Below, in pieces: positions 1 to 64,000 of a DNA stretch of 64,000 bases (positions are counted from its first letter, which is position 1; every line of letters starts with the position of its first letter). The stretch is from Botryllus schlosseri. Taxonomy: Eukaryota. Both the position numbers and the translations under genes were made by a program. The notes beneath the pieces are model-generated. The model was not told the DNA's origin, searched no databases, and was given only the letters and a program-made list of their open reading frames with translations. The stretch is from assembly GCA_051294905.1 (NCBI GenBank), contig CM119371.1, positions 15,812,001-15,876,000 of the forward strand, in the 5' to 3' direction.

Positions 1-389
1 GACATGTACAAAATTTCAAATCTTTGTCAGATGTACATACATCACGCCTAGCAGTAAAAATCAAACCCCATTTAACTACATAAAAAGATATCAATAATTA
101 CGCTATATTTGAAAGTAGGCGAAGAGTTGATTATCATCATCCACCTGGGGGAGCTGTCTCTATTGTATTGATAACCTGGCATATGGCATGGCGATGGTCC
201 TCCAATCATACTACAACACACCCCACTGCTATCCACTGCGCGATAATAAGTAGTGAAATTTGAAATTTCGGCGATTCTGCTATCAATAACCCGATATGAT
301 ATCGTACTATTTCTTTGTTCACGAATGTTCAGTTTATGTCAGTCCACAAATGAGAAAAAGTCATCTTTCTTTTACGAAGAAATCGATTC

Positions 390-525
390 AGTGTTGGGAT
401 AAAGTAACTAACTTCAGGTCACAAGTCATCTCGAATTATTGCACATATTGACTCGAGTCAAGTCGAGTCACTCGATTTTTGGAGATGACTCGAGTCAAGT
501 CAAGTTACAATTCAAGTCAAATTGT
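390..525. repeat. Fragment of the GACTCGAGTC-rich MITE family
   Basis: Clustered gactcgagtc/gagtcaagtc motifs like those in the complete copy at 6927-7504; similar remnants at ~2040-2195, ~5910-6010, ~7770-7920 and ~13040-13160. Boundaries approximate. Confidence 0.55.
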
Positions 526-2821
526 CTTTTCGAAATACGAGGTAGGATTAAAGTCATTGCATTCGCCATCCAGGACAGAATATAGAATTAAATGGACATG
601 CAAGAATGCGTTGTATAGCTCACGCATTCAAAGAATTGCTAAACAACGGAAGTTAGCTGTGTATACTGTGTAAAGTGAGCCGGAAAGTTGCCCTTAAAAA
701 AACGTGAAATAACACAAAAGGGTATATTTCTGGAGTCGAGTATTTATCAGTTTTCCGGATTTTTCTCCAGTATCATAGGTCTGAATATTTTGAAAAAGTT
801 TGCTCTTTTCGGATTTCCAAAAGGTAACCCTAGTAGGCCTATAACCATTGATCTACTGCAGATGAATCTTTCAACAGCCAGAAGTTCATACCAGAACATC
901 AGATACTACCTTGCCACACCAATTCTACTATGATAAGCTGTAGGAACAGCCATACAGAAGTGGTAATGTGGATCTCAGGGTTCGGTTATTTCCGTGATTC
1001 TACCACCCAATATTGATCGACTTTTTGTGTGTCGACCTTCAATGGTGATGCTTTAAGAACTCGCCAATGACTGGATCCTCATCCCCTGACCAATTTTCCC
1101 TTAACTTTTGTCGAGTCTGCGCACAGTCACCAACTCACTGCGCAGACCCTTGGACAATAACAGTGCGTAACGACTAAAAATAGAGTCATCACTTCGGATT
1201 TTTTGTGCGCAACTTAGATTTTCTGTGCGCAGAGACCGTGTCAGCACTGCGCATTCGCTCACGTGCGCAACTTAGAGGGAACATTGCCTCTGACTTTGAG
1301 CAAATAACCATGGCCCACTTACATTTTGTCGTTGGATGTGAACATTTCATTTTAATCATGTACAGAACAGAAGAATGCCATTAGCTTTGACGCCATACAA
1401 TGTTGTGTCCTCGTCTTGCTACATTATCATCGGCCCATTTAACCAATATATTATATTTTTATATATATTTTAGCCAGCTCGCGGTTTCGCACCTTCACAG
1501 GTGAGCGAAGGCCCAGCCCATTATGCACGCTGAACAACAGCACCTTGGTAAAAGAGGCTCTCCTCGAAAACAGACCCTGAATTTCCCCATCTCATGTCAA
1601 CCTACTATTGCTCGACCTGTTTTCAATTTATTTGTGACGCGTGACACGACTAGAAAGACTTTGTATTACATCAATGCAGCTGGCGGGATGATCCGCGGGA
1701 GTCTCTAAGGATCGCAACGCTGCAGCTCGTATTTTATTTTTGAATGGAGTTTTACTAAATAAAACTGTCTCTCTCTCATTGGAAGTATTACTTCTACTTG
1801 ACAATTTCAAAATATCGAAAAGTCACCAAAGTCGATGAAGTAGAAGTACAAGAAGCGAAAAATTAGTTCTACTCGTGGCAGTACATGAAGTAGAGAAAAA
1901 TTAGAAGTACTTCTTTACTGACCATCTCTGTCGTATTGCAGATACCAGTACTGATAGACGAAATACCAATAATAATAATGTGGTCGCTTACTATTCCTCG
2001 AGGTTGCAACGAAATGCTTGTCTTGGCCATCCAAGTCTAGCTAAAGTCTTATGACTTGAACGAGTCATGCGCAATGACTCGAGTACCAGTAGAGTCAATA
2101 CACATATTGTCTCAAATCGAGTCAGGTTATTTTCCTTTTATAAAATGACTTGAGTCAGGTCGAGTCACTAAAAAATCGCGACTCGAGTCAATACAACTTA
2201 CTATTGATATAACTCACGTCTCTCAATTTTAAACTTGATGAAAAAGATAAATTTGATACTTATTAAATTGATTAGGCCATGTTGTCAAAGTAAATTAGAA
2301 CGATATGTTGAGTACTACCATTAATCGATCGTGAGTGACAACATCAAAATATCAGGATGATCAAAATAAAATCACTGCCGATTCGAATCAAACACTGAAG
2401 ATTATGTTCAAATCGAGTCACTACTTTTCAATATTATTTCATTGTTCAAAATTTTGAACGGAGCATAGTCGATCGATAGGAAATTCAAAGAGATTTGCAC
2501 GTTCAAAAGCATAGAAATATCATAAAATCAGTGATGCAACCCAAAGAAAAATCGACTATTCCGGAATAAATATAGTTCATGCTGCGAGTTGCTTCACAAT
2601 AATTATATTTTCATCTGCCCAAGACACACACACACAATGAACAATGCGATATAGAAGACACATAATGCGATGTAATGAACAGATAGAAGCAGGACCGTAA
2701 CTGCCGCACCCCAAACCCACCAATTGGGGGGGGGTAGCTCGAAGGGGTAATTTATGAAAATTTATGCAATTTTTCCAAATTTGTTCACACTGAGCGCGAT
2801 TTAGTGTTGTCAAATATCTTC

Positions 2822-3418
2822 ATTATTGGGTAACCTTCCCCCAAGAAAAAATACGCACGATTCATAGAAATGGGCACTTCGGCATCAGCCATCACCGCAC
2901 CACGGATGTAGTAAGGCATATAAAGTTATAGGCCATGTACCGTATGCAATTCCCGATCATATTGACCGATTCAATCATGAATTATAGAAATTTTTCGATC
3001 TTCTCGCGTTGAGGCGAAAAAAAAGCTGACCCACTGAAAAGTAGAACGAATATGGCAGAAATAAGGGTTCTGGCGTTCGGTTCATCACCCTATGGGGGGT
3101 ACCTTACCAACGTTTGGGGGGCTGACGAAGTGCCGTTACGGTCCTGGACAGGATGCCGAGACGACCAGTTATGGTCTGTTAATCTGGTATACACCTCAGC
3201 CTAGTGCCCGATGTCACAATATTCTTCGGTGTTAATCCTTCTTCATCGCTATTTCTTGCTCATTTCTTTCTTTCTTCATCTTTTTCACTGGGCTTTTTGT
3301 CGCTGTTAAGAAATGCAACTCGAGGGACAAGAAGCCCAAAATAACCTTCGACGGTGGGACTTGAACCCGGGCCGCTTGGGCAGATAGCGTCGACGCTCAC
3401 CACTACGTTTTCTTCCCT
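2822..3418 (-). mobile_element. tRNA-derived SINE-like element
   Basis: Minus strand begins gggaagaaaacGTAGTGGTGAGCG...cccGGTTCAAGTCCcacc (A-box/B-box-like), followed by a ~500-bp body. A paralogous copy lies at ~10442-11035. It abuts and truncates a BTB gene stub. Confidence 0.6.
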
Positions 3419-3419
3419 A

Positions 3420-3629
3420 CGAGGGTCTGGAAATGAGACAATCCCAGTCTTCGACTCCTTTGTATCACTCGAAGACATGGCTCGGATATATTCAGATGCG
3501 GCTATCAGTACAAAGTTATGCAACTTGATTTCATCATAGTCAGCCATGATTGTGATGACACAAAACCGCTCTTCGTCTTTCGATGCGTTCATGGAATCGT
3601 GCACGCAAGGAACATTCTTTCAGGGCCAT
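3420..3629 (-). pseudogene. Truncated KLHL-like BTB N-terminal stub
   Basis: Reads MALKEC.../DSMNASKDEERFCVITIMADYDEIKLHNFVLIAASEYIRAMSSSDTKESKTGIVSFPD, homologous to the full genes; frameshifted and cut after IVSFPD by the SINE. Confidence 0.85.
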
Positions 3630-4247
3630 TCTCAGATGAAATACCAGCTTCACAAAATTAGTTACGTTACATATGCTGAAAAATATTGATGAAACAAAGT
3701 TCAGTGTAATTATTATGTTATCTAGCAACAAATACAATTTTATCAATACCATTTTAAACTTTAAACAAAAAAGACTTTCGATAATGGGCGGTCATTGGTC
3801 AAAAATGAAAGAGGTGTCAAAATAACTGCAATATGATTTACAAAGCAGTGACAGAAAGGGTTAATTTTGAGGAGTAGTTTGGAAAGAGTTGTCAGGGACT
3901 TTAATGTGACAGTCCAAATTGAAATATGCATCCAATACACAATATCTATTATTGTAACGCACCTATGGAAATCAGAAACTAACTTACAATACTATGATAC
4001 AGCGGTCATCAAACCCAGTTACAAAATGTGGTTAGTACTGAAGTACTTCTACATTTTCAGAATACCCAGGTCGGTTTAGCCCACCTAAAATATCTAGTAA
4101 CAATGGTTATTTTTATATGACTTCTACTTAACAGCTTTCTACTGAATCAATACTAGTCAACCCTTCCTATCTTTCATAGCATCGCAGTCTTGTGGTGTAT
4201 TGAAATGATGAAATTTTTAGCAATAAATTGAATTGAATTATAAACAA

Positions 4248-4350
4248 GAATTCCTACCTAAGTGTTGGAGGTCTATATAGGCTCCTCGACACGTCATCCG
4301 TGCAAGCGGTGTCCTATAAAGAATCCTAGAAGTGGGCCGTGCTACAAGTA
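4248..4350 (+). mobile_element. 3' fragment of a second SINE family
   Basis: gaattcctacctaagtg...cctagaagtgggccgtgcta matches the body of the tRNA-headed SINE at 32678-32856 (minus strand). Confidence 0.55.
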
Positions 4351-6242
4351 GGCAGCTCCGGAATTAAATGAAAATTGGTCTAGATTAAAAGACCATAGTA
4401 GTCGACAAACACCATGAATGCAACAAGCAAACAAACTTACTATATAGGCATACATACAGTTTGGATTTTGCAAAAAGTAATTTGGGGAAACGTTGGCAAC
4501 AAATTTAAATGTGATATTGTCATAACACCTGGAAGAAATAGCCACTGTAACACGGTAGCTGCATATATATACCAAAATTGAACATATTTCTTATTTGTAT
4601 TGTCATTAGTCATGTTGCGTTAGTCGCTAGATGGATCTTGCAATTTTGAAAGTAGCCTAGTCACCCCTGGTGTAAGCTGCTAAAAGTATGCAAACCCTCA
4701 ACCAATTCTAATTTTTGAACTGCTCGCTGTGGTACAGATCTTTATTTTCTACTTTGAATTGATATATATTTACATAGTTACTTCTACTACCGTAGTTACT
4801 ACCATCCTTGACTAATCATTTTATTAAATTTTTTATCCGAAACAATACACCACGAGATTGCGATATAATGAAAAGATAGGATGGTGCCGAAACGACTTGG
4901 AGCAGTCTTTTAATCAGACACTCACCTTGGCCTACAGCACGTACTTTGACCAACTCTGGTTGTTATGAGGAATTCATGAATGAGCGTTAGTAATTCGGAA
5001 TCAAAATTGAGAGTCTGATCCAAAATAACCAAAAGAAATTGAAAATAAAAACGGCAAAAATAGCATACTTTGAGTCTACTAGTTCAGACAGAAAAAATTA
5101 CAGCTACTCATATACTGGCATTTGACAATTATGAGACAATTCTGAATCGGAACGGCAGGCTTCCATTGGAAATACCGAATCAATCAACGAAATTCACTAA
5201 TAAATCCTACTATTCATCGCAATATAATCGGAACGTTTTACACAGTGAAGCATACGATTGTCAACTTAATAGAAATAGCAATATATGATGAATAACCTTC
5301 ACAAAACGTACGCTCTGATAAATATGTGCATGTGCAATGTACTCAATTTGAGTGGAATATATATGCGTTCTCTAAGTGGTGAACATGAACACTTTTTAAT
5401 TTGAATATCAGTAACTGATTAATGACACAGAACTTGGACACGGCATTTAATAGCAGGCCTAGGCTACATTCATATTTTATTGAATCAAAGAACTTTTTGC
5501 ATGCCTCTTATCAATAACAACCGGCACAAAAAGGATATCGAACAGAGTTGGATTCAAAACCAAATGGCGTATTGTGACGTAATAATGAGAATGATAAGAA
5601 GCACATGAAAAGTTTTTTGAGTCGATTAAAATAAGAATGCCCTGTTAAAAGACATTTGAATTTGCAATTGGTTCACTGAATACTATACATTGTGTGGAAA
5701 GTAAACAACAACGATCAGTGTGCAATTGTGCCTATGCCTAAAGATAGGTCACAGTGGTATAACGTGCTGATCAGGTCGTACACATAATTGAAGCCAGTTG
5801 CATCGAGAAAGCATACACAGCCACATACACACACAAAAAAACTTCCGGTGTCAGATCAAAAGAAGGCAATACACACATAAACCTTTGCGCTGCGTGTTGG
5901 GATCAAGGCACTACATCTGAGTCACAAGTCATATCGAGTCATTGCACATTTTGACTCGAGTCAATCACTTGATTTTCGGAGGTGATTCGATACAAATCAA
6001 TAAGTCTTGACTAATTTCCGGAGAACTTGGCATTATTCATGTAGTTACATTTTGCAAGTATAGAATGAGTCACCATCAATTCCGAATAGAGAAACGAATA
6101 TGGAGTTAATTAGACCTTCAACGGGGACTTGTATGGCTTTTATATAGGCACGTAAAACTACTAAATCACGTTGATAACTGTAACCATAGATGGAATATGA
6201 AACCTCACAAAAAGTGACACAAATTTATATGATGCTATACTG

Positions 6243-7619
6243 CAGGGGTGTCAAACATCCGGCCCGTAATTCTTAGTAGATTGAAAAATGCTTATTATCC
6301 GTATTATCCGGCACATTTGAGACAAATGTTGTGATTTTGTTGTAGTAAAAACTTCCGTTAAATGATCCCTCAAGACTGCGAATGTCGAGCATGTTCATGT
6401 TCATAGGTCACATTATAGCCACCCGACGGCGCTGTTGCGGTTTCACTCTAGTTACCATTAGCAACAAGTCGATGACATTGACACCCAATTTCGAGAAAGC
6501 GAAAAAAATGCACACTACGTTCAGAGTTCTATGGAAAAAAGTACCAAAAATTAGTTTTTCACAGAAGCGAAGACGCCAATGCGGACCGTTATATGCAGGT
6601 TACATGGAAAGTTTAGTACTCAAGAATATAATTCAAATATCTGTGATCGCACTGCTGTATAACATCTGGCTCAAAAGGTGCCCGGCCTCCAGAGAAACCC
6701 GAATCGTGATTTTATAATAATAAACAACAAAATTATGACTAAAAAGGAACCATGGGAATATGCCAACTTATATCGTCATTAGCGCCACTGTTTTAGCGGT
6801 CCATAACTGCACTAGACCGAACAATCATCGCATTTGTCAATTCCATTTGTTCGCGAATAAAGGTATTGCTAGAATAGAACCACTTTGATCCGTAATACGA
6901 TATGTTATAGATACTATTATGTATATCAGGGTTGTAATGACTCGAGTCATGACTCGACTAGAGTCAGACTCGAGTCACGATTTTCGGATTACTCGACTCG
7001 ACTCGAGTCATTTTCTCAAAATACGGAAATGACTCGACTCGAGTCAATCTGTGTATTGACTCGACTTGGACTCGAGTCATTGCGCATGACTCGAAGCAAG
7101 TCATTGACTCGAGATTCAGACGGCGAAAACCGACATTTCATTGTAATTTCGAAGCCAACACATTATTGGGATTTCGTTTGTTGGTAGTGGTGCTTGAAAA
7201 TGCGAGCAGAAACTGCTAAAAGTGAGGAAAATTGATATATCATAAATGCGAACCATCCAATATCACCAAACAGAGTTAAAAAAGTGGGTTTAGGAAGATT
7301 ATAACTGGAAACTGAGCAGTCAACACAATGACTTGGACTCGGACTCGAGTCAAAAACTATGACTCGGACTCGATCCTCTGTTCGCTGACTTGGACTCGGA
7401 CTTGTCTCGGTGGGAATTGAAAATGACTCGACTTGACTCGAGTCAAAAATATAAAAGTGACATTGACTTGTGACTCGGAGCCTTGTGACTTGGTTACAAC
7501 CCTGATGTATATATACTTGATACTAAAGCATTCTAGTGAAAATCAAGAGCCTCAAGGTAGCACTTTTAGGAATCAATTGTGGATCCGGCCTGCGACGCAA
7601 TTCGAGTTTGACACCCCTG
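6243..7619. mobile_element. hAT-type non-autonomous element
   Basis: TIR caggggtgtcaaac...gtttgacacccctg; 8-bp TSD ctatactg/ctatacag; absent from the paralogous site at ~12150. Confidence 0.85.
6927..7504. mobile_element. hAT-type MITE (GACTCGAGTC family) nested in 6243-7619
   Basis: TIR cagggttgta...tacaaccctg; perfect 8-bp TSD ATGTATAT (6919-6926, 7505-7512); subterminal gactc repeats. Confidence 0.9.
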
Positions 7620-7933
7620 CTATACAGTACGGTATACACATTCCACCCATACGTCCAATTCTCGTCGAGTAATATAAATGCATCAACTATACAAGTCAGA
7701 TTTAAATCATACAAGAGGTTCTTTGAGGTAAGCACAGAACACTCTTGCATGTAGAGCGACTCGATCGACACCGATTACTTGACTTGAAATTGACTGAAAA
7801 ATTTGCATTTAGTCACAAGTCAATCCAGATATTTAAAACGGCGAGTCAACTCCAGTCAAGTCATTTTTGCAAAGTGATGCGAGTCAAGTCATCTTAAAAA
7901 GTGACTCGATTCTTCCCAACATGGTTATGCCTA

Positions 7934-9538
7934 TTATTTCAAAAATGACATGCAAAATACACTCATATCTACATCCTTCAGAGAAGCTCGCTCATCTTTT
8001 TCAGGTACTATCAGCTTTTCCAATTCCACAGTTTGAATCTTAGTCCCCAACATTCCCCCGTACAAATATAATTTGTCTGCGCAATGAACTTTGCATCCGA
8101 CGGTGTGCTTGATGGTGAAATCCTCAACGCATTGCCATTTATTTTTAACACCATTGTAAAATACTACCTCATCCGAACCGCCGCTGAAGGCGTACACAGT
8201 CCCATTGCATTCAAAAACACACCCATAGATTTTATTAACATTTATCGGTATGTTTGAGATCCGGATACACTGCATGGTCTTTAACTTGATCATAAAAGCA
8301 GTATACTGATACGGAGTAACCCAACCACCAGTTCCACCACCACCGACGATATAAATACAATCCTCCGTACTTGCAATCGCAAAATCAGAGCAAGGCTGTT
8401 TTTCATCTCTTTTTATTTCAACTGATGACGTTTTTCCAGTGCCAATTTCATAAAAGACTGCACATTTTTCTGTAACCATCGACACATATTTCCCACAGCC
8501 GACACATCTGTTATATTGTGCAGCAGAATCGTTCTCATACAGCATTTTCCATCTCATTCCATTGAAACTATAGATTGCATTCCCCGCCGTCACATAAATT
8601 ATTCCTTTATATTCAACTACATCAAGACACTTAGTTGCGATACCCTGAGGAAGTTGCGTAAACACAGACCATTCCTCTTCTATCAGGCTGTACCTGTACA
8701 TTAATCTAGTATCACCATTGCAGGATATCATTCCCGTCAACTTTTCAATGGGAACCATTGGCAATTTGGAAGGTTTCTCATCTAAAACTGTATCACATAT
8801 TCTAACCATCAACTGCGCCGATTCAGATACCAACTGTTCGTGAATAATGTGATCCTTCACAAATTGTCGAGGTAGAAAATTGAAGTCAATTGTGTCAAAT
8901 AAATCAACAAATGCATCCTTTCTTTTGTCCAACTCTTCTTTAACCCAGGTAACGATGGCATTCCATTTCAACATTTCATATTCCTTTCCCCAGCTACGCA
9001 CTAGGGATAACAAGTAAAGGAGGTTATCTTTTGGTAATGACTGAAGGTTCTCTGACTCGATAAATGCCTTGAGATTGTCCCGGAAAAATATTTGAATCGA
9101 GGTTTTCAAAACTTCCTTGTGATAAACTTGAGCCACCGATAGCATCTCTTCTACATTGTCCATGGTTACATTCTCGGAAAGAAATTCAACGTAGAGATCC
9201 GTCAAATTATGGAGGCAAAAGATATCTGACGCTTTCATGAAATCAGTGATGCAGTCCAAAGAAAAATCAGATTTACCGGAATAAATAAAGTTAACGCATT
9301 GTTTCACAATCACACCAGGAGTATCAGGGAATGAAACAATCCCAGTCTTTGACTCTTTTGTATCATTCGAAAACATGGCTCGGAAATATTCCGATGCAGC
9401 AATCAAGACAAATTTATGAACATTGATTTTATCTTGGCCGGCCACTATGGTGATGTCACAAAACTCTTGATGGTTTTTCAATGCGTTCATAGAATCGAGC
9501 ATGGACCGTGGATGCAAGGCACATTCCTTAGGAGCCAT
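7934..9538 (-). CDS. BTB-BACK-Kelch (KLHL-like) protein, copy 1, intact
   Basis: Uninterrupted ORF with BTB (FCDITIVAG..VHKFVLIAASEYFRAMF, VNFIYSG), BACK (LKWNAIVTWVK, FDTIDFNFLP) and Kelch-like blades (IYIVGG, VYAFSGG, LYLYGG). First ATG is at 9538 (MAPKEC); the ORF-track start at 9565 is a TTG. Confidence 0.92.
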   Translation of the reverse strand: MAPKECALHPRSMLDSMNALKNHQEFCDITIVAGQDKINVHKFVLIAASEYFRAMFSNDTKESKTGIVSFPDTPGVIVKQCVNFIYSGKSDFSLDCITDFMKASDIFCLHNLTDLYVEFLSENVTMDNVEEMLSVAQVYHKEVLKTSIQIFFRDNLKAFIESENLQSLPKDNLLYLLSLVRSWGKEYEMLKWNAIVTWVKEELDKRKDAFVDLFDTIDFNFLPRQFVKDHIIHEQLVSESAQLMVRICDTVLDEKPSKLPMVPIEKLTGMISCNGDTRLMYRYSLIEEEWSVFTQLPQGIATKCLDVVEYKGIIYVTAGNAIYSFNGMRWKMLYENDSAAQYNRCVGCGKYVSMVTEKCAVFYEIGTGKTSSVEIKRDEKQPCSDFAIASTEDCIYIVGGGGTGGWVTPYQYTAFMIKLKTMQCIRISNIPINVNKIYGCVFECNGTVYAFSGGSDEVVFYNGVKNKWQCVEDFTIKHTVGCKVHCADKLYLYGGMLGTKIQTVELEKLIVPEKDERASLKDVDMSVFCMSFLK

Positions 9539-10169
9539 TTTCGATGCAATACTAGTTTGCCACAATTGATTAGGCTAAGTATGCTGAAAATTGCAAGGAA
9601 ACAACAATATCATTATCAATTCAATCGAATTGAACGTTTCATTGCAATATAATCGGAACAATTGACACGGTGAAGTATGTGATTCTGAAGTCGAAAATCA
9701 TTAAAACAATACTTCGTAAAACGATTTCGTAAGAATCAATAACCTTTATTAAAACTGATGCCATGCAATATATGTTAGAGACCACCAGAGTTGGATCAAT
9801 TACAATTACTCCCTTGAATGTTTCAATTACATTGCAGCTACCCCGTGCTAAAAATATCAACTTTCGATTGATACCAGTTTTACCAAATTTAATACTCGGC
9901 AAGCCGGTCAAAAATGACCGTCAAATTGCCTGTAGCCAAATGGAAATTGTGACGTGATACAATTTCACTGAGGCGTGAGATTTGCTTGTGTCGACACCAT
10001 ATAGGAGACTATGGTTGAACGTAACATGGAGAAGCATTAATTATTTTATGGTGTGCTTGTCAGGTCTCAATAACAAAGTACTGTAATTGAGATTGTAATG
10101 ACAAAATTAAATGACAATACAATTACTTGAACAGCTTCTTGGAGGCACAGAACTTCAATATACAATTGA

Positions 10170-10400
10170 ATAGTATATTCATATGAACGAACATGAATAT
10201 TTCAGCTGACACTCGTCAGGGGTAATCGTGAGCAACTAGTAGAGTACATTGAACGCTCTCGCATTCAAAATTTCATGCTGGTGACGTCATATTTTGTGAT
10301 ACGGTGGTTGACTTACGATGCTCTTTTGAATTATCTACCATTGTTGCTGACGATTACCCCTGACGAGTGTTGCCGAAAATCATTCCAATATGATGATACT
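10170..10400. mobile_element. Penelope-derived hairpin (inverted 3'-end copies)
   Basis: ctgacactcgtcaggggtaatc ... gattacccctgacgagtgt inverted pair; same sequence as the arms flanking the GIY-YIG fragment at 23970-24835. Confidence 0.7.
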
Positions 10401-10441
10401 AATCAATTACATTACATTTGATAAAGTGTTGCAAATAACTT

Positions 10442-11035
10442 GATTATTGGGTACCCTTCCCCCAGGAAAAAATACGCATGATTTATAGAAATGGGGACTT
10501 CGGCATCGGCCGTCACCGCGCCACGGATGAACCAAGACATATAAAGTAATAGGCCAACTCCAGATCATTTTGACCGATTCAATCATGAATCATAGAAATT
10601 TTTTGCACTTCTCGTGTTTAGGCCAAATAAGCTGACCCACTAAACAGTACAACGAATATGGCAGAAAGAGTATAACCTGAGGGGGTCTGGGGTTCGGTTC
10701 ATCACCCTATGGTAGCTCCTTATCAACGATTTGGGGGCTGACGAAGTGCTGTTTCGGTCTTGGATAGAATGATACCGAAACGACCAGTTACGGCCTCTTA
10801 ATCTGGTAGGCCTATCTACCTCAGCCTAGTGCCCAATGTCACAATATTCTTCGGTATTAATCTTTCTTTGTCGCTATTTCTTGCTTATTTTTATCTTTCT
10901 TCATCTTTTTCACTGGGCTTTTTTGTCGCTGTTAAAAACTGCAACTCGGAGGACAAGAAGCCCGGAATAGCTGCCTACGGCGGAACTTGAACCCGGGCCG
11001 CTTGCGTAGATAGCGTCGATGCTTACCACTACTCT
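10442..11035 (-). mobile_element. tRNA-derived SINE-like element (duplicate of 2822-3418)
   Basis: Colinear with 2822-3418; B-box-like cccGGTTCAAGTTCcgcc on the minus strand. Confidence 0.6.
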
Positions 11036-11230
11036 TGAAACAATCCAAGTCTTTGGCTGCTTTGTATCACTCGAAAACATAGCTCGGATGTAGTCAGATG
11101 CGGCTATCAGTACAAACTTACGCAACTTGATTTCATCTTAGTCCGCCATGATTGCGATATCACAAAACTGCTCTTCGTCTTCGGATGCGTTCATGGAATC
11201 GTACACGCAAGGAACATTCCTTCGGGGCCG
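11036..11230 (-). pseudogene. Truncated KLHL-like BTB stub, second copy
   Basis: RKFVLIAASDYIRAMFSSDTKQPKTWIVS; start codon lost, in-frame stop present, cut by the same SINE as 3420-3629. Confidence 0.8.
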
Positions 11231-12165
11231 CTTTCAGATGAAATACCAGTTTCACAAAATTTGTTATGCTGCATACCCTGATAAATTGTGATGAAACAAA
11301 TTCCATTATCATTTTACATAACCTAGCAACACATGGAATATATCAATAATATTTTAAGCAATAAACAGAAAGAACTTTAGACCATATGCAGTCACTGGTA
11401 AAAAATGAAACAGGTGTCAAAATAACTTCAAAGCAATCTACCAAGTAGTGAAGGAATGGGTGGATTTTGAGAAGCAGATTGGAAGGAGTTGTCATGGTCT
11501 TTTATGTGTCAGTAAATATTTTAATTTGTCAACAAATACACAATGACTATTCCTGTAACTACGGCAATATGGAACTAAATTAAAATACTATGATATAGTG
11601 GCCACAACACCTAGACGTTACAAGATATGGTCAGTAACAAAGAGCTTCTACATTTTCAGACTACTCAGGTAGGTTTCGTCCACCTGCACAATGTACTCAT
11701 AACGGTTGCTTTTAGATGACTCTTACTTAACAGCTTAATAAAAAAAACCACTCACTATATACATACACTTCGGATTATGAAAAATTAATTTTGGACAGTA
11801 GTAATTGAAAGTAAAAATTGAGAGTCAGATCTAAAATAACCAACAGAAATTAAGTAGCCGAAAAATAGCACCATTTGATTAGACTAGTTTAGACAGACGA
11901 AATTACTCTCATACTGGCATTTCACAATCATGATACAATTTCTAAATTGCAACGGTAGGCTTCCATCGGAAATGCCGAATCAAGAAATGATATTCACTAA
12001 AAAAATCAACATTTCATCGTAATATAATAACAAAGTATTACACAGAGAAGCATATGATTATGAAATTGTATTGAAGTAATAATTCTTGAAGAATAGATGG
12101 AATAGATTAGAATATAAAGACTCAGAAAATCGAACTAAATTTATATGATGCTATACACCTTCCAC

Positions 12166-12704
12166 CAGGGTTGTAATGACTAGAGTCACGATTTTCTGAT
12201 GAACCAACTTAAACCGAGTCATTATCTCAAAATACGGAAATGACTGGACTTGAGTCAATCTATGACTCGACTTGGACTCCAGTCATTGCGCATGCCTCGA
12301 ACCAAGTCGTATGACTCGAGACTCAGACAGCCAAGACTGACATTTCATTGTAATTTTGAATAGAAAAGTAACCATACTATTGGGAATTCCATCTATTGGT
12401 ACTGGTACGTGAAAATACGACCAGAAACTGCTAAAAGTGAGGAAAATTAGTACATTACAAATGCAAACCATTCGATATCGCCCAAAAGAGTTATAAAAAG
12501 TGGGTTCAACAAGACTGGAAACTGAGCAGTCAGCACAATGACTTGGACACTGACTCGAGTCATAATACCATGACCTGAACTCAACCCTTTGATCGCTGAC
12601 TTGGACTCGGACTTGACTCGATGGCGAATTGTAAGTGACTCGACTCGAGTCAAAACTATAAAAGTCAGATTGACTTGTGACTTGGAACCTTGGTTACAAC
12701 CCTA
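12166..12704. mobile_element. hAT-type MITE (GACTCGAGTC family)
   Basis: cagggttgtaatgac...ggttacaacccta; TSD ccttccac/cattccac; colinear with 6927-7504. Confidence 0.85.
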
Positions 12705-13172
12705 CATTCCACCTACAGTCTACACGTCCAATTCTTGTCGAGTAATATCAATGTATCAACTATATAAGTCAGATTTAAATCATATAAGAGGTTCTTCAAG
12801 GTGAGCACTGAGCAGTTTATAGAATAGAAGTACACTGCTATAGATAGATTACTACTAGTTTACGACAATGTATAAGCTCTAATCACTTTGTTTCGGTCAA
12901 TTTATTTGCGATATATTGACGGCGCCACTGCAAAACCAGGCGGCAGAATCATTGAATGATTGGTTAATTACACAGGTCATATCAGGGTGTCGAGAACATG
13001 TATGAAAAATGAACATGAATAGCGACTCAATCGATACCGATTACTTGAAATTGACTCAAATAATTGGCTTTGAGTCACAAGTCACTCCAGATATTAAAAA
13101 CATCGTGTCAACTCCAGTCAAGTCAAGTCATGTGAAAAAGTGACTCGATTCGCCGCAACATGGTTATACTTA

Positions 13173-14772
13173 TTATTTCAAAAATGACATGCAAAATACA
13201 CTCATATTCATATTCTTTGGAGCAGCTTCCTTATCTTTCTCAGATACCATCAGCTTTTCCAATTCCACAGTTTGAATCTCAATCCACCGTACAGATATAA
13301 TTTGTCTGCGATATGAATTTTGCACCCATCAGTATGCTTGATGATGAAATCCTCAATGCATTGCCATTTATTTCTTATACCATTGTAAAATACTACCTTA
13401 TCTGAACGCCCACTGAAGGCATACACGGTCCCATTGAATTCAAAAACACACCCTTTTTCATTACTTAGAGTTATCGGCATGTTCGAGATCTGGATACACT
13501 GCATGGTCCTCAAGTTGATCTCAAAAGCATCACAGTGATATTTTGTAGGGTGGCCCACCGAGAATTAGTTTCGCCACCAATGACATAAATACAATCCTTT
13601 GTACTCGCAATAGCAAAACCATACGAAGACTGGTTTTCATCTCTTTTAATTTCAATCGATGACGATTTGCCAATGTCAATTTCATACAAGACTGCAGAAT
13701 TGCCTGTAACCATCAACACATATTTCCCACATCCGATACATCTATTATATTGCACAGTAGAATCATTCTCATACAACTTTTTTCAACCCATGCCATTGAA
13801 ACTTAAGATTGCGTTCCCCGTTGTGACATAAACGATTCCTTTATATTCAACTATATCAAGGACATTGGTTGCAATACCCTCAGGAAGTCGTGTAAACACA
13901 GACCATTCCTCTTCAATCAGGCTGTACCTGTACACTAATTTAGTACCCTTATCGCAGGATATAATTCCAGTTGACTTTTCAGTCGGAACCAATGGTAATT
14001 TGGAAGGCTTTTCATCTAAGACTGTATTACATATTTTGAACATCACCTCCACCGATTCAGATACCAACTGGTCCTGAATAACATGATCCTTGATAAATTG
14101 CCGAGGGAGAAAAGAGATGTCAATTGTGTAAAATAAATCAAGAAATGCATATTTTCTTTCGCAAAACTCCTCTTTAACCCAGGACACGATGGCATTCCAT
14201 TTCAACATTTCATATTCCTTCCCCCAGTTATGCACAAGTGATAACAGGTACAGGAAGTCATCTTTTGGTAATGACTGCAGGTTCTCTGACTCGATAAATG
14301 CCTTGAGATTGTCTCGGAAGAAGATTTGAATCGAGGTTTTCAAAACTTCCTTGTGATAAACTCGAGCCACCGATAGCATCTCTTCTACGTTGTCCATGGT
14401 TACATTCTCCGAAAGAAATTCAACGTAGAGATCCGTCAAATTATGGAGGCAAAAGATATCTGATGCTTTTATGAAATCGGTGATGCAGTCCAAAGAAAAA
14501 TCAGCTTTCCCGGAATAAATGAAGTTGATGCATTGTTTCACAATATCCCCAGGAGTATCGGGAAATGATACAATCCCACTCTTTGCCTCTTTCGTATCAC
14601 TCGAAAACATGGCTCGGAAATACTCCGATGCTGCAATCAATACAAATTTATGAACCTTGACTTCATCCTGGCTAGCCACTATGGTGATGTCACAAAACTC
14701 TTCTTGGTTTTTCAATGCATTCATGGAATCGAGCATGGATCGTGGATGCAAGGTACATTCCTTAGGAGCCAT
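13173..14772 (-). pseudogene. BTB-BACK-Kelch copy 2, frameshifted in the Kelch region
   Basis: Full-length homology to copy 1 but split over ORFs 13783-14778, 13510-13776 and 13250-13558 (frameshifts near 13785, 13555 and 13285). BTB-BACK half still open. C-terminal ...VFCMSFLK* ends at 13173. Confidence 0.88.
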
Positions 14773-15503
14773 TCTCAATGGAATACTAGTCTGACAAAAT
14801 TAATTAGGCTGCACATGCTGAAAAGGAAACAACAATATGCTTATCAATTCAATCAAATTGCAGGATTCATCGCAATATCATTGGAACGATTGACACGGTG
14901 GAGCATGTGATTCTAAGTTCTAAAATGATTAAAACAATAATTTATGACACGATTTCATAACGTGTAAGAAAACGGACGCCATGCCATAATGTTAGGGTTA
15001 CCATACGTCCTCTTTTTTTTTTTTAAAAGAACTGAAATTGTCATTTGAGGACGCCTTTGTGTCTTCTTTTTGTGGAATTTGTCCTCTTAATATAGAAAAC
15101 GTATCGGATGCAATCAAAAATTCGACCCCGACTCAGCGTCCGAGTTTCATACAAAATCGGGTAAATAGGAGTCGAGTCAAAGTGATGATGATGACCCTTT
15201 CACGTGGTCAACACGTTTGTATTTGAGTGAAATATACATATATAGCCTATGCGTCGTTCTAAAATGATAAACGAATCAGGTTGGTAACTGGTTGAATAAT
15301 CAAAATATGTTGTGGGAATATTAGGCCAGAAATCGTTTCGAATTGGTGTCAGCGTATATGAGGCAGGCCATCTCAGCATGTTGACATATGAGAAGTCTGG
15401 TACATCAGGAAAGATTACGCTGTGGCATACACACGCAACGATTTCGAAATTACATCATCAGTAGATCATATACAGAAAAAAACATTGCAAAAAATAATAT
15501 TTA

Positions 15504-17093
15504 TCATTTCACAAATGACATGCTAGATAAGCTCATATCCACATCCTGCAGAGTAGGTTCCCTATCTCTTTCGGATACTGTCAGTTTTTCCAATTCTACA
15601 GCTTGAACCTCGGTCCTCAACTCTCCTCCGTATAAATATAATTTGTCTGCGATATGAACTTTGCATCCGATAATATATTTGATGGCGAGACTGCGGATAG
15701 ATTGCCATGTCTTTGTAATATCATTGTAAAATATTACAGTTGATTGACGATCGAAGGCATACACAGTCCCATTGAACCCAAATACACATCCCCGAGTTGG
15801 ACCAACATCTATTGATGTGTTTGAGATCTGGCTACATTGCATGGTTCTCAAGTTGATCTCAAAAGCATCTCTGCGAATGGCCTTAACGTCTTCACCACCA
15901 ATGACATAAATACACTCCTGTGTACTCGTAACGGCAAAGTTATACCAATGACTGTTCGTAACGAATTTGATATCAATTGATGCCGATTTTCCAGTGCCGA
16001 TTTCATACACGACTACACATTTTCCAGTAACCATCAACACGTATTTCCCACATCCAATGCATTTGTTATATCCTCCGCCGGAATCGCTCTCATATAACTT
16101 TTTCCATTCGATTCCATTGAAAGTGAAGATTGCATTACCAGTTGTCACATAAATTATTCCTCTGTGCTCAGTTACGTCAAGGTGCGTCTTTGCAACACCT
16201 GTAGGAAGTTGCGTTAACACAGACCACTTTTCTTCGATCAGGCTGTACCTGTACACTAATTCTGTGCTTTTCTTGCAGGATATGATTCCTGTTGCCCTTT
16301 CAATTGGAACCATCGGCAATTTAGAAGATTTCTCATCCAAAATTGTATCACATATTTTAACCATCATATCCACCGATTCAGATACCAACTGTTCGTGAAT
16401 AATGTGATCCTTCACAAATTGTCGAGGGAGAAAATTGAAGTCAATCGTGTCAAATAGATCAACAAATGCATCTTTTCTTTCACCCATATCCTCTTTGACC
16501 CAGGTAACAACGGCGTTCCATTTCATCATTTCATATGCCTTCCCCCAGTTATGCACAAGTGATAACAAGTACAGAAAGTTATCTTTTAGTAATGATAATA
16601 GCTTCTCTAACTCAATAAATTCCTTGAGATTGTCTCGGAAAAAGATTTGAAGGGAATTATTCAAAAGTTCCTTGTGATAAACTCGAGCCACCGATAGCAT
16701 CTCTTCTACATTGTCCATGGTTACATTCACGGAAAGAAATTCAACGTAGAGATCCGTCAAATTATGGAGGCAAAACATATCCGATGCTTTTATGAAATCA
16801 GTGATGAGGTCCAAAGAAAAATCGGCTTTCCCGGAGTAAATGAAGTTGATGCATTGTTTCACAATCACACCAGGAGTATCAGGGAATGAGACGATCCCAG
16901 TTTTTGACTCTTTGGTATCATTCGAAAACATGGCTCGGAAATATTCCGATGCGGCAATCAATACAAATTTATGAGCCTTGAATTCATCTTGGTCAGCCAC
17001 TATCGTGATGTCACAAAACTCTTCTTGGTCTTTCAATGCGTTCATGGAATCGAGCATGGATCGTGGATGCAAGGCACATTCTTTAGGAGCCAT
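15504..17093 (-). CDS. BTB-BACK-Kelch (KLHL-like) protein, copy 3, intact
   Basis: Uninterrupted ORF with the same domain motifs as copy 1; ATG at 17093 (MAPKEC). Confidence 0.92.
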   Translation of the reverse strand: MAPKECALHPRSMLDSMNALKDQEEFCDITIVADQDEFKAHKFVLIAASEYFRAMFSNDTKESKTGIVSFPDTPGVIVKQCINFIYSGKADFSLDLITDFIKASDMFCLHNLTDLYVEFLSVNVTMDNVEEMLSVARVYHKELLNNSLQIFFRDNLKEFIELEKLLSLLKDNFLYLLSLVHNWGKAYEMMKWNAVVTWVKEDMGERKDAFVDLFDTIDFNFLPRQFVKDHIIHEQLVSESVDMMVKICDTILDEKSSKLPMVPIERATGIISCKKSTELVYRYSLIEEKWSVLTQLPTGVAKTHLDVTEHRGIIYVTTGNAIFTFNGIEWKKLYESDSGGGYNKCIGCGKYVLMVTGKCVVVYEIGTGKSASIDIKFVTNSHWYNFAVTSTQECIYVIGGEDVKAIRRDAFEINLRTMQCSQISNTSIDVGPTRGCVFGFNGTVYAFDRQSTVIFYNDITKTWQSIRSLAIKYIIGCKVHIADKLYLYGGELRTEVQAVELEKLTVSERDREPTLQDVDMSLSSMSFVK

Positions 17094-17639
17094 TCTCAAT
17101 GGAATACTAGTTTGACAAAATTAATTCGGCTACATATGCTGAAAAATTGGAAGGAAACAACAATCATTATCGATTCGATCAAAATGAACGATTCATCGCA
17201 ATGTAATTGGAACGATTGACAGGACGCAGTACATGATTCTAAAGTCGAAAATGATTTAAATAATGAATTACCGTAGTGAAACGATTTCATGTCAATAATC
17301 AATAACCTGTAATAAAACGGATGCCATGCTATCTATGTTATGGTTAACATCAGAGTTGGATCGATTACATCAATTCAGTTCAATTACAATTACTGCCGTA
17401 TATGTTTCAATTACATTACAATTACCCAATGCCAAAAATATCAAATTACAATTACTGTTAAACATGTAATTAATTAATCATAAATTCAACTTCGGTAGAG
17501 AGGTTCTCTTTGACAACAGAAACACAGAAAAATTTCTAAAGCGACTGGTAACAATCAAAAGTTTAAGCGACTGGCAACGACTAAAAACGAATAGACTACA
17601 AGACAGGCAATGAAATTCAATCAAACGAATACACAAAGG

Positions 17640-18057
17640 ATTACGGGTGGTGGATATTATAGGGTTTAGGGTTAGGTATATTAGGGTTGGAGGTGTAATA
17701 GGATTAGGAGTGGGGGATACTAGGGCTGGTGGTGGGTTAGGGTATCCTAAGATCAGGGTCGCGGGTGAGGGGTATTAGGGTTGAAGGTGGGTTAGGGTTA
17801 CGGATTAGGTGTGAGGGATACGATACCCCTAACCCTAATCTAGGGATACCTAACTCCACTACTACCCTGATATCCCACACCCACAACCCTCATCTTTGGA
17901 TATCCTGACCCCAACCCTAACCCGCAACCCAAATATCTCCACACACGTAACCCGAAAATCCCACGCCCACAAAACAAATAACGCGAAAAAAAATTTCTAA
18001 CGTTCATAAATTTTGACATGTTCATGGGAAACAGTTATTAGTGTCATGGTGAACACA
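17640..18057. repeat. Degenerate TTAGGG-rich/CCCTAA-rich hairpin, a remnant related to the Merlin TIR
   Basis: G-rich attagggtt repeats switch to C-rich cctaaccctaa at ~17825. The end (tgttcatgggaaaca...tcatggtgaacac) resembles 63588-63627 of the Merlin right TIR. Confidence 0.55.
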
Positions 18058-18239
18058 GGTTGGATGTTGAACGTAAATCGAAGAAATGCCAATTATTTTA
18101 TGTTGTGCTCGTCAGGTCTCAATAACAATGTAGGCCTACTATAATTGAAATTGTAACAGGCAAATTTTTTTATCGAATTACAATTACTTGAACAGCTTCT
18201 TGGAGGTACAGAACTGCAATATACAATTGAATACCGGTA

Positions 18240-18480
18240 GTATATTCATATTTAAATGAGTCGAATATTCTCGGCTGACCCTCGTCAGGGGCAATTGTCA
18301 GCAACTAGTAGAGTACATTGAACGCTCTCGCATTCAAAATTTCATGCTGGTGACGTCATACTTTGTGATACGATTGTTGATATACAATGTTCTTTTGAAT
18401 TCTCTTCTAGTTGCTGACGATTACCCCTGACGAGTGTCAGCCGAAAATATTCGGGTTCATTTCAATATGAAAATACTATT
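18240..18480. mobile_element. Penelope-derived hairpin (inverted 3'-end copies)
   Basis: Same inverted pair as at 10170-10400 and 23970-24835. Confidence 0.72.
18423..18456 (+). ncRNA. Minimal type I hammerhead ribozyme motif (Penelope pLTR type)
   Basis: accc-CTGACGA-gtgtcagcc-GAAA-atat-TC-gggt: complete core, stem I accc/gggt, palindromic stem III AATATT. Confidence 0.7.
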
Positions 18481-18737
18481 CAATTACAAATACACAAAAT
18501 AAAAATGCTTCAATAACAATTACATGAAAAATGTAATTATTACATTCAGCTCAATTACAATTGAGAACTCTGGTCATCATACGTCCTATTTTTTTCAATG
18601 AATTGAAAGTGTCCTCGGAGGACGCCTAAAAATGTCCTCTTTTTTGGGGAATTTGTCCTCTTTTTCAAGAAAAAGTAATTAACGTCGGAGTTTCGTAAAA
18701 AAATCAGGTAAAACGGGAGTTGAGTCAAAGTGATGAC

Positions 18738-19185
18738 TAGGGCAAGTTTTTGTTGCCGTCAAACCCATGGGAAGTTGCACTCATTTTTCACATAAGTTGC
18801 AGTAAAAAGTTGCATTTGTGGACAAGCTACTCGAAATTATTAATGTACGAGATACTCGAATCGATCCGTTTCCAAGGCACTTCAACAAAATCAATAGACT
18901 GAAAAAATTGACCCAGTGAAAATATAATTTTCGGCGGTCTAGCCAAATATTTTCAGTAAAAAGTTAGTTGCATGAAAAATCGAAAAAAGTAGCAAAGAGT
19001 TGCATGAAAAAACGAAAAGTTGCAAAAAATGGCATGAAAAAAATGGACAACAGTTGCAATATAAGATTCCTCCAAAACAGATCAAAAGACCATACTACAT
19101 AATTTCTGTATATTTAGGAAACTGCCGGAGCGGTGAAAAAATTTTGCAAAAATTTGCCGTAGTAATGATCTTTTCAAATAGTTGA
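18738..19185. repeat. GTTGCA-rich interspersed repeat (MITE-like)
   Basis: Reverse-complement-similar copy at ~25655-26222; repeated aaaagttgca motifs. Boundaries approximate. Confidence 0.55.
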
Positions 19186-19527
19186 TACCCTCATATTTGT
19201 GTGAAATGTGTATATAGCCTATGCGTCATTGTCAAATGATAAACGATTAGGATTAGTAATTGGTTGAATAATCAAAATATATATGTTGTGAGGATGGCAG
19301 GGAACAAATCGGTGTGGACTTAATGGCAGTGTTAGCGTATACGAGGCAGGCCATTTCGGCATGTTGAGCTAGCCAGGCAGTTCCCGTACCAGAAGCCTGG
19401 TACATCGAGAAAGATTACGCTCTGGCATACACACGCAACCATTTCGAAATCACATCACAAGTAGATAAAATACAGAAAAAAACTTGTGTTGAATAATACT
19501 TATCATTTCAAAAATGACATGCTAGAT

Positions 19528-20462
19528 CAGAGGTGGCCAACCTTTTCAGCGAAATGACCATGAGCAATTGACGAGACATTGAGGAGGCCACTAGCCGCTC
19601 CAAGCGTGAGAATTTTTCAAAGTTTATAGGTCAATAATATTGTTACTTGAGTATATTGCGGGTTGTAACCAAGTCACAGTGCTCCGAGTCACAAGTCAAA
19701 TTCACTTTTATTGCTTTAACTCGAGTCAAGTCGAGTCATTTTCAATTCACCACCGAGTCCAAGTCAGCGAGCAGAGGGTCGAGTCCGAGTCATGATATTA
19801 TGACTCGGGTCCGAGTCCAAGTCATTGTGTTGACTGCTCAGTTTCCAGTTAAAGTCTTGTGAAACTCAATGTTTATAACTCTACTTGGTGATATTGAATG
19901 GTTCGCAATTATATTATAATGATTTTCCTCACTTTTAGCAGTTTCTACTCGCATTTTCAAGTACCAGTACCAATAGACAAAATCACAATAGTGTGGTCAC
20001 TTAACTATTTTTCGAAATTACAACGAAATGTTGGTCTTACACAAATTGACTCGAGTTGAGTTGGGGTATTTCCGTATTTTGATAAAATGACTCGAGTCAA
20101 GTCGAGTCATCAGAAAATCGTGACTCGAGTCGGACTCGACTCATCACAACACTGACGAGGCGTGAAGAAAATTTTTTATTGGGATAAATTTACCGCAACT
20201 TTATTGAAATGTACGAAGACCTACCAAAATGTGACTGCCCAGTGCCCATTGATCTGGCAATGCGTCAGAACTGATATTTTAGTCATCAACATCCCGAGAG
20301 TTGCAGGGAGACTAATCAAACTTTTGGATGGCCTTGCAAGTCACAATCTGTGGGTAATTCAATTTTATATACGGTAACTAATTTCGTAAGTTACCTCGCA
20401 GGCCACTCATAACCATCTGACGAGCCACATGTGGCCCGCTGGCCACAGGTTGACCGCCCCTG
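19528..20462. mobile_element. hAT-type non-autonomous element
   Basis: TIR cagaggtggccaacc...ggttgaccgcccctg; TSD tgctagat/tggttgat; the paralogue at ~15520 shows the empty site. Related to 33261-34093. Confidence 0.85.
19658..20154. mobile_element. GACTCGAGTC-family MITE nested in 19528-20462
   Basis: gggttgtaaccaagtcac...catcacaacactg; reverse-orientation copy of 6927-7504. Confidence 0.8.
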
Positions 20463-22395
20463 TGGTTGATAAACTCATATCCACATCCTGCGGAGCAGGT
20501 TTTCTATCTCTTTCGGATACTGTCAGCTTTTCCAATTCTACAGTTTTAACCTCGGTCCCCAATTCTCCTCCGTATAAATACAATTTGTCTGCGATATGAA
20601 CTTTGCATCCGTCAATGTATTCGATGGCGAGACTGCGAATAGATTGCCATGTCTTTGTTATATGATTGTAAAATACTACAGCTGATTGATGATTGAAGGC
20701 ATACAAGGTCCCATTGAACCCAAATACACATCCTTGATCTTGACCAACATTTATTGGTATGTTTGAGATCTGGCTACACTGCATGGTTCTCAAGTTGATC
20801 TCGAAAGCTTCTTTTCGAAAGTCAAATGAGTCTTCACCACCAATGACATAAATAAACTCCTGTGTACTCGTGACCGCAAAGTTACGCCAATTACCGTCAG
20901 TTACGAATTTGATATGAATTGATGACGATTTTCCAGTGTCAATTTCATACACCACTACACGGTTTCCGGTAACCATCAACATGTAGTTCCCACATCCAAT
21001 ACATCTGTTATATCCTCCACCGGAATAGCTCTCATACAACTTTTTCCATTCGGTTCCATTGAAACTAAAGATTGCGCAACCAGTTGTGACATAAATTATT
21101 CCTCTATGCTCAGCTATATCAAGGAGCGCCGTTGCAACACATGGAGGAAGTTGAGTTACCACTGACCATTCTTCTTCAGGCAGGCTGTACCTGTACACTA
21201 ATCCAGTATCCCCATTACAAGATATAATTCCTGTTGACTTTTCAATGGGAACAGATAGCAATTCGGAAGGTTTTTCATCTAAAACTGTGTCACATATTTT
21301 GAACACCAACTCCGCTAATTCAGACACCAACTGTTCGCGAATAACGTGATCCTTGATAAATTGCCGAGGGAGAAATGATACGTCAATTGTGTCAAATAAA
21401 TCAACAAATGCATCTTTTCTTTTGTCCATCTCCTCTTTAACCTAGGTAACGATGGCATTCCATTTCATCATTTCATATTTCTTCCCCCAGTTATGCACAA
21501 GGGATAATAGGTACAAGAAATTATCTTTTGGTAAGGCCTGCAGCTTCTGTGACTCGATATATGCCATGAGATTGTCTCGGAAAAAGATTTGAATCGAGGT
21601 TTTCAAAAGTTCTTTGTGATAACCTCGAGCCACCAATAGCATCTCTTCTACGTTGTCCATGGTTACATTTTCGGAAAGAAATTCAACGTAGAGATCCGTC
21701 AAATTATGAAGGCAAAACATGTTCGATGCTTCCATGAAATCAGTGATGCAGTCCAAAGAAAAATCAGCTTTCCCAGAATAAATGAAGTTGACGCATTGTT
21801 TCACAATCCCACCAGAAGTATCAGGCAATGAAACAATCCCAGTCTTCGACTCTTCCGTATCATTCGAAAACATGGTTCGGAAATATTCCGATGCGGCTAC
21901 CAAGACAAATTTATGAACCTTGATTTCATCTTGGTCAGTCACTATGGTTATGTCACAAAACTCTTCTTGGTTTTTCAATGCGTTCATGGAATCGAGCATA
22001 GATCGTGGATGCAAGGCACATTCCTTAGGAGTCATTCTCAATGTAATACTAGTTTGACAAAATTAATTAGGCTACATATGCTGAAAAATTGTAAGGAAAC
22101 GACAATATCATTATCAATTCAATCAAATTGAACGATTCATCGCAATACAACTGGAACGAAGAATAGACTTATCAGCATAAAAAACTAAGTAGGTTAGGCT
22201 ACAGGCTGCAAAATTGTAACGAAACATATTACAATGACAATCAGTAGGCATACTATTCCAAAAACGTTGCTTGCTTTTTCAAACAAAATATAAGCCCTCC
22301 ATTTAGAGGTCAGGTTGTCGATTTTACATATAAACTCAAGACTGTGGGGAACAGTGAAAAATCCTTACAACTCACAAACAGAAAATCGATACAAC

Positions 22396-23835
22396 CAGAG
22401 TTGGATCAATTGTAATTTGTAATTTAATTGAATGTAATTAATTACATATTTCAATGTAATTGTAATGTAATTGTAATTGAAGCATTTTTATTTTGTGTAA
22501 TTGTAATTGTAATTTGACAAAAATTTTGCTCAATTACAATTTCAATTACATTAAATTGCTATTGAGACCTGACAAGCACAACATAAAATAATTGACTTAT
22601 AATGCATTCCCTTTAAATGTCGACAAGGAATTTGGTGGATCCATTCGCGGAAGCCCTTGACTGCGCCCTTGCGGGCGAAGTTTATTATTTTTACCGCTAT
22701 GCTGGCCTCGGATGCCATTGTATACAATTATTAGATTACTAACCAACGGATGGATTCGCAACACGTGACTCACGATTGAATACGCCGAGAAGCGAACTGC
22801 TGAGCCGGCTAAAAGCAGCAGAATTGATAGTCCCATAGCTAACGATCCAAGCGTCGAAATTTGACATGTGTGGTCCTAATCAAAAGCTAGTGTCGCACTG
22901 ATTCCGCAATAAAAGTATATTTCCAGGCAATGGTACCATCCAAAAATAGTCGTGAAAGTCTGGGAATCGGCATTGTTCTGAACAATCGATGGGAGTAATT
23001 GGTCATTGTTGTGGTCATGTTGCTGAGGCGCTCTCACTTTTCAGAACAGTCTGCCTTAAACGGCTATTTTGGAGCAGTTACATTGCCCTGACGAGATTTT
23101 AATTTGTATTTTCGGAATTAGTGCATCAATAGCTTACGATAAAGACCAGATGCATCAAATTTGGACGCCTGAATCGCCAGCTCTAGGACTACAAAGTTTG
23201 CTGCTTTTAGCCGGCTCTGCAGTACGTTTGTCGGTGCATTCATCCGTGACTCACATCTTGCGCATCTATCCGTGGGTTGGCAATCTACAATACGATTTCA
23301 GATCACGATGCTGCATCGTTACTTCGTCTGTCTAACTAACCAGACCACTGGATATTATATAACGTCTTATCTGACAAAGCACGGTTTTGTTTTCACCCCT
23401 CATCCTAATTCCTACGTTTCTCGATAAAAATAATATTATTTCTTTAATTATATACTATATACGCAAATCCAACCCGTGCATGATTATAATACTTTTCTCA
23501 ACGACATACTGCATACTGGAATAGTTCGAAAACGTTTATTAATTACCGGGTATTTGCGTATCATGAATGAAACATGAATACTTAAATTGTTGTTAATTAC
23601 GACGCTACGGTTGTCAAGGAGCACGGTTGAATTTATCATTATTCAATTACATGTTCAACAGCAGCAATTGTAATTGTAATTGTAATGTAATTGAAACATG
23701 CAAGGAGTAATTGTAATTGTAATTTGGTATTTTTAGCATGGAGTAATTGTAATTGTAATGTAATTGAAACATGCATGAAAGTAATTATAATTGTAATTTT
23801 AATTGAACTGAAATAATGTAATTGATCCAACTCTG
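22396..23835. mobile_element. hAT-type MITE (CAATTA/TAATTG-repeat family)
   Basis: TIR cagagttggatcaatt...aattgatccaactctg; perfect 8-bp TSD GATACAAC; internal diverged inverted repeat at ~22740-22890 versus ~23130-23283. Confidence 0.9.
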
Positions 23836-23969
23836 GATACAACGCTATAATACATAGTCCTATTGATGGTCAATCTACAATGATTTTTCATATTGCGTAG
23901 TAGTCAAACGGGAGATCATGCAACTATACAAATTATATTTTTCAGCAGACGAGGGAATATAATTAAACT

Positions 23970-24835
23970 TGAACAGTATATTCATATTGAAATGAACCCG
24001 AATATTTTTGGCTGACACTCGTCAGGGGTAATCGTCAGCAACTAGTAGAGAATTGGTAAGAACATTGTATATCAACAATCGTATCACAAAATATGACGTC
24101 ACCAGCATGAAATTTCGTGAATGACAGAGCGTTCAATGTACTATTTTTAGGTGGTACACGAACCCTTTTTGTTGACAGAGTTTTGGTTGGTGCAACAGAG
24201 CCCACCGAACGAACAGTAAAAGATGTTTATATCAATCTTAGCATCAATCTTAAGCGGATGAGTTAAGGGTGAGCTTTTCTCTGAGCTCGATACACGTGTT
24301 CTGATGAATCTGGGGACGTGTTGGTTTATGCGTTCCTGCAGACGTTTTGACGTTCTTCCTACGTAGCCACAATCACAGTGGCACTTATATTCGTACACTA
24401 CATTACTTTGTTGAAGTGTAGGGAGAGCGTCTTTGCTTGTTGAAGGGAGCAGTTGTGTTGTTGTAAAAATCACATTGGTTTTGACTGTGTCGTAACACTT
24501 ACTGACCGCAGAAATCAATTGTTTTTCAAATCGGGTGGAGATAGGGCCAATCCAAGGTAGATGGATATAAACATCTTTTACTGTTCGTTCGGTGGGCTCT
24601 GTTGCACCAAACAAAACTCTGTCAACAAAAGAAGTTTGTGTACCACCTAAAAATAGTAGGCCTACATTGAACGCTCTCTCATTCACGAAATTTCATGCTG
24701 GTGACGTCATATTTTGTGATACGATTGTTGATATACAATGTTCTTTCCAATTCTCTACTAGTTGCTGACGATTACCCCTGATGAGTGTCAGCCGTAAATA
24801 TTCGGGTTCATCTCAATATGAATATACTGTTCAAT
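23970..24835. mobile_element. Penelope-like element remnant with inverted terminal arms
   Basis: Arms ~23970-24232 and ~24562-24835 are reverse complements. The centre encodes a GIY-YIG-type fragment and both arms carry degenerate hammerhead motifs. Confidence 0.8.
24270..24650 (-). pseudogene. Penelope RT C-terminal linker plus GIY-YIG endonuclease fragment
   Basis: YIHLPWIGPIS...SKDALP..QSNVVYEYKCHCDCGYVGRTSKRLQERINQH, the PLE-type VY..C.C...YVG.T.R.L..R..H signature. Confidence 0.88.
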
Positions 24836-25654
24836 TGTATATTGAAGTTCTGTACCTCCAAGAAGCTCTACAATTAAACTTGAATACACTTATAGAAACT
24901 TGCTGTTTCTTCAACAGCTCCCATTCATTGCTAAGGTAGACAGATGCAGTGTATAATAGATAATACCGGTATTATTAATGTTGACGTTCCAAAGTCAAAA
25001 TACAGGTATTCATTTATTCATGTATGGTAAAAAGGGAAGGATAAAATTATTTTGGCATTTAGTTTATAGGCCTACTCCTAAATAGGGTTGTAATGATTTG
25101 GGTCGAGTAGAGACAGGTAATAATATTTGAAAAACCAAAATATTTGCCATTCACAATTAGAGTTATTATAATATAATATTATTATTATATTATTATCAAC
25201 ATGAATTATAGTTTATATACCTTCCTGTCACAGTGGAAGACTCAAAACCGCAGTATAGATATTTCATTATTCGGCATTCAAAACCTGCTGTACAAAGCTA
25301 CACATATTCGTTGAAACGGCGTTTCCTTGAATTAGTGATCAAGCAAAACGCAGAGTGCTACAGAATGTAATACCGTACTCAGGAAGTACTTGGGCTACTA
25401 AAACATTTTAATAATGTGCAACTGGCATAATTCTGCTTGTGGCAGCAGCAGAACGGGAACAATGAACTTTCCAGACTGTTATTCCAGATATCACATCATA
25501 AAGGAAAATACTGGACTTGACTCTTAATACCCATCGTGTAATAGAATCCCTCAATTTTTCCAAGCCTTGCTCCAAAGCAAACTGCTATCACAGCCGCTAA
25601 AATAGTTGTAACACAAGAATAGTAGATGTTGCAGGACTATGATTGGATAATTAT

Positions 25655-26222
25655 GTTTTTGCAACTATTGTTTACAGCTTCCGGCAGCTTCCTAACTACT
25701 CAGAAGTTATGTAGCATGGTGTTTTAAGCTCTTTGGAGGATTCATATAATAATGCAACTTTTCTCCATTTTTTCATGCAACTTTTTGTAACTTTTCGATT
25801 TTTCATGAAACTTTTGTCATGCAAGTTTTTCATAAAACTAACTTTTTACTGGAAATATGTGGCACCATATGCAAATAGATCGCTCGATTATTTCAATGTC
25901 GCTTAAATTTGAGATGCTTTCTGATCTCACGTACATTCAGGCTTGACCGTCGAAAATTATATTTTCACCCGTTAATTTTTTTAGGTTATTGATTTTGCTG
26001 AAGTCGCCAACACCGAGTTTTGCTACAGTGCCTTGGATACGGATGTAACGGATCGATTCGAGTATTTCACAACCTAATAATTTCAAGGAGCTTGTTCACA
26101 AATGCAACTTTTTAGTGGGACTTTGTGAAAAATAAATGCAACTTTTTACTGCAACTTTTGTGAAAAAATAAGTGCAACTTTCCCCGGATTTGACTGCAAC
26201 CCTGCAACAAAAACTTTCTCCA
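25655..26222. repeat. GTTGCA-rich interspersed repeat, opposite orientation to 18738-19185
   Basis: tgcaactttt motifs and colinear reverse-complement similarity to 18738-19185. Confidence 0.55.
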
Positions 26223-26516
26223 ATTATGACATATCGAGTACAGTAAGGGGTAACCATATTCATTTAGAATGCATTGACTAGGTTGAAATCAAATCTCACA
26301 ATCAGACCTCATCTTGAGAATAGTGTACGGTATCTGAAAGTTACTAATAACTGGGCATTAGGGTATCTCCAAATATACTTTTCCAAAGTTTAAGGGCTAG
26401 TTGTGGTTAAATTGTTAGGTTGGCTAAGAAAATTCTGCACATTGATTTAGTTCCATTCCAGCCTGTAAAAGCGAAGCTATCAAAGTTACAATACCAGTGT
26501 TTAAGAAAGGCTCCGA

Positions 26517-27995
26517 CTCAGCATGGATTCAGATCAAACCACAACACCAACCATGCAATACTATCAATTGTAACGGACTATTACAAAACCATCAAGCAAA
26601 AAAAAGTGGCTGCAGCATTTTTATCGACCTCCGCAAAGCTTTCGACACAGTTAACCACAGAATCTTAAGATACAAGCTAGAACACTATGGAATCAGGGGT
26701 ATTGCAGCAACTCTACTTGAAAGCTACCTGGCAAATAGCAAACAATTTGTTAAACTGGGGACATTAAGATCAACTACCAGAGATATAACTTGTGGAGTCC
26801 CACAAGGCTCAGTCCTTGGACCGACTTTTTTCCTCATTTATATTAACGACATTGTTAATGCATCTTTATTCCGCACAACCCTATTTGCTGATGATACTCA
26901 CCTCTTCATAACCTCCAACACTGTCAATGATTTGCATGCATCCGTGAATAGGGAACTCCCAAAAGTGTCGAGATGGCTGCAAGCAAACAAACTAAGCTTG
27001 AATGCAGATAAGACCGAGATGCTCCTTTTAAATAATGCCAATCATAGTTTCACTGTGAACATCAATCATAAACAAATCTCCACATGTGACTCAGCAAAAT
27101 ATCTCGGTGTCACTATTGATGCTAAAATGTCTTGGAAGCAGCATATTGAACGCACAATATCAAAACTAGCTCGGTGTGTTGGAATAATGACCCGTCTGCA
27201 ATCTTTGGTTTCCAGATCAATACTACGAACCATATATTTTTCTCTTTTCCACTCTCACCTGCAATATGGAATCGTAGTATGGGGAAGTGCATGCAAAACA
27301 TTTCTGTGCAGAATTCGAACCCTGCAAAACCGTGTGATACGGCTGATCTCATCTGTACCTTTACGTACCAATTTATCGCCTTACTACCGTAAGCATCGAA
27401 TTTTGCGAGTTGATGAACTATATCGCTTCGAAGTATCAAAAGTTGTTCACAAATATTTTTGCAATAGTCTGCCTCCTGTGTTTGATGACTTTTTCATACC
27501 TGCTAAAAATGTCCATTCCCATTACACGAGATCCTCGTCAAAGGGAAATATCTACTTACCCCCACCCAATAGCAACCTAACTAAGAGATCTATCGACTAC
27601 TCGGGACCTATCATTTGGAATGCATTACCAACACATATCCGTGAATTGCCTTATGATAGATTCAAAAAAACCCTACTTGATCACCTCTTATTGTTACACT
27701 AACACTGTTGCCCTACCTCGCCCAGACATTGCTTCATTGATCATTTGCTACCATCGTTTAATTTTTCTTTTATCTTATTTTTTTAACTACTGTAACTTTT
27801 TTTACAGCCAGACTGTTTAGAGTCAAGTGTACCTGTTTGATGCTGGTGTGATCAGACTAGATGACCCTCACGGTCTTATCGATCATTCCTATCTAATACC
27901 GAATACTGTGCATGCATATTTTCTGTACCACCACCACTGCCGTGTGTTATGTATTTTGGTTTGATGAAAAATAAAGACTCTCTCTCTCTCTCTCT
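26517..27995 (+). mobile_element. 5'-truncated non-LTR retrotransposon (CR1/L2/Crack-like), RT domain plus 3' UTR
   Basis: QHGFRSNHNT, FIDLRKAFDTVNH, CGVPQGSVLGP, LFADDT and KYLGVTID motifs; frameshift in the A-run at ~26600; stop at 27702; ends aataaaga(ct)n. Clade assignment is tentative. Confidence 0.92.
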
Positions 27996-28950
27996 TTGAA
28001 TTGAGTTGAGTGATTAATTTTGTTCTATATGCTTGTGCAACACGAACTTAAAGTCAATTTAAATGTATTATATACTCCCACTCAGTCAACTTCATGTTCT
28101 GGGTGGATCTACATAAACACTGCTGCTGGACTTGTGTGTAGTATAGAATTACAGCTTTGCATTATTTTGCGTAAACTTATAGAAATCAAGAGTGCTGGTA
28201 ACTGCATTTTGAAATATATGAATATAGCATGGCATTGAAAAATCATCAAAAGAGGCCCCAGCTTTCTACTGAATGTAAAACTCTGGCACTTCTGGCACTG
28301 CGACAATTTTCCGCAACGATTCTAACGTTCAACTGACTAGCGAGAAAACCTACAGATTACGAAATACAGCATCTTGCTTTTATATTGCCGTGCAACATTG
28401 CTCACCTCATCTACATTACCTGTGCTCTGTGCATGTGCTAGCAGCTACCAGCTAGTACACTTCTCTGTTCATTTACTGCCAATTACAAGAGTGCTGAATG
28501 AAACCATGCGATAGAACGTGGTATTCCTGATACTCCGCCTTGATATATTGCGAGAAACAGAGACTAAAAGTAACGCCAGGTAGGGTTCCGGTTTCTCAAC
28601 GATATCGAATATTTCAATCGAAGCTCGAAGCTGACACAACGAAATACGACAGCGTCGGATCGTCATGACAAAAATCGTTCAGGCGTGTCTAACTGTGTCC
28701 ACTGTCCATCAAGGCGACAACAAACTGGCTCCGTGATTTCCAAAATGACGTGCAAAAAACGATGCTAAACAGAACTGATCAGCGACTCGCACTCAACGTG
28801 AGTGTCCTAGGAAGGTGTCTCATCTTAAGACTACTCCTAGTCGTTTAGTTGTCTTCCTATCATTCATTGTATTGCAGTCTTGCGATGTTTTGAAGTGATG
28901 AAATTTTATGAATAAACCATAGCAATTTACAGCGAAATTTACGTTGTAAA

Positions 28951-31700
28951 TAGGCCTTTTGCAGGACTTCGATCACGTGACTAGATACGCATAGCAACAA
29001 CAAATTGGTTAGCAAGCTACTTTCTCGCGCACCTGCTTCAGTGCTAAATATCGCATAGTGTACTGTTGATTTCTGGTTGTAAACGTTTCGGAAATTTGTT
29101 GTAGAAGTCATCAGAGATTTACCTATGCTAGATGTCAATCCTGTACAAAGCACATAGAATGATATCGTCAGAATTACGCAGAAATCCGTCGTTAACGTAG
29201 CCGTATTTCGGATACAGTATATTATCGTTTTCGGGCTGTAAACGTTCGCAAGTGTCATGGAGATGCGCAAGGATTCAAATATGTTGGATGTCTTTGATTC
29301 ATGAACTATGTAAACTCCTTGCGTCAAAATGATCGACATTGTAGCCGTTATTTGGTAGTCAACTATGATTTTATGACACAAAATTCGACATTGCAGGACA
29401 TTGACTGCGTGATATTTATTGCAGCATTAAGTTAGGTGTGGATAGTAAACTATAGTTGTATTGTAGCGGTAGTTAGTAATCATTGCAGCATTTTGATGAT
29501 TGATATCGATTGCAATATATATAGGATACTGCTATTTTTAAGCCTAAGAGACAATGACTGCCAGTGCCAGTACGTTGATGTGTTATGAATTCATGCAATG
29601 TGCTACATACCATATATATATTAAATATCCTAAGCTATTGTATGACTTCTCAGTTAAACAATTCAAAATATTTAGACCTCTACACCTATATTACAAGTTA
29701 TTGATCATTCTGTCATGCTGCCAAGTGCCACTACCCGAAGGAAAATGATCATCAGCTCCAATTGAGGGTGAAACAAACTGTCCCGGGCCTGGATTACTTG
29801 ATTGATTGCCTGGATTGGATTACTTCACTCTATGGCACAGTGCAAATATCTTGAGTTTCAAGACATATTGCTATACCACATGCATACGGATTAATGATCC
29901 GATGAATTATCCCAAGAGAGCCGAACTAAGAAATTGATGAAGCCCTCGTCAAGAATTCAGCCTGGAGCCAATTATTATCACCACATAAAATTTGGTCATG
30001 CGGTGTAAGGCAGCGTGGTTTCATGCCAACAGAAAATGTCAGCAGATGATCTGACCACTGACTAACTGTCCTGAACTTATTTTCCGATGTTGATGTCTGC
30101 TTTGAAAATGATATTTCATTTGTGTACAGCAAGACAAGCACTCTTCTGTGGATGCTATGAATATGTCTAGACAAGTGGCTATGGGGGTAGAGGAAAATAC
30201 ATAGGCATAACAGTCTCGGCAGTTATTGAACTTGATAAGGTTAACATCCATTTTTCTTCAACTATTTCTTATGCTCTGGGTATCGAATGCACAAAAATTA
30301 ATAAATCGATCTTCTTTGCAAGTTTATTTGTAAATTCCATGAATCAAAGAATATCATAAGTTCAGAATATTACGGAGTCAATGCGAAAGAAACAATGTTA
30401 GTCGTCTTTAGAGGATGTCTCTGAGTTGGTTGAGCCAATACACAGAGGGGGTCAGCAACGAAGTACTATTTTACCTGAGTACTAGCGAGTTTAGGCTACT
30501 TCCAGCACTTCTACTTGACACTTTTTAGGTAGTACTTTTTTGTCAGGTTTGGGATTTTGTCAACTAGAAAGTAGCTTTGGCGCATGATTGCATCCCCTTC
30601 AAGCGTGAGGTTGTCATAACAACTGGGCAAAATGGCCCCAGTACCACGGTAACTAAATTAATTTTTGAAAATTGCACTTATTTGTGGTGTCATCACCCTT
30701 TTGCGTTGATCAAGAAGATGCAACATGCAATGTTTACAGTTGTCACATGGCATCAATTTCTAAAACTAAGTGACCCTCAACCAAATCTACTTCATGTAAC
30801 GAATTTCTTGACCGCTTTTCAGAAATTATTTCTACTTCCACTTGAAGTACTTTGGACATGTCCTGGAAGTAATTAGTGCTACTTGTACTGGATTATAAAT
30901 TAAGGCATTACTTCTACTCGGTTCCCAACAATGACCACGTTGACCACCTCTCGGTATAGGATGACCGATATTGTCACTGCGTTTGAGCTGCTCTAAGAGT
31001 TATATGATAGTTACTTCCCTTAGTTCGCTAAATATCGCACATATGTGACATCAACTATTTATCAAAATCGAGTGTGATTTGCCAAATCCACTTCAATCGC
31101 AGTTGCGAAGTAGTGGTAATAAAATTGGCATTGTATAAGGCAACAATAAAGTGCACTGATTTGCTTAGTCTTGACGGCAGGTTCTCCCAAAAGATACTTC
31201 CGGTGTGTTCTGCGACATTTGTTTTATAGCAGCACGCCAGCAGGCCAGCACCCAAACCAGCAGACAGTATATCCTGATGCTTGCGGGTCCCGGTTGCTTC
31301 AGCCATATCTTCCATCCAAAATCAGGCTCCACAACAGACAAATAGTACTGCTTGAACTAACAAATACTCGTACCAGAATATAAGCCAATCGCTTTACTTC
31401 AAATGCATAAATTTAAGAACATATGATCAGAGTTGAGTACCGTAATACGACTACGTTACCGATGGATTTCTGCGTAATTCTGACGATATCATTCTAAATG
31501 ATTTGTACAGGATTGACATCTAACATAGGTGAATCTCTGATGACTTCTACAACAAATTTCCGAAACGTTTACAACCAGAAATCAACAGTACACAATGCGA
31601 TATTTAGCACTGAAGCAGGTGCGCGAGAAAGTAGCTTGCTAACCAATTTGTTGTTGCTATGCGTATCTAGTCACGTGATCGAAGTCCTGCAAAAGGCCTA
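28951..31700. mobile_element. Unclassified DNA-transposon-like element with ~260-bp TIRs
   Basis: taggccttttgcaggacttcg...cgaagtcctgcaaaaggccta; 28951-29215 is the reverse complement of ~31440-31700; no clear TSD or transposase seen. Contains an AGTAGA-family MITE at ~30443-30952. Confidence 0.75.
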
Positions 31701-32677
31701 TTGCTATGAATAAACTTGAACGTTGTGTACAGATCGATCCTTCGGTTAATAGCAGAGGTGGTCAAAGTAGTCATGAAAGTAGAAGTAGCGACGAAAAAAT
31801 CTGCTCAAGTACGAGTTGAAGTACTTCTTCCATAAGCAACCTAAAACTATACTTGAAGTAGAAGTAGAATTCACTAACTTCAAATCTACTCAAGTAAGTA
31901 AGTAGTTGTGCAAACACCGTAATTCGCTCGTATGGATTGTCAAAAGGTTCAAATTGAGCTATGCGAAAGGTGCCGCGCTTGATTCATATTGATGCATACC
32001 AGGAGACATCCTATTGTCGACAGCATAAGCAATCGTCCGCATCGTGGGATGAAAATTATAATATTGATATGGAAATGCGATACTAAATCCTCTGTTTATT
32101 CGAACAGCACGTTTTAGAAAATATCATGGTATGCCGCACTCCCCCATATCCAGAGGTGGTCAGTAACGAAGTACTTCTACTTTTTCGAAGTACTCAAGTA
32201 GTTTTCCTCTACTTCGGGTACTTACTCAAGTAGATCTGATTTTCGCTACTTCTACTTCTACTTCATAATATTTTGTGATCTACTTACTTACTTTTCGCTA
32301 TTTTCAGTTTGTAAAGTAGAAGTAGTTTAATCCTCCAAACGGGAAGATAGCCTGAGGAGTTTCGGGGCTGTTTTTACGGAGCATCAACATTTAATTTTCA
32401 TAAAATTTGTTTAAAGCCCAGGATTTTCGTCGCGCGCAGTGGGTACGGGGTAATCCCTTTCATATCACTATAGTATCGGTGAATATGATTTAGGTAGCAG
32501 GTTGGCATGGTTCCGTTCACACCGCATTGTCGCCCGTTGCCATGTCGAATATTTCATCACAGTATATAATATTATGGCTCATCATAACGTGTTTTTTGTA
32601 TTATTCATGGTGTTTGTCGACTACTATGGTCATTTATACCAGGTCGATATTATTAATTTTTATTCCATAACTGCAGA

Positions 32678-32856
32678 TTTATAGCACGGCCCACTTCTAG
32701 GCTTTTTGTAAGATACCGCTTACGCGGATGAGGAGGAGCCTAAGAGCCTAGGAGCCATCACTTAGGTATAGGAATTCTGAAGTCGACCTCGGTCGGATTC
32801 GAACCCGCAACCCATTGGTGTTACAGCCGCGGATGATACCACTGCGCAATCTCGCC
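32678..32856 (-). mobile_element. tRNA-derived SINE
   Basis: Minus strand: ggcgagattgcgcAGTGGtatcatccgcggctgtaacaccaatgggttgcgGGTTCGAATCCgacc, followed by a ~100-bp body shared with 4248-4350. Confidence 0.75.
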
Positions 32857-33025
32857 GCTTCATCGTAAGGTCTGAAAGTGATGTTACGCAATCTGGCATT
32901 TACTTATCATATCGTTATCTAGCAGTCCATGGCGTGCCCTAATCTGGAAAAGTGGACTCTTACTTTTTTTTTAGTTTTAGAGCTGTTTTAGCATACCAAC
33001 CTTCGAAACTTTCTGGACTAAAGAC

Positions 33026-35039
33026 CAGGGCTGTGTAGTCGGAGTCGGAGTCGGAGTCGTGAAAACTTCAATTGCTGGAGTCGGAGTCGGAGTCGGAGTC
33101 GGTGGGAAAATACTAACTGGAGTCGGAGTCGGAGTTTGTGAGAATGACCCTTACTTCGACTCCGACTCCGACTCCAACTTCTCCATCATGAAAACATTTG
33201 CTTTCAAAGAATTTTCAATAGAATGTACCACCAATCACTGTTATTAATAACCATACAGATCAGGTGCGGCCAGCCCGTGGCACGCAGGCCAAATTTAGCA
33301 CACGAGAAGGTTAGGTGTGGCCTGCGAGGTAATTCTCGAAATTATTTATGACATCAGGTACAATTGCAAGGCCAACCAAAATTTGATTAGCAAGACCGCG
33401 AAATTTGATGATGACTAAAACAACAGTTTTGACGCATTGACGTATCCAGGGACGAGCCACATTTATCCCAGATCTTCTTATATGACCATAAAGTAGAATA
33501 TTTAATAGCAGATTTATTTGACTTGAAATTTTTCTCGGTACTTCGCATGATTCATTGTCACTAGATTTCTTGCATTCAGTATTTGAGCCCCCTTCTGAAA
33601 ATTACATATAAATACATATTATTCACAGAATTGAGTCTAACTAACTATATTCGCAATCAGGAGATAACGTGTCGTCCAACATGCGACTTCGCTTGTGCAC
33701 TCGCAGCGAGATCGTCGACAAAACATTTGCGCAAAATGATAGAGGCATGTTCACTGACACCGTCGATTTTGCTGTGTCTAAACGTCGAATAATCCTGTCC
33801 TTGCCAAATGAGCCCAATGTATGTTAGCAACATATTTATTGATATAATTCAGTCATTATATTGCAAAAAAATTTCGCGCTTCGCGCGACCAGGGCCTGAT
33901 TGCGCACTGCACAGTTGCATGACATATTGTTATCAATTTTAGAGCGTATTAATATAAGTCTTTGTTTGCAATGTTACCTAATTCGGTTCGCTCCTATCGG
34001 ACGACTGAAAAAAGGTTATCAACATTCCAGTTGCCCACGCAATGGTTCGAAAATCTCATGTGTCCCTTTGGCCGAAAAAGTTGCCCACCCCTGATATAGA
34101 TAACATTAGACATTACTTGCAAATTACAACTCAGTTGCACAGGGGAAGAAAATCGCGATGTGCGTTTTAGCGATGCAGTCAAAATTGATGCAAGTTTTGG
34201 AATTATATCATGATACTGTGACAGAGCAAATGCATCGGCTGGTTTTGTAAAATTGTAAAAATGATGTAAATATGACCAAACGATGCTTCCCACTTGACAA
34301 AATTAAAAATATTTGTAGTGAAGCTTAGCTGTTTGGGTCGAACAAATGATTAAGAAAGACTGCAAGTCTCATTCCTTGAATACTTGATTAAGTACATGTA
34401 GACTAGACATAGGCTATGGTCTTTGACTACTAAACTAAATTCCATTTATCACCAATGTCTATTAGTAGTAAGCGTGGCTGTGCTTGTAATCAGGATAGCG
34501 TGCAATGACAAAATTAGTAAGTTCAATCTCTTTATTAGTTGCTGGACTCATACACAAGAGCTACACTTGTTTTTTTTTTATCTACATTTTTATTATACGG
34601 GATTGGATATCGGTCATATTTGAATGATTCATACATTTCAGGATATTAGAGAGTCCATGTTATAGAAACTTGAAAAAGGAAGGATATTTAGCAAATCTTT
34701 CTTTCATGTTAATTGCATAGTGGATAATTCGAGCTGTTCCACAATGAAACAATTCAGCATGCCACCGTTAATCATATGTTTGCATGTGTTGTTTCTATGA
34801 TAGTCATTCAACCGACAATGTGGCATATAATTTTCGAAGTAAATTGGTGATACTGTTGGAGTCGGAGTCGGAGTCGGGAGTCGGAGTCGGTACGTTTAAA
34901 GACTCTGGAGTCGGAGTCGGAGTCGGAGTCGGTACGTTTTGAGACTCAGGAGTCGGAGTCGGAGTCGGTATATTGAAAATGTGTGGAGTCGGAGTCGGAG
35001 CCGGAGTCGGTGGCAAAATTTACCGACTCCACAGCCCTG
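33026..35039. mobile_element. hAT-type MITE with GGAGTC hexamer arrays
   Basis: TIR cagggctgtg...cacagccctg; perfect 8-bp TSD CTAAAGAC; (ggagtc)n arrays at both ends. Confidence 0.92.
33261..34093. mobile_element. hAT-type element nested in 33026-35039
   Basis: caggtgcggccagcc...gttgcccacccctg; TSD atacagat/atatagat; 5' part similar to the reverse complement of 20300-20462. Confidence 0.78.
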
Positions 35040-36599
35040 CTAAAGACACGAAATGAATGCTCCGCTTTTAGAAGTAGTATTTATATTTCACTTACAATTG
35101 CTAGTATCATATACTTTGAGTACTAATTAATATCAGTTTTTTTTTTGAATAACATACAGGTTGAAGTATAAAAGCAAGTGTGGCAATGCCTTTAATTTTC
35201 GGAAATAAAACTACACATATGGCATTTTTACGATCCACCATATTTTTATTAATGTTTATTTATCGCGTAAAGTGTTTACACCGTATCCTATACAACTTCT
35301 CCGTATTGCTCTTCGTCTAAACTACAGGCCTAATAACATGGGGGAGGGTGTCATACCATGATATTTTCTAAGACGTGATGTTCGGTTAAAAAGAGGAATA
35401 GTATCGCATTTCCATATCAATACTATCGTTTCCATCCCATGATGCGGACGAATGCTTATGTTTTCGAAAATTGGATACCTCCTGGTATGTAATCTATGCA
35501 TCCGTAAGAATGAAGCTCTGCACCTTTCGCATAGCTCAATTTGCACCTTTTGATAATCCATGTAAACGAATTACGATCGTTGTCACAACTACTTACTTAC
35601 TTACTTACTTGAGTAGATTTAAAGTCAGTCAATTCTACTTCTACTTCAAGTAGTTTTAGGTTGCTTATGGAAGAAGTACTTCTAGTTGTACTTAAGTAGA
35701 TTTTTTCTTCGCTACTTCTACTTCTACTTGAGTAGCTTTCTTGACTACTTTGACCACCTCTGCCCATATCATAAGCCCATAGTTTAGTCGACGAGCAATA
35801 TGGAGAAGTTGTAGAGGATATGGTGCACTTTGCGCGATTATTAAACGATATTAAAATATGGTGGATCGCAATAATGCTATATTGTGTAGCTTTATTTCCG
35901 GAAATGAAAGGCATTACTACACTTGCTTTTATACTTCAACATGTTACCCATACAAAAGAACTGATATGAATTAGAACTCAAAGTATGACTGGGAATTGAC
36001 AGTGAAATATAAATATCTACTTCTAAAAGCGGAAAATGTATTTCATGTCTTAAGTCCAGAAAGTTTCAAAAGTGGTAAGCTAAAACAGCTCCAAAACTAA
36101 AAATAAAAGTCAGAGTCCACTTTCCAGATGAGGACACGCCGTGGACTGCTAGATTACGATCTGATATGTAAATGCTAGATTGCGAAATATCAGTTTCAAA
36201 CGTTATATGATGAGCCTTGTATACTGTGATGAAATATTTCATATGGGCGAATGGCGACAATTCGGTGTGAACAGAACCACGCCAACCCGGCCGTTACTTA
36301 AATTATATATCACTGATACGTTCGTGAAATCATACCGCGGTTATTCCGTAGCCAGTGAGCGCAAATAATATCACAAAATATTACGAAGCAGAAGTTGCGA
36401 AAATCAGATCTACTTGAGCCTATAAGTATCAGAAGTAGAATAAAACTACTTGAGTACTTAGAAAAAGTAGAAGTACTTCGGTACTGACCACCTCTGATGA
36501 CTATAGACATTCAAACTTGAGTATTGTTTAGTTGTGGTGCAGAATTCGTCTCCCCGCGAAGACGCAGATTGGTTTAATAACCGGTTAAAGCAGAACATA

Positions 36600-37310
36600 A
36601 ACGATTCGATTTATCGACTAGACTGAATGCATTGTGTCCTATATGGTGTGGACAGTGGACACAAGCAAATCTCACGGCTCAGTGAGATTGGTCTACGTCA
36701 CACTTTCCTTTTGGCTAAATGCAATTTGACTATAGATAACTTATACCTACGTAGGTTAGCTATCTATGATTTGACGGTAATTTTTTACTGTATGGTTGCG
36801 TCACAATAGCAAACTGTTGAGTCAAGTGAGAGTCAAGTGTACCTGTTTGATGCTGGTGCCATCAGACTATATAGATGACCTTCAAGGTCTTATCGATCAT
36901 TCCTATCTAATACCGAATACTGTGCATGTGCAATGTACATGCATATTTCTGTACTATCATCACTGCCGTGTGTTATGTATTTTGGTTGGGTGAAAATAAA
37001 TACTCTCTCTTTCTCTCTCGTTAGAATGCAACATTCGAAGCTGGTCTTGGGGGGCTCCAGGCCAGGACCACGAGCAGAATATAATTTATATTTTCGCAAT
37101 CAGTACCGCGGTAGCTTTAGATTGATACCCGTTTTTATCAAATTTCGCGCTCAGCAAGCCTGTCAAAAATCACCGTCAAATTGCATTTAGACAAATGGAA
37201 AGCGTGACGTAGACCAATTTCACCGAGCCGTGAGATTTGCCTGTTTCCACACCATACATGACACTTTATGGTAAATGTTATTTTTTTCACGGTTGGGCGA
37301 ATCGATAAAT
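36600..37310. mobile_element. Diverged inverted-repeat (MITE-like) element
   Basis: ~36640-36730 is reverse-complement-similar to ~37170-37260; a related fragment lies at ~9920-10005. Ends uncertain. Confidence 0.5.
36813..37019 (+). mobile_element. 3'-UTR-only copy of the LINE at 26517-27995
   Basis: agagtcaagtgtacctgtttgatgctggtg...aaataaata(ct)n, near-identical to 27818-27995. Confidence 0.85.
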
Positions 37311-38036
37311 ATCTTTCTCTCTTGATTAGCGATTTGGTTCGAAAACTGAAGTGGAGACTCGTCATCCGCCAGTCGTCGCCAGCTGGGCAGCTGAGCGCAT
37401 GCGGCTATACAAGTATACCATGGTAGAATGCTTGATAAAAGAAGGGCCTTCAGTGTGAGAAGGTGTGAATTTGTATCCTCAGGTCTGAGACCAGTATTGT
37501 TTGTTCGCTAGATACCATTCTGTGCTGGAATATTGTATAGTTAGTAGTAGAGTGAATCGCAATATTCTGTTATATACTTGCATAGCCTTAATACAAAGTC
37601 TATATACTCGAATAGTGGTATTGTGAGATGAATAGATCGGTATTTTCCACGGTTGGCCCGCTCTGTAAATAAATGAATTGAAATGTAATTTTGACAGCAC
37701 TTTCTGATTGGTAATTCTGCCCTCACGGCTTCACACGTTTTGATGGTGTTGTTGATGATGATGAGACAACCGCTCCATTTCATATGGAGTGGAGATGTAT
37801 CACAGGCGTGTAAATTGGTACTGTTAACGTATGCCGCATATTTAGCATTCGTAGCTTGGTGTATCAAAATATATTTACCGGTATGACATTGTAGGTATAG
37901 CCTAACTGGCACTTCTTCGATGGCAGTCAGACATCGAAAAGTGTTCACCATGATCACCGATGAATGTTTTCCATGAACACGAAAAAAAAATTATAAACGT
38001 CAAAATATATTTTTTTTTGTGCCTTTCGAAAGACGA

Positions 38037-38940
38037 ATGTTAGGGTTGGGGTGGGGGGTATTAGGGTGGGGGGAAAGGGGGATATTAGGGTTTTCGGAGG
38101 CGATATTAGTGTTAGGATTGGTGGATGGGGATATTAGGGTTGGCGGAGGGGATATTAGTGTTAGGATTGGTGGATATTAGTGTTAGGATTGGTGGATAGG
38201 GATATTAGGGTTGGGGTGGGGGGTATTAGGGTGGGGGAAAGGGCGATATTAGGGTTGGCGGAGGGGATATTAGTGTTAGGATTGGTGGATGGGGATATTA
38301 GGGTTGGCGGAGGGGATATTAGTGTTAGGATTGGTGGATAGTAATATTAGGGTTGGGGTGGGGGGTATTAGGGTGGGGGAAAGGGGGATATTAGGGTTGG
38401 CGGAGGGGATATTAGTGTTAGGATTGGTGGATGGGGATATTAGGGTTGGCGGAGGGGATATTAGTGTTAGGATTGGTGGATGGGGATATTAGGGTTGGCG
38501 GAGGGGACATTAGTGTTAGGATTGGTGGATGGGGATATTAGGGTTGGCGGAGGGGACATTAGTGTTAGGATTGGTGGATAGTAATATTAGGGTTGGGGGA
38601 GGGGATATTAGTGTTAGGATTGGTGGATAGTAATATTAGGGTTGGCGGAGGGGATATTAGTGTTAGGATTGGTGGATAGTAATATTAGGGTTGGGGTGGG
38701 GGGTATTAGGGTGGGGGAAAGGGGGATATTAGGGTTGGCGGAGGGGATATTAGTGTTAGGATTGGTGGATGGGGATATTAGGGTTGGCGGAGGGGATATT
38801 AGTGTTAGGATTGGTGGATGGGGATATTAGGGTTGGCGGAGGGGACATTAGTGTTAGGATTGGTGGATGGGGATATTAGGGTTGGCGGAGGGGACATTAG
38901 TGTTAGGATTGGTGGATAGTAATATTAGGGTTGGGGGAGG
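38037..38940 (+). repeat. G-rich minisatellite (~49-bp unit containing TTAGGG)
   Basis: Unit ggggatattagggttggcggaggggatattagtgttaggattggtggat plus variants; mirrored by a shorter C-rich array at ~63010-63530. Confidence 0.92.
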
Positions 38941-39075
38941 GGGAGATAGCGTAGTCGTAACGATAAGCGCCCACCAATCTGGCGGACCCCGTTCGATTCC
39001 CGTCGGAGGTTTATGTGGGCTCCTCTTCCCTCGCCGTTGCCGCTCTTACGGAGACAAAAAAGACCAACGAAAGAA
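38941..39075 (+). mobile_element. tRNA-like SINE head inside the left TIR
   Basis: gggagaTAGCGTAGTCGtaacg...cccGTTCGATTCCcgtcgg; the body resembles the SINE at 3290-3418. Confidence 0.6.
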
Positions 39076-40988
39076 AGCACTCACAAGGAATGGAAAGAAC
39101 TAGTAGAAAGGACCGCGGCTTCAATAAGATCAACATCGAAATGAACTGCGACATCGGGCACGGCTTCGATAAGATCAACATAGAAAAGAACTGCGACATC
39201 GGGCACTCTAGACCGAGGTGGAAATTAGATTAAAAGGATCGCAACTGCATGCGTGTCGTTCGACATCCTCCTATCTGCTCATTACATCGCATTTTGTCTT
39301 ATCGCATGTACATTGTGTGTGACTTGTTCAGATGAAACATATAACCCAACGATTAATAATATGATATTATTACTATTAGGGTTGAGGTGGGGAATGTTAG
39401 GGTCCATTCATTACATTCAGCACCCATTACCATCCGTTCAAAAGATACATATTTTCCAATTGCCAAGATAGAAAGTATCGAATCTTTCATTCGAGCACGG
39501 GGTTAGATCGTTCTAGTTCATTACAAAACTGATTCAAATATAAGCGAGTGATTAATATGATGCCTATTGAATCAATAGGTTGCGTCAATTCACACGGAGT
39601 CATCATTACAAACGATGGAAAAACATAAGCGGGTGAATTCAAGCCTGCAGGCTCGTGCCGCTAGGACATACTTTGCGATAGGTGATGCTGGAGCAAACTG
39701 ATGATAATCAGTATGTTGATATTTCATCCTTTCGAATACACGAAAAGATTGCGATTGAACGAAAAAATTGGAAGGTATTGAAACGATATTTAGTAGTCGT
39801 TGAAACCGGACATTCGGACACCACACTTCCTGTAGCCATAAGACAGTGTAAAGAGGCACTTATGTCGTTGTAGCCTTGTAGGATGGGCAGTTGGACACTG
39901 AATATAAAGTAACAGAAGTGATGGGATGATAGCCTAATGAAGTGGCATGTTTCGGAATGATGGGCCGATATATCAAATTGAGATTTGAATGTGGACGTTC
40001 TTGACGACTGTCTGGATGGCCTTCGAGGCTTTTAGCGATGTCTTTCCCAAACTTATTTCCACGGCGTATTTCAATATCGAATATATTTTACATATAGATA
40101 GAAAGTCTCGAATCGAGAGGTGAAGTCAATACACGCATTCATGGTTAACACGACCATATGGAATTAGAGATAACTGACCTACCGTATGTTAGTTAATTAT
40201 CTATAATGGAATCAAGATTATATAGGCTTGCATCGCTGGGATAGAGATTGACCTTAATAATGTTATAGTGGACCGGACTTTCTGCCAGCACGTGAACGAC
40301 CAACTGAGGCAAGGCGATATATACCCTTCGAAGAATGATGATCTTCATCGGAATCCATTGTGACACACAGAAAACGAATGTCATCAGAAAATTGGCACTA
40401 GCCAACCCAATATTGCATAATGACATATTCAAACTTATCTATAGTATACGTCCATAATATATTTAGGTCGATAGAACGTAATTGGGCTACCGCTACGGTC
40501 AATTCTAATGTCTATTGCGTGCTACACGATAAAGGCGCGGTATGTCTTGGTGAACGGGACTTTGGAATGTTCATTGCCAACCTAATAATATTGATTTTCT
40601 CGACGGCAAATTGAAAGTTCAAAATTATCTGGCTGGACGTCTCTGAACTACCAGTAGGCATAACTACTCTTCAAAATATTGTGAAGTATACACAGTAGAG
40701 ATCGTGTCGATTCCATACAGCAATTAACAATTTGCCAGTATACGCGTTGAAATTGCATGGCGATACCGAGTGACGTAATTCTCTTTAGATGGATTTCAGG
40801 TGCGATGTCAGGGTCACCAATATAGCAATCTGTCTTAGCAGCTGCGTTGACCTCCGGTTGACTCGGCATACGGGTCTCTCGATTTCGCAATACTCAACAT
40901 TTATTCAATGCCGTGAACCTATGACACCAGGTCTGACAATACACGAATCGTTATTCTGACTATACGTTCATCTACAAACCTATCATAT

Positions 40989-41324
40989 TGCGGTGAAAGG
41001 AGCTGTCTGTCCGATATTCTGCGATGGTATGTACCGCAAGTCCGTATGTTATGGATAGCGGCTTACAATATCCTTATCTGGCAGTAGCGGATACGAACGA
41101 CGTCCTGCGTGTAGCTCTTTGACTGGTAGTTCAATAGACGACAATTGCCTTTTCCATATGTATTGGACGGATGGTTACTTCAAGCAGTAGGTTATACGGC
41201 GTACGTTGAGTCTCATATCAAAAGGGACTAATATGCGATATGCGCTCGGTTATAACTATGCGATAAGTCACGTGATGTAGTATTTCTTCCTACAGATAGG
41301 AGAGAGGGGGCTAGAGCTCCCACA
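40989..41324 (-). repeat. 3' LTR
   Basis: tgcggtgaaagg...gagctcccaca; no difference from 45071-45406 found by eye. Confidence 0.93.
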
Positions 41325-43756
41325 CTGTCCCATCTAAAAGGGAATGATAGCGATAATCAAATCGTATAGGTTACTAAATGTAACAGGGGATGCAAGTACA
41401 AAATGAAATAATCGCAATACAGTAAATACATAATGTGCGGATTGATTGTAGCAGATGGTTATCATGTGAGGTCAAATCCCGTGGTCTGAGATACAATTTC
41501 ATATAACTATGCATGAGGATTGGAAAAGGCAACAAAAAAAATTTTTTTTGATGTTTTATTTAAATGAGAGAAGAAAAAGGTAAGGGCAAGGGAAGCGAGT
41601 GGCGGAGATCGACAAGGGATTAGAAGTTGCCGCCAACCGCTGTAATATAGGGCACTACCGCCGCACTTAATTCATAATCGACTGAGACGAATGGATAATT
41701 AGTGTGGGAAGGATGTGGTGACCCTATTTACGAACGAAAAATAGAGCAACCAGTTGTGTGTTATTGTGAACCACCAACGTTCTAATTTCCATAACCGCTG
41801 GGAGTTAATAATCGAATAAAGCTTAAGGGAGCGGCGGTAAGTGTTGATGCGATGGGAGAAAAATTGTAAAAAGCGATGGGAAATATCCAGGCAGAACAAA
41901 GACATGCTGCGAAATGGTTGCGAGAAACGTCTGTTAATCAAAATTCCATTCGAATGTGCCGCCATAATCAGTCGAGCACGCAAAATGTGCTTTCCACGTG
42001 GGATAGGCGAAAATAAAAATATCTCAACGTGGTGGGGTCGCGAGGATGCCGGGTTGTACCAATGTCAATGCTCATCGTAATATTTCATAACACCGCCGAT
42101 GGTGGGAACCTGCCTGCGGAAACTGCCCATTTGTGGCAGATGCCTTTTCACGACCCTCGATCGGAGGTGGTCGACTTTCGTGAAACGCGAAAACCGTCGC
42201 GGAAGCCGTAATAATCTTCTGGTACGAAACGCATTCGTAGCCAGCGCGCGATCGGCTATAGGACGCAATCGGTGTAGCGTTCCAATTCGAAGTGATGATG
42301 CAGTTTCTGGTATCGGCAGCAGGTGAAAGTTCGTATGAGCGTCTCCGGCATCCGGTACTATAGCGCGACTCTCGGTGGGGCGGCACGAATGTCGGGTACG
42401 TGTTTCTGGAATTGTAAGACAAGCCGGCAGCAGTCGCAAATTGGATACTAACAACAGGCGAGCAAAATTAAAATGTTAAACACACTGGTAGCAATCAAAC
42501 GTATACACAAAATTGCGAAATGCACATATGGCAGGCAGCGAAGCAGATTGCGGCTCAGCTCTGTAGGTGGAATCCTAGCACCGCTAGATGTTGCAATTAC
42601 TTCTACTTGTAGTAGTGACGTCATATACATGACGTAGAATGAAAATGAAAACCAAACGGGTCAACAAGGCATGTCGAAACACGTGCATTGTGCTGGCGAA
42701 CTAAATCGAGTGTCGATATCAAATCGCCATGTCGACGCGGGCTAATCAATAACTCGGTCCGCTAACGAATCGAAAGATAAGGAATAACAAATAAGTAATA
42801 ATCACAGCACGCACACCTAACATATCGCAAATGTAAACGCGCGCCCAGCTACTTTCGTGTGCTTCGAAGGCTGATTAATAATAATAATGGCGTTTCGACC
42901 GGTGGAATACGCCTTAATAACGGTGTGCTAGGTATAATTCGCCTAAACGCTGGATAATTATTTTATCCAAAAACCGTATGATAATGTCCGGTCAGTGGAT
43001 CATTTCGAGAAAATGGCGCACGGGCGAGACGCGAGTCGGCGGAACTCTACTTCTGCTTCGTTATGCAATCGTGAAAGTAAATAGTATGAGTTTAAACTGG
43101 GGGTTGCAAATCATAAATTCCATGCGCATTAGAATTGCTGAATCGCGCACCAGCAGTCCCCATATCTAAAAACGGTTTGGCGAGATATCAAAGCCAGTAC
43201 AAGGAAAATTACTTGGAAGCATAAGTTCCCCGTGCTCACGGCATTACATATACGACCCGGGAGCGAAAGCGAAGACCTGCAGACCCCGTACTTCAACCGT
43301 ACCCCAAATTCACAAGTTCCCCAAGTATAGCTGTAATGGGCATAGGTGATGTTAAGAGAATCGTGAGTATACAAAAATGTTTCACGGATATCTGTGACCA
43401 GATATCAGTAGCCATGCACTAAAATTGCATGGCGACCATATCTGCACAATGAAAAATCAAGCAAGGTAGTCTAATAATGAATATAGACTTAGAACAAAAG
43501 ATGAAAGAAAACCGAGACCACGCTATTGTCATCAAGACAATGGCGAAGTCATTGAGGCAAAATTGATATAAAATGTGCAGCTAGTTTTCTGCGAAAATGA
43601 ATGACATATCATAATCTTGCAAATTCCGAGGCGCCGTCAAGCGTCGTCCGGAAGTCGAAGTTTTGTGTACAACAGTCATCCTTAGGTTTTTTTGTTTAAG
43701 TAACACGTTTAGTACAATAGCGTAAGGCGAATCGACAGATTAAACGATCCAACAAA

Positions 43757-44248
43757 TTACGCGTGATGTGTTAACTGTATATCAAATTCAAATTTATGTA
43801 GAGGCGGTCTGTCGAGTTCAGAATCAAAAAGTGATTGGTAGCGTGATAGCAGTGCTGCGATGCTGTCATTTTTACAATATAATGTCACGTTATATACCAA
43901 ACCTGCCTTCTGAACGTCCGAAACGGCTGAGATCGTTATTTGATTGTGCTCATCCCTAATCGTGCGCTCGCGCATGTTTACAGTCCAACCAAAATGGCGG
44001 AGGAAGTCCGCGCCAATTATGCAATAGGGCAGCGATGCGATCTCAAAACTGAACGTATATTCGACCGAAGAACCGAATGACAGCGTCAATTGCGATTGGC
44101 CGTAGCCAAGAAGTATCGTGTCATTTGGACAACGGAACGCGACCGTCGGACCACCCAATGAATCCGTCAGGGCTTTTATGAAGCTATTTTCACTTCCCAA
44201 GTCAATTAAAAATACATATTTGCTTCCGTAGTCAAAAACAAACAGCAA
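43757..44248 (-). pseudogene. Retropepsin-like aspartic protease remnant
   Basis: LFVFD....VFLIDLGSENSFI (FLIDTG-like site with T>L) and IIGADFLRHFG motif; the ORF stops where RT would begin. Confidence 0.78.
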
Positions 44249-44334
44249 ATAGGAGGCATTAGGTTAGGTTAGGCATTAGTGTTGTAAAGTATTATCGGCG
44301 GCTTTAGCGTCTGAAATCAATGTGGCCATACGTA

Positions 44335-44802
44335 CTAGTTAATGAAGTATAAAGCGGGCGCGTTTCGATCAAAAGATGCATCTTTAACCGAACTAATAGC
44401 GCGTCCAGCTTCCTCAATACACGTGTCACGATATTCCTTTGACAAGCCGAATGAGCGAATTTGCCGGTTCTCGCGTGGGCGAGAAGCGTATTGATGGTGT
44501 GGTTCAACAACTAAATTCATGCGAACCAGATCACGGGTAGGCGGTGCATTCAGGGGAATCTCACTACTCGCGCCCCGGGATACCTCATCATTATCCTCGG
44601 CGTCTGTGTGAGTGACAGGCCCGTTAATTTCGGCAGTTATGACATCGACATTTTGATTTTCACGAAGTAGGCCTACGCTGACTTGAACATTATCATCGGA
44701 TAGGCCGGATCCAGTAGCAGGTTCATCCCTGCGGTTTCTAAGATCGTAATTATGCAATTTACTTTGAGCTTCACTTGCGTCTGTTTCGCCGCTGGTTGCC
44801 AT
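44335..44802 (-). pseudogene. gag-like ORF (N-terminal part)
   Basis: First ORF after the PBS (MATSGETDASE...YDLRNRR...); the call rests mainly on position. Confidence 0.5.
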
Positions 44803-45070
44803 ATTAATATATATCGTAATAAATGTACGAAAATGGTAATAGGCAAAAGCGCGGAATAAATAACACGGAAAATTAAACTGAAAGGTATGTGCGAACTGCT
44901 GACCGACAAACAATTCCAGAAATGGTATAGAAGGGTAAATACCGGATGTGTCTTGCAGTCCTGGTGTTCTCAGTGAGTTTCCGTATCGTCGCAGGTGAGT
45001 ATTAATGGTCCGTTGATGGAGTAGCGAAGAGTCTTTTCGTTTGAATCAAGTCATTCACTCGTGGGCATCA

Positions 45071-45406
45071 TGCGGTGAAAGGAGCTGTCTGTCCGATATT
45101 CTGCGATGGTATGTACCGCAAGTCCGTATGTTATGGATAGCGGCTTACAATATCCTTATCTGGCAGTAGCGGATACGAACGACGTCCTGCGTGTAGCTCT
45201 TTGACTGGTAGTTCAATAGACGACAATTGCCTTTTCCATATGTATTGGACGGATGGTTACTTCAAGCAGTAGGTTATACGGCGTACGTTGAGTCTCATAT
45301 CAAAAGGGACTAATATGCGATATGCGCTCGGTTATAACTATGCGATAAGTCACGTGATGTAGTATTTCTTCCTACAGATAGGAGAGAGGGGGCTAGAGCT
45401 CCCACA
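45071..45406 (-). repeat. 5' LTR
   Basis: Direct repeat of 40989-41324, followed on + by the TSD atat. Confidence 0.93.
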
Positions 45407-46390
45407 ATATATGGCGGGCGTGGGCTGATATGGGAAAATGAAGTACTTTGCGGAACGCTTTCCTCAATCATAATACTATTCGCCTATTTCTCCACCTATA
45501 CAAGGAACAAACCGTGTTTAATGTGAACTTCAAGTTGAAAACGTAGAGACCAAAAACAGTATTCAGTGAAATAATTAACGTAATGCACATGAATAGCTAT
45601 TGAAGTCAAGATATATAAGCTGTTGAACTCTGACTGTGTGTCGGACGTAGAAAACGTAGTTTATATGGGCATCATATGGTCTTTAACTCGCTCTACCCTG
45701 TCCGTGCATTAGTCGAGCGTCTTCATAATTAATAATCCGTATTGCCGTAACCACTTTTCAGCGTTTCTGGATCATTGGCTGTGGACCTGTGGTACCCAAC
45801 ACAGTGACGTTGAAAATATACAAAATGTAGGCTACATAGGACATTGTTGGATGATATGTAACAAATATCACATAAATGTTTGACGATCGCGCTAATGCGA
45901 TCGCAACCAGAATTTATTCCCTTAGCGACCTATATGTTTGAGTTGTGACAGAGAAGACATTCAACTATGGGTAGCGGTGATAAGAGTAATCAACGTTGCT
46001 ACTCAAGTAGTACAAGTAGCGACTTCAAACTTGGTAGAAAGTCAGTATTATAGGCCTGTTTTGAATCGAAAACTGTTCAAGTAGAAGTAGAAGTATGCAG
46101 AAAATGCAACCAGTAGGCTATAGTGTGTGTCGATAAAATGTACTCGAACTTGAAGTGGAAGAATTTCCTTCGTCCTTTGACCCTCTATTACTACGGGTTA
46201 GAGCTGTCATTGAAAGGACACCGACGAGAGTTCATCGATGTGTTTTTCAGTCACTAAAGTCTTCACTGCCGCGTTGCCCCCTAGTTGACTCTGTATTCGG
46301 CTTCATCCAGCGATCGAAAACAAAACACGTCACAATGTTCACCGTACGTATTTAAATACCATGCCGCCCTGACCGAGTAACATTGAGTTG

Positions 46391-46853
46391 ATGATGGCGG
46401 GGGCGAATGTATATCCGAGTCTTTCTAAAGTAAATTGGAGGGAGCTGACTTTGGCGACAATCGACAAGGCAAGCGCAATTGCTTGGTGCCGACAGCACGG
46501 ACTGCTTGCGAAACAAATGCGATGCCCCGAATGCAATGGCGATATGGCGGAATACGAGCGGAGCACAAAAATCGGATTCCGTTGGCAATGTCGAGACCGC
46601 GACTGCAAAACGACATTGCAAATTGTGAAAAATAGTTTTTTCGATTTCAACTTCAAACCACCATCGAATTGCTGTATTTATACTCGTATGAAATGGCGTC
46701 GTACAAAAATGTTAGACGGGAGTGCGGGATCGCTAGCGATGAGACCATCTGTAACTATCGCAACTACGTCCGAGACATATATGCCGAGTATTTCGTGGAC
46801 AATCCACTTCAATTGGGCGGCCCTGGAAGAGTCGTTGAAATCGACGAGTCGGC
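46391..46853 (+). pseudogene. Merlin/IS1595 transposase, N-terminal half
   Basis: Zn-ribbon (HGLL...RCPEC...WQCRDRDC...KNSFF), frameshift at ~46645, then ...LQLGGPGRVVEIDES containing the first catalytic Asp; cut by the insertion at 46854. Confidence 0.9.
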
Positions 46854-46889
46854 AGTAGTTAGTATGATCGCTCGTGAGGTGCGTGGGGT

Positions 46890-47170
46890 TCTTATGGCGG
46901 GGTCGCATGCTAACGCGAAAACCGGGGGTGGCATGCTAACGTTTTCGTCTTATGGCGGGGTGGCATGCTAACGTTTTCGTCTTATGGCGGGGGTGGCATG
47001 CTAACGTTTTCGTCTTATGGCGGGGGTGGCATGCTAACGTTTTCGTCTTATGGCGGGGGTGACATGCTAACGTTTTCGTCTTATGGATGCGGTCGCATGA
47101 TAACGCGAAACTCGTGGTGGCATGCTAATGTTTTTTGGTATACGTGCGGCGACATGCTAACGACGATAAA
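46890..47170 (+). repeat. 33-bp subterminal tandem repeat
   Basis: (tcttatggcgggggtggcatgctaacgttttcg)n, decaying inward to ~47750; mirrored at ~60270-60552. Confidence 0.9.
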
Positions 47171-50100
47171 TGTGTCTGTCATGTATTCTTACGGGATCTG
47201 TGGCGACTCGCCATGTGTTCTTGCGGTCGTGATTCGTACTTTCAGGCATCTCTCGCGCGGTGTTGAATATGTATCAAGTAAATAGTCATGTGAATGAATC
47301 TTTGTTAATGTGTATATCGTTATTCTTATGGATGCGGCGATGATTCGTACTTTCAGGCATCTCTCGCGCGGTGTTGAATATGTACGAGTCACCAACAATA
47401 ACCGCACAAACGGAAACGTGGCTTGTTGTGAGGATTAAGCAAATGACCTGCGCGCTGAATTGTTTCACAGCCAACCGCGGTGGTCGTGACTCGCCTTTTT
47501 TACTATAGGTGGTGACGGTGATTTGCCTGTCGTGTATTCTTACGGGGTCTGTGGTGACTCGCCATGTGTTCTTATGGATGCGGTCGCATGCGGCTATTGC
47601 GTCTTATGGCGGGGGTGGTGAGCGGGTATTGATGCTAACACGAAACCCGGGGTGGCGAGCGGCACTTATTTCTTATGGCGGCGGGTCTTATTTCTTATGG
47701 GTGCGGTCGTGATTCGTACTTTCGGTATAGACTGCGGGCGGCATGTCGTACTTTCAGCAAAAAAGGTGTGAAATAGTTTGCCAAGTCTAGGAATCACTTG
47801 CAAGGTAATATTTTGGTATTTAGTTTACCACAGAGCCGGCGTAGACGGTGATTCGAATTTCAACAATAACAACGGTCACAAATTAACACTTCAAATAGCT
47901 GTGAAATAGTTTGCAAAACCCCGCGATCACTGACAAGATAATATCTCGGTCATAACCATCTTTCACGACTTGGTGTCATAACCATACCGATCGCTCACGC
48001 GGTGAAATTTTAGTAATCAGTTTGTCACAGAACTTGATATCGCTGGTAAGATTTAACAAGTAACGAATAACAGACCGCGGTAACTTGAATAGCGACAAAT
48101 TGTCACTTATTTCCGCTCTAACTCTAATCCTTTGTGAAGTGAACGCTTATTCAAAAGGGTGTGATATAATTTTAAAATCCAACGACCACTCACCGGATAA
48201 TACTTCAGACATAGCAATTCCGCATACCCGCCTACAAGGTAATATTTCGGTAATTAGTTTGTCACAGAACCGTCGCAGGCGGTGGTTGGAAAACCGACAA
48301 TTTGTCACTCGCCCGCGATCGCTATATGTTTCACGCCTCCAGAATAGTGGCTGACTTTAGTTGCGTGATAAGATCCATGAAAATATTCAATCAATGTGTT
48401 AGTTTATCAACTTGAAATGAAACTCACTACACAAATCAAGTCGATTCGTATCTGAATGTTTTAAATCGGTACAACTCTAATCCTTTGACAAATCCCTTAC
48501 CGCGTTTTTGTTGAATCGAACGTAACCCGACTATTACTGACGCCGACTTTCAGCCGCATCGAATTATTCGCACATTCCGCGCCACTGTTTTCACACTTAT
48601 AGAATCAATACCAACTATAACTCTACAAGAATCAAGAATCACAAGTATGTGCATTACACAGTTATTGTCTTTATTAACTTGAAATCAAACACTTAACAAA
48701 AACACACAACTAATCATTTGGCAACTCTAGCATTACCAAAAAATTCCAGTATTGTTGATTGAAAATCCTTGAGTCATTATTATCAAAAATGTTATAGTAC
48801 CGCATCGGAATCCATTCGCGGGATGTACTAAAGTTAAATCCAGATAATCCAAAATGAAATATTTGGACTTTGACATTGCGTGAATTGAAATAGGCTTGAC
48901 AAACATGACTACCAACTTTCACCCAGTCACATTTCAAGATCATACTTTGAAACAATCCTTGAAACTTACAACTCTATTCACGACTGAGTTTTCCGTTTAT
49001 CAAATAGAGTTTCAGTAAATACTATCGCGATATTTTAATGTGTTACTACACACAATAGAATCAATCAATGAAATGGCACCTGTTGTAAATATTTCTAACT
49101 TGACAACCACTTGTGCGTACCGCGATCGACTTGCGACGCGATGAGTTAAATCGGAATATTTCTATCTATTTGTCGAAACCTTGAACAAACTATCAGGTTA
49201 TTTTTTGTTATAATCGAGTGAACGGAAATAGTATTACGTCTCAACATTTTAGCATCTTCCCATAAACAAAAGAGTAAAATACAAAAAACCTTGTCAAGTC
49301 AATCCGTTTGTAACTTACCCAACCAAAGCAAAAAGTATCCTTATGAAAAGTAGACAAGACTACGCCAGTAATCACTACAATCCAAAATCCATAACAAGTT
49401 CGGTTGTATTCATATCCCTACGACGCGTCTTTTGTTTTTCAACTGTAAAAGTCGTTACTATTTTGCAAGACAAAGTAATTACTACTTGATATATTTTATA
49501 AACCAAAGTAAATACTACTCGGTGTGTGGTTTGAGATTAACGTATTACATTTGAGTATACCGGATTTGAATACCTGACCAACGTAGTTGAGAATTCATTT
49601 CTTACAATCAAACGCCGGTTTTACATTGAAAGGTATCATACTGTAAACATAAGGATTGACACATTAATTTGATATATGAGATTTTGTATTGCTCGACCAC
49701 GAATTGATTATTAAATTATTCACGATAATTAGACCCGATGTTGTGGTAAAGGTTATTAGAAAATATCACTTTTGGCATCGAGTACCAGTCGAAGTTGGTG
49801 AACAATAACACCGAAAATGATAAATGCGTTTCGTGCTACTATTGATACAAGTTCATTTCTATCAGGTGAAATAAACGCCATCACAAAACTCAGAGCATGC
49901 AAAGGTCTTGATTGATATGAATTTCGATTTGTGTCTTATGATTTTAGAAATATTATGATTCGTTAAACCAAAGTCGTATGTCCGATTATTAATTGATTGG
50001 AAACTTGATCACGTACCTCGATCATTACAGAAGATTATAACCCCATTGTCCGACAATCTTTTACAAAAGGATCGAAACCAAGTAACCCAAAGTCGTTGCC

Positions 50101-51844
50101 GTCGCATAAACAATTTGTACGACGTTTGATAATTGTACCCTATACGTTGGTGTACTAGAGATATTTGTAAAACACACTCTGGTAAAGAAATCGAAAAGAT
50201 ATCCTATACCTAAATCTGATAAAACCATTTTGCACTTTTTGTTCGTCAGTAGTATCCATTTTAATTTTCCCATTTCCTCTCGTCAAAGTAGATGTAATCA
50301 TAGTCACTAAAGAACTTACTTGGATGTGTTTGAATTCTAGACATAGTTATGATTTACTCAACGCAAGACCCAAGAACAACCGTAGTTAACAACCGTGCAC
50401 ACATATCCAAAATATCGCACACTCCGCTATTCCTAAAGTACAAACACCCGATACAAAATATCACTTGTTGCGGCATCATCTTCACAATATCGCCATTTTA
50501 TTTGTGTCAATTAGTTACTTTGTATGTTATCCCACAACTCTTACAAAAGTACGAAGGATATTAACATCGCACTAAGTAATTAACTTTACTCGATATTCTC
50601 ACATTACGAAACTAAAGAATGGTTGGTTAGACTCTACAAACAGTTTCGATATCACAAGACCTTTATTGTCTGAATGGGTGTTCATGTATCTTAATAATCA
50701 AATAGTTTAACACAGAACTAGTACTAACAGAAACATCAGAGTTGTTTACACAAAAGTTTGTATGTGTACAGTATGCGAATACCATGTGTAAGTCCAGCAC
50801 AATTGCAGTATCCATTCGAGTTTAGTCAACACAAATTTATTACAACGGAGCCACGTAAACTTTCGTGAAAGAAAAGCATACTCACTTCCAGAGGGTTATG
50901 TCAACACCATAGCAGTTCCCCAACAACAAAGTACATATGTTTCTAGCCACGGTCCTTACATCTTTCACATAGATCAATCTACTTTGCTAACGAAAAGTGC
51001 TGAGTCATCACATGATCGCTCTCACAACAAAACAGCTAGTAGATATTATCATTCAAAATATTCCTAACCCTTTACACACCAGTGACAAATCATACAACGA
51101 ATATGCTTTGCGGGTCGAATTGTTGTTCAGTGTCAAGTCTAACTGTTGAAACATACAATAAACAGCGCAATCCAATTAAAACCACGAATCTATTTTCATT
51201 TCGTCACATACAGAAAAATAAATTTTCTTTCTCCAACACATACTTGTAACCAATCGCTTTCATTAAACACACAACACCATAAAAGTATTTACTTTCTACA
51301 ACATAGACATTCCGATGCAGTCAAGAAATATTTTTATTAATCAAAATCATCGATTTCTGTTCACGGCGTTAGTGTGTGCATGTCATACCTGTGGGCCCCG
51401 TATTAAAATGGACACGACACGACTGACTGTAAGGAGATAGAAGTCTATCTCATCGATTTACATGTGGTCTTCGCTACGGTTTCAAAAAACGAATCATCTC
51501 TTTTGCATTGATCTAGACCGAGCAAGTTAGTTAATGGCCATGATTGTGTTTGTCATATGCGAATGATAGGGTTACTGTCAAATCTACATACAACAATCTT
51601 CTGACGATCATAATAGCAATTTCATTTTCCGCCCCTTCATAATTGTACAACTCGGTAACTACGTTTAACAAGACCAATCACACTACCGGCGTTGAACACA
51701 AGATACCTACCCAAGTAAAAATATCATTCTGGTTTGGACAACTGACGTTTACCTGTGTAAAATTATCATTTTCACTTGGAGGTCCACCGTTACCTAACTA
51801 AAATACCATTGTCCTTTGGAGATTTATCGTTTACCCAGTGTAAC

Positions 51845-52380
51845 AATCCCCTTTTCACTTGGAAATCTATTTTTGGTCTGAATAACAAACCCCTTTTCAC
51901 TTGGAAATCTATTTTTGCCCTGGATAACAAACCTTTTTCATTTGGAAATATATTTTTTCTCTTGGTAACAAACCTTTTTCACTTGGAAATCTATTTTTTC
52001 TCTTGGTAATAAACCTTTTTCACTTGGAAATATATTTTTTCTCTGAGTAACAAACCTTTTTCACTTGGAAATATATTTTTTCTCTTGGTAATAAACCTTT
52101 TTCACTTGGAAATATATTTTTTCTCTGAGTAACAAACCTTTTTCACTTGGAAATATATTTTTTCTCTGGGTAACAAACCTTTTTCACTTGAAAATATATT
52201 TTTTCCCCGGGTAACAAACCTTTTTCCCTGAACAACAAACCTTTTTAACTTGCAAATATATTTTTTCCTGGGTAACAAACCTTTTTCACTTGGAAATATA
52301 TTTTTTCCCTGGGTAACAAACCTTTTTCGCTTGGAAATATGTTTTTCCCTGGGTTACAAACCTTTTTCACTTGGCGATCT
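51845..52380 (+). repeat. 41-bp AT-rich minisatellite, left arm
   Basis: (ttttcacttggaaatatattttttctctgagtaacaaacct)n with alternating variants. Confidence 0.9.
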
Positions 52381-54979
52381 GTCATTTACCTGAGTAAAAA
52401 TATCATTTTCCTTTGGGGATCTGGCGTTTACCCAGTGTAACAATACATTTTCTCTTGGTCATCTAGCTTTTCCTAGAGTAACAAAACCATTTTCATTTTG
52501 AAATCTGACAACCACACCGACAATTTGATATTTTTGTATTTTCTTACAGCGAACAGCGACAAAATATACACCAACAACGACTCCGATACATTTGTCTAAT
52601 CAAATATTCACTTGTGTTGGTGCATCCCATCAAAATCGTCGGTTACCCACATGCAATGCGCTCTTGTACACAGAAAGGCATGTTTTGGAAAATTGGACAA
52701 TAGGCTTCGATAGTTCTGTGATGTCCGGGTTCGTGCTTTGGATTTTCCAGAGTCAAAATGTCTGAATAAAACACCTCCTTGACGATGGTTGGTATGTGGA
52801 TAACGGTGTTCGGAAAACGGTTGGATTTATGTCACCCATCGCGATAACAATTCCAGGTCGAGTTTTCCCCCGCGCGTTTACTATATTGTGTCTTTATTGG
52901 TCAATGTATGTCTCGACATTCAGTTTGAAATCGGAAACCCTGATAAGTATGTAACCGGATCCGGATATCAACTCTGAATCGATAAACCAATGAACAATAT
53001 TCAAAGTAAACATGTTACACCCTGCGTTCCCACGAAAAAATACCATCCAGACATACGTCGCGCTTGTTTGCCCACACCAGTATACGCGCAAATGGAGGTG
53101 TGTGACATTGCATGCAATGCGTTGGTATACAAACATCGATCCACAGACATTATCATAGTCGGTAGTTTTGATGTAGATCGAATGTCATCCGATAACAATA
53201 CCAATAAGCCACATTGCAATGACTCTGAGTCAATCTGAAGCATGACATACAGACACACAAACACGGAACCGTAACATGGGTTATTCACATGGCGGTGAAA
53301 GTGAACTGTACAGTACATACCAATATTGTGATCACAGTCAAATATGCGAACCGTGTACAATCATATACCCAGGTTTTTGTTGGATATGTACAAATCCGAT
53401 AAATCGATACATTTCTGTTCCTTCTACGTCAATAATACAAGCACCATTCAAATGCATCACTCGAATGTGAGGTTCGTCGGGTGTAAAATCCATGTCAAAT
53501 AACACCAAAGTGTGCCTTCCGTGTTTTATCATTTCCACCGACGCTTCTTGTCTGTGTCGTAACACTATGGTGCGGGGAGTTGAAAAACGGCGGATTGTGA
53601 AACGGATTGACATGATCAACAGAATCGACGTCACTAGCCTTGTGACGATGTCTTTTCAAAATGATACCGATCTCTTGTGGCGATGACCGTTTCGAAATGT
53701 CACCGGACGAACTGAATCCTTACGATGATGTGTTTTATGATTGCGTGTGAAATCGCGAGGTAGTGTTCTATTGTGGTGTACGATTGCAGTCTTCACAGAA
53801 ACACACCTTATTGGATCACAGTATCAGTCCGAGATTTGCATAATCACTGTTCACGATATTTGTCTGGAGTCGTTATGTGGGAGTAGCGACATCCATGCAT
53901 CGTGACTGAAAGACTGATCGCAATCATTTCGAGCACCACTTCGATAGTATCACCATGGTCAAACGCTGCAGCAGAAAACTTCGGTGTGCTCAACACATTG
54001 ATAGATGTATCCAATTGGTCTGGGTGGTCTGTCCGGAGATAGGGCCATGACTATCTTGTAATGTTACAACACGATAACACCATCGAGTAAATCAGTGAAC
54101 GGTGTCGAAATATCGATGTAATAGCGCGGACTCAGAGTCATTGCAATGTGGCTTATTGGTATTGTTATCGGATGACATTCGATCTACATCAAAACTACCG
54201 ACTATGATAATGTCTGTGGATCGATGTTTGTATACCAACGCATTGCATGCAATGTCACACACCTCCATTTGCGCGTATACTGGTGTGGGCAAACAAGCGC
54301 GACGTATGTCTGGATGGTATTTTTTCGTGGGAACGCAGGGTGTAACATGTTTACTTTGAATATTGTTCATTGGTTTATCGATTCAGAGTTGATATCCGGA
54401 TCCGGTTACATACTTATCAGGGTTTCCGATTTCAAACTGAATGTCGAGACATACATTGACCAATAAAGACACAATATAGTAAACGCGCGGGGGAAAACTC
54501 GACCTGGAATTGTTATCGCGATGGGTGACATAAATCCAACCGTTTTCCGAACACCGTTATCCACATACCAACCATCGTCAAGGAGGTGTTTTATTCAGAC
54601 ATTTTGACTCTGGAAAATCCAAAGCACGAACCCGGACATCACAGAACTATCGAAGCCTATTGTCCAATTTTCCAAAACATGCCTTTCTGTGTACAAGAGC
54701 GCATTGCATGTGGGTAACCGACGATTTTGATGGGATGCACCAACACAAGTGAATATTTGATTAGACAAATGTATCGGAGTCGTTGTTGGTGTATATTTTG
54801 TCGCTGTTCGCTGTAAGAAAATACAAAAATATCAAATTGTCGGTGTGGTTGTCAGATTTCAAAATGAAAATGGTTTTGTTACTCTAGGAAAAGCTAGATG
54901 ACCAAGAGAAAATGTATTGTTACACTGGGTAAACGCCAGATCCCCAAAGGAAAATGATATTTTTACTCAGGTAAATGAC

Positions 54980-55597
54980 AGATCGCCAAGTGAAAAAGGT
55001 TTGTAACCCAGGGAAAAACATATTTCCAAGCGAAAAAGGTTTGTTACCCAGGGAAAAAATATATTTCCAAGTGAAAAAGGTTTGTTACCCAGGAAAAAAT
55101 ATATTTGCAAGTTAAAAAGGTTTGTTGTTCAGGGAAAAAGGTTTGTTACCCGGGGAAAAAATATATTTTCAAGTGAAAAAGGTTTGTTACCCAGAGAAAA
55201 AATATATTTCCAAGTGAAAAAGGTTTGTTACTCAGAGAAAAAATATATTTCCAAGTGAAAAAGGTTTATTACCAAGAGAAAAAATATATTTCCAAGTGAA
55301 AAAGGTTTGTTACTCAGAGAAAAAATATATTTCCAAGTGAAAAAGGTTTATTACCAAGAGAAAAAATATATTTCCAAGTGAAAAAGGTTTGTTACTCAGA
55401 GAAAAAATATATTTCCAAGTGAAAAAGGTTTATTACCAAGAGAAAAAATAGATTTCCAAGTGAAAAAGGTTTGTTACCAAGAGAAAAAATATATTTCCAA
55501 ATGAAAAAGGTTTGTTATCCAGGGCAAAAATAGATTTCCAAGTGAAAAGGGGTTTGTTATTCAGACCAAAAATAGATTTCCAAGTGAAAAGGGGATT
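54980..55597 (-). repeat. 41-bp minisatellite, right arm (two extra units)
   Basis: Mirror-coordinate sum shifts from 107360 to 107442 across the array, a difference of 82 bp. Confidence 0.9.
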
Positions 55598-58500
55598 GTT
55601 ACACAGGGTAAACGATAAATCTCCAAAGGACAATGGTATTTTAGTTAGGTAACGGTGGACCTCCAAGTGAAAATGATAATTTTACACAGGTAAACGTCAG
55701 TTGTCCAAACCAGAATGATATTTTTACTTGGGTAGGTATCTTGTGTTCAACGCCGGTAGTGTGATTGGTCTTGTTAAACGTAGTTACCGAGTTGTACAAT
55801 TATGAAGGGGCGGAAAATGAAATTGCTATTATGATCGTCAGAAGATTGTTGTATGTAGATTTGACAGTAACCCTATCATTCGCATATGACAAACACAATC
55901 ATGGCCATTAACTAACTTGCTCGGTCTAGATCAATGCAAAAGAGATGATTCGTTTTTTGAAACCGTAGCGAAGACCACATGTAAATCGATGAGATAGACT
56001 TCTATCTCCTTACAGTCAGTCGTGTCGTGTCCATTTTAATACGGGGCCCACAGGTATGACATGCACACACTAACGCCGTGAACAGAAATCGATGATTTTG
56101 ATTAATAAAAATATTTCTTGACTGCATCGGAATGTCTATGTTGTAGAAAGTAAATACTTTTATGGTGTTGTGTGTTTAATGAAAGCGATTGGTTACAAGT
56201 ATGTGTTGGAGAAAGAAAATTTATTTTTCTGTATGTGACGAAATGAAAATAGATTCGTGGTTTTAATTGGATTGCGCTGTTTATTGTATGTTTCAACAGT
56301 TAGACTTGACACTGAACAACAATTCGACCCGCAAAGCATATTCGTTGTATGATTTGTCACTGGTGTGTAAAGGGTTAGGAATATTTTGAATGATAATATC
56401 TACTAGCTGTTTTGTTGTGAGAGCGATCATGTGATGACTCAGCACTTTTCGTTAGCAAAGTAGATTGATCTATGTGAAAGATGTAAGGACCGTGGCTAGA
56501 AACATATGTACTTTGTTGTTGGGGAACTGCTATGGTGTTGACATAACCCTCTGGAAGTGAGTATGCTTTTCTTTCACGAAAGTTTACGTGGCTCCGTTGT
56601 AATAAATTTGTGTTGACTAAACTCGAATGGATACTGCAATTGTGCTGGACTTACACATGGTATTCGCATACTGTACACATACAAACTTTTGTGTAAACAA
56701 CTCTGATGTTTCTGTTAGTACTAGTTCTGTGTTAAACTATTTGATTATTAAGATACATGAACACCCATTCAGACAATAAAGGTCTTGTGATATCGAAACT
56801 GTTTGTAGAGTCTAACCAACCATTCTTTAGTTTCGTAATGTGAGAATATCGAGTAAAGTTAATTACTTAGTGCGATGTTAATATCCTTCGTACTTTTGTA
56901 AGAGTTGTGGGATAACATACAAAGTAACTAATTGACACAAATAAAATGGCGATATTGTGAAGATGATGCCGCAACAAGTGATATTTTGTATCGGGTGTTT
57001 GTACTTTAGGAATAGCGGAGTGTGCGATATTTTGGATATGTGTGCACGGTTGTTAACTACGGTTGTTCTTGGGTCTTGCGTTGAGTAAATCATAACTATG
57101 TCTAGAATTCAAACACATCCAAGTAAGTTCTTTAGTGACTATGATTACATCTACTTTGACGAGAGGAAATGGGAAAATTAAAATGGATACTACTGACGAA
57201 CAAAAAGTGCAAAATGGTTTTATCAGATTTAGGTATAGGATATCTTTTCGATTTCTTTACCAGAGTGTGTTTTACAAATATCTCTAGTACACCAACGTAT
57301 AGGGTACAATTATCAAACGTCGTACAAATTGTTTATGCGACGGCAACGACTTTGGGTTACTTGGTTTCGATCCTTTTGTAAAAGATTGTCGGACAATGGG
57401 GTTATAATCTTCTGTAATGATCGAGGTACGTGATCAAGTTTCCAATCAATTAATAATCGGACATACGACTTTGGTTTAACGAATCATAATATTTCTAAAA
57501 TCATAAGACACAAATCGAAATTCATATCAATCAAGACCTTTGCATGCTCTGAGTTTTGTGATGGCGTTTATTTCACCTGATAGAAATGAACTTGTATCAA
57601 TAGTAGCACGAAACGCATTTATCATTTTCGGTGTTATTGTTCACCAACTTCGACTGGTACTCGATGCCAAAAGTGATATTTTCTAATAACCTTTACCACA
57701 ACATCGGGTCTAATTATCGTGAATAATTTAATAATCAATTCGTGGTCGAGCAATACAAAATCTCATATATCAAATTAATGTGTCAATCCTTATGTTTACA
57801 GTATGATACCTTTCAATGTAAAACCGGCGTTTGATTGTAAGAAATGAATTCTCAACTACGTTGGTCAGGCATTCAAATCCGGTATACTCAAATGTAATAC
57901 GTTAATCTCAAACCACACACCGAGTAGTATTTACTTTGGTTTATAAAATATATCAAGTAGTAATTACTTTGTCTTGCAAAATAGTAACGACTTTTACAGT
58001 TGAAAAACAAAAGACGCGTCGTAGGGATATGAATACAACCGAACTTGTTATGGATTTTGGATTGTAGTGATTACTGGCGTAGTCTTGTCTACTTTTCATA
58101 AGGATACTTTTTGCTTTGGTTGGGTAAGTTACAAACGGATTGACTTGACAAGGTTTTTTGTATTTTACTCTTTTGTTTATGGGAAGATGCTAAAATGTTG
58201 AGACGTAATACTATTTCCGTTCACTCGATTATAACAAAAAATAACCTGATAGTTTGTTCAAGGTTTCGACAAATAGATAGAAATATTCCGATTTAACTCA
58301 TCGCGTCGCAAGTCGATCGCGGTACGCACAAGTGGTTGTCAAGTTAGAAATATTTACAACAGGTGCCATTTCATTGATTGATTCTATTGTGTGTAGTAAC
58401 ACATTAAAATATCGCGATAGTATTTACTGAAACTCTATTTGATAAACGGAAAACTCAGTCGTGAATAGAGTTGTAAGTTTCAAGGATTGTTTCAAAGTAT

Positions 58501-60594
58501 GATCTTGAAATGTGACTGGGTGAAAGTTGGTAGTCATGTTTGTCAAGCCTATTTCAATTCACGCAATGTCAAAGTCCAAATATTTCATTTTGGATTATCT
58601 GGATTTAACTTTAGTACATCCCGCGAATGGATTCCGATGCGGTACTATAACATTTTTGATAATAATGACTCAAGGATTTTCAATCAACAATACTGGAATT
58701 TTTTGGTAATGCTAGAGTTGCCAAATGATTAGTTGTGTGTTTTTGTTAAGTGTTTGATTTCAAGTTAATAAAGACAATAACTGTGTAATGCACATACTTG
58801 TGATTCTTGATTCTTGTAGAGTTATAGTTGGTATTGATTCTATAAGTGTGAAAACAGTGGCGCGGAATGTGCGAATAATTCGATGCGGCTGAAAGTCGGC
58901 GTCAGTAATAGTCGGGTTACGTTCGATTCAACAAAAACGCGGTAAGGGATTTGTCAAAGGATTAGAGTTGTACCGATTTAAAACATTCAGATACGAATCG
59001 ACTTGATTTGTGTAGTGAGTTTCATTTCAAGTTGATAAACTAACACATTGATTGAATATTTTCATGGATCTTATCACGCAACTAAAGTCAGCCACTATTC
59101 TGGAGGCGTGAAACATATAGCGATCGCGGGCGAGTGACAAATTGTCGGTTTTCCAACCACCGCCTGCGACGGTTCTGTGACAAACTAATTACCGAAATAT
59201 TACCTTGTAGGCGGGTATGCGGAATTGCTATGTCTGAAGTATTATCCGGTGAGTGGTCGTTGGATTTTAAAATTATATCACACCCTTTTGAATAAGCGTT
59301 CACTTCACAAAGGATTAGAGTTAGAGCGGAAATAAGTGACAATTTGTCGCTATTCAAGTTACCGCGGTCTGTTATTCGTTACTTGTTAAATCTTACCAGC
59401 GATATCAAGTTCTGTGACAAACTGATTACTAAAATTTCACCGCGTGAGCGATCGGTATGGTTATGACACCAAGTCGTGAAAGATGGTTATGACCGAGATA
59501 TTATCTTGTCAGTGATCGCGGGGTTTTGCAAACTATTTCACAGCTATTTGAAGTGTTAATTTGTGACCGTTGTTATTGTTGAAATTCGAATCACCGTCTA
59601 CGCCGGCTCTGTGGTAAACTAAATACCAAAATATTACCTTGCAAGTGATTCCTAGACTTGGCAAACTATTTCACACCTTTTTTGCTGAAAGTACGACATG
59701 CCGCCCGCAGTCTATACCGAAAGTACGAATCACGACCGCACCCATAAGAAATAAGACCCGCCGCCATAAGAAATAAGTGCCGCTCGCCACCCCGGGTTTC
59801 GTGTTAGCATCAATACCCGCTCACCACCCCCGCCATAAGACGCAATAGCCGCATGCGACCGCATCCATAAGAACACATGGCGAGTCACCACAGACCCCGT
59901 AAGAATACACGACAGGCAAATCACCGTCACCACCTATAGTAAAAAAGGCGAGTCACGACCACCGCGGTTGGCTGTGAAACAATTCAGCGCGCAGGTCATT
60001 TGCTTAATCCTCACAACAAGCCACGTTTCCGTTTGTGCGGTTATTGTTGGTGACTCGTACATATTCAACACCGCGCGAGAGATGCCTGAAAGTACGAATC
60101 ATCGCCGCATCCATAAGAATAACGATATACACATTAACAAAGATTCATTCACATGACTATTTACTTGATACATATTCAACACCGCGCGAGAGATGCCTGA
60201 AAGTACGAATCACGACCGCAAGAACACATGGCGAGTCGCCACAGATCCCGTAAGAATACATGACAGACACATTTATCGTCGTTAGCATGTCGCCGCACGT
60301 ATACCAAAAAACATTAGCATGCCACCACGAGTTTCGCGTTATCATGCGACCGCATCCATAAGACGAAAACGTTAGCATGTCACCCCCGCCATAAGACGAA
60401 AACGTTAGCATGCCACCCCCGCCATAAGACGAAAACGTTAGCATGCCACCCCCGCCATAAGACGAAAACGTTAGCATGCCACCCCGCCATAAGACGAAAA
60501 CGTTAGCATGCCACCCCCGGTTTTCGCGTTAGCATGCGACCCCGCCATAAGAACCCCACGCACCTCACGAGCGATCATACTAACTACTGTCGGC

Positions 60595-61039
60595 CTTTGT
60601 CCGCAGAAAACATAATGTTGGAAGAACGGTCAAGACGCAGTGGGTGTTCGGGGGCATCGACGTTGAATCGAAAGAGGGATTCCTGGTGGAAGTCGAGAGA
60701 CGAGATGCTGGTACTCTTTTGCCCATCATACAACATTATATCCTGCCCGGAACGACTGTGATATCAGATCTCTGGGCAGCGTACAATACGGTGAGCAATT
60801 TGGGCTACCAGCATCTCACAGTAAACCACAGATTAAACTTTGTGGACCCGATCTCCCACGCAACGACACATCACGTTGAATCAATGTGGGCCCGAGCGAA
60901 ACAGAGAAATAAGCGGGAGTGCGGGACTCATCGTACTCTCCTGGATACGTACTTATTTGAATTCATGTGGCGCCTCAAATTCGGCGACGATCCATTTCAG
61001 AATTTGATAAATCAGATTCGCACTCGCTATCCTGTTTGA
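60595..61039 (+). pseudogene. Merlin/IS1595 transposase, C-terminal half
   Basis: FVRRKHNVGR..QWVFGG...RDAGTLLPIIQHYILPGTTVISDLWAAY...HLTVNH..FVDP....HVESMW...YLFEFMWR; joins in frame to EIDES-A when the insert and one TSD are removed. Confidence 0.93.
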
Positions 61040-61709
61040 ATTTATACTTATTTACATCCATGATTTACACTGTATTTTTTCGTTGGCTTTGCTGCATTTA
61101 TTATATTTCATTCGTTAACAAAACAATGCGTGAATTGTACCGTCTCCAGTGCTCCTCAGACAGACATGTGCATTGTGCATGGTGCAATGTGCATGCAGTG
61201 ACATATAGTGGTATATTGATATCAGAGCAGGGGCTACCAACTCGAAAAGAGTAAAGGGCCACTTTTTCAACTTGGTAATCGCCGCCGGCAGCATCATGTC
61301 AATTTCAAGGAATAGGTTAGCTAAGGTTCTACGGTACAGCATCACTCGGGTACCAAATCGTTTCTCCACACCCTTCCTACGGGCGGAAATGAGTGAAACA
61401 CACCACTAATGATGCATCAGTACGGTGTTAGTGCGTTCTGCTTCACCCTAAGAAGTCAAAAAGTTAGTACACACAAGCAGAAACAACTTAGTACACACGC
61501 AGAATCAACTTGTCATGAAAATACATACCGCATAGGCTATTTATCGTGTATCATACAATACTCATTAGGATTGATTGTGAATGCTGCATGGCATCAACTG
61601 TATTTGTACTGCGTCTGCTTCACAAGTTGTGTAGGAGTATATTTACCAATAGTTTGAAAGAATAGTTTTGGCTACTGGTCATTCAACGACGTCTATCCCG
61701 ATACTTTTC

Positions 61710-63660
61710 AACTTTCAATTTGCCGTCGAGAAAATCGAAATTATTAAGTCCCGTTCGCCAAGACATTGTTATCTATAATTCCATATGCTCGTGTTCTTCC
61801 ATGAATGCGTGCATTGACTTCACCTGTCGATTCAAGACTTCCTATCGATATGTGGAATATATTCGATATTGAAATACGCCGTGGAAATAAGTTTGGGAAA
61901 GACATCGCTAAAAGCCTCGAAGGCCATCCCGACAGTCGTCAAGAACGTCCACATTCAAATCTCAATTTGATATATCGGCCCATCATTCCGAAACATGCCA
62001 CTTCATTAGGCTATCATCCCATCACTTCTGTTACTTTATATTCAGTGTCCAACTGCCCATCCTACAAGGCTACAACGACATAAGTGCCTCTTTACACTGT
62101 CTTATGGCTACAGGAAGTGTGGTGTCCGAATGTCCGGTTTCAACGACTACTAAATATCGTTTCAATACCTTCCAGTTTTTTCGTTCAATCGCAATCTTTT
62201 CGTGTATTCGAAAGGATGAAATATCAACATACTGATTATCATCAGTTTGCTCCAGCATCACCTATCGCAAAGTATGTCCTAGCGGCACGAGCCTGCAGGC
62301 TTGAATTCACCCGCTTATGTTTTTCCATCGTTTGTAATGATGACTCCGCGTGAATTGACGTAACCTATTGATTCAATAGGCATCATATTAATCACTCGCT
62401 TATATTTGAATCAGTTTTGTAATGAACTAGAACGATCTAACCCCGTGCTCGAATGAAAGATTCGATACTTTCTGTCTTGGCAATTGGAAAATATGTATCT
62501 TTTGAACGGATGGTAATGGGTGCTGAATGTAATGAATGGACCCTAACATTCCCCACCTCAACCCTAATAGTAATAATATCATATTATTAATCGTTGGGTT
62601 ATATGTTTCATCTGAACAAGTCACACACAATGTACATGCGATAAGACAAAATGCGATGTAATGAGCAGATAGGAGGATGTCGAACGACACGCATGCAGTT
62701 GCGATCCTTTTAATCTAATTTCCACCTCGGTCTAGACTCTAGAGTGCCCGATGTCGCAGTTCTTTTCTATGTTGATCTTATCGAAGCCGTGCCCGATGTC
62801 GCAGTTCATTTCGATGTTGATCTTATTGAAGCCGCGGTCCTTTCTACTAGTTCTTTCCATTCCTTGTGAGTGCTTTCTTTCGTTGGTCTTTTTTGTCTCC
62901 GTAAGAGCGGCAACGGCGAGGGAAGAGGAGCCCACATAAACCTCCGACGGGAATCGAACCGGGTCCGCCAGATTGGTGGGCGCTTATCGTTACGACTACG
63001 CTATCTCCCCCTCCCCCAACCCTAATATTACTATCCACCAATCCTAACACTAATGTCCCCTCCGCCAACCCTAATATCCCCATCCACCAATCCTAACACT
63101 AATGTCCCCTCCGCCAACCCTAATATCCCCATCCACCAATCCTAACACTAATATCCCCTCCGCCAACCCTAATATCCCCATCCACCAATCCTAACACTAA
63201 TATCCCCTCCGCCAACCCTAATATCCCCATCCACCAATCCTAACACTAATATCCCCTCCGCCAACCCTAATATCCCCATCCACCAATCCTAACACTAATA
63301 TCCCCTCCGCCAACCCTAATATCGCCCTTTCCCCCACCCTAATACCCCCCACCCCAACCCTAATATCCCTATCCACCAATCCTAACACTAATATCCACCA
63401 ATCCTAACACTAATATCCCCTCCGCCAACCCTAATATCCCCATCCACCAATCCTAACACTAATATCGCCTCCGAAAACCCTAATATCCCCCTTTCCCCCC
63501 ACCCTAATACCCCCCACCCCAACCCTAACATTCGTCTTTCGAAAGGCACAAAAAAAAATATATTTTGACGTTTATAATTTTTTTTTCGTGTTCATGGAAA
63601 ACATTCATCGGTGATCATGGTGAACACTTTTCGATGTCTGACTGCCATCGAAGAAGTGCC
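61710..63660 (-). repeat. Merlin right TIR (~1.95 kb)
   Basis: Reverse complement of the left TIR; includes the SINE head (62941-63010, with canonical GGTTCGATTCC on minus) and the C-rich satellite (~63010-63530). Confidence 0.88.
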
Positions 63661-64000
63661 GCCTAACTGCGTGTATGGAATCGGTGTCCTGTACTCATAC
63701 TATGTTTTATTTTTTATTAAATAACTTCAACTTGGAAAATCGTCGCTGCTCACCTGATATATCAGGCAAAACGTACCGAGATTCCAGTAGGGCTCAAGTG
63801 ATGTGGCTTCTGTCAGCCCCAGTTATTGATCCCGGGATCGTACAATATTTATGAAATTTACACCCGTAAGAAGATGATCCGGTACTACGAATATGAGCAG
63901 CTTTCAAAAATATACACTGGTACCGTGATACAGGTCTTATTTCGCCAAGTTGTTATGACCGTTCTGTGGTAAAGTTGATGCAAACATACTCTGAATCTAC

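What the first reader, a model, noticed from the sequence alone, without database searches (positions are those of the whole stretch)
37908..63660. Merlin with composite kilobase-scale TIRs: 25.8-kb Russian doll, a palindrome within a palindrome
The 8-bp TSD, GG...CC ends and transposase define a Merlin whose TIRs (~2.7 and ~1.95 kb) are much longer than the tens to hundreds of bp I know for the family. They are assembled from a satellite, a SINE head, a 45-bp duplication and unique DNA. The ends are intact, so the unit could in principle move its LTR and Polinton cargo if transposase is supplied in trans.
Basis: partly seen in the sequence, partly recalled or inferred. Interest (0 to 1): 0.72.

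Follow-up and report, generated by a model that had tools for sequence, protein, structure and literature searches.

The report
Long-armed Merlin transposon with nested insertions
This is a real, recently inserted copy of a common cut-and-paste jumping gene with unusually long mirror-image ends, disabled and swollen to 26 kb by two other mobile elements that landed inside it; similar long-armed elements are already catalogued, so it is a neat example and not a new kind.

Summary
Observation confirmed. 37908-63660 has GG..CC ends, an 8-bp target duplication and a Merlin/IS1595-type transposase. Public runs show a 1,000-2,000-fold depth step at the terminus, many different flanks, and an empty allele, so these are the ends of a high-copy family. 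Without cargo the element is 7.6 kb. Two insertions make up the rest: a 4.4-kb LTR element and a 13.7-kb gene-less Polinton-type palindrome that splits the transposase, which also has a frameshift. Corrections: the family-wide terminal core seems to be only about 110-130 bp; the SINE-like repeat is whole, not a head, and contains the 45-bp duplication; arm identity drops sharply at 40088, suggesting arm-to-arm copying. Novelty is low: Repbase Merlin-1_DR and Merlin-N5_DR have 1,000-bp TIRs and Merlin-2_DR has mirrored satellite arms of at least 1.6 kb (PMC8101967, S1 Table). Galileo shows the same TIR growth. Movement with cargo is untested. The scan already noted, on other DNA of this genome, a satellite-armed Merlin and many such Polinton palindromes.

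The parts
37900..37907 (.). left 8-bp target-site duplication
   Evidence: identical to 63661-63668; single copy in the empty allele
37908..38037 (+). terminal domain of left TIR (GG start), shared by a high-copy family
   Evidence: 130/130 identical to right end; depth step and varied flanks
38038..38945 (+). G-rich 49-bp minisatellite with TTAGGG motifs, 15 units (9 in right arm)
   Evidence: TRF; unit count
38940..39370 (+). whole SINE-like dispersed repeat inside the arm, with A/B-box-like motifs (consensus recalled); limits approximate
   Evidence: three diverged copies elsewhere in the window, scores 166, 129.5, 90 against shuffle maxima 57, 66, 54; no ARAGORN or Rfam tRNA hit
39116..39206 (+). 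45-bp tandem duplication, inside the SINE-like repeat, present in both arms
   Evidence: TRF; single in the window's other copies
39373..39402 (+). further satellite-like unit after the SINE-like repeat (the repeat interrupts the array)
   Evidence: 83% match to 38339-38374, E 1e-4; sequence printed
39403..40174 (+). non-repetitive part of left arm; identity to right arm falls sharply at 40088
   Evidence: 5 mismatches in 881 bp (39207-40087) against 7 in 57 bp (40088-40144), Fisher p 1.3e-6
40175..40540 (.). 366-bp piece present only in the left arm
   Evidence: arm alignment
40541..40790 (+). old, diverged inner part of left arm (about 75-82% alike to 61767-61574)
   Evidence: BLAST and alignment
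40989..45406 (-). LTR element, 4.4 kb, 4-bp duplication ATAT, no RT or integrase detected
   Evidence: LTR identity and flanks; no Pfam family in six frames
40989..41324 (-). 3' LTR, 336 bp, preceded on the minus strand by a purine-rich tract
43757..44260 (-). retroviral-type aspartic protease-like ORF
   Evidence: ESM Atlas feature hits 0.96 to PF00077 clusters; no Pfam hit
44335..45045 (-). 236-codon open frame upstream of the protease; gag-like by position only
   Evidence: ORF list; no Pfam hit
45071..45406 (-). 5' LTR, 336 bp, identical to the other
46391..46853 (+). Merlin transposase, N-terminal part up to the first catalytic Asp block; frameshift near 46642
   Evidence: tblastn with 8 intact homologues; alignment
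46854..60588 (.). gene-less Polinton/Maverick-type palindrome, 13,735 bp, 6-bp duplication, inserted in the transposase
   Evidence: no Pfam family in six frames of one arm plus spacer; end motif and 6-bp duplication as in PMC8097293
53232..54128 (.). 897-bp unique spacer of the inner palindrome
60590..61039 (+). Merlin transposase, C-terminal half with second Asp and Glu
   Evidence: PF12762 E 1.1e-15; 78% identical to P0002
61574..63660 (-). right arm (old inner patch, non-repetitive part, SINE-like repeat, satellite 63005-63530, terminal domain ending CC)
63661..63668 (.). right 8-bp target-site duplication

Best explanation
A defective copy of a Merlin cut-and-paste DNA transposon, 7.6 kb without cargo, with foldback-type arms. 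SHOWN: ends, target duplication, transposase class, membership of a high-copy family, empty allele, two nested insertions, two separate lesions in the transposase. INFERRED: (1) the transposase binds a short terminal domain of about 110-130 bp, perhaps helped by the satellite as extra binding sites, as proposed for Galileo; (2) the kilobase arms arose because one arm is copied onto the other during repair or conversion, so a SINE-like repeat that entered the satellite once now stands in both arms, and the outer 2.2 kb are almost identical while the inner part has drifted 12-25%; (3) this copy landed recently and was probably moved in trans from an already frameshifted donor; (4) the LTR element and the Polinton-type palindrome are independent insertions, most simply at this site. 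The 25.8-kb size is then an accident of nesting, not a property of the family.
For: Ends and duplication. Depth over the terminal 128 bp is 1,603-1,778 times the flank in run X10 and 990-2,020 times in X12, depending on the baseline; the step starts in the bin holding 37908 (the tool warns that summed depth is not a copy number). Loose ends before 37907/37908 in all 4 runs laid, 26 contigs in 7 rows, with consensus agreement 0.46-0.74 in the 5 multi-contig rows, so the flanks differ. One X2 contig crosses the left flank and goes on with letters matching 63670-63699 at 27 of 30 places (compared by eye): the empty allele. The window's own letters at 37959 and 37990 carry only 4-9% of family depth, and five of the seven listed loose ends after 38011-38026 lead into other G-rich sequence (two less clearly), so the shared core is short. 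No internal ends: none of 5 candidates with a near-duplication starts with GG; the best inverted match around the gene is 16/20, with 0.44 expected by chance. D, D and E of the catalytic triad are kept. Identity step at 40088. Precedents.
Against: No other full copy could be read, so the link between these arms and this transposase rests on one locus (no genome; searches found nothing). An 8-bp duplication alone is not specific to Merlin (hAT and P elements also make one; recalled). Only 761 of 25,753 bases were laid on reads, in 4 of 24 listed runs, and the tool showed 19 of 68 loose-end rows and 32 of 642 pieces. The empty allele with printed letters rests on one contig of depth 5.6. No intact transposase of this family was found (best 78%). 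The tRNA origin of the SINE-like repeat was not detected by ARAGORN or Rfam. Arm-to-arm copying is inferred from one arm pair; the 0.11% against 0.57% difference between the two outer zones is not significant (p 0.12).
Confidence: 0.82

Rival explanations
1. The 25.8-kb unit, or a form with one of the two inserts, transposed as a whole: the cargo was already aboard when the Merlin landed here, moved by transposase in trans. This keeps the Merlin anatomy of the best explanation and changes only the order of events.
For: Ends are intact and identical. In run X10 two contigs match the left flank with 0 differences over 378 and 159 letters at full depth, and one runs 71 letters past 37908 into sequence that is not the TIR (letters not printed; read as a probably homozygous empty site), whereas the X12 haplotype differs at 38 of about 634 letters. 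The landing is therefore very recent, which leaves little time for a frameshift and two insertions in place. Unchecked scan notes report 18-60-kb Merlin-ended elements in this genome.
Against: The inserts are equally young: LTRs 336/336 identical, palindrome arms 2 substitutions. The palindrome family is said to have hundreds of copies (unchecked), so a hit in place is plausible. Natural DNA transposition is reported to fall off above about 6 kb of cargo (PMC6431247, passage). X10 may be the sample the window came from. No second copy with the same junctions was seen, though none could be looked for.
Confidence: 0.2
2. The long arms belong to a separate non-autonomous foldback family that also makes 8-bp duplications and has picked up an end-less Merlin transposase fragment as passive cargo.
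For: The family of ends is far more abundant than this subfamily, and the arm-transposase link is seen at one locus only.
Against: GG..CC ends with an 8-bp duplication are the Merlin signature (PMC8101967, passage); the gene is full length apart from its two lesions; no relic Merlin ends flank it; Merlin families with such arms exist.
Confidence: 0.08
3. Assembly artefact: fold-back or collapsed reads made the palindromes.
For: The arms are nearly identical, and polishing can homogenise repeats.
Against: Each of the three nested units has its own exact target duplication; removing the palindrome restores the conserved D-E-S-A-F run of the transposase; arms differ in satellite number and by a 366-bp piece; an empty allele exists.
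Confidence: 0.02

Closest known systems
Merlin-2_DR, Merlin-1_DR, Merlin-N5_DR (Danio rerio; Repbase, as tabulated in PMC8101967 S1 Table, part 1 of 2 read)
   Same: Merlin elements with kilobase arms and satellites in them. Merlin-1_DR and Merlin-N5_DR are listed with 1,000-bp TIRs. Merlin-2_DR has 79-bp arrays of 12.5 and 9.7 units at mirror positions, implying arms of at least 1.6-1.8 kb in a 13.7-kb element (my arithmetic on the table; its TIR size is given as NA).
   Different: Arms here are somewhat longer (1.9-2.9 kb), include a whole SINE-like repeat on both sides, and the copy holds two nested elements. The Repbase sequences themselves were not seen.
Galileo (P superfamily, Drosophila mojavensis; PMC3573991, passages and section 7 read)
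   Same: Long internally repetitive TIRs (18-1,250 bp) that grow by tandem-repeat expansion and by recruiting neighbouring sequence; repeat number differs between the two arms; the authors conclude long TIRs are a convergent trait of several superfamilies.
   Different: Different transposase superfamily; the passages read report recruitment of the element's own internal DNA, not of a SINE; arms are shorter.
Mavericks/Polintons (PMC8097293, passages read), for the inner palindrome
   Same: (AGT)2..(ACT)2 end motif, 6-bp target duplication, length in the 12.7-24.6-kb range.
   Different: No core gene detected; arms of 6.4 kb against 46-1,447 bp in intact vertebrate elements. The scan has noted this palindrome family many times in this genome.
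Non-autonomous LTR retroelements of gypsy type (class recalled, not read here), for the 4.4-kb insert
   Same: TG..CA LTRs, 4-bp duplication, purine tract, protease-like ORF.
   Different: No RT or integrase found; superfamily not tested.

Membership tests
Merlin superfamily | DDE_Tnp_IS1595 transposase with D, D, E triad | tested here: met
   PF12762 E 1.1e-15, 58.4 bits over cut-off 27; triad kept in alignment with 13 homologues
Merlin superfamily | TIRs with terminal 5'-GG | tested here: met
   feature as stated in PMC8101967
Merlin superfamily | 8- or 9-bp target-site duplication | tested here: met
   8-bp duplication and empty allele
Merlin superfamily | TIR length 24-462 bp in the first description | tested here: not met
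   Arms are 1.9-2.9 kb. Not treated as defining: Repbase Merlins with 1,000-bp TIRs are listed, and the family-wide core here is about 110-130 bp
Merlin superfamily | multiple insertion sites with the same ends | tested here: met
   depth step and 26 contigs with other flanks in 4 of 4 runs
Merlin superfamily | other copies enclose the same transposase between these arms | not testable with these tools
   no genome held; empty
autonomous Merlin | intact transposase reading frame | tested here: not met
   frameshift near 46642 and 13.7-kb insertion after 46853
Polinton/Maverick (inner element) | (AGT)2 end motif and 6-bp duplication | tested here: met
   motif from PMC8097293
Polinton/Maverick (inner element) | pPolB, integrase, ATPase, protease and capsid genes | tested here: not met
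   0 Pfam families in 6 of 6 frames of 46854-54128; works like a non-autonomous derivative, not filed as an autonomous member
LTR retrotransposon (4.4-kb insert) | two LTRs, TG..CA, short duplication | tested here: met
LTR retrotransposon (4.4-kb insert) | RT, RNase H, integrase | tested here: not met
   0 Pfam families in 6 of 6 frames; only a protease-like ORF
tRNA-derived SINE (arm repeat) | tRNA-like head | tested here: inconclusive
   A/B-box-like motifs by eye (consensus recalled); ARAGORN 0 and no Rfam tRNA match
tRNA-derived SINE (arm repeat) | dispersed repeat of a few hundred bases | tested here: met
   3 other copies in the window, above 100 shuffles each

The most novel reading that the evidence does not exclude
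This Merlin family acts as a natural large-cargo vector: it moved as a 12-26-kb unit with an LTR retroelement and a Polinton satellite aboard, and its arms fix captured DNA on both sides by arm-to-arm copying. The copy would then be a living first step toward the Merlin-ended, retrovirus-like giants that the scan has noted (unchecked) elsewhere in this genome.
Probability: 0.15. Interest if true: 0.62.

Novelty: new member of a known kind. Interest (0 to 1): 0.27.

Why it matters
As it stands it is a clean teaching case: three nested mobile elements, each with its own footprint, and an arm pair with a sharp identity boundary and a repeat copied into both arms, which is the trace expected if long inverted repeats grow by copying one arm onto the other. 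It modestly extends the arm length on record in the table I read for Merlin. It would matter more if the cargo junctions recur at other loci, since that would show a Merlin transposase moving 12-26 kb in nature and offer a route to transposon-retroelement hybrids.

Tried and rejected
Exact search of JGI metagenome contigs with the terminal 29 bases: 0. Related-locus search with the C-terminal half: 73 pattern matches, 0 confirmed. Scan look-ups by sequence for the terminus, the right part and the protein: nothing; near this place: nothing. Protein searches: best 78% among 84 longer hits and 74% among 22 near-length hits, so no same-family transposase; P0001 is not in the collection. Run search: 20 of 24 listed runs, 10 studies, hold 70-91% of the words of 60590-63000; no RNA holder listed, which says nothing on expression. 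Runs X2 and X14 hold 91% and 83% of those words while covering little or none of the single-copy flank; this hints that the interior is multi-copy, but a hole in cover is no evidence, so it is not counted. Internal Merlin ends: rejected. Pfam on 24 read-through frames of the inserts, left arm and upstream region: 0 families in 24. Rfam: only chance-level matches. The 366-bp left-only piece has no convincing duplication (4-5-bp matches only). Literature: 'Merlin' + 'long terminal inverted repeats' + 'SINE' gave 0 papers; four wordings of non-autonomous Polinton/Maverick gave 1 paper, listing only; some searches were seen as listings apart from the papers cited; PMC3310237 abstract and outline only, not used. 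The library lacks most subscription papers, and Feschotte 2004 was not read.
Full report
Observation. The unit 37908-63660 (25,753 bp) starts with GG, ends with CC and is flanked by an identical 8-mer; that exact 8-mer has a chance of 1.3e-5 at a given place. The two arms align as 432/432 and 484/485 identical on either side of a satellite-number difference, then a 7-bp indel, 926/938 to 40144, 26/30 to 40174, a 366-bp piece in the left arm only, and an inner patch about 75-82% alike that reaches 40790 and 61574. Each arm is, from the outside in: a 130-bp terminal domain, a G-rich 49-bp satellite (15 units left, 9 right), a SINE-like repeat, one more satellite-like unit, and non-repetitive DNA.

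The nested elements. An LTR element lies at 40989-45406 on the minus strand: 336-bp LTRs, 336/336 identical, TG..CA, 4-bp duplication. It has a protease-like ORF (Atlas feature score 0.96 to retroviral-protease clusters; no Pfam hit) and no detectable RT or integrase (0 families in 6 of 6 frames). A 13,735-bp palindrome lies at 46854-60588: arms of 6,378 and 6,460 bp with 2 substitutions and an 82-bp satellite difference, an 897-bp spacer, AGTAGT ends and a 6-bp duplication. End motif and duplication size match Mavericks/Polintons (PMC8097293, passages); no Pfam family was found in 6 of 6 frames of one arm plus spacer. Scan notes describe hundreds of such palindromes in this genome (copy numbers not checked by me). 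Without the two inserts the outer element is 7,590 bp.

The transposase. The C-terminal half at 60590-61039 is PF12762 (E 1.1e-15) and 78% identical to its best database relative. The N-terminal part at 46391-46853 aligns to the same proteins in two frames, with a frameshift and a few missing residues near 46642. The palindrome interrupts the conserved run right after the first catalytic aspartate; D, D and E are all kept. The copy is dead twice over.

Are these the true ends? A search for alternative ends around the gene found 5 candidates with a near-duplication, none starting GG, and a best inverted match of 16/20 where 0.44 are expected by chance. I laid 4 of 24 listed public runs on 37275-38035, that is 633 bases of flank and the first 128 of the arm. 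Summed depth rises from 88-94 to 150,000-167,000 in X10 and from 65 to 92,000-130,000 in X12, starting in the bin that holds 37908: 990- to 2,020-fold. The tool warns that this is not a copy number, but it does not fit a rare sequence. In all 4 runs contigs enter the terminus from other flanks (26 contigs in 7 of the 19 rows shown, of 68). In X10 a full-depth contig matches the flank without a difference and runs 71 letters past 37908 into non-TIR sequence, whose letters were not printed; I read it as a second empty allele. The X12 haplotype differs from the window at 38 of about 634 letters, so a flank match without a difference in 537 letters makes the landing recent, unless X10 is the window's own sample, which I cannot tell. 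The window's letters at 37959 and 37990 carry 4-9% of family depth, and other members leave the alignment at 38011-38026, five of seven listed rows into G-rich sequence. So the wide family shares a core of about 110-130 bp, within the ordinary Merlin range, and this copy belongs to a minority subfamily. What other copies hold inside could not be seen.

How the arms were built (inferred). The SINE-like piece is not just a head. About 330-430 bp align to three diverged copies elsewhere in the window (scores 166, 129.5 and 90 against shuffle maxima of 57, 66 and 54), and the 45-bp duplication lies inside it. Its tRNA origin rests on box-like motifs seen by eye; ARAGORN and Rfam found nothing. It interrupts the satellite at the same place in both arms. 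A retroposed repeat enters once, so one arm was copied from the other afterwards. Identity between arms also drops abruptly: 5 mismatches in 881 bp, then 7 in 57 bp from 40088 (Fisher p 1.3e-6; the boundary was chosen after seeing the data). This is what a copying or conversion tract over an older inverted repeat would leave. The same growth of TIRs by tandem repeats and recruitment of adjacent DNA is described for Galileo (PMC3573991, passages and section 7).

Comparison with what is known. The first description gave Merlin TIRs of 24-462 bp, GG ends and 8-9-bp duplications (as summarised in PMC8101967, passages). The same paper's S1 Table (part 1 of 2 read) lists Merlin-1_DR and Merlin-N5_DR with 1,000-bp TIRs, the latter with mirrored 113-bp arrays, and Merlin-2_DR with 79-bp arrays of 12.5 and 9.7 units at mirror positions, which implies arms of at least 1.6-1.8 kb. 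I was led to that table by scan note e1-7786570, on another satellite-armed Merlin in this genome, and checked it myself. The layout here is therefore known; the arms are somewhat longer and carry a SINE-like repeat on both sides. One search for Merlin with long TIRs and SINE found no paper, in a library that lacks most subscription journals.

Cargo. Whether the 25.8-kb unit moved as a whole is open. For: intact ends, a recent landing, and a frameshift that was probably inherited from a donor moved in trans. Against: both inserts are as young as the landing, the palindrome family appears very abundant, transposition efficiency is said to drop above about 6 kb of cargo (PMC6431247, passage), and no intact same-family transposase turned up. 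I put it at about 0.2. Unchecked scan notes on 18-60-kb Merlin-ended retrovirus-like elements in this genome make the idea worth one junction count, but look-ups by sequence showed no link between them and this copy.

Verdict. A real, recent, defective Merlin copy with foldback arms and two nested insertions: new member of a known kind, interest 0.27.

Noticed in passing
window 2803-22160, minus strand: Tandem cluster of single-frame BTB-BACK-Kelch genes, about 80% alike (ORFs 7937-9574, 13786-14799, 15507-17120, 20410-22062; some broken), with further similar stretches at 2803-4137 and 10425-11736.
   Followed up: no
window 26446-27702 +: Reverse-transcriptase ORF, PF00078 E 9e-25, probably a LINE fragment.
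   Followed up: no
window 28949-31702: 2.75-kb element with 263-bp inverted ends, 96% alike; no duplication seen at these limits.
   Followed up: no
window 23969-24834 and 36655-37250: Two smaller inverted-repeat elements (arms about 270 and 76 bp); the first overlaps a frame with a weak GIY-YIG match, E 0.03.
   Followed up: no
window 40175-40540: The left-arm-only piece begins with a small hairpin, and 35 bp near its end match 61540-61574 in inverted orientation (83%), so the inner arm region was rearranged, not simply interrupted.
   Followed up: partly
flanks of other copies, table 7: Six of the seven listed loose ends before 37907/37908 finish in A/T-rich runs, hinting at an A/T-rich target preference that this copy's duplication does not follow.
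   Followed up: no
window 38990: The only substitution between the outer arm zones falls in the B-box-like motif of the SINE-like repeat; the right arm keeps the consensus letter (consensus recalled).
   Followed up: no
window 38038-38945: The arm satellite holds 23 TTAGGG hexamers in 908 bp, against about 0.8 per kb for the window on both strands: telomere-like motifs in a transposon arm.
   Followed up: no
window 37275-37908: Haplotypes differ by about 6% plus many gaps in run X12: a highly polymorphic species, so polymorphic insertions need not be young by that fact alone.
   Followed up: partly

Follow-up and report, generated by a model that had tools for sequence, protein, structure and literature searches.

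Replication of Polintons is believed to start at protein-primed ends, as it does in adenoviruses and phage phi29, and palindromic half-genome duplications are a classic by-product of protein-primed replication. Long inverted duplications occur in the DNA of incomplete adenovirus particles, and in vitro evolution of phi29 has given palindromic genomes. Drosophila Foldback (FB) transposons also have very long inverted arms around little or no middle, and many of them lack coding sequence; short tandem repeats make up most of each arm, and FB elements are not known to have Polinton ends or a link to 6-bp duplications.

Autonomous Polintons, or Mavericks (polintoviruses), are given as typically 13-25 kb long, with terminal inverted repeats (TIRs) of 100-1,500 bp and target duplications of 5-8 bp (bioRxiv 10.1101/2023.08.22.554363). 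Non-autonomous Polintons are named in repeat libraries, for example zebrafish Polinton-1N1_DR (PMC9341505), and Tlr1 is quoted as “sometimes viewed as non-autonomous polintons” (PMC5499653). Butterfly Polintons are described with TIRs lengthened past the norm, to ~2 kb, through duplication of one end, which leaves them with two sets of the hexon and adenain genes (bioRxiv 10.1101/2025.02.07.637071). Snap-back genomes are characterized as almost fully self-complementary and as strong competitors for the replicase (PMC13506859), and they have been reported for AAV (PMC8235507).

The element described here lies in a 64,000-nucleotide stretch of the Botryllus schlosseri genome (“the window”; contig CM119371.1) and is a member of a several-hundred-copy family of non-autonomous Polinton derivatives that are giant palindromes. 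It shares with autonomous Polintons the 5'-AG…CT-3' termini, the 6-bp target duplication, and the TIRs. Unlike them, it carries no pPolB, integrase, capsid, ATPase, or protease, and its 6.4-kb arms are about four times as long as the longest TIR quoted (bioRxiv 10.1101/2023.08.22.554363). As in the library-listed non-autonomous Polintons, the ends are of Polinton type, genes are absent, and mobility would depend on a helper. In the literature that we searched, and comparing by description only, we did not find non-autonomous Polintons described as near-complete palindromes or as present in hundreds of copies.

One subfamily resembles the butterfly Polintons in bearing the left-end open reading frame (ORF) of its helper twice. 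The butterfly elements, however, are autonomous and the repeat is a minor part of them, whereas in the present family the repeat makes up almost all of the element and is mostly non-coding. The likeness to copy-back or snap-back defective genomes would extend to the inverted duplication of one end of a linear genome, the retention of both origins, the loss of genes, and dependence on a helper. Those products are transient, confined to infected cells or the test tube, whereas the present family is integrated, inherited, and diversified into subfamilies with a conserved core. Very long inverted arms, a short middle, and mostly non-coding content recall FB and related long-TIR elements, but tandem arrays occupy less than 1 kb of each 6.4-kb arm in the window copy.

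Anatomy and insertion site of the window copy

The insertion measures 13,735 bp (window 46854-60588; ~13.7 kb), has the ends AGTAGT…ACTACT, and reads AGTAGTTAGTATG… at the left and …CATACTAACTACT at the right (Table 1). The initial annotation had described these AGTAGT/ACTACT termini, a GTCGGC target-site duplication, two near-identical arms of ~6.4 kb, and an 897-bp spacer, and all of them were confirmed. The inverted repeat falls into two registers, namely 46850-52229 against 55213-60592 (5,380 nt, displayed as 100%) and 51888-53231 against 54129-55472 (1,344 nt, 99%, with 897 nt between). By exact count, the first holds 9 mismatches in 5,376 positions, 7 of them in the 41-bp tandem array and 2 outside it (49572 and 51837); in the second, all 11 mismatches are inside the array (51890-51991) and there are zero across 51992-53231. 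The net difference between the left and right arms is thus 2 substitutions plus two 41-bp units, and the arms make up 93% of the element. A chance origin of the inverted repeat can be dismissed, as 5.4 kb with 9 mismatches needs no statistics. Tandem arrays account for ~0.18 kb and 0.65 kb of each arm, the remainder being unique sequence.

Table 1. Coordinates of the palindromic insertion, its parts, and its flanks in the window
Feature	Position	Strand	Evidence or remark
Left flank, a young host transposon: 5' part of its transposase gene (IS1595-like, ISXO2-type), interrupted by the insertion	46373..46853	+	ORF runs into the insertion point
Target-site duplication GTCGGC, left copy	46848..46853	.	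Single in paralogous empty sites
Left arm, 6,378 bp	46854..53231	+	Inverted-repeat comparison, exact count
Terminal module, begins AGTAGT, homologous to autonomous Polinton TIR	46854..47478	+	Aligned to either TIR of the autonomous element C9: 611 columns, 90% identity
33-bp tandem repeat, 5.6 copies, within the terminal module	46923..47105	+	Mirror copy 60337-60519
165-bp trace, ~71% identical to the 3' end of the last ORF in the autonomous element, in its right subterminal region, and collinear with the right end	48633..48797	+	E 6e-12; no protein-level match
Inner core	50493..53231	+	Common to sampled copies of all subfamilies, partly or fully
40- to 42-bp tandem arrays	51840..52494	+	Right arm has two extra units (55134-55606)
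Non-palindromic spacer, 897 bp	53232..54128	.	Homologous in 11/14 copies read; 2 more keep part
Right arm, 6,460 bp, mirror of the left, ends ACTACT	54129..60588	-	Inverted-repeat comparison, exact count
Target-site duplication GTCGGC, right copy	60589..60594	.	Read directly
Right flank: remainder of the IS1595-like transposase gene	60590..61033	+	DDE_Tnp_IS1595 from profile position 26; Pfam PF12762, 1.1e-15

Paralogues of the interrupted host transposon provide the empty sites. Those of the left flank are 98% identical to it, aside from one 10-bp indel; in 14 of 20 non-self matches the right-flank match overlaps the left-flank match by exactly 6 bp, and the one paralogue that was read has an uninterrupted site with a single GTCGGC. 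The GTCGGC repeat is a genuine target-site duplication and the insertion was precise. It must also be young, since the flanks show 3 mismatches in ~1,190 bp to the nearest paralogue (a host transposon only ~0.25% diverged). The window arms have 1 difference in 3,801 bp, and the nearest other copy is ~1.2% away (6,640 vs 6,855 bits). With flanks so little diverged and the nearest copy this distant, most of the divergence predates the insertion and arose in a lineage in which the arms stayed identical.

The window copy has no recognizable gene: pPolB, integrase, capsid, ATPase, and protease are all missing, as had been read from its ORFs at the outset. None of 20 ORFs of at least 70 aa from one arm and the spacer reaches the Pfam cut-off, tblastn with the 13 ORFs of the autonomous element finds no match in it, and an Rfam search returned 0 matches. 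Most of the copies read likewise encode no recognizable protein. A spacer ORF of 105 aa, open in 9 of 11 copies, was considered as a gene and rejected: variable sites are spread flat across codon positions (25/20/29) as in a control stretch beside it (20/24/25), and there is no coding signal.

Copy number, autonomous relatives, and module shuffling

In the 495-Mb genome, a 26-mer from the spacer occurs 377 times and a 24-mer from the arm core 1,295 times; control patterns occur 0 times. Among the first 100 arm-motif matches listed, 82 form convergent pairs 3.4-14.2 kb apart and ~18 are unpaired. Nine of the ten end-pairs that we fetched are palindromes, with arms of 5.5-6.8 kb at 99.04-100% identity, and four further copies were retrieved via the spacer. 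Several hundred near-perfect palindromes of 13 kb would, if every one is full length, take up about 1% of the genome. Under both species labels, depth on the element far exceeds depth on its flank; depth is not a copy number, and the pattern counts above take its place.

Perfect 6-bp duplications, all distinct, surround all 12 symmetric copies checked, so that palindromic copies with different duplications, which the initial annotation had named as support for its reading, do exist. AGTAGT opens the left end of the window copy and all 13 of the other left ends listed, one of which belongs to the autonomous element. The 12 symmetric copies are 12.8-14.5 kb long, or 82-93% of the 15.66-kb helper, a narrow range that may reflect sampling because the copies were chosen by similarity to the window copy. 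Two individual copies may be mentioned here: one arm of L046 contains a nested TIR element of 2.09 kb, which arrived after the insertion and gives no age, and one copy, known from coordinates alone, is one-armed.

The tenth end-pair, C9, is an autonomous Polinton of 15,663 bp with TIRs of 750 bp, and we refer to it as the helper. It encodes pPolB (PF03175, 3.5e-8), an rve integrase domain (PF00665, 2.9e-16), and a Chromo domain (PF00385, 4.3e-8). In the genome, pPolB was full length in 38 of 38 scored loci, a lower bound for the total, and free of stop codons in 32. The Polinton-type ends proposed for the window copy are borne out by up to 90% identity over ~600 bp to the 750-bp TIR of this pPolB/rve-chromo-integrase element. 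Across the family, identity to the TIRs of co-resident pPolB/rve-integrase elements ranges from 75 to 98% over the terminal ~0.6 kb. An ancestral TIR of ~0.9 kb had been suggested: the GC-rich zone does extend to ~0.93 kb (49.8% GC vs 36.2% further inward), but homology to the helper TIR covers only ~0.6 kb, at element positions 33-625.

Neither the inner core nor the spacer has a match in the helper, the one autonomous element whose full sequence was read. One subfamily shares more. In L023/L024, both arms align with the left end of the helper at 93.9% identity over 1,627 columns, which take in the TIR and a further 0.87 kb; within this stretch, each arm has an intact 212-codon ORF with 97% amino-acid identity to the helper's. 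The helper itself has the 0.87 kb at its left end only; its presence on both arms therefore needs at least one arm duplication. The initial annotation had the arms derive from one end of a Polinton copied back on itself, and foresaw autonomous Polintons that share further sequence at one end. Such sharing, of 0.87 kb, holds for L023/L024 and not for the window copy. A copy-back origin appears to be backed by the sequence of this sister subfamily, whereas in the window-arm interior the sole trace of the helper is the 165 bp at ~71% in Table 1.

Each arm is composed of three modules, namely the Polinton TIR, a variable subterminal part, and the conserved core, with the spacer between the arms. 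The termini are shuffled relative to the cores and match different autonomous lineages. The window copy and L029 have cores that are 99% identical and termini that are 75% identical over 218 bp; for L039 and L041 the figures are 99% and 85% over 53 bp. The terminus of L021 matches the autonomous element at 98% over 529 bp, and a second terminal class is 86% identical over 595 bp to the TIR of another autonomous lineage. L043/L044 is an asymmetric hybrid, the right end of which bears 41 bp of the left flank, inverted, and its heterologous outer arms are not homogenized. Symmetric copies stop exactly at the terminus, with duplications intact (12/12).

Against this turnover of modules, the two arms of a copy are almost always identical. 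In 14 of 14 copies, no sequence is closer to one arm than the other arm of that copy; own arms differ by 0-0.4%, and the nearest other copy is 0.7-4% away in the copies tested. In all 4 copies scored, the own second arm gives 6,840-6,855 bits and the nearest other copy 6,240-6,735 bits.

Origin and symmetry of the arms

With a probability of roughly 0.6, we favor the reading that these are non-autonomous Polinton derivatives, which fold-back (copy-back) synthesis builds and re-symmetrizes and which integrate in trans. The anatomy, the copy number, the precise independent insertions, the ends in common with a pPolB/integrase element, the module shuffling, and the arm symmetry are demonstrated above, and we infer trans-mobilization, the fold-back step, and any packaging. 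Co-resident autonomous Polintons would replicate and integrate the palindromes in trans, with the helper integrase making the 6-bp duplications and the protein-primed polymerase starting at the common termini. An extrachromosomal strand that holds one arm and the center could pair with itself and copy its own arm outward to the terminus (copy-back or snap-back), and the palindrome would be re-made in this way after recombination with helpers. A strand that copies its own arm to the terminus would have both ends identical to the last base before integration. To our knowledge, replication of Polintons by their own pPolB lacks an experimental demonstration.

The main rival for the cause of arm identity is gene conversion in situ, which we regard as possible but on the unlikely side. 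The family and its helpers would be the same, the palindrome would have arisen once or a few times, its arms would be homogenized by chromosomal gene conversion and its modules swapped by ectopic recombination, and no recurrent fold-back would be needed. Arm-to-arm conversion is well known in large palindromes, for example those of the human Y chromosome, and is to be expected between 6-kb inverted repeats that lie 0.9 kb apart; such conversion alone could explain arm identity in relation to the distance to the nearest copy. That the own second arm outscores the nearest other copy in 4 of 4 copies is what long residence with conversion predicts. The hybrid also speaks against fold-back as the homogenizer: the 41 bp of inverted left flank is the footprint of arm-templated chromosomal repair, so that arm-to-arm copying does occur in the chromosome, and the hybrid shows that asymmetric elements can exist.

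However, the window copy is young and yet ~1.2% from any other copy, the hybrid's heterologous outer arms remain unhomogenized, and the left-end-only helper sequence on both L023/L024 arms requires at least one arm duplication. In addition, several classes of symmetric termini end exactly, with duplications intact in 12 of 12 copies. Copying of arms within the chromosome is disfavored here because it has no reason to stop at the terminus, and outward chromosomal copying would not leave such ends. The only copy with run-off of this kind is the asymmetric hybrid.

A bolder version of fold-back synthesis would give the palindromes the role of satellite or defective-interfering genomes to an active polintovirus. 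They would replicate as extrachromosomal, self-priming hairpins and be packaged by helper capsids, with a circulating pool, and not chromosomal donors, as the source of new insertions. We offer this tentatively and think it rather improbable. Packaging would account for copies at 82-93% of helper length, and the size argument (12.8-14.5 kb vs 15.66 kb) is suggestive. A circulating pool would explain why the donor of each tested copy is missing from the assembly, where the nearest copy lies 0.7-4% away and own arms differ by at most 0.2%, why termini have repeatedly been swapped for those of current helper lineages, and why the family is abundant in the second species label.

It is quite improbable that the palindromes are kept for a host or anti-helper role, in which transcripts of an arm pair would form long hairpin RNA and yield small RNAs against carriers of the shared Polinton ends. 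Transcription would indeed give a perfect 6-kb hairpin, and one raw-read RNA run contains sparse reads from both strands (102 in 12.9 million records). These reads are few, however, 100 of the 102 fit only partly, and DNA carry-over is possible; high copy number, insertion in other transposons, and rapid module turnover are parasite-like.

The initial annotation took the element for a single accidental copy-back defective Polinton genome, integrated once. The anatomy of the window copy, taken alone, would agree with this, but hundreds of copies share the architecture at other sites with different duplications, and the census refutes it, leaving a very small residual probability. We give least credence of all to a fold-back created in assembly, or to local duplication in inverted orientation after an ordinary insertion: long-read assemblers can produce palindromic chimeras, and the contigs compared were short, none reaching across an arm, but the same architecture recurs at many loci and contigs with a conserved non-palindromic spacer, the unique flanks on both sides, perfect duplications, and matching empty sites argue against an artefact, and a post-insertion event would not leave the palindrome as a whole flanked by a direct 6-bp duplication.

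Meaning for polintovirus biology

If fold-back synthesis is the correct reading, hundreds of integrated palindromes with Polinton ends would be fossil evidence for protein-primed replication. Polintons would also have parasites of their own, which follow helper lineages through swaps of their termini, in an arms race that could be read in one genome. The narrow range of copy lengths is a testable handle on the packaging of DNA by Polinton capsids in animals. The palindrome load itself deserves attention, as such structures usually destabilize chromosomes, and it is a hazard for assembly and read mapping. It seems that polintoviruses give rise to palindromic “defective” hitchhikers, which go on to spread by themselves.

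Structure and insertion site of the palindrome

The initial annotation had described a palindrome at this place, and the arms, the termini (AGTAGT… on the left, …ACTACT on the right) and the GTCGGC found on both sides confirm it. The arms pair in two registers because the right one holds two extra units of a 41-bp tandem array, and 897 nt lie between them. By exact count, two substitutions separate the arms outside the array, and the 1.2 kb adjoining the spacer carries none. The GC content is 49.8% in the first ~0.93 kb of the arm versus 36.2% in the remainder, with 43.0% in the spacer.

Features with coordinates in the window, in other copies (L handles) and on contigs (C) of the same assembly
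Feature	Location	Strand	Remarks
Tandem array of BTB-BACK-Kelch-like ORFs	window 7934-22062	-	at least 4 intronless ORFs: 546, 338, 538, 206+344 aa
ORF resembling, by eye, a non-LTR retrotransposon reverse transcriptase	window 26446-27702	+	418 aa
Host transposon flanks	window 46373-46853 and 60590-61033		paralogues e.g. L054, L055
Left-flank match of second-species contig	window 46571-46853		319-base contig, run X7
Palindromic insertion	window 46854-60588		13,735 bp
Arm pair, register 1	window 46850-52229 / 55213-60592		5,380 nt; inverted-repeat search
Arm pair, register 2	window 51888-53231 / 54129-55472		1,344 nt; inverted-repeat search
Arm-to-arm substitutions outside array	window 49572 and 51837
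First left-end ORF of helper	L025 1511-2164	-	217 aa
Same ORF inside a palindrome, first arm	L023 1525-2160	-
Same ORF inside a palindrome, second arm	L024 5500-6135	+
Asymmetric hybrid L043/L044	C2:18906925-18922925
Second spacer type	C12:6541820-6544978; C14:4274417-4277749; L027/L028 centre		about 780 bp
Cluster of six arm-core motif matches	C1:16772429-16806248		within 34 kb; order + + - + - -
One-armed relative of L027/L028	C1:14706108-14711882
Element nested in one arm	L046 1410-3503		2,094 bp, non-coding

Pfam searches of the 20 ORFs of ≥70 aa in the window copy gave none that reached the cut-off; similarly, 13 ORFs from the autonomous element had no tblastn match in this copy, and Rfam had none either. 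A spacer ORF of 105 aa stays open in 9/11 copies, and its variable sites by codon position (25/20/29) resemble those of a neighbouring control stretch (20/24/25).

The window copy is a true, precise insertion. It splits an IS1595-like transposase gene, whose two halves form the flanks; the right-flank half matches PF12762 from profile position 26 (1.1e-15). At empty sites, the right-flank match overlaps by exactly 6 bp for 14 of the 20 non-self left-flank matches, and the uninterrupted site in one paralogue that was read carries GTCGGC once. The host transposon belongs to a young IS1595/ISXO2-like family with about 20 other copies, several of them 98-100% identical to that of the window; a 10-bp deletion in the left part of the latter is private to it. 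In addition, a contig under a second species label matches the left flank exactly to the insertion point and then diverges; it represents an empty site in that species or else a paralogue.

Elsewhere in the window, some ORFs of the Kelch-like array are broken by stops or frameshifts, and the Atlas clusters for one of them hold kelch-like proteins, commonest in Mollusca or Chordata.

Copies of the palindrome and their probable helper

The genome searched comprises 495 Mb in 219 contigs, and the terminal 947 bp of the window copy match many places in it as inverted pairs 12-15 kb apart. Ten such end-pairs were retrieved, together with four further copies reached through the spacer. Nine of the ten pairs are palindromes homologous to the window arm and spacer; their arms match each other over 5.5-6.8 kb at 99.04-100% identity. 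Of the spacer-reached copies, two are ordinary palindromes (arm identity 99.62% and 99.80%), a third has a 2.09-kb transposon nested in one of its arms, and the fourth is an asymmetric hybrid. The 12 symmetric copies span 12,798-14,500 bp, and in 12/12 with both flanks the 6-bp duplications are perfect and all different.

Across the whole genome a spacer 26-mer occurs 377 times and an arm-core 24-mer 1,295 times (reversed controls, 0), and 82 of the first 100 arm-core matches listed form convergent pairs 3.4-14.2 kb apart. Together, these counts and the convergent pairing point to roughly 500 palindromic elements. Public runs under two organism labels contain the family spacer and inner arms, and short contigs from both labels cover the whole arm.

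Several individual loci deserve mention. About 18 of the first 100 arm-core matches listed are unpaired. A relative of the copy L027/L028 retains a left arm at 98-99% identity and the initial 367 bp of the spacer, with no second arm among the scored matches. The cluster of six motif matches on C1 is suggestive of a palindromic element with two others nested within it or packed beside it. The element in L046 is nested in only one arm of a palindromic copy; its terminal inverted repeats, CACA(A)n, are short, and it shows an apparent duplication, CTCA. The arm sequence flanking it is still 99.93-100% identical to the opposite arm.

The tenth end-pair is a 15,663-bp element with TIRs of 750 bp and the duplication CATGCG. 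Its gene products include a protein-primed polymerase of 1,205 aa (PF03175, 3.5e-8), an integrase (rve 2.9e-16 and Chromo 4.3e-8) and a P-loop ATPase that weakly resembles Pox_A32. Used as a query, the polymerase gave 427 first-look candidates, of which 38 loci were scored; 38/38 were full length at 92-100% identity, and 32 were stop-free. Positions 33-625 of the window terminus share 90% identity with each TIR of this element, which bears out the Polinton ends seen at the outset, and the dependence of the palindromes on a helper, proposed at the same time, probably holds. Pfam gave no match for the 217-aa left-end ORF of the helper; the nearest Atlas clusters carry the OB-fold families REPA_OB_2 and tRNA_anti-codon (scores 0.92-0.95), and the product may be a single-strand DNA-binding protein.

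Each arm begins with about 0.6 kb of Polinton TIR; the next 1-3 kb differ by subfamily, and the inner ~2.7 kb and the spacer are common to the copies. Among the 14 spacers read, homology extends over about 0.9 kb in 11, two retain only about 100-290 bp of it, and one is unrelated, its type being found again in other elements. A second, unrelated spacer type is common to a sublineage; its first ~415 bp are present in both orientations in some copies, so that the centre is partly palindromic.

The window copy and L029 have cores 99% identical and termini 75% identical over 218 bp; for the copies L039 and L041 the values are 99% and 85% over 53 bp. Over 529 bp, the terminus of another copy, L021, shares 98% identity with the autonomous element, and a second terminal class is 86% identical over 595 bp to the TIR of another autonomous lineage. 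The strong disagreement between terminus and core similarities implies repeated end exchange: the palindromes have traded ends again and again with helper lineages or among themselves.

How the arms are kept alike

A tree built from a 1.1-kb core segment has both arms of a copy mutually nearest in 14/14 cases, nine pairs being identical and five being sisters with support of 91-100; outside the arrays, arms differ at 0-13 positions. Over 3.8 kb (self, 6,855 bits; 6,633 bits correspond to 44 mismatches and 3 gaps), the own second arm and the nearest other copy scored 6,851 and 6,640 bits for the window copy, 6,855 and 6,735 for L031, 6,847 and 6,425 for L027, and 6,840 and 6,240 for L047.

Both arms of the palindrome L023/L024 are 93.9% identical to the helper left end over 1,627 aligned columns, a stretch made up of the TIR and 0.87 kb unrepeated at the right end of the helper, and each contains an intact 212-codon ORF with 97% amino-acid identity to that of the helper. 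The window-type arms hold a collinear, 165-bp, ~71% trace of the helper right subterminal region. One-ended sequence has thus been mirrored onto both arms, which requires arm duplication. The copy-back origin first suggested for the window copy gains support to this extent; most of the window arm is without a matched source.

We prefer, at a probability of roughly 0.6, a model in which the arms are made symmetric by fold-back before integration. The helper polymerase would initiate at a terminus. A strand, whether nascent or displaced, that spans one arm and the centre and reaches into the other arm would self-pair and be extended to the end along its own first arm. The resulting hairpin, with a normal duplex terminus, would be copied into a full palindrome, which the helper integrase would insert. 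A new outer module could be gained from the helper by template switching in shared sequence, and the recombinant would be made symmetric likewise. The same fold-back process is known from incomplete particles of adenovirus and from phi29 genomes evolved in vitro. The proposal also agrees with the process outlined for snap-back defective genomes in part of PMC13506859.

Chromosomal conversion between the arms would also keep them alike, and it is expected anyway between 6-kb inverted repeats 0.9 kb apart. The hybrid L043/L044 proves that arm-templated repair happens in the chromosome: its right end carries 41 bp of its own left flank inverted, then a 17-bp second terminus and then the duplication GTCGTG. 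Its left arm belongs to the L023 type over the outer 3.4 kb, with the helper left-end ORF, and its right arm belongs to the window type; beyond a 170-bp transition, the two arms are almost the same over their inner 2.8 kb. That conversion alone keeps the arms alike is nonetheless less likely. Chromosomal copying has no reason to stop at a terminus, yet symmetric copies from several terminal classes stop precisely there with their duplications intact, and only this hybrid shows run-off. The left-end-only sequence on both arms of L023/L024 likewise argues for the fold-back step before integration, as does the youth of the window copy. Its host transposon shows 3 differences in ~1,190 bases from a paralogue, yet no other copy is closer to it than ~1.2%, so that most of this divergence predates the insertion and was acquired in a lineage that kept its arms identical.

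Non-autonomous Polintons are already in print by name (in part of PMC9341505). Published accounts give gene-bearing TIRs of ~2 kb in butterfly Polintons (bioRxiv 10.1101/2025.02.07.637071) and a Polinton TIR range of 100-1,500 bp (bioRxiv 10.1101/2023.08.22.554363). Palindromic derivatives were not described in the full-text literature searched, and an unpublished repeat-library entry is possible. The main point, missed by the initial annotation, is that the palindromes are giant Polinton hitchhikers of one large, diversified family, with termini that follow the helper lineages.
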